From a virus: DNA of 13,459 nt. Position numbers and translations under genes: made by a program. The first letter of the stretch is position 1. The number at the start of each line of letters is the position of its first letter. This document shows, piece after piece, positions 1-13,459 of the stretch. The notes beneath the pieces were generated by a model. That model made no database searches. It saw only the letters and a program-made list of their open reading frames with translations, and was not told where the DNA came from. Location: positions 1 through 13,459 of IMG/VR virus record IMGVR_UViG_3300045988_088938; one strand, written 5' to 3'.

Positions 1-55
1 AAGTGCTATTGGGACTATCTGCGAGCGCGAGTTTGTGAAGGAAGTGTGAAACATG
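1..55. repeat. Left inverted terminal repeat (55 bp)
   Basis: aagtgctattgggactatctgcgagcgcgagtttgtgaaggaagtgtgaaacatg equals the reverse complement of 13405-13459. Identity stops at nt 56 (c versus a). The repeat contains an SD-like gaaggaag followed by ATG at 53-55. Confidence 0.95.
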
Positions 56-109
56 CTCAATCTGCTTTGGGTTTTGGGTGCTGTGTTTGATATTTTAAGA
101 GGGTGAACG

Positions 110-256
110 ATGATGATTTTTGTGATTGATATGCTTAATCATGTACAGGTATATGCGGGCGCAAGTATGTTGGAAGCAATGACCGCGCAAAATGATTATA
201 TGTGCTTTATGGGCATTTCTGACGAGTCAATCCAAATGGAGGTGATTTACAAATGA
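110..256 (+). CDS. Hypothetical small acidic Met-rich protein (48 aa), absent from the supplied ORF track
   Basis: ATG at 110 lies 3 nt after the SD GAGGGTGA (100-106). Translation: MMIFVIDMLNHVQVYAGASMLEAMTAQNDYMCFMGISDESIQMEVIYK. Its TGA stop (254-256) overlaps the ATG of the next ORF (253) as ATGA, suggesting translational coupling. No homology recognised. Confidence 0.4.
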   Translation: MMIFVIDMLNHVQVYAGASMLEAMTAQNDYMCFMGISDESIQMEVIYK

Positions 257-441
257 CAATCTGTGATTTTTACCGGGCGTGTCTGTCAATGCAGCCTAAA
301 ACAAGTATCCGCGTGTATGACAAGGAACGCTGCATCTATACCGGTGAATATGGCAACCTGCCTTATACACTTGCAAAACATGAGTTTGCTACCCTGCTAG
401 TCAACCCTAACATGGAATGGAAATTTTATTTTAACTCTTGA
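253..441 (+). CDS. Hypothetical small protein (62 aa), paralogue of the right-terminal 82-aa ORF
   Basis: SD GGAGGTGA (239-246) lies 6 nt before the ATG. The protein shares DFYR-C...P...VY...TGE(Y/F)...(L/M)P with ORF 13159-13407 (-). Confidence 0.6.
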   Translation: MTICDFYRACLSMQPKTSIRVYDKERCIYTGEYGNLPYTLAKHEFATLLVNPNMEWKFYFNS

Positions 442-466
442 CACCAACAATTACATATGATACCAT
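438..466 (+). promoter_or_regulatory. Candidate sigma-A/sigma-70 type promoter: TTGACA-N17-TACCAT with TG extension
   Basis: TTGACA at 438-443 overlaps the TGA stop of the 62-aa ORF. A 17-nt spacer ends in ...TGA, followed by TACCAT at 461-466. It lies in the only sizeable non-coding gap of the + arm, upstream of the morphogenesis operon. Confidence 0.45.
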
Positions 467-467
467 T

Positions 468-550
468 AGAGCGGGAAAAGATGCGCAAGCTATACGGACG
501 GAATCCGGCGCACGACCTTGTAGCGGGTCAAGAGTCTTTTCCCGCTTTTT
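468..550 (+). ncRNA. Candidate structured small RNA or leader (three-way junction closed by a 12-bp 5'/3' helix, ending in a U-tract)
   Basis: Helix A: 470-481 agcgggaaaaga pairs perfectly with 535-546 tcttttcccgct, followed by tttt (547-550). Helix B: 482-486/508-512 and 495-498/504-507, with an 8-nt bulge at 487-494. Helix C: 514-517/526-529, with loop 518-525. No SD-led ORF is present here. Confidence 0.35.
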
Positions 551-584
551 GTATTCCCGTCCGCTCGAAAGTGAGGTGTAAACC

Positions 585-737
585 ATGGAAGAAATTAGCA
601 ATCTTATCCAACAGGTTGGCTTCCCAATTGCGGCGTTTTTGCTTATGTGGTGGCAAAGCAACACTACTATCAAGGACAACACCGCAGCAATTAACAAGCT
701 GTACGACCACTTGAGCGATAAAGACGGTGATGCATAA
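585..737 (+). CDS. YvrJ-like small membrane protein (50 aa), a possible holin-type protein; absent from the supplied ORF track
   Basis: SD GAGGTG (573-578) lies 6 nt before ATG 585. Translation: MEEISNLIQQVGFPIAAFLLMWWQSNTTIKDNTAAINKLYDHLSDKDGDA. The GFPI-plus-hydrophobic core followed by a polar helix matches my memory of the Firmicute YvrJ family. Its stop TAA overlaps the next ATG (TAATG). Confidence 0.55.
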   Translation: MEEISNLIQQVGFPIAAFLLMWWQSNTTIKDNTAAINKLYDHLSDKDGDA

Positions 738-946
738 TGTATGTTGTTATGTATGCCGACATTACCAGCGCTCAGGCGTGGATTGTATACAGCAAGTGTA
801 AACATTTGGGTATTGGCTATTATAGCGAATACACCCACAATTACAATCAAAACGCCGCATGTGGCCCCATGACAGCAGGCGACAAAGACGCGCTTGTCAA
901 ACTTGTCAATGACCCAGCCAAAACAACCGTATTGAAAGAGGTGTAA
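737..946 (+). CDS. Hypothetical protein (69 aa)
   Basis: The ATG overlaps the preceding stop. A weak SD GGTGA (726-730) lies 6 nt upstream. It fits the operon packing, with the next gene's SD immediately after its stop. No homology recognised. Confidence 0.45.
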   Translation: MYVVMYADITSAQAWIVYSKCKHLGIGYYSEYTHNYNQNAACGPMTAGDKDALVKLVNDPAKTTVLKEV

Positions 947-951
947 TACAC

Positions 952-1278
952 ATGACTATTGATGATATTATTGCTCTGTGCCGTGCAGGTTACACGAAAG
1001 ACGACCTTGCAAAACTTGTCACTCTTGACAACGCTACACCCGCTACACCCGCTGCACCCGCTGCCCCCGCCGCACCCGCTGCACCCGCTGCACCCGCTGC
1101 ACCCGCTGCACCTGCTGCACCTGTAGAGGATGCGGGCGGTATTATTGCCGCGATTAACGCACTGGGCGCGCAGATTAAAACGATGAATATCGCGGCAACC
1201 GAACAGCCTAAACCGCAGACCGCGGAAGATGTGCTTGCAAGCATTATTATGCCGCCAAAGGCAGGTGAACGAGTGTGA
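952..1278 (+). CDS. Putative scaffolding-like protein with (Pro-Ala-Ala)n linker (108 aa)
   Basis: SD AGAGGTG precedes ATG 952. It is a small protein with an N-terminal helical TIDDIIALCRAGYTKDDLAKLV motif, a PAA repeat and an Ala-rich C-terminal half. It lies just upstream of the head genes, as gene 7 does in phi29. The call is by position and composition only. Confidence 0.4.
   Translation: MTIDDIIALCRAGYTKDDLAKLVTLDNATPATPAAPAAPAAPAAPAAPAAPAAPAAPVEDAGGIIAAINALGAQIKTMNIAATEQPKPQTAEDVLASIIMPPKAGERV
1036..1125 (+). repeat. Tandem 9-bp repeat, about 10 copies (consensus gcacccgct), in frame and encoding (T/A)PA repeats
   Basis: Units read directly: acacccgct x2, gcacccgct, gcccccgcc, gcacccgct x4, gcacctgct, gcacctgta. 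The repeat is codon-aligned with the ORF starting at 952. Confidence 0.95.
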
Positions 1279-1583
1279 GACAATTTTACAGCGAGCTAAT
1301 AGGGGGTAGTACCGGAACAACTGTGCAATTTGTAAAGCCCGTGAGAAAAATTCTTGTAGAGTGCGACACACTAATCGGTTTGGCGATACCGTTTTCTGAT
1401 GGCAGTTTTTCTGACGAGTTTTTATGCTTCCCGAAACAGCCCGTATATCTGGATTTTCAAAGCGCCAATAATGGCGGCGGAGTAAGCTCTATTAGCTTAA
1501 TACCGGAAGTTGGTGGTGGTGGCGTTGCGAGATTATCCGTCATCGAATATGGCTCCGATGGTGATAATGATTGGTACAAATAA
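1275..1583 (+). CDS. Hypothetical Gly-rich head-module protein (102 aa)
   Basis: GTG start overlaps the upstream stop (GTGA). SD AGGTGA (1263-1268) lies 6 nt upstream. It sits between the scaffold-like and capsid genes. No homology recognised. Confidence 0.45.
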   Translation: MRQFYSELIGGSTGTTVQFVKPVRKILVECDTLIGLAIPFSDGSFSDEFLCFPKQPVYLDFQSANNGGGVSSISLIPEVGGGGVARLSVIEYGSDGDNDWYK

Positions 1584-1598
1584 TGTGAGGTGACACAA

Positions 1599-2813
1599 AT
1601 GAATGATATGACTATTTCGCAGGCCGCAACAATCCTTGGCTCCGCGGTCGAACAGGCAACAGGCCAGAAAGTAATTACTAATATCGACACGCCGGAGCAG
1701 TTTGTTTCGGTTGCCCAGACCGCTCTTAAAACGGGTTATGACCCGATTATTAACGCACTGTCGCAGATTTGGAGTCGGTCAATCTACGCAGTGCGTGACT
1801 ACACAAGCCCCCTGACCAGTCTTGAAATGGATTTGCCCCGTTACGGCAACGCGCTGCGCAAGATTAGTCCCATTGCCGCAAAGATGCAGGACGACCAGCG
1901 TTTTATCTGGCCCGTTGCCTATGATGCAACTAATCATAAGGCAAACGCTCTGGGTAATGGCGAAAGTGTTGACATGTACAAGATTAGCAAGCAGGAAGTC
2001 TTGCAGACCAACTTTTACGGCACCGCAGTCTACCAGCAGCGCTACACTACGTTTAAGGACCAGTTTGACGTTGCTATGTCCTCTGCCGATGAATTTATGC
2101 GTTTTAACGCCATGAATATGACGGAGCGCAATAACGACAAAGAATCCTACCGCGAAGCAGTTGCCCGCGGCATGCAGGCGAATTTTATTGCAGCAATCCT
2201 TGACGAGGGTCAGAATTCCCGCGTTGTACATCTGTTGACCGAGTATAATGCTGAAACTGGTTTGAGCCTGTCGGCGCAGAGCGTTTACCAGCCTGACAAT
2301 TTCGCGCCCTTTATGCGCTGGGTGTATGCCCGTTTGAACGTGATTGCGCGTTTTATGGGTGAGCGCAGTCAGCTTTATCAGACCGTTATTAACGAAAAGC
2401 CAGTCTTGCGCCACACCCGCGGCAGCGACCTGCGCGTGGCTCTGTACAGCAAAGCATATGAGCAGATGCGCACCATGGCGCTGTCCACTACATTCCACGA
2501 TGATTACCTCAAATTGGCAAAATTTGAGGGCATCAATTTCTGGCAGAGCATTGAGACACCGGACAGCGTGAGCATCACGCCGGTATACACCAGCACCACC
2601 GGTGCAGTCAAAAAGGCATCCAAGGCCGTGGAGCAGGCCGGTATTTTCGGCATCATGCACGACCGTGACGCGCTGGGCTATTGCTACACCAACATGTGGA
2701 GCGCGACCACCCCGCTCAACATTGACGGTGGCTATTGGAACACCGCGGAGCATGCAACCATCAAGACTATCCAGGACAACACCGAAAAGGCCGTTGTGCT
2801 GCTGCTTGATTAA
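1599..2813 (+). CDS. Major capsid protein (404 aa from ATG 1599)
   Basis: SD GAGGTGA (1587-1593) lies 5 nt before ATG 1599, so the track's GTG at 1590 falls inside the SD. It is the largest head-module ORF and is followed by a strong terminator. Its N-terminal region resembles the phi29 gp8 layout as I recall it. The call rests mainly on position and size. Confidence 0.75.
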   Translation: MNDMTISQAATILGSAVEQATGQKVITNIDTPEQFVSVAQTALKTGYDPIINALSQIWSRSIYAVRDYTSPLTSLEMDLPRYGNALRKISPIAAKMQDDQRFIWPVAYDATNHKANALGNGESVDMYKISKQEVLQTNFYGTAVYQQRYTTFKDQFDVAMSSADEFMRFNAMNMTERNNDKESYREAVARGMQANFIAAILDEGQNSRVVHLLTEYNAETGLSLSAQSVYQPDNFAPFMRWVYARLNVIARFMGERSQLYQTVINEKPVLRHTRGSDLRVALYSKAYEQMRTMALSTTFHDDYLKLAKFEGINFWQSIETPDSVSITPVYTSTTGAVKKASKAVEQAGIFGIMHDRDALGYCYTNMWSATTPLNIDGGYWNTAEHATIKTIQDNTEKAVVLLLD

Positions 2814-2826
2814 CTCTTAATAATAG

Positions 2827-2856
2827 CCCCGTGTCAGTTATGGCACGGGGTATTTT
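2827..2856 (+). terminator. Rho-independent terminator after the capsid gene
   Basis: A 10-bp stem pairs 2827-2836 ccccgtgtca with 2841-2850 tggcacgggg (one G-U pair), with a gtta loop, followed by tatttt. Confidence 0.8.
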
Positions 2857-2873
2857 GAAAGAGGTGAAAGAGC

Positions 2874-4346
2874 GTGAATATTACGCTATATCAATTTGCC
2901 AAAAAATTGAACAGCACTGCCCGCCCTTCTGGCACGTCAAAAGGCGTGCAAGGTCAATTGCGGGAATCTTGCAGCATGTTAGCGCCGGAAATTGGTTTTG
3001 TAGCATTCGGGCAGTCTGAAAGCCCTCACGCGTGGAACTATGCATATATTCCAGATTTTGGCAGATTTTATTTTATCGACAACTGGACTTGGACGGCGGG
3101 CATGTGGTATGCAAGCATGTCTGTTGATGTGCTTGCAACGTGGCGCACAAATATTGCGGATAGCGTAGAATATGTAACACGTTCGGCTAGTGCTTATGAT
3201 GGTAATATTGTTGATTCCTTGTATCCAACAAATGTGCAAGTTTCGCGCGAAGTTACAACCGCAAATAATCCATTCGCGCCTAACAGAGCATGGGACAATG
3301 GCGATTATTGTATAGCCATTAGCTCAAAAGGCGGTTACGGAAGCGGTTTTCTGAAATATTGGCGGCTTGACCGCCAGAACATGCAGATTCTTGCGAACAA
3401 GCTTTTAGGCTCTGTTGACTACCTTAATTTGCAGGCGGAAGAAATATCAGACAGTCTTGCAAAAGCGCTTTTTAATCCGACACAATATGTTTCCAGTCTG
3501 TTATATTTTCCGTTTGCGCTGAATTATAGCACAGATAGCGAAACCACCCCATTACCGTTTGGCTGGTGGGAAATGGAAGGTGTACAAGCTTATCCGCTGC
3601 TGGGGGAGTATGCAAAAAAAGACGTGTACACAGAGCTGCAAATTCCGAAACATCCACAAGCGGCTGACCTGGGAAATTGGATTAATTTGGAGCCTTACAG
3701 TAGATACAATATCAATGTACCACCCTTTGGCGATATACCGCTAGACAGCACCAAAATTGTTAATGTATCACGTCTATATTTACATTATCAGATTGACCAG
3801 TATACCGGTTTTGCGATTTTGCGTATATGCACAGATCCTGAACATAATCACGTTATCCGCACTAGTACTGCACAGATTGGCATCCCATTAACTATTACGC
3901 AGATTTCGATGGCGCCCACAACACCGGGAAGCAATGCCGTAAATACGGGTATTGCCGTGGGCGGGGCTTTTATGAGGGGCTTATTTAGCGATGTGAAAAA
4001 TTGGCTTAACCCTGATAAGTCAATGGGTGATGTTATCGGCACGACTGCAAGCAATATTGTAAGTGGCGTGGGTGATGCGCTGCAAAGTGCCAACGCGGAA
4101 GTAGAAACACGCGGCGCACAGGGGTGTATGACGTGGCGGCAGAATCCCCCACAACTATATGCAACATTTATGCCGCTAGTTGAAACTGACAAAGAGCGGC
4201 GAGGGAGACCGCTCTGTAAATCTGTTAAAATCGGCAACTTATACGGTTATGTGCAGGTTTACAATCCAGATTTTAACGCGCCCGCAACCAGTACGGAAAT
4301 TGGCGCTGTTAATAATTTTATGTCAGATGGGTTTTTTTATGAGTGA
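2874..4346 (+). CDS. Tail knob / distal tail tube protein (phi29 gp9-like, 490 aa)
   Basis: SD GAGGTGA (2861-2867) lies 6 nt before GTG 2874. FYFIDNWTWTAGMWYASMSVDVLATW parallels phi29 gp9 WFYAFVTELEF...HFEIDVLQTW. The C-terminal GYVQVYNPDF...TEIGAVNNFMSDGFFYE parallels gp9 NYVQTKDCFISG...LQEIRTIFDNGITLW. Both phi29 sequences are from memory. Confidence 0.75.
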   Translation: MNITLYQFAKKLNSTARPSGTSKGVQGQLRESCSMLAPEIGFVAFGQSESPHAWNYAYIPDFGRFYFIDNWTWTAGMWYASMSVDVLATWRTNIADSVEYVTRSASAYDGNIVDSLYPTNVQVSREVTTANNPFAPNRAWDNGDYCIAISSKGGYGSGFLKYWRLDRQNMQILANKLLGSVDYLNLQAEEISDSLAKALFNPTQYVSSLLYFPFALNYSTDSETTPLPFGWWEMEGVQAYPLLGEYAKKDVYTELQIPKHPQAADLGNWINLEPYSRYNINVPPFGDIPLDSTKIVNVSRLYLHYQIDQYTGFAILRICTDPEHNHVIRTSTAQIGIPLTITQISMAPTTPGSNAVNTGIAVGGAFMRGLFSDVKNWLNPDKSMGDVIGTTASNIVSGVGDALQSANAEVETRGAQGCMTWRQNPPQLYATFMPLVETDKERRGRPLCKSVKIGNLYGYVQVYNPDFNAPATSTEIGAVNNFMSDGFFYE

Positions 4347-4357
4347 GGTGAAATTAT

Positions 4358-4909
4358 ATGGCAAGCTATCCACAATGTATCACGGATGAGAGCACAATCA
4401 CAGTAACCGCAGCATACCCTTATTATTCGGACGGGTCGCACCATGGCGGCATTGACACCAAGCATCCCACTGATTTTTTGTCGTTTGCGCCGCAGGCTGG
4501 CACGATTGTAACGGCGCACACTTGGCAAGGCGGCAAAACAGGTAACGACAGTTGGGGCAATTATATCGTGGTAGATATGGGCAACAAACGTTATTGGTTG
4601 GCTGCGCATTTTAAAACGCAGACACACAAAGTGGGCGATGTGCTCAAAGCTGGCGATTTGATTGGCATGCAGGGGCAGACCGGCAATGCAACCGGCATCC
4701 ACACCCATTGGGAGTATTGGGTAGGTGGGCGCTCTACTCGTTACCGTCAAGACCCGTCCCAAATTTTGGGCATCCCGAACGCAGTTGGCAAGTATGATGT
4801 AACATGGAGTGCAGACAACCCGCCCGGCCCCGGCCCGGAGCCGCCCACGCCGGGTAAAAAAGCAATACCGGTATGGCTATTGCTTAAAATGGCAAGGAGG
4901 TATGCCTGA
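4358..4909 (+). CDS. M23 (LytM/lysostaphin-type) metallopeptidase, a peptidoglycan hydrolase (183 aa)
   Basis: SD GAGGTGA precedes ATG 4358. It has the HxxxD motif (HGGID) and the HxH motif (IHTHWE), with the intervening GNYIVV...GDLIGMQGQTGNATG typical of M23. A Pro-rich linker PPGPGPEPPTPG is followed by the C-terminal KKAIPVWLLLKMARRYA. Confidence 0.85.
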   Translation: MASYPQCITDESTITVTAAYPYYSDGSHHGGIDTKHPTDFLSFAPQAGTIVTAHTWQGGKTGNDSWGNYIVVDMGNKRYWLAAHFKTQTHKVGDVLKAGDLIGMQGQTGNATGIHTHWEYWVGGRSTRYRQDPSQILGIPNAVGKYDVTWSADNPPGPGPEPPTPGKKAIPVWLLLKMARRYA

Positions 4910-5820
4910 TGCAAGCAGCGCCTTATATGTACGATTATGTTAACACAGCGGTAAGCCAGCACAGCCCCAGCACTGTCCACACAAAAAACACAGAGCTGCA
5001 ACGCTTTTTTGCCCGCTACTTGCTGCAAAAAGCAATGTCGGTATTTAAGTGGGATTTGCCCGAAACGTGGGACAGAGACTACTTTTTGTATGTCTTGTAC
5101 GGTATCGGTTATATTGCGGTGATTAACACTGATAAATACGGAGTTATTCCGCAGCAATGCGGGCTTGACGGGTACAACATTTTTTACCAGCCGAAACGCG
5201 CCCTTGTCACAAATCCCCTGCTTAGAGGTTTGCGCAGTCTGGATATTGGCACGCAATGCACGCTTATCAAGCTACAACCTGATTATGGCAGCGTCATGGA
5301 TTTGGTAGGATTTTACGCTGATATGATGGCCTTGACCGCAGAGACAGCGGGTGTAAACCTTGTCAACAGTCGTCTATCCTATGTGTTTTTTGGCAAAAAT
5401 AAAAACACTGCGGAAAGTCAAAAGAAACTATTTGACCGTGTGGCAAGCGGTGAGCCTGCAACATTTGTTGATACCGCATTATATGACGTGCAGAGCGGCA
5501 ATCCCTCTTGGATACCGTTCCAACAAAACGTGGGGCAAAACTATATTGCCGGTGACGCATTGGCAGACCTGCGCAAATGGGAAATGATGTTTGACACAGA
5601 TGTTGGCATCCCGAACGCGAACACGGATAAAAAAGAACGTCTTATCAGTGATGAAGTAAACGCAAATAACGTGGAAGTAACCAGCAAAGCGGATTTGTGG
5701 CTTGACCAGCTGCAAAAGAGTTTTGCACAAACAAGCAAAATGTTTGGCATTAAACTTGGCGTTGAGTGGCGGAACAAGCCGCAGGTTAGCGCAGAAAGTG
5801 AGGGCGGCGAAGATGAGTAG
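4909..5820 (+). CDS. Portal / upper collar connector protein (phi29 gp10-like, 303 aa)
   Basis: SD AAGGAGG precedes the ATG, which overlaps the upstream stop (TGATG). GIPNANTDKKERLISDEVNANNVEV parallels phi29 gp10 [25 protein letters not shown]. The N-terminal FKWDLPETW...YGIGYIAV parallels FEWENLPPTI...HQFGYVGF. It has an acidic C-terminus. Confidence 0.9.
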   Translation: MQAAPYMYDYVNTAVSQHSPSTVHTKNTELQRFFARYLLQKAMSVFKWDLPETWDRDYFLYVLYGIGYIAVINTDKYGVIPQQCGLDGYNIFYQPKRALVTNPLLRGLRSLDIGTQCTLIKLQPDYGSVMDLVGFYADMMALTAETAGVNLVNSRLSYVFFGKNKNTAESQKKLFDRVASGEPATFVDTALYDVQSGNPSWIPFQQNVGQNYIAGDALADLRKWEMMFDTDVGIPNANTDKKERLISDEVNANNVEVTSKADLWLDQLQKSFAQTSKMFGIKLGVEWRNKPQVSAESEGGEDE

Positions 5821-6424
5821 AGCAACCTTGTCACTGTTAGGGCTGTACCAGTACGACAACACAATTTTTAATGAGCTTGTATTGCCGGACGGCATGGACA
5901 AACAACTGTACATCAACAACCTGTTGATGGAAACGGCGGAGATGGAAGTGCTGTTTTCAAACCCCTCAACTATGCGCTCTGTTATTGGCATTTGGTCAAG
6001 CGCACATCTGGACAGTTGGCAAAAGATGTGGAACACCACCAAGCTGGAATACAACCCTATCGAAAACTATGACCGGCAAGAGGACTGGACAGACAACAAC
6101 CAAACTAACAGCAGGGTGCAAAGCACAGATATAGGTGTTGGCAACAATCACAGTACCGATATTAGCAAGGCCGCAGGTTTTGACAGCGGGAACCTTGTTA
6201 CCAGCGGTCAAAATGACAATGACAGCACCAACGTGAGCACGCAGACCGGAAACAGCGAGGGCAACAGCAACGAAGAGTTAAAACACACAGGGCGAGTACA
6301 TGGCAATATCGGTGTAACTACATCGCAGCAAATGATTGAGGAAGAGCGCCGGGTTGCCGACTGGAACATGTACGAGTATCTGATTAATAAGTTTAAGCAG
6401 CAATTTTTGCTGCTTGTATATTAA
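5813..6424 (+). CDS. Lower collar / head-tail adaptor protein (gp11-like by position, 203 aa)
   Basis: ATG 5813 overlaps the portal stop (gATGAgTAG). An SD-like GTGAGGG lies 8 nt upstream. It follows the portal gene as in phi29. An Asn/Ser/Thr/Gly-rich central segment is plausible for a tube-forming hairpin. The track's upstream start at 5702 lies inside the portal gene. Confidence 0.6.
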   Translation: MSRATLSLLGLYQYDNTIFNELVLPDGMDKQLYINNLLMETAEMEVLFSNPSTMRSVIGIWSSAHLDSWQKMWNTTKLEYNPIENYDRQEDWTDNNQTNSRVQSTDIGVGNNHSTDISKAAGFDSGNLVTSGQNDNDSTNVSTQTGNSEGNSNEELKHTGRVHGNIGVTTSQQMIEEERRVADWNMYEYLINKFKQQFLLLVY

Positions 6425-6436
6425 GGAGGTTATAGC

Positions 6437-8884
6437 ATGTTTGACACTAGATGGCCTTATACCAATTTCCACGAGCTCAATCTTGATTGGATTTTGGAGA
6501 CGCTCAAAAAGCAGGATGCAGCTATTGCGGATTTTATCTCGCTCAATAGCATTACCTATGCAAACCCGCTGCAATGGGATATTACGCGGCAGTACCCTAA
6601 AAATCAGGTTGTGCTTGATACCAACGGAGACGGCTATTTGAGCGTGCAGCCGGTGCCGGTCGGCGTGGAAATCGACAACACCGACTACTGGACAAAGATT
6701 GGCAATTTTTCCGAGCTGTGGAGCACGGTCAAATTGGCAATCACGGCAGCAGATGAGGGACTCAAAACCACGGCAAGCGCAGACCGGGCAAGCGGCGACC
6801 TTGTATGGCTCAATAATACCCTATATGTATGCACCACCGCAATTACACGCGGCACCGAGTACGGCACCAACAACACGGCAAAAACCACGATTGATGCAAG
6901 ACTTGCCAATTTGGCGCAGGCAGTTAAAACGCTGCAAGACAACATTGCAAATGTTAATACCGCGTTAGGTAACAAGATTGACAAGAGCACCACCGGAGAC
7001 CTTATGCAGACGGTCGGCGGCAAGTATAACATGGTAGCAGATGATTTTTCCGTTAAGTCTACCAGAGGCTACCGCAATGCAATCCATGTACCTAACGACC
7101 CCAATACACCTATTGATATTGGCAGTGATGGCGGCACATACCTGCAAGGCAATGTTAAAAGTAACTTAGTAATCAGCCATTACAATGATAATTTTGATTG
7201 GTGGCCTTTGACTGATTACAACGGCAAGACACGCAAAGTTGCTATTATCCGTGAGGATGCCGATTTTACCACAATTCCCGGCTCTCCAGTTGACATTCGC
7301 ACTTTTCAGGCCCTTAAAATGAATGGAACGGACGACATTACCGCAACCCTGAACACCTATACCAAACAATTTCCGCTGTTTATCCCGGTCGGCATCTACA
7401 AAATCAGCGCACCAGTGCAGCTTAAACATAGCTTGTATGGTGCAAGCGCGTCTCGTGACCCGGCACGCGGCAGCAGTGACACAATTTTGCAGTATACTGG
7501 CAATCCGACAGCGTTTGACAGCCTTGGCGTGTTGACTGTATCCGGCAATGATGTAGACGGCAATGTCGTCATTGCAAATTTGGATATTATTTGCAACGGC
7601 ATGATTGGCGGTATTGTGTATACCACGGATGTATACACCGACAATTACATCTATAATGTAAGTATCAGCGGCGTTAAATCCTATGGCGTGTACTTGCAGC
7701 CAAGCACTAGCACGTTAAGCCGGTATTGCTACATGGATAATGTAACGGTGTGGGGCTTTAGTGACGTACACCCCGCGGAGCGTGCTACCGGTAACGTTGC
7801 ATTTTATTGGGGCGATAAGTCCCCGGATTGCTGCTGCAATAACCTGCTTGCAATGGTTTGTCAAACCGGGTTTGATTGCCGTACTAACGTGTTTGGATGC
7901 AACTGGATTACCTATAATGGCATCCCATCCGGCGGCAGCGGCGGCGCTGATGCAAATACATGGTGGGAGAGCACGTGTGGGCTAAAAGTCACAAACAATG
8001 ATGTGCACGTTAACAACCTGTATCTTGATACTTGCCGCCATGGTATTATTTTTGACGGGCCGGGCAAGGCCGCGGCATATATCACTAACTTAATTTATAC
8101 GGTCAATGACGACACGGCAACCACCGGAGAGGGCAACGCAGCACTTGCACTGATTGGCACGAGTCCTAGTCCGCAGTTGACGGTTGACGGCGGCGTGATT
8201 AACCGTGGCGCCAAAGTATCCACCATGGTGCAGACTATTGGGCACTACCCCATCACTGCCATGAATTGCAAAATCAACAATGCGTATATCTACACCAAGC
8301 GAGAGTATATTTTTAGTGCCGACAACCAGTATTTTTGCAAGGCCGGAGAGCACCGCTGCATTGACCTTGCAATCACAGACCAGACACAATACACCGTTTC
8401 GGGGCAATCGGAGACCGGAGACCCAGAGCAGTACAAAGCATTTGCCTATATTCCGGTGCCGTCTGGCAGCGAAACATCGCAAGGTTGTATTCATATCTGC
8501 GACCGTAACAACATTGATTATACTGTCTTTATTTCCAACAATCCCGAATCCGGCGGATTGTTTGCAATCAGCGCATTTGACAACCGCAAGCTCAATCAAG
8601 CCATTTATGGTGCAACTGCCGGAGCGGGAAGGACAGTTACTTGGGATGTAGTTACAAACCTTGACAAGTTGTATTATGTCAATGATGGTAATGCTATCAT
8701 CCTTTATTTTAAGCGCCCTGCATCTTATGCGGTTACTGTGCAGGTGACTGGCTTCCTTCCAGGCAATTCCCCTGTGATTCTCGACCGCATCCGCAACATG
8801 GACGGCACGCCAATGGATTTCCCGCGATGGAATAATCATGACGGCATGACTGCTATCAAGGTTTTGCGCCCTAACATTTCTTAA
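6437..8884 (+). CDS. Tailspike / pre-neck appendage-like receptor-binding protein with right-handed beta-helix domain (815 aa)
   Basis: SD AAGGAGG precedes ATG 6437. The N-terminal WPYTNFHELNLDWILETLKK motif is common in Gram-positive phage fibre proteins. A coiled segment (RLANLAQAVKTLQDNIANVNTALGNKI) follows. NGTDDITATLNTY...PLFIPVGIYKISAPVQL matches the hallmark entry of the pectate-lyase-3 type beta-helix. The gene sits at the phi29 gene 12 position. Confidence 0.75.
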   Translation: MFDTRWPYTNFHELNLDWILETLKKQDAAIADFISLNSITYANPLQWDITRQYPKNQVVLDTNGDGYLSVQPVPVGVEIDNTDYWTKIGNFSELWSTVKLAITAADEGLKTTASADRASGDLVWLNNTLYVCTTAITRGTEYGTNNTAKTTIDARLANLAQAVKTLQDNIANVNTALGNKIDKSTTGDLMQTVGGKYNMVADDFSVKSTRGYRNAIHVPNDPNTPIDIGSDGGTYLQGNVKSNLVISHYNDNFDWWPLTDYNGKTRKVAIIREDADFTTIPGSPVDIRTFQALKMNGTDDITATLNTYTKQFPLFIPVGIYKISAPVQLKHSLYGASASRDPARGSSDTILQYTGNPTAFDSLGVLTVSGNDVDGNVVIANLDIICNGMIGGIVYTTDVYTDNYIYNVSISGVKSYGVYLQPSTSTLSRYCYMDNVTVWGFSDVHPAERATGNVAFYWGDKSPDCCCNNLLAMVCQTGFDCRTNVFGCNWITYNGIPSGGSGGADANTWWESTCGLKVTNNDVHVNNLYLDTCRHGIIFDGPGKAAAYITNLIYTVNDDTATTGEGNAALALIGTSPSPQLTVDGGVINRGAKVSTMVQTIGHYPITAMNCKINNAYIYTKREYIFSADNQYFCKAGEHRCIDLAITDQTQYTVSGQSETGDPEQYKAFAYIPVPSGSETSQGCIHICDRNNIDYTVFISNNPESGGLFAISAFDNRKLNQAIYGATAGAGRTVTWDVVTNLDKLYYVNDGNAIILYFKRPASYAVTVQVTGFLPGNSPVILDRIRNMDGTPMDFPRWNNHDGMTAIKVLRPNIS

Positions 8885-8888
8885 CAGC

Positions 8889-8925
8889 AACAGCCCCTGC
8901 CAATACGGCAGGGGCTGTTTTATGC
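8889..8925. terminator. Bidirectional rho-independent terminator between the convergent arms
   Basis: A perfect 13-bp stem pairs 8889-8901 aacagcccctgcc with 8907-8919 ggcaggggctgtt, with loop aatac. The T-run on the + side abuts the ATPase stop codon (8920-8922). Confidence 0.8.
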
Positions 8926-9984
8926 TTTCCGGCTTGAGATTTTGGCACCTTCCCGGAAATACTTATCTAGTAATACTTCGCAAATTGGCGATTCAAATAA
9001 AACAATATCGGTATAATAGTACGCAAGGCGAAACCATGCAAAATGAGCGTTAAACATTTGTATGCCGCGTTCTGTGCTTTCATATACCGGGCAGTTTCCA
9101 GATTTGTGGGTTGTTACATAATATTTTTCTTTCGATTTATGCTTATATATTTCGAGTTCGCCCATAATACATATGGGTTTATACTCAATAATGTTTTGGG
9201 GCTTAATCTGGCTGTATTCCTGCCTAAAATCGTTATTGAGCGCCATAGCACTGTATAACTTATCTTTAGTAAGCCGGTACAATGCGGTATTGGCTTTTTG
9301 CACCGAGATTGGAGAGTGTTGCAGCATCACAAGAGTAATACCGCGCTCTGTGTCTTGCCACATTTCCGTTTTAGTATCAATCATTTTTTGAGCACGCGAA
9401 ACAAGCCCCATATCCAAAAACAGCGGGTTTGCAATATCGTTTGCATTGGCAAGACACAGCATTTTAAGGGGCGGTTCGCCTTTTAACTCTCTGTTACGGT
9501 TGATTGTTTCATATGCGTTATAAAATGCCGCAGCTTCGTTTTTAAGCGGACGTTCGTGCTTCTCGGGAATAAATTCATCATAGATACAAATTTTGCAATC
9601 CTCTGCGCTAAAACCGCGCATGTTGGAGATTGTAGAAAGTGCGCAGGTATAACCATACGGCAGGCCGCCGGTGTATTTGCCTTCTTCATCGACATCATAA
9701 AATGCGCTACTACCCTTGGATATCGGAAAAGGTTTGATGTTCAAACCCATATCTTCACAGACCGGCTTGATGGGGCTGAACTCTGGTTTATTAACTAGGT
9801 CGATGGCGGTTTGCGTTCGGCGCATGAGCATAAATGTTATACGATGCTCAAGTACATATTTTAATGCGCCATATGTTTTACCGGTGCCGCGTCCGCCTAC
9901 AATCATAATATAAGGCGTTGGCAAGCCCATAATATAATCCATGTTCAGGTATCCGCTGTCTAGGTATAACTTGTTCTTCTTCAT
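8920..9984 (-). CDS. DNA encapsidation (packaging) ATPase, phi29 gp16-like (354 aa)
   Basis: Walker A is GGRGTGKT and Walker B is ICIYDEF. IVGGRGTGKTY...FMLMRR parallels gp16 VIGARGIGKSY...FIYVRR. YDEFIPEK...INRNRE...LCLANA..ANPLF parallels FDEFIREK...VFRNRE...ICLSNA..VNPYF. Confidence 0.9.
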   Translation of the reverse strand: MKKNKLYLDSGYLNMDYIMGLPTPYIMIVGGRGTGKTYGALKYVLEHRITFMLMRRTQTAIDLVNKPEFSPIKPVCEDMGLNIKPFPISKGSSAFYDVDEEGKYTGGLPYGYTCALSTISNMRGFSAEDCKICIYDEFIPEKHERPLKNEAAAFYNAYETINRNRELKGEPPLKMLCLANANDIANPLFLDMGLVSRAQKMIDTKTEMWQDTERGITLVMLQHSPISVQKANTALYRLTKDKLYSAMALNNDFRQEYSQIKPQNIIEYKPICIMGELEIYKHKSKEKYYVTTHKSGNCPVYESTERGIQMFNAHFAWFRLAYYYTDIVLFESPICEVLLDKYFREGAKISSRKA

Positions 9985-10004
9985 TGTTACTCGCTTTCAT
10001 ATTT

Positions 10005-10044
10005 CAAAAGGGCGGCGGTTTTCAAGCCGCCGCCCTTTTGTTGG
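10005..10044 (-). terminator. Strong GC-rich hairpin terminator (symmetric, U-tracts both ways) between the SSB and ATPase genes
   Basis: The core stem pairs 10010-10018 gggcggcgg with 10027-10035 ccgccgccc. It is extendable to 14 bp (10005-10018/10027-10040). The loop is 8 nt. tttt flanks the stem in either orientation. Confidence 0.75.
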
Positions 10045-10070
10045 GGGGAATTATGTCAAGAATGGAATGG

Positions 10071-10421
10071 TTAGTTCATCTTGCATCCGATGTAATGACG
10101 GCCATTTTTGCTTTCGCCGCCAATGACTTCGATGTCTACAGTGGTGAGGTCAGCATCGTACTGGTTGACAACATCAACGATTGCTGCAAAGTCGCGCTTA
10201 AACGTGCCGGAAATGGTGCTGAAAGTGTCGCCCTCACTGGTAAGCACTGCAAGCACTTCCTGCGTTTCGCCCTTGGCGTTTTCATCCTCGTAGAGGGCGT
10301 AAGCCTCAATGTTAAAAGTTGCGCCTTCAAGCGTTTTCATGGAGCGTGAGTCGGGGTTGCGGGTCAGGCTGTACGCCTGCTTCATGGTCAGATTTTCGGG
10401 AAAGCTCTTGATGATTTTCAT
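10071..10421 (-). CDS. Single-stranded DNA-binding protein, phi29 p5-like (116 aa)
   Basis: SD AAGGAG lies 8 nt before the ATG. TLEGATFNIEAYALYEDENAKGETQEVLAVLTSEGDTFSTISGTFKRDFAAIVDVV...IEVIGGESKNGRHY parallels phi29 p5 TLEGQ...IEANAIAQYK...[37 protein letters not shown]...VKVVQGTSSKGNVF (from memory). It lies adjacent to the polymerase. Confidence 0.55.
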   Translation of the reverse strand: MKIIKSFPENLTMKQAYSLTRNPDSRSMKTLEGATFNIEAYALYEDENAKGETQEVLAVLTSEGDTFSTISGTFKRDFAAIVDVVNQYDADLTTVDIEVIGGESKNGRHYIGCKMN

Positions 10422-10473
10422 AATTGTTACTCCTTGTTCGTGTTTGTGTTTTGTAGCTTCTTGCTACAATTAT

Positions 10474-10502
10474 ATGATACCGCTTTATTAACCTATTGTC
10501 AA
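10474..10502 (-). promoter_or_regulatory. Candidate sigma-A type promoter TTGACA-N17-TATCAT upstream of the SSB gene
   Basis: On the - strand, TTGACA (10502-10497) overlaps the polymerase stop codon. A 17-nt spacer precedes TATCAT (10479-10474). A perfect TATAAT lies 5 nt further (10474-10469). A 7-bp palindromic hairpin at 10451-10469 follows. Confidence 0.45.
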
Positions 10503-12595
10503 TACCCATTTTCAAAATATTCATCCAGCCTGCCTATGCCTTTTCGGGTGTAATCGCAGCGCAAAAGCAAGTCCATATATTCCGCAGTAATTCCGAGTTT
10601 ATAGGTGCTTTCACGGATAACAACATTTGATGTAATTGGCAATGTGTGACCGTCTATTGTAATGCTGTCTATCTCTGGACTATCATTATATATGGATTCT
10701 GTGCCGCCCGCGTCACGGAAAACAAAACCCGGCTTAAATGCATCAATGCCGCCGCTGCGTTCCAATTCTTTCGCGCCCTCTTTTTTATTAACGCCTGCAA
10801 TTGTGCAGCACAATGGGCTTTCTGGCGTTTCGCGGTAGCAATATTTTTTAGCGCCCAACGTGGCAAATTCGAACATATCATGTTCAGGTTCGAAAACGCC
10901 CATATAATGCATGTTGCCGGATGGGTCAGCAGCATATGCACCTGAGGTTTTACTATCTTTAATTCTTGCTTTGTTGTATTTTGTCCAGTCAATGTCACCG
11001 AGATATTTTACCGAGTCAGTATCACAATACACAAAGCCATCCCCTGCAAGCTCTATACCCTCTTCAAGTCGATAACGCGCATTTGCAGTTACCCAAACGC
11101 CCCATTGATAACACAAAAACGCGTTGCGCAGATTTTGCGACAAGATATTTTCGATTGGCGTTTTTTCATCAATTTCAAATTCTTCTTCAGGAGTGTATAA
11201 TATGGAGCGTTTGCCCGGGTCTTGTGCCATCATGCCATATATACTATTGAGCTTGTTTTTGCTTTTCATGTAATACAATTCTTGCCCGGGCACATTCTTC
11301 AAGCTTGTTTTTGCGCGGTAATAATCTATTGCACATTCAATCAGTTCGCGCGGCAACTTTGCGTAGGTGGATTGCCAACAGTCAAATGCCCGGAATCCAG
11401 AAAACTTGTACTCTTTAAGGATAATTGCAAGGTCAACATCTGTCACGGTTGTTTCGAGGTATTTTGCGCTCAATATTCGCCCGTTGTCACGGTCGGGGTC
11501 TATCACGTTTCGGCTCTTATCAATCGTAAGATATGGGCATCCCCAGCAAGGGTTGATTAACTCAACGTCTGTTAATGCAATACGCATTATCAACGCTTTG
11601 CGGTGCTTGTTGAGTTTTCGTTTGAGTCCATCCAAAGTTATTTCCCCGATAGGCACAAAAGCTCGCATTGGGTACAGACAATTGCACAACACATCCGGGT
11701 AACTGCTGCTTCGGTCTGCGCTCTGGATTTTACCACGCAGCACTTGACCGGTATAATAGCGGTTGGCGTGAGTGTTTCCGCCGCGAAACGCTTCACGCAG
11801 CATTGTATATAATTCCGCGTCAGGCTGGATTGCGCCGAGACGTTCCAGCCCTGCGCGTTTCATGGCGGCGCGTGCATCGCGGCGCACATAGCCGGTAGAG
11901 GTTAGAGGAATTGTGTACAGGTTGTCATTGTCATGGTGCATTTCAATGGTCAGGGCTTCACATAGGCCGAGCACGTCATTTACACAATATTCAAGCTCTT
12001 CATCCGACAACGCCGTCCATGGATAGCGGAGCTTATTGTAGTCAAATTTTACGCCGGACAATTTACCATGAGCCACGCCCATTTTGTGGGTGTATGCATC
12101 AAGGCTCATATTCGAGTGCAGATAGCTGCAGCGGAATTCAAAAAAATTATCATACATCGTACATTTCAGGACTTTGCGGCAATCAACTGCAAAAATCTCA
12201 TCATTAGTAAAATGGTAGATACCGCGTAAAAATTGGAACTCATATGACAAATTATGGACATATACACAGAGCTGCAAATGGTAATCTTCTTGAGATTGTT
12301 CTTGCATGCAGGCTTCGAGGCTGGCACACAATGCTTCAAATTCATCCCATGTTCTACCGACAACAGTAAGATTAATAGGTGCCGCAAAATGCCATTGCCA
12401 AATATACATGACAGCTTGTTCTATCGACTTAATGCGAGTTGTTTCAATGTCAAACGCTGTCACAATATCAAGCAATTTTGTCTTTTTGGTTCTTGTGATT
12501 TTCCGTTCCAAAACAGGTAGCGTGGCGAATTTCTCTAGCGGAAAATCAATCACCGAACAAATGACTTGCCCATTCTTCAAGGTCTTTACTTTCAA
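10499..12595 (-). CDS. Family B DNA polymerase, protein-primed type (698 aa)
   Basis: Exo I is FDIETT, Exo II is HNLSYEFQF and Exo III is YCVNDVLGL. Motif A is DRSSSYPD, motif B is KNKLNSIYGMMAQ, motif C is YCDTDSV and the KxY motif is GAKKYCY. All parallel phi29 DNAP motifs. The start is TTG at 12595, preceded by AAGGTGA. Confidence 0.95.
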   Translation of the reverse strand: MKVKTLKNGQVICSVIDFPLEKFATLPVLERKITRTKKTKLLDIVTAFDIETTRIKSIEQAVMYIWQWHFAAPINLTVVGRTWDEFEALCASLEACMQEQSQEDYHLQLCVYVHNLSYEFQFLRGIYHFTNDEIFAVDCRKVLKCTMYDNFFEFRCSYLHSNMSLDAYTHKMGVAHGKLSGVKFDYNKLRYPWTALSDEELEYCVNDVLGLCEALTIEMHHDNDNLYTIPLTSTGYVRRDARAAMKRAGLERLGAIQPDAELYTMLREAFRGGNTHANRYYTGQVLRGKIQSADRSSSYPDVLCNCLYPMRAFVPIGEITLDGLKRKLNKHRKALIMRIALTDVELINPCWGCPYLTIDKSRNVIDPDRDNGRILSAKYLETTVTDVDLAIILKEYKFSGFRAFDCWQSTYAKLPRELIECAIDYYRAKTSLKNVPGQELYYMKSKNKLNSIYGMMAQDPGKRSILYTPEEEFEIDEKTPIENILSQNLRNAFLCYQWGVWVTANARYRLEEGIELAGDGFVYCDTDSVKYLGDIDWTKYNKARIKDSKTSGAYAADPSGNMHYMGVFEPEHDMFEFATLGAKKYCYRETPESPLCCTIAGVNKKEGAKELERSGGIDAFKPGFVFRDAGGTESIYNDSPEIDSITIDGHTLPITSNVVIRESTYKLGITAEYMDLLLRCDYTRKGIGRLDEYFENGY

Positions 12596-13172
12596 TTTTC
12601 ACCTTGCCCCCTTTTGTACGGGAATATTCATCAGGAAAGTTGCGGGCAGCTTCTTCTTGCTTTTTGATAAATTTCTCAAACCATTTTTGCACTTTGGATA
12701 CTGGTATTTTGCCGGTCGTTACATTTTCAAAAAGATTTGCAATCGGTTCCGAATCAAAATGCATATTTTGCGCAATGGTTCGCATTGTTTCCATAAATGT
12801 GACATACGATAAAAAATTCTGTTTTGTTACAAATTCATAGCCATTGGCATTAAGCTTTGCAATCATACCTTTGCGTTCGCGCTTAAAACGTGCGATTGAA
12901 ATATCTTCGTTCAAAAAACGCTTTGCTTCTGCGAGAGCATATACAAGCTGCTGTTTGTTCTTGATTTGCGCAACGGGTGGTAACTTGCCATAGTGCTTGA
13001 CTTCGGATAGTTCCGCAAATTCAGATTTTTCAAGACGCTCTTGACGTTTACGCACAATAGAGCGGAGCTTACTATACTCTTTACGCAAATCTGCTTCGGT
13101 ATGCTTATTAAGATAATATGGAGTGTACTCCAAGTCTTGCCACGCGTACTGCGTGGGTTTACGCTTTGCCAT
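12546..13172 (-). CDS. Candidate terminal protein (208 aa from ATG 13172)
   Basis: It lies immediately upstream of, and overlaps, the polymerase gene, as phi29 gene 3 does with gene 2. SD AGGAG (13185-13181) lies 8 nt before the ATG. It has a basic N-terminus (MAKRKP), and KEYSKLRSIVRKRQERLEK resembles phi29 TP AEYARLVKNTKAKIARTKKKY (from memory). The C-terminal region is acidic with Ser/Thr/Tyr candidates. The genome has ITRs. Confidence 0.6.
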   Translation of the reverse strand: MAKRKPTQYAWQDLEYTPYYLNKHTEADLRKEYSKLRSIVRKRQERLEKSEFAELSEVKHYGKLPPVAQIKNKQQLVYALAEAKRFLNEDISIARFKRERKGMIAKLNANGYEFVTKQNFLSYVTFMETMRTIAQNMHFDSEPIANLFENVTTGKIPVSKVQKWFEKFIKKQEEAARNFPDEYSRTKGGKVKIESKDLEEWASHLFGD

Positions 13173-13407
13173 AATCAATGCTCCTATCTTGCAGGGCAAA
13201 AGTCAATTTTACGATTTTTGAATCTTTTGCAAAAATGTTCATGTCCTCGATAGTCGCGTTGCGATATGACAAGGGCATAGACCGGAATTCACCTGTCCAC
13301 AGGGGCAGATCACCTTTCGTTGCACTGTACACACTAACCATAATATCAGGGGGCAAGGTGTAGCACATGCGGTAAAAATCCAAAGGTGTGATAACGCGTT
13401 TTTTCAT
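13159..13407 (-). CDS. Hypothetical small protein (82 aa), right-terminal paralogue of ORF 253-441
   Basis: The ATG and the SD GAAGGAAG lie inside the ITR. The protein shares the DFYR.C/P/VY/TGE(F/Y)/P pattern with the 62-aa left ORF. Its 3' end overlaps the terminal protein gene start by 14 nt. Confidence 0.6.
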   Translation of the reverse strand: MKKRVITPLDFYRMCYTLPPDIMVSVYSATKGDLPLWTGEFRSMPLSYRNATIEDMNIFAKDSKIVKLTFALQDRSIDYGKA

Positions 13408-13459
13408 GTTTCACACTTCCTTCACAAACTCGCGCTCGCAGATAGTCCCAATAGCACTT
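13405..13459. repeat. Right inverted terminal repeat (55 bp)
   Basis: Exact reverse complement of nt 1-55, checked base by base. The ATG of the 82-aa terminal ORF (13405-13407, - strand) is the innermost triplet of the repeat. Confidence 0.95.

Follow-up and report, generated by a model that had tools for sequence, protein, structure and literature searches.

A phi29-like podovirus contig from the human gut and a small structured RNA proposed as its packaging RNA

Genome organization

The window (the whole 13,459-nucleotide stretch analysed here) is very probably a metagenome contig of high quality, cut short at both ends, that derives from a phi29-like podovirus of lytic type in the human gut; the linear genome would span about 14.25 kb and encode an RNA that we propose as its prohead RNA. 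The genome itself is ordinary, and its novelty lies in this small structured RNA, which is built like the packaging RNA (pRNA) of phi29. The window has a GC content of 46.5% and carries 17 complete ORFs, closely packed and arranged as two convergent blocks, where an earlier note had counted about 18 tightly packed genes; public gene calls on an ENA contig of the identical genome (ERZ917812 k127_65257, hereafter L159) list the same 17 genes and two partial end ORFs. The plus block is read as small early ORFs, a consensus promoter, the structured RNA, a small membrane protein and a scaffold candidate, followed by genes for a gp8-like capsid protein, gp9-like knob, M23 hydrolase, gp10 portal, gp11-like collar and appendage candidate. 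The minus block comprises the 82-aa ORF, a terminal-protein candidate, polymerase, single-stranded DNA-binding protein (SSB) and gp16-type ATPase, and the two transcription blocks meet at a bidirectional terminator. The features are as follows.

1-55, no strand: left inverted terminal repeat (ITR), innermost 55 bp; repeated without mismatch, in inverted form, at 13405-13459; contig cut where the repeat meets unique sequence
2-49, plus: ITR ORF, last 15 codons (SAIGTICEREFVKEV) and stop of a 53-aa ORF that runs off the contig
110-256, plus: 48-aa early ORF, also among the L159 gene calls; homologues confined to 5 loci
253-441, plus: 62-aa ORF, paralogue of the right-end 82-aa ORF (BLASTP)
438-466, plus: Sigma70-type promoter (TTGACA, 17 nt, TGaTACCAT), predicted to drive the RNA and the late operon
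471-549, plus: structured RNA, pRNA-like three-way junction (conservation, covariation, MFE -34.5 kcal/mol)
585-737, plus: 50-aa single-pass membrane protein, first late gene; hydrophobic core IQQVGFPIAAFLLMWW; homologues in 78 loci
737-946, plus: 69-aa ORF, also called on L159
952-1278, plus: 108-aa protein with a Pro-Ala repeat, scaffold candidate from its position upstream of the capsid gene; 89 loci
1275-1583, plus: 102-aa variable ORF; homologues in only 8 loci, DNA not alignable to relatives
1599-2813, plus: major capsid protein, 404 aa, gp8-like (hhalign 96.2%, E 2e-9, 306 columns)
2874-4346, plus: tail knob, 490 aa, gp9-like (Foldseek and hhalign)
4358-4909, plus: M23 peptidoglycan endopeptidase, 183 aa (PF01551, E 5e-13)
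4909-5820, plus: portal/upper collar connector, gp10-like (PF05352, E 7e-19; phrog_2038, E 3e-26)
5813-6424, plus: lower collar, 203 aa, gp11-like (hhalign against gp11 89.8%, E 2e-6)
6437-8884, plus: tail appendage or receptor-binding candidate, 815 aa, from its position after the collar gene
8889-8919, no strand: bidirectional intrinsic terminator between the convergent blocks (13-bp stem with 9 GC pairs, then a T-run)
8920-9984, minus: gp16-type DNA packaging ATPase (PF05894, E 2e-12; phrog_2150, E 4e-33)
10006-10040, minus: GC-rich hairpin and U-run between the SSB and ATPase genes, terminator- or attenuator-like; kept in relative L001
10071-10421, minus: phi29 p5-type SSB (PF17427, E 3e-6; hhalign against gp5 96%)
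10499-12595, minus: protein-primed family-B DNA polymerase, PolB (PF03175; phrog_1907, E 2e-56)
12546-13172, minus: terminal-protein candidate, 208 aa, overlapping the PolB gene start; from position and conservation
13159-13407, minus: 82-aa ORF, paralogue of the 62-aa ORF; its start ATG is the last ITR triplet
13405-13459, no strand: right ITR, innermost 55 bp, truncated likewise

Virion and packaging proteins

Profile or fold comparisons bore out the capsid, portal, lower collar, tail knob, M23 and gp16-like ATPase assignments made earlier from the sequence. In tblastn searches, the capsid protein matched annotated major head proteins of Phanie and astrithr. The knob was aligned to phi29 gp9 by hhalign at 45%, with controls below 1%, and the top four Foldseek matches were phi29 gp9 (5FB4, 5FB5; E 6e-8 to 1e-7, next match 0.02; query pLDDT 60.5). 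The C-terminal two thirds of the knob are hypervariable, and the protein is 43% identical to that of L001, where neighbouring genes are ~97% identical. The M23 hydrolase matches the M23 domain of phi29 gp13 (hhalign 95%) and does lie between the tail knob and portal genes, as had been pointed out; its gene occurs in only 17 family loci. A weak match to phrog_3225, adaptor Ad4, was also obtained for the lower collar. The ATPase is indeed encoded on the replication strand, and packaging would be driven by this gp16-type enzyme acting at the portal.

The scaffold and appendage candidates keep their assignments by position and conservation; the implied likeness to phi29 was not seen, with no detectable similarity to gp7 (hhalign 3%) or gp12 (hhalign 7%), respectively. 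The appendage candidate also had no match in Pfam, PHROG, NCBIfam or PDB. The 50-aa membrane protein is possibly a holin and shows no similarity to phi29 gp14.

Replication module and the nature of the element

Pfam and PHROGs classify the polymerase as DNA_pol_B_2, and the Exo, motif A, B and C (YxDTDS) and KxY residues are invariant across the PolB family alignment; the profiles, together with hhalign for the SSB, thus agree with the earlier identification of PolB and a p5-like SSB. The terminal-protein candidate is conserved in 90 loci, with a length of 208 aa in 88 of 88 close homologues and conserved Tyr and Ser residues. It remains a candidate by position and conservation, as proposed earlier, and no similarity to phi29 gp3 is detectable (hhalign 2%). 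We infer that replication would be primed by the candidate and run by the family-B polymerase with the p5-type SSB. Comparison with phi29 proteins detected no p4- or p6-like protein, in agreement with the earlier reading. The two paralogous small ORFs share 31% identity over 42 aa (BLASTP, E 1e-7); an HMM finds two copies per genome in 13 loci, and the exact 82-aa protein is present on at least 23 public contigs.

In line with the earlier reading, the genome is that of a linear, ITR-bearing, probably protein-primed podovirus of the phi29 type with an essentially full gene set; the host is probably a member of the Bacillota (Clostridia). Protein-primed PolB is also carried by linear plasmids, and PolB relatives occur in MAG bins of Clostridia and Christensenellaceae, which would fit a prophage or linear-plasmid fragment rather than a virulent phage genome. 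However, the binned contigs are whole, phage-sized pieces of 12-14 kb, which fits a binning effect, the window holds a full virion and packaging module, and Pfam, PHROGs and further searches found no integrase, repressor or partition gene in it. Relatives have defined ITR ends, and the nearest cultured relatives are phages. We therefore regard a prophage or plasmid origin as very improbable.

Genome ends

The length of the 55-bp repeat is an assembler artefact and no property of the phage. Positions 1-55 are the exact reverse complement of 13405-13459, the match ending past a shared ATG, so the perfect repeat reported earlier is present, but its length tracks the assembler k. The whole window lies inside L159 (13,603 bp) at 100% identity, at positions 73-13,531, and that contig continues for 72 bp more at each end, its terminal repeat of 127 bp equalling the k-mer of its k127 assembly. 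The terminal repeat of L161 (k141 assembly) is 141 bp; L157 (k119) extends 64 nt past the window end (55+64=119); and L006 and L012 have repeats of 77 and 55 bp. Repeat length thus equals k in five assemblies (55, 77, 119, 127 and 141). A de Bruijn assembler run at k=55 would cut a contig at the boundary of repeat and unique sequence, leaving exactly k ITR bases per end.

The earlier note took the window for a complete genome bounded by a genuine 55-bp ITR. The repeat is indeed perfect and breaks off at one and the same base on both sides; the opening AAGT is reminiscent of the phi29 AAAGTA. Against this stand the longer repeat of the identical genome at k=127, the agreement of repeat length with k, the ORF broken by both window ends and the internal location of window position 1 in relatives; completeness has next to no probability. 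Since the contig is cut at the repeat boundary, position 1 is not the genome terminus, and since the window ends are not genome ends, the genome is not complete.

The broken ORF has its mirror copy at 13411-13458 on the minus strand. It is complete, at 53 aa, in L001, L006, L149, L150 and L153, and is lengthened in L159 to VDTRKYRYYLTDTGHSLIIERIPASAIGTICEREFVKEV and stop. In some members of the MT835998.1/L002-L012 clade (see below), with an ITR of 294-300 bp, the right arm is without this ORF.

The true ITR is at least 127 bp, as seen in the identical genome. Perfect ITRs of 294 and 300 bp in L002 and L003 are regarded as genuine; GCGTA forms the first bases of these two and of L008, and the arms of relatives reach 364-396 nt outward of the window ends, left and right alike. 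The ITR is probably ~450 bp and the genome ~14.25 kb; this ITR length and the GCGTA start are extrapolated from ~85-91% identical genomes, since contigs of the exact strain stop short of the real terminus. The true genome would be linear, with long ITRs each carrying a promoter and the 53-aa ORF.

Structured RNA ahead of the late operon

The RNA at 471-549, previously unlisted, is structured, and its structure is conserved. Its 5' and 3' ends pair as P1; one arm of the junction consists of P2a, an 8-nt bulge loop and P2b, which is capped by the loop CGGAA, and the other arm, P3, is capped by the loop UGUAGC. A U5 tract (550-554) follows directly. About 85 nt of the region are almost unchanging among close relatives, whereas the flanking genes vary. 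No Rfam model matched the RNA, including that of pRNA (RF00044). An RNA model built without the window's clade, R3, matched the window RNA with 36.3 bits (E 1.2e-6) and, in a search of 80 loci (1 Mb), gave one match per genome in 50 of the 80 and none elsewhere. The matches lie ahead of late genes and, in collinear genomes, directly past the ATPase gene (spot-checked among the 50).

In the RNA alignment, 96% of cells are paired and 19 of 21 pairs vary on both sides, with a covariation score of 0.847 compared to 0.06-0.14 when partners were slid. Complementarity between the bulge loop and the P3 loop averages 4.17 nt within a molecule and 2.39 nt across molecules (30 distinct pairs), and the observed mean was reached in none of 2000 permutations. 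The promoter at 438-466 is conserved in an alignment of 10 relatives, and an equivalent one stands 4-7 nt ahead of the RNA in 44 of 51 family members. An ORF at 457-714 was rejected as spurious, the region being the conserved RNA gene.

We propose that this 79-nt RNA is the lineage's miniature prohead RNA, a packaging role that we infer by analogy with phi29. The A helix would have its counterpart in P1 and the C helix in P2a, with the bulge loop in place of the CE loop; the E helix and loop would be represented by P2b and its CGGAA loop, and the D helix and loop by P3 and its loop. In dot-bracket form, the MFE fold of phi29 pRNA shows this topology too, its 5' bulge loop being 9 nt long. The RNA shares with domain I of phi29 pRNA the terminal-end helix, the three-way junction and the element order; a first arm with a 7-9-nt bulge loop in its 5' strand and a 5-6-nt hairpin loop; and a second arm whose hairpin loop can form Watson-Crick pairs with the 3' part of the bulge loop, with covariation between the two. 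Both phages encode a gp16 ATPase and a gp10 portal. As CE/D loop pairing links pRNAs into a ring (PMC5066667), the covarying loop complementarity would join neighbouring RNAs in the same way.

In contrast to phi29 domain I (117-120 nt), the RNA here measures 62-85 nt and has shorter A and C helices; it is half the size of domain I, without domain II and with no CCA bulge seen, and carries a conserved CGGAA loop and AAGA junction instead of a U-rich junction. It stands at the 5' end of the late transcript, heading the late operon with ~79 nt, compared to 174 nt at the left end in phi29, in which R3 found no match. A basic N-terminal patch of phi29 gp10 binds pRNA; inspection of the portal N-terminus here showed no such patch.

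An alternative reading is that the RNA would act in cis as a pseudoknotted leader at the start of the late operon, where it could protect the 5' end from degradation, serve as the binding site of a regulator or govern read-through. The RNA begins at the predicted late-promoter start site in 44 of 51 members, and a U-run directly after P1 is found in only 5 of 51, so that in most lineages it is the 5' end of the late mRNA and no separate transcript. Where the ATPase and late modules are apart (the window's clade, L129 and L140), the RNA stays with the late operon. The similar lengths of P2a and P3 would also permit the loop-loop pairing inside a single molecule. In the window's clade, the GC-rich base of P1 followed by UUUUU could act as the terminator of a switch of the lambda 6S/Q type. 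However, a simple 5' hairpin would suffice for stabilisation, no antiterminator or RNA-binding protein was identified by Pfam, PHROGs and further searches, and the pRNA topology is matched point by point in a family that shares the protein partners of pRNA. We consider the leader a real but somewhat doubtful possibility and prefer the packaging RNA.

Comparison with known phages

The lineage is common. At least 578 relatives of 12-14.5 kb are present in IMG/VR, a size that is the norm for this very large gut clade, and exact proteins of this phage occur on dozens of contigs. The genome is thus neither unusually small, as had been claimed (cultured AD70P2 has 12.3 kb and astrithr 11.6 kb), nor a divergent lineage, its nearest GenBank record being already catalogued: MT835998 is listed among 2,115 phi29-like genomes (Evseev et al., 2024; PMC11476376).

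Phi29 (Salasmaviridae, Picovirinae) has homologous PolB, p5-type SSB, gp16 ATPase, gp8 capsid, gp9 knob, gp10 portal, gp11 collar and gp13 M23 domain, a linear genome with ITRs and the same late order of scaffold, capsid, knob, portal, collar and appendage. It differs in genome size (19.3 kb versus ~14.25 kb here) and ITR length (6 bp versus hundreds of bp), and the genome here is without p4, p6, head fibre or recognisable endolysin. Here the M23 enzyme (183 aa) has a gene of its own, located between those for knob and portal, and the ATPase follows the replication genes, whereas in phi29 it closes the late operon. The gene order called non-phi29 earlier therefore does differ from phi29, but in this family the ATPase gene normally comes after the polymerase gene.

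The 11.6-kb phages of Astrithrvirus (Salmonella phage astrithr and relatives) are likewise small protein-primed podoviruses, with a PolB 33% identical, a distantly homologous capsid and the terminase directly after the polymerase gene. They have Gram-negative hosts and an ITR of 18 bp in the record; R3 found no match there, and there is no intergenic room for an RNA after the terminase gene.

Among cultured phages, the nearest relatives are the Amedibacillus phages AD70P2 and AD70P3 (Guelinviridae in GenBank; 12.3 kb), which share the gene set (PolB 36%, capsid 29% and knob 24% identical) and terminase cluster 9 (Evseev et al., 2024; PMC11476376). All their genes lie on one strand, they have no M23 gene, and their GC content is 26.7% compared to 46.5% here. 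Their deposited ITR is exactly 55 bp and may likewise be an assembly artefact. A comparable three-way-junction RNA was recognised by eye between their ATPase and scaffold genes, where R3 gave no match.

The closest GenBank record, MT835998.1 ('Bacteriophage sp.', human faeces, Mexico), forms one clade with the window and IMG/VR L002-L012. These records are unannotated and UNVERIFIED, and other sequence replaces that of the window at the knob C-terminus, in the 102-aa ORF and in part of the appendage gene. Nucleotide identity is 89% across 83% of the window, the PolB and capsid sequences are 97% and 97.5% identical, and the convergent layout, the M23 gene and the RNA are shared.

Genome termini and inverted terminal repeats

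The window (13,459 bp, GC 46.5%) begins with 55 bases whose exact reverse complement forms its other end, the match stopping right after a common ATG. The perfect 55-bp inverted repeat described in the earlier note is present in the sequence, but the reading of the window as a complete genome bounded by a 55-bp inverted terminal repeat (ITR) is contradicted by longer contigs, which were found by looking up exact copies of its proteins. The decisive contig is L159 (ENA ERZ917812 k127_65257, from the human gut run ERR1190631), which at 13,603 bp holds the whole window at positions 73-13,531 with 100% identity, adds 72 bp on either end and carries a perfect 127-bp terminal repeat. The k141 contig L161 carries a 141-bp terminal repeat, and the k119 contig L157 runs 64 nt past the window end (55+64=119). 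In the clade relatives, the repeat of L012 is exactly 55 bp long and that of L006 is a perfect 77-bp repeat that stops at its right terminus. Because repeats of 55, 77, 119, 127, and 141 bp match k across assemblies, the terminal-repeat length is the assembler k, and the ITR of 55 bp is an artefact of assembly. A de Bruijn graph would cut the unique segment where a longer inverted repeat begins, leaving k bases of that repeat. Contigs running past both ends were what the earlier note had named as refuting its reading, and with L159 the identical sequence is public.

The ITR of the window genome is at least 127 bp long. The IMG/VR relatives with 97-98% identical portal proteins measure 13.7-14.5 kb, and window position 1 is internal to the relatives L002 (position 407), L001 (356), and L006 (365). 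To the right of the window end, L004 continues for 396 bp and L014 for 306 bp. An alignment of the relatives' arms revealed that both window ends cut through a conserved 53-aa ORF. The arms of window-type relatives (left, L006; right, L004, L014, and L149) point to an ITR of about 450 bp, which would therefore give a genome of ~14.25 kb. The ITR carries the complete 53-aa ORF and a promoter (…TGCTATACTATAAT). Perfect ITRs of 294 and 300 bp, which are not k-sized, were found in L002 and L003, and the termini of L002, L003, and L008 open with GCGTA(G/C)TA. The genome is linear with inverted terminal repeats, as in phi29-like podoviruses (at least 127 bp in L159, 294-300 bp in relatives).

The ITR boundary varies within the clade. 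Some genomes, such as L002 and L003, have ITRs of 294-300 bp and the 53-aa ORF on the left arm only, and the window-type genomes (window, L006, and L004 arms) have this ORF on both arms and an ITR of about 450 bp. The promoter unit is present twice on the right arm of L004. When metagenome contigs were searched, a 32-mer of the ITR gave no match and a 20-mer gave only chance matches to environmental contigs.

The deposited record of the cultured Amedibacillus phage AD70P2 (L015, OP172638.1), labelled "complete genome," likewise bears a perfect ITR, exactly 55 bp long, at positions 1-55 and 12266-12320. This repeat may reflect the same k=55 truncation, with the true ends being longer, and the record may thus be among the mis-ended genomes. 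Caution is due where a metagenome contig ends in an exact inverted repeat of 55, 77, 119, 127, or 141 bp, which is a k-mer artefact of a longer ITR; because of such k-mer-sized repeats, completeness calls and ITR lengths of protein-primed phages are systematically wrong.

Relatives, placement, and host

The window is a near-complete member of a common, already catalogued clade, which contradicts the earlier description of it as an unusually small phage of a divergent lineage. At least 578 PolB relatives are present in IMG/VR, and the 80 that were retrieved are mostly contigs of 12-14 kb. Homologues of the terminal-protein candidate form 89 clusters in public assemblies, and the exact 82-aa and portal proteins of the window occur on at least 23 and at least 18 contigs, respectively. 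Among GenBank records, MT835998, an unannotated entry from human faeces in Mexico, comes closest, with 89% identity across 83% of the window; it was assigned to MCP cluster 4 and terminase cluster 9 among 2,115 phi29-like genomes (Evseev et al., 2024, PMC11476376). Cultured relatives include Astrithrvirus (11.6 kb), Clostridium phage HM2, and the 12.3-kb Amedibacillus phages AD70P2/P3, whose PolB is 36% identical.

The relatives usually share a collinear layout of terminal protein, polymerase, SSB, ATPase, scaffold, capsid, knob, portal, collar, and fibre genes. The ATPase gene of the window is on the replication strand, as noted earlier, and adjoins the replication genes; since this order is collinear in most relatives, it is the family norm and not peculiar to the window. 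What sets the window clade apart from most relatives is the inversion of the replication/ATPase module and the M23 gene, found in just 17 of ~100 loci. The layout also differs from that of Salasmaviridae (phi29 proper), where gene 16 closes the late operon and p4 and p6 are present; the combination of phi29 gene order, p4/p6, and close protein similarity that defines this family was not found, and a PolB tblastn search of the phage collection yielded no Bacillus or Salasmaviridae among the organisms named. The sole link to Guelinviridae is AD70P2, whose PolB is 36% identical and which is filed there in GenBank, although the Amedibacillus phages form a cluster separate from that of the Clostridium Guelinviridae (Evseev et al., 2024, PMC11476376).

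In a single-protein query, PolB relatives at 45-60% identity were binned in Clostridia and Christensenellaceae MAGs, which provides weak evidence of the host. Whole phage-sized contigs (L142-L148, including L144, JAGHRS010000043.1) were observed in MAGs of Clostridia, Christensenellaceae, and even Candidatus Treponema caballi, probably as a binning artefact rather than through lysogeny. In a related phage (L041, MT836263.1), positions 12447-12510 on the minus strand matched the type II hammerhead ribozyme (RF02276) just below threshold, with 32.2 bits for a gathering score of 37 (E 0.013).

Gene layout and protein functions

The window contains 17 complete ORFs in two convergent blocks, and tRNA genes were not found in it.

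110-8884, plus strand, first gene block
8889-8919, strong bidirectional terminator between the two blocks
8920-13407, minus strand, second gene block

Pfam and PHROGs searches identified the protein-primed PolB (PF03175, E 2e-11; phrog_1907, E 2e-56; catalytic motifs invariant), the p5-type SSB, the M23 peptidase, the gp16-type packaging ATPase (PF05894), and the gp10-type portal (PF05352), the last two exceeding curated cut-offs. Family profiles built from ~90 related loci were compared with phi29 proteins by hhalign and matched capsid to gp8 (96%), SSB to gp5 (96%), M23 peptidase to gp13 (95%), a 203-aa protein to gp11 (90%), and the 490-aa knob protein to gp9 (45%; controls <1%). In a PDB search with a moderate-confidence AlphaFold model of the latter (pLDDT 60.5), phi29 gp9 was the sole significant match (Foldseek E 6e-8 to 1e-7; next match 0.02). 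The genome thus encodes the gp8-type capsid, gp9 knob, and gp11 collar proteins of phi29-like podoviruses. No matches came from PDB phmmer searches with the knob, appendage, collar, capsid, and terminal-protein candidates, and NCBIfam added nothing useful.

The candidate for the terminal protein, a 208-aa ORF that overlaps the polymerase gene at the start of the latter, is kept in 90 loci with nearly invariant Tyr and Ser residues; the homologues available are 79-95% identical, and no similarity to phi29 gp3 was detectable (hhalign 2%). The scaffold and appendage proteins are candidates assigned from position only. Profile or fold comparisons bear out the core modules proposed in the earlier note (PolB, p5 SSB, gp16 ATPase, MCP, portal, lower collar, knob, and M23 hydrolase). 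Its terminal protein, scaffold, and appendage have genes at fitting positions, but the last two stand by position only and the first lacks gp3 similarity. The absence of a p4- or p6-like regulator also held, as hhalign of the family profiles against phi29 detected none.

Several further features of the layout were observed. The ORFs at 253-441 (plus) and 13159-13407 (minus) are diverged paralogues (31% identity, E 1e-7) that sit just inside the two ITRs, both facing inward, and the ITR itself ends in a ribosome-binding site and ATG; on the right arm these open the 82-aa gene, but on the left only an ORF of 17 codons. The paralogue pair and the ITR-end ATG look like remnants of an older, longer terminal duplication. 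Compared with genomes otherwise 85-92% identical, no DNA similarity was found at window positions 1288-1560, 3173-4329 (C-terminal two thirds of the knob gene), and 7029-7304; the knob protein shares 43% identity with its counterpart in L001, whereas for neighbouring proteins the value is ~97%. These segments look like products of cassette exchange or diversifying selection, suggesting that the knob tip and appendage set host range. Two signals inside the minus-strand block suggest that SSB and ATPase expression is separately controlled:

10006-10040, minus strand, GC-rich hairpin and U-run between the SSB and ATPase genes
10474-10502, minus strand, sigma70-like promoter (11/12) just upstream of the SSB gene

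A conserved structured RNA

The genome itself adds little, its clade of small phi29-like gut phages being abundant and already catalogued; the unexpected value of the window lies in an RNA. In 10 close relatives, positions 438-556 (plus) are far better conserved than the flanking genes. An ORF called at 457-714 is spurious, the region being a conserved promoter and a three-way-junction RNA.

438-466, plus strand, consensus promoter
471-549, plus strand, structured RNA

The promoter is followed by ~85 near-invariant nucleotides with pairing 5' and 3' ends, UUUUU, and the ribosome-binding site of a 50-aa membrane protein. In distant relatives (PolB 30-59% identical), both the design and its location are retained, with wholly different helix sequences. 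The 5' and 3' ends form helix P1, which encloses P2a, a 7- to 8-nt bulge loop on the 5' strand, P2b with a CGGAA loop, P3, and an AAGA junction. A boxB/N-like reading of the CGGAA hairpin was rejected, as no protein with an arginine-rich motif was found.

A covariance model from close relatives alone was too narrow for distant members, and plain MAFFT alignment put P2a out of register. A hand-made, N-padded structural alignment was used instead; its 100% pairing is partly circular, the rows having been picked from folded structures. The resulting model gave 37 matches, from which the model R3 was built without any window-clade sequence. R3 found 50 matches in 80 loci (1 Mb), one per genome and none elsewhere, and in a spot-checked subset they fell at the expected site relative to the genes. 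Independent support for the fold comes from the R3 matches beyond the seed and from the genomic position that they share. The window element scored 36.3 bits (E 1.2e-6; next best match 12 bits). In the 50-match alignment, 96% of cells are paired, both sides change in 19 of 21 pairs, and covariation is seen in all four helices, with a score of 0.847 compared to 0.06-0.14 for slid controls. A sigma70-type promoter ends 4-7 nt ahead of P1 in 44 of 51 members. A U-run directly follows P1 in 5 of 51, and the U-tract was thus rejected as a general terminator.

An Rfam scan of the window and five relatives gave no match at the RNA locus, and an IMG/VR scan with a 17-mer of the RNA core found only chance matches beyond the known clade. 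The RNA is a new family without an Rfam entry. In L097, L098, L103-L112, and L117-L121, R3 had no match after the ATPase gene, yet structured RNAs fold at the same position, with another topology in L111/L121 (P3 nested within P2a). These predicted folds may represent variant classes of this RNA element.

A possible packaging RNA

The RNA and the folded phi29 packaging RNA (pRNA) have the same dot-bracket topology. In every lineage, the P3 loop can form Watson-Crick pairs with the 3' part of the bulge loop, the complementarity spanning 3-6 nt in 46 distinct sequences (for example, GGUCA/UGACC, GCACA/UGUGC, and AACC/GGUU); the window pair is GCUA/UAGC, or 6 bp if one G-U pair is allowed. Mean complementarity is 4.17 nt for loops of the same molecule and 2.39 nt for loops of different molecules, with 30 distinct covarying loop pairs, and the observed mean was reached by none of 2000 permutations. 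This corresponds to the CE loop/D loop complementarity of pRNA, pairing within and between molecules being alike compatible with the data. In phi29, CE/D pairing between molecules joins pRNAs in a ring (PMC5066667).

From these sequence comparisons and the phi29 analogy, we consider it an evenly balanced possibility that the 471-549 RNA and the family it belongs to, spread over hundreds of gut phages of 12-14 kb, are true prohead RNAs, miniature homologues of phi29 pRNA. Neighbouring RNAs would then ring the portal, the bulge loop of one pairing with the hairpin loop of the next, and the ring would dock the gp16-type ATPase. The equal length of the P2a and P3 arms also allows an intramolecular pseudoknot, which would fit the RNA being a cis-acting pseudoknotted leader of the late operon instead. 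We hold this alternative possible, though not probable: most members lack a terminator of their own and, where modules separate, the RNA keeps with the late operon rather than with the ATPase gene, both of which count against a pRNA, whereas the topology and covarying loop pairing are those of phi29 pRNA domain I.

The RNA is covariation-supported, absent from Rfam, and compresses the architecture of pRNA domain I into ~70 nt. In the pRNA literature covered here, pRNA is described from phi29 and closely related Bacillus phages only. If the RNA is a packaging RNA, it would settle whether pRNA is a Bacillus-phage peculiarity or a general part of gp16-type motors, making it an ancestral, widespread component of the phi29-type packaging motor and providing dozens of natural minimal designs of self-assembling three-way-junction RNAs. 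If it is a late-operon leader, it would represent a new class of phage regulatory RNA.

Several comparisons with phi29 pRNA count against the packaging-RNA reading. The RNA is only half as large as domain I and lacks domain II. Neither the window nor five relatives matched the Rfam pRNA model (RF00044) with an E threshold of 1, and R3 had no match in phi29, AD70P2, or astrithr; known pRNAs share only ~12% sequence identity among themselves (PMC5066667). The likeness to domain I lies in the A helix, the three-way junction, the C helix, the CE bulge loop, and the E and D helices and loops, with P1, P2a, the bulge loop, P2b, and P3 as the proposed counterparts of A, C, the CE loop, E, and D. The partners of pRNA, the gp16 ATPase and the gp10 portal, are both present in the phage family of the window.

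Follow-up and report, generated by a model that had tools for sequence, protein, structure and literature searches.

The connector of phage phi29 binds the packaging RNA (pRNA) through an RKR-rich basic N-terminal segment, and the conserved bulges and the length of the pRNA A-helix serve an ATPase-dependent step. No published report of a pRNA outside Bacillus phages was found. Reviews describe the pRNA as confined to phi29 and related Bacillus phages (PMC5066667, PMC11476376, PMC12670572), and work on other phi29-like phages, asccphi28 among them (PMC7823558), starts from the assumption that evidence for a pRNA is lacking.

The window analysed here is a stretch of 13,459 nt of viral DNA (IMG/VR record IMGVR_UViG_3300045988_088938) from a small gut phage related to phi29. 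It contains a conserved three-way-junction RNA whose 5' and 3' ends are paired in a closing helix. We consider it close to an even chance, if slightly under it, that positions 468-548 encode an RNA of ~75-80 nt which is a miniature structural analogue of the phi29 pRNA.

The locus and its fold

An earlier note on this DNA had placed a promoter (TTGACA-N17-TACCAT) and a three-way-junction RNA in the only sizeable non-coding gap of the plus arm. The gap extends from 442 to 584, the promoter is present as described, and the following features were assigned:

438-466, plus strand: promoter of the sigma-A/sigma-70 type (-35 TTGACA at 438-443, 17-nt spacer, -10 TACCAT at 461-466)
468-482, plus strand: helix A, 5' strand (core 471-482), pairing with 534-548
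483-486, plus strand: lower helix B, 5' strand GCGC, pairing with 508-511
487-494, plus strand: 8-nt 5' bulge AAGCUAUA, of which 489-494 is complementary to the loop at 519-524; counterpart of the phi29 CE (right-hand) loop
495-507, plus strand: upper helix B and apical loop (stem 495-498/504-507, loop CGGAA at 499-503); counterpart of the phi29 E hairpin
508-511, plus strand: lower helix B, 3' strand GCGC, from the RNAfold minimum free energy (MFE) structure and covariation
514-529, plus strand: helix C hairpin (stem 514-518/525-529, loop UGUAGC at 519-524); counterpart of the phi29 D hairpin (left-hand loop)
530-533, plus strand: A-rich junction strand AAGA between helix C and helix A
534-548, plus strand: helix A, 3' strand, from the RNAfold MFE structure and covariation
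546-552, plus strand: U-run UUUUUGU directly after the G+C-rich part of helix A, read from the sequence
571-737, plus strand: ribosome-binding site (RBS; GAGG at 573-576) and first gene of the structural operon (585-737), encoding a small membrane protein of 50 aa
4909-5820, plus strand: gp10-type upper collar/connector (Pfam Phage_connector PF05352, 68.9 bits; PHROG upper collar connector)
8920-9984, minus strand: gp16-type packaging ATPase (Pfam Podovirus_Gp16 PF05894, 47.9 bits)

The promoter scores 10/12 plus TG and is the top-ranking plus-strand promoter of the window; TATG at 456-459, ahead of the -10 TACCAT, forms an extended -10 or '-16 TRTG' motif, and the start site is predicted at ~470-473. 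Among 11 close relatives the spacer varies, with little or no change in the -35, TATG and -10 motifs, and most other clades have equally strong promoters 4-11 nt 5' of helix A. The gene of the small membrane protein is a conserved neighbour of the element, with homologues just 3' of it in most clades and just 5' of it in the L021 clade. A resemblance of this protein to BhlA-like holins, proposed by eye, was given up when Pfam returned no match, and only the description as a small membrane protein was kept. Two open reading frames that overlap the element (438-581 and 457-714) were rejected as coding because the base pairs covary by compensatory changes and indels are tolerated. An RNA from the minus strand was likewise rejected because the conserved G-U pairs 482/534, 518/525 and 493/520 would become A-C mismatches and the covariance model reaches only 19 bits there.

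According to RNAfold, the plus strand of 468-548 has an MFE of -35.5 kcal/mol, compared with -23.6 +/- 3.2 kcal/mol in 200 dinucleotide shuffles, none of which is as stable. The native fold thus prevails in the shuffle control proposed by the earlier note (z = -3.71). The three-way junction is both the MFE and the centroid structure, and it reproduces exactly the drawing given there: helix A (470-481/535-546) has 12 Watson-Crick pairs and can be extended by U482-G534, G469-U547 and A468-U548, and helix B, the 8-nt 5' bulge and helix C were found where they had been drawn. Two details were revised. The pair U482-A512 lacks support in relatives, in which 482 covaries with 534, and it was dropped for the covarying U482-G534, the last pair of helix A. 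The second AGCGGG copy is indeed present at 522-527, but its alternative pairing with CCCGCU is confined to near-identical close relatives and was discarded as lacking comparative support. A scan of the whole window against Rfam 15 at E <= 10 gave no match overlapping 438-552 and no riboswitch or leader family there; five weak matches lie elsewhere in the window and are chance or terminator-like.

Covariation and distribution among related phages

With covariance models, the element was detected in every capsid-related IMG/VR locus that includes sufficient upstream sequence. All related small phage genomes examined carry it, at capsid identities from 99% down to about 28%. More distant carriers were detected with the covariance model in GenBank (L038, L039, L040, L042 and the cultured Amedibacillus phage AD70P3, which belongs to the family Guelinviridae). 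In AD70P3 it occupies positions 6296-6370 of OP172639, on the minus strand. In IMG/VR, the model accepts 15 of 54 pattern matches, all of them on contigs of 12.5-14.5 kb or fragments thereof, and three new contigs with the element encode the ATPase, the connector, the DNA polymerase and the capsid. By these sequence searches, the element is restricted to small protein-primed phages with a gp10-type connector and a gp16-type ATPase. In Astrithrvirus (Salmonella, Acinetobacter), the Clostridium perfringens phages, MT835873 and MT838040, covariance model R3 matched only plain terminators (helix A plus U-run).

The earlier note had suggested searching relatives for the locus and checking covariation, and the outcome is a conserved element in which all helices covary. 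Folded individually, 20 of 26 homologues reach the same architecture. In an alignment of 27 sequences, 94.4% of the cells are paired, compared with 58.8% after shuffling and at most 45% with the partners slid, and double changes occur in 26 of the 29 pairs. The covariation score is 0.858 versus 0.207 and was reached by none of 500 shuffles. In the same alignment, double changes are seen at all 12 modelled pairs of helix A. L012 shows a compensatory change from G471-C545 to U-A. Lower helix B is paired in 100% of the cells with a double change at all four pairs, the two inner pairs in 9-11 sequences and the outer G-C and C-G in one each. All four pairs of the upper stem of helix B covary as well. 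MAFFT plus RNAalifold, run with no fitting to the model, found helix B and the inner part of helix A again but missed helix C, the sequence of which is too variable for sequence-only alignment. Nearly all members have CGGAA as the apical loop, with CAGAA or CCGAA in its place in a few, and the junction strand between helix C and helix A is 3-5 nt long and purine-rich in every member.

The earlier note had also pointed out that the bulge at 489-494 (GCUAUA) is complementary to the loop at 519-524 (UGUAGC). The six pairs, including one G-U, were confirmed, and the complementarity covaries among relatives in a pattern that reads the same for pairing within one molecule or between molecules. The bulge-loop helix was left out of the covariance model; among the 27 sequences, 82% of its cells pair and three of its four pairs show double changes. 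The longest Watson-Crick run between a bulge and its own loop averages 4.43, compared with 2.39 between a bulge and the loop of another member, and the own match was equalled in none of 20,000 permutations. About 11 different pairings occur across the clades: GCUAUA/UGUAGC, GGACA/UGUCC, GAACA/UGUUC, GAGU/ACUC, UGUGC/GCACA, GACC/GGUC, GUCCA/UGGAC, UGCAC/GUGCA, GAUCA/UGAUC, CACC/GGUG, UGACU/AGUCA and UAUCC/GGAUA. In three clades (L013-L020, L038 and L040) the complementarity is just 3 bp. Kissing-duplex energies of -1.2 to -7.5 kcal/mol are predicted, and the same method gives -2.9 for the phi29 CE/D loops; by this prediction the kissing would be comparable to or stronger than that in phi29.

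Comparison with the phi29 pRNA

When the Rfam consensus structure line of the pRNA (RF00044) was compared with the window fold and the family consensus, the parts appeared in identical order: A helix, C helix, a 5' bulge of 8-9 nt abutting a 4-bp E hairpin, D hairpin, and again the A helix. This agrees with the earlier note, which had seen the topology of the phi29 pRNA core in a shorter RNA. As in domain I of the pRNA, the paired 5' and 3' ends form the closing helix of the three-way junction. In both RNAs the loop of the second hairpin and the 3' portion of the bulge form a covarying complementary pair, and the fold is conserved while the primary sequence is very variable. The promoter places the predicted start at the closing helix, as promoter A1 does in phi29, and both RNAs come from protein-primed phages with a connector of the gp10 type and an ATPase of the gp16 type. 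The gp16-type ATPase named in the earlier note is borne out by the Podovirus_Gp16 match, with 25.5% identity to phi29 gp16 over residues 1-253, and the gp10-type connector is encoded in addition. If the RNA is a pRNA analogue, the connector (4909-5820) would presumably be its docking partner and the ATPase (8920-9984) its other partner.

There are also clear differences. The element has ~75-80 nt and no domain II, whereas the phi29 pRNA has 120-174 nt and includes this domain. The phi29 A-helix is ~25 bp long with conserved bulges; the closing helix of the element has 10-16 continuous bp and no conserved bulge. The phi29 C helix of ~9 bp corresponds to only 4 bp. The junction linkers are 0/2/3-5 in the element and 1/3/0 in the pRNA, the kissing segment is usually 4-6 bp compared with 2-4 bp, and the apical CGGAA loop is near-invariant, unlike in the pRNA. 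In addition, the element heads the late operon, whereas the pRNA lies at the genome end under an early promoter. At E <= 10, RF00044 has no match in the window, AD70P3, phiCPV4 or CPS2, while phi29 scores 145 bits. Conversely, model R3 does not match the phi29 pRNA locus (201-318), and on phi29 and an Enterococcus phi29-like phage it gives terminator-like partial matches only. The N-terminus of the connector (MQAAPYMYDYVNTAVSQHS...) has no RKR-rich segment as in phi29, and there is no basic cluster in its N-terminal stretch MQAAPYMYDYVNTAVSQHSPSTVHTK. Of the pRNA analogue proposed in the earlier note, the structure, the topology and the protein partners stand; homology to RF00044 is not detectable, and the A-helix bulges and the basic connector N-terminus are absent.

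Possible functions of the element

The layout is that of a small-RNA gene. In most clades a strong promoter is placed for a start at helix A, and in the window clade a 3' U-run is added, which could define the 3' end of an RNA of ~75-80 nt. The G+C-rich helix A of the window, directly followed by UUUUUGU, is also what would be expected of an intrinsic terminator or attenuator with a branched stem, ending the transcription of the upstream small genes or throttling the late operon; U-rich tails are found in L027, L024, L037 and L039 too, and the covariance model cross-matches plain terminators via helix A and the U-run. However, the U-run is conserved in the close clade and absent from most other clades that keep the fold (it is missing in L014, L022, L034, L036, L030, L029, L032, L100, L079 and L040). 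Because the U-run is not conserved, the element is not primarily a terminator. A terminator would need neither covarying branches nor the CGGAA loop nor bulge-loop pairing, and efficient termination would silence the late genes, as there is no space for a second promoter before them. We regard this explanation as very improbable.

A cis-acting structured leader of the late operon deserves more weight, and we rate it as unlikely rather than remote. The bulge and the loop would then form an intramolecular pseudoknot that locks a compact three-way junction, and such a leader might set late expression by binding a protein or ligand, protect the 5' end from decay, or act like the put RNAs of HK022 in RNA polymerase read-through. 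Many riboswitches, purine and THF-I among them, combine a three-way junction with a loop pairing over a long range, and the element resembles these two (L2-L3 kissing in the former, loop-to-internal-loop pairing in the latter) in its 70-90 nt, closing P1, paired covarying arms and, in most clades, 5' leader location. Its short arms could fold back, and with arms of 4 and 5 bp an intramolecular bulge-loop pseudoknot is sterically conceivable. In most clades a strong promoter is directly followed by the element, and the element by the RBS of the first structural gene, with no terminator. What stays next to it throughout is the beginning of the operon of head genes and not the ATPase gene, and helix A begins a few nt from the predicted start site, as in 5' stabilisers of Firmicutes. 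Like the put RNAs, it is a promoter-proximal structured RNA (~70 nt in HK022) heading a long phage operon. On the other hand, the put RNAs are two simple stem-loops with no junction or loop pairing, whereas the element sometimes has its own terminator-like U-run and in one clade follows a gene. Compared with riboswitches, it lacks a conserved ligand-pocket junction core (strands of 0, 2 and 3-5 nt) and any Rfam riboswitch or leader match at E <= 10; no conserved terminator or RBS sequestration that could serve as an expression platform was seen, the RBS is not paired with it, and it occurs in one lytic phage group, upstream of structural genes. A 5' stabiliser needs neither an invariant CGGAA loop nor a covarying tertiary pairing, and the pairing uses nearly the whole hairpin loop with 0-1 linker nt, which appears closer to a kissing complex than to an H-type pseudoknot. 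In the L021 clade, moreover, the element is neither 5'-terminal nor the leader of the small membrane-protein gene: it lies ~210 nt 3' of the promoter, after that gene, and keeps its fold, suggesting that its function is independent of its position in the mRNA. This position, together with a U-run in only about one third of the clades, weakens the partially terminating leader offered as an alternative in the earlier note. If the element is a cis-acting leader after all, it still represents a new family of structured RNAs with good support, placed at the start of the late operon in phages that are abundant in the human gut.

A fold conserved independently of transcript position, the promoter-plus-terminator layout of the window clade and an invariant apical loop suggestive of a fixed partner would also suit a trans-acting small RNA unrelated to packaging, for example a decoy or sponge that captures a host protein or defence system, or an antisense RNA with its seed in the CGGAA loop or the bulge. 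However, the bulge and the loop vary freely provided that they stay matched, which speaks against any fixed antisense target, and no target was identified; it would be by chance that the topology matches that of the pRNA and that only gp10/gp16 phages have the element. We consider such a role improbable.

A pRNA analogue is the best-fitting hypothesis for the function of the element. The RNA would be made together with the head proteins, either as a terminated transcript (in the window clade, by the U-run) or as a stable piece processed from the late mRNA; since most clades have no terminator and the RBS of the next gene follows 5-25 nt after helix A, a free small RNA would need processing there. 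Pairing of the bulge in one molecule to the hairpin loop in its neighbour would join 5-6 copies into a ring at the prohead's portal vertex, and the short closing helices would project from the ring and help to dock the packaging ATPase, as in phi29. The wider proposal, of a pRNA of ~80 nt in a whole lineage of Guelinviridae-like gut phages that sequence and covariance-model searches do not reach, and maybe of ~110 nt in C. perfringens phages, that forms portal rings by bulge-loop kissing, is tentative, and we hold it to be somewhat less than evenly balanced.

What is new here is an RNA, supported by covariation, that shows the core topology of the pRNA and its characteristic loop-bulge pairing in a different phage family. 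It suggests that DNA packaging aided by an RNA may extend beyond Bacillus phages. With AD70P3 as a cultured carrier, whether an RNA is an ancestral and general part of this class of packaging motor becomes a testable question. If the wider proposal is true, an RNA component of the motor would be ancestral to the protein-primed podophages, and the definition of a minimal functional pRNA would change. Confirmation would also provide a natural pRNA of far smaller size for mechanistic studies and for RNA nanotechnology, and would explain why homology searches have missed pRNAs elsewhere.

A separate candidate RNA of ~110 nt was noticed upstream of the scaffold and capsid genes in the Brucesealvirus phages phiCPV4 and CPS2 of C. 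perfringens; in phiCPV4 it lies at about 16175-16290 on the minus strand. It is not detected by the family covariance model, and an IMG/VR search for diverged elements of this type returned near-identical genomes only. These phages belong to the Guelinviridae, as does AD70P3, and the candidate shares with the element the promoter upstream of the head genes and the order of parts: a 5' bulge CGCCA lies below a GGG/CCC hairpin with the loop GUGGAA, and the second hairpin loop UGGC complements GCCA of the bulge. It is larger and nearer to the phi29 pRNA in size; its lower helix has 10 bp and its closing helix consists of two parts. The bulge and the loop are invariant in the available sequences, and three compensatory changes are found among six variants.

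A three-way-junction RNA conserved among related phages

All of the features that the earlier note placed in the region 438-552 are there; the region and the gene start 3' of it are laid out as follows:

438-443, +: promoter -35 element, TTGACA
456-459, +: TATG, a Gram-positive '-16 TRTG' extended -10 motif, 5' of the -10 element
461-466, +: promoter -10 element, TACCAT, spaced 17 nt from the -35 element
468/471-482 with 534-545/548, +: helix A
483-486 with 508-511, +: lower helix B, GCGC with GCGC
487-494, +: 8-nt bulge
495-498 with 504-507, +: upper helix B, loop CGGAA
514-518 with 525-529, +: helix C, loop UGUAGC
489-494 and 519-524, +: complementary segments of bulge and loop
directly 3' of helix A, +: U-run UUUUUGU
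573-587, +: ribosome-binding site and start codon ATG of the gene for a 50-aa membrane protein, 3' of the U-run

The promoter at 438-466 is the top-scoring + strand promoter of the window. RNAfold of 466-552 returned the three-way junction, previously folded by hand, as both the MFE and the centroid structure. The folding energy is -35.5 kcal/mol against -23.6 ± 3.2 kcal/mol for shuffled sequences (z = -3.71), and none of the 200 shuffles, a control that the earlier note had proposed, matched this stability. Conserved G-U pairs assign the RNA to the + strand.

Relatives were collected by a capsid-based IMG/VR search, which gave 35 loci with capsid identities from 99% to 39%. The element is near-invariant in the ten closest loci that span the region, in contrast to the spacers within the promoter and downstream of the element, which vary. 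In locus L012, G471-C545 is replaced by U-A with pairing preserved, and in locus L008 C545 is replaced by U, turning G-C into G-U, and the changes A494G and G520A are both consistent with bulge-loop pairing. A covariance model seeded with the closest-locus sequences and rebuilt twice using its own matches recovered the element in all remaining loci having upstream sequence. In addition, it matched the distant GenBank genomes MT836263, MT836115, MT836587 and MT835901 (capsid identity 28-35%) and Amedibacillus phage AD70P3, in which the DNA packaging protein gene and the gene that precedes the capsid are separated by 123 nt, filled by the element. The same architecture is the MFE of the single sequence in 20 of 26 homologues. 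What the members have in common is CGGAA as apical loop, replaced in a few by CAGAA or CCGAA, the two outer pairs (G-C and C-G) of lower helix B, the A opening the bulge, and an A-rich strand of 3-5 nt joining helix C to helix A. Loci L031 (3307-3394, +) and L030 (3343-3430, +) also hold a weak second match to the covariance model (17-19 bits) about 650 nt downstream of the true element; its 12-bp closing helix (AUCGUGGAAACC/GGUUUCCACGAU) encloses internal hairpins, so that a further structured RNA or a terminator with branches may be present there.

Covariation of the helices and of the bulge-loop pairing

In the 27-row model alignment, which was fitted to the nested helices and so is biased in their favour, standard pairs fill 94.4% of cells against 58.8% when shuffled, and sliding the partners by 1-3 columns leaves only 36-45% of cells paired. 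Both-sided changes occur in 26 of 29 pairs, and the covariation score of 0.858, against 0.207, was equalled by none of 500 shuffles; the structural covariation sought in relatives is present. Independently of the fit, the structure is borne out by the slid controls and by the folds of single sequences, and RNAalifold on a sequence-only MAFFT alignment again finds helix B and inner helix A, with covariation.

The bulge-loop helix was left out of the covariance model. The mean longest Watson-Crick run between bulge and loop is 4.43 for a member's own loop, 2.39 for the loops of other members (matched in 0 of 20,000 permutations) and 2.58 ± 0.20 for nucleotide-shuffled loops, bearing out the co-variation that had been suggested as a check. 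About eleven distinct pairings occur among the members. Three clades (L013-L020, L038 and L040) keep only 3 bp, and the MT835901 variant, with a 3-bp helix C and a 14-nt loop, has 8 complementary bases (AAAAGGAA/UUCCUUUU). Four pseudoknot columns can be aligned in the model alignment; pairing there reaches 82%, and three of the four have double changes. Predicted duplex energies range from -1.2 to -7.5 kcal/mol, and the same calculation gives -2.9 kcal/mol for the phi29 CE/D loops. As judged from sequence, the bulge-loop pairing is real, and the structured RNA together with its putative tertiary or quaternary pairing is supported as well as comparative analysis permits.

Weak arguments drawn from sequence favour pairing between molecules over pairing within one molecule. 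Nearly all of the loop is used in pairing, with 0-1 spare nt on its 3' side; loops without spare nucleotides are typical of kissing complexes, not of classical H-type pseudoknots. The arm connection (a 4-bp helix plus 2 nt) is also short for the roughly 10 bp that it would need to span in a single molecule with helix C, the kissing helix and the hairpin of upper helix B stacked on one another. In addition, the A-B linker is absent and the C-to-A linker is longer than the B-to-C linker, so that helix C is predicted to lean towards helix A, away from the bulge, by the rule of thumb for family C three-way junctions of Lescoute and Westhof. A riboswitch-like fold with internal loop pairing is a real alternative.

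Genomic setting and distribution

The window (13.5 kb) covers essentially the complete genome of a small podophage, arranged as two arms that converge. The + arm codes small proteins, capsid, an M23-type peptidase, connector and tail proteins. The main genes are:

1590-2813, +: capsid
4909-5820, +: gp10-type upper collar/connector (Pfam Phage_connector GP10, 68.9 bits)
8920-9984, -: gp16-type packaging ATPase (Pfam Podovirus_Gp16, 47.9 bits)
between the ATPase and polymerase genes, -: SSB-like protein
10499-12595, -: protein-primed family-B DNA polymerase (Pfam DNA_pol_B_2, 44.1 bits)

All three Pfam matches exceed curated cut-offs, and the ATPase is 25.5% identical to phi29 gp16 (residues 1-253). 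Among cultured relatives, AD70P2 and AD70P3, two Amedibacillus phages (Guelinviridae), are closest by capsid, and the closest GenBank record is MT835998 (89% identity), an unannotated human-faecal phage contig. The window start maps inside this contig, at its position 358 (window 1-360 against MT835998 1-830); therefore, the genome's left end, with whatever terminal repeat it may have, lies outside the window. The contig carries an insert of about 200 nt with small ORFs that is absent from the window.

Several other features of the window were observed. A tandem 9-nt repeat (cacccgctg-like, 1037-1113) codes a (P-A-A)n low-complexity linker in a 108-aa protein (952-1278), probably the scaffold protein, just upstream of the capsid gene. 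Between the convergent arms, where the 815-aa tail gene and the ATPase gene both end, a G+C-rich hairpin of 13 perfect bp, with a U-run on each strand (8889-8919), is a bidirectional terminator. On the - arm, a G+C-rich hairpin (GGGCGGCGG...CCGCCGCCC, 10006-10040) with flanking A-/U-runs between the ATPase and SSB-like genes looks like a terminator or attenuator, and accounts for spurious weak Rfam matches to HCV_5BSL1, mir-553 and L20_leader. The top promoter match of the window, TTGACA-17-TATCAT (11/12; 10474-10502, -), overlaps the last codons of the polymerase ORF upstream of the SSB-like gene, giving the - arm an internal promoter.

Most clades have a strong promoter, often TTGACA-17-TATAAT-like and with 9-12 of 12 matches, whose 3' end is 4-11 nt from helix A, so that the predicted start site lies at, or a few nucleotides from, the first helix A pair. 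In phi29 the pRNA match (201-318, -) is closely preceded by the annotated A1 promoter (328-356, -). Within 5-35 nt the element is followed by a ribosome-binding site, that of the gene heading the structural operon, whose product is usually homologous to the small membrane protein at 585-737. In loci L037, L039, L040, L097, L100 and L079 a gp16-like ATPase gene stands immediately 5' of the element. In the clade of L021 and L023-L028 the small membrane-protein gene has the promoter on its 5' side and the element on its 3' side; the fold is thus kept regardless of 5'-terminal position. The gene downstream of the element in L021 and L024-L028 codes a protein starting ...(A/L)(K/Q)E(I/V)LxGKWGNGxERR..L..AGY.Y..VQ, which by eye resembles a repeat of the cell-wall-binding kind typical of phage lysins; at that position the window carries no gene of this sort.

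IMG/VR was also scanned with a 16-base pattern for the GCGC subfamily. The model accepted 15 of the 54 matches, all on contigs of 12.5-14.5 kb or fragments thereof, and three new accepted contigs encode ATPase, connector, DNA polymerase and capsid. It rejected the other 39, on contigs of up to 192 kb; by a rough estimate these fall in the chance range expected for 16 specified bases, the scan itself reporting no expected number. A hand-written descriptor gave about 4 false positives per 1.4 Mb of shuffled sequence. The model recovered no copy of the element from Astrithrvirus, C. perfringens Brucesealvirus, an Enterococcus phi29-like phage or phi29.

Comparison with pRNA and possible function

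In the Rfam consensus, phi29 pRNA domain I runs from the A helix through a 1-nt linker to a 9-bp C helix, a 9-nt 5' bulge directly abutting a 4-bp E hairpin (6-nt loop), the 3' strand of the C helix, a 3-nt linker, a 6-bp D hairpin (5-nt loop) and the 3' strand of the A helix. The window element family has an A helix, no linker, a helix of only 4 bp, an 8-nt 5' bulge directly abutting a 4-bp hairpin (5-nt loop), the 3' strand of the 4-bp helix, a 2-nt linker, a 5-bp hairpin (6-nt loop), a 3-5-nt linker and the 3' strand of the A helix. The loop of the second hairpin pairs, in pRNA and in this family alike, with the 3' part of the bulge, and the pairing covaries (for pRNA, PMC12670572, PMC5066667). 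The common order of parts and this pairing give the element the topology of the pRNA core at smaller dimensions, as had been claimed. Searches with RF00044 against the element and with the element model against the phi29 pRNA locus gave no match in either direction. The A helix is short and without bulges, at odds with Rfam pRNA membership, and the connector has no basic N-terminus; therefore, the element is kept outside RF00044. We treat it as a structural analogue of pRNA, possibly a very distant homologue. In the literature searchable here, pRNA is reported only in Bacillus phages, with no evidence of one in other phi29-like phages (PMC11476376, PMC12670572, PMC5066667, PMC7823558).

Of the pRNA analogue proposed in the earlier note, the structure and topology hold; a role in packaging is a hypothesis, tentatively preferred, that would explain more of the features together than the other readings. 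It is favoured by the topology, the covarying kissing pair, the restriction to gp10/gp16 phages, the co-expression with head genes and the independence of position in the mRNA. The main rival, a cis-acting leader with an internal pseudoknot, would suit an element lying so close to the first structural gene and is somewhat less likely; another function in trans, which the independence of position would allow, is less probable still. A mere terminator is very improbable: a U-run follows helix A in the window clade, L027, L024, AD70P3 and L039 and is absent elsewhere, so termination is not the conserved function, and the partially terminating leader offered as the other reading of the element has less in its favour.

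A second candidate was observed in C. perfringens Guelinviridae phages, a structured RNA of about 110 nt that lies 3' of a promoter and 5' of the genes for scaffold and capsid:

about 16169-16303, -: the RNA in Clostridium phage phiCPV4 (JQ729991)
1356-1488, +: the RNA in phage CPS2 (NC_048707)

Its order of parts is identical to that of the window element, and its size is nearer to phi29 pRNA. Its closing helix has two parts and is accompanied by a helix of 10 bp, the 5' bulge CGCCA, a GGG/CCC hairpin with loop GUGGAA, and a further hairpin whose loop UGGC is complementary to GCCA of the bulge. The RNA is 93-100% conserved across 17 phage records, and six variants show three compensatory changes; neither the element covariance model nor Rfam gave a match. 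These phages have a second long intergenic region (phiCPV4 16925-17106, -; CPS2 539-716, +), which carries a promoter (TTGTCT-17-TATAAT) and a conserved hairpin with a bulge, GUGGA..GGGGG UGAAC UCCUC..UCCAC.
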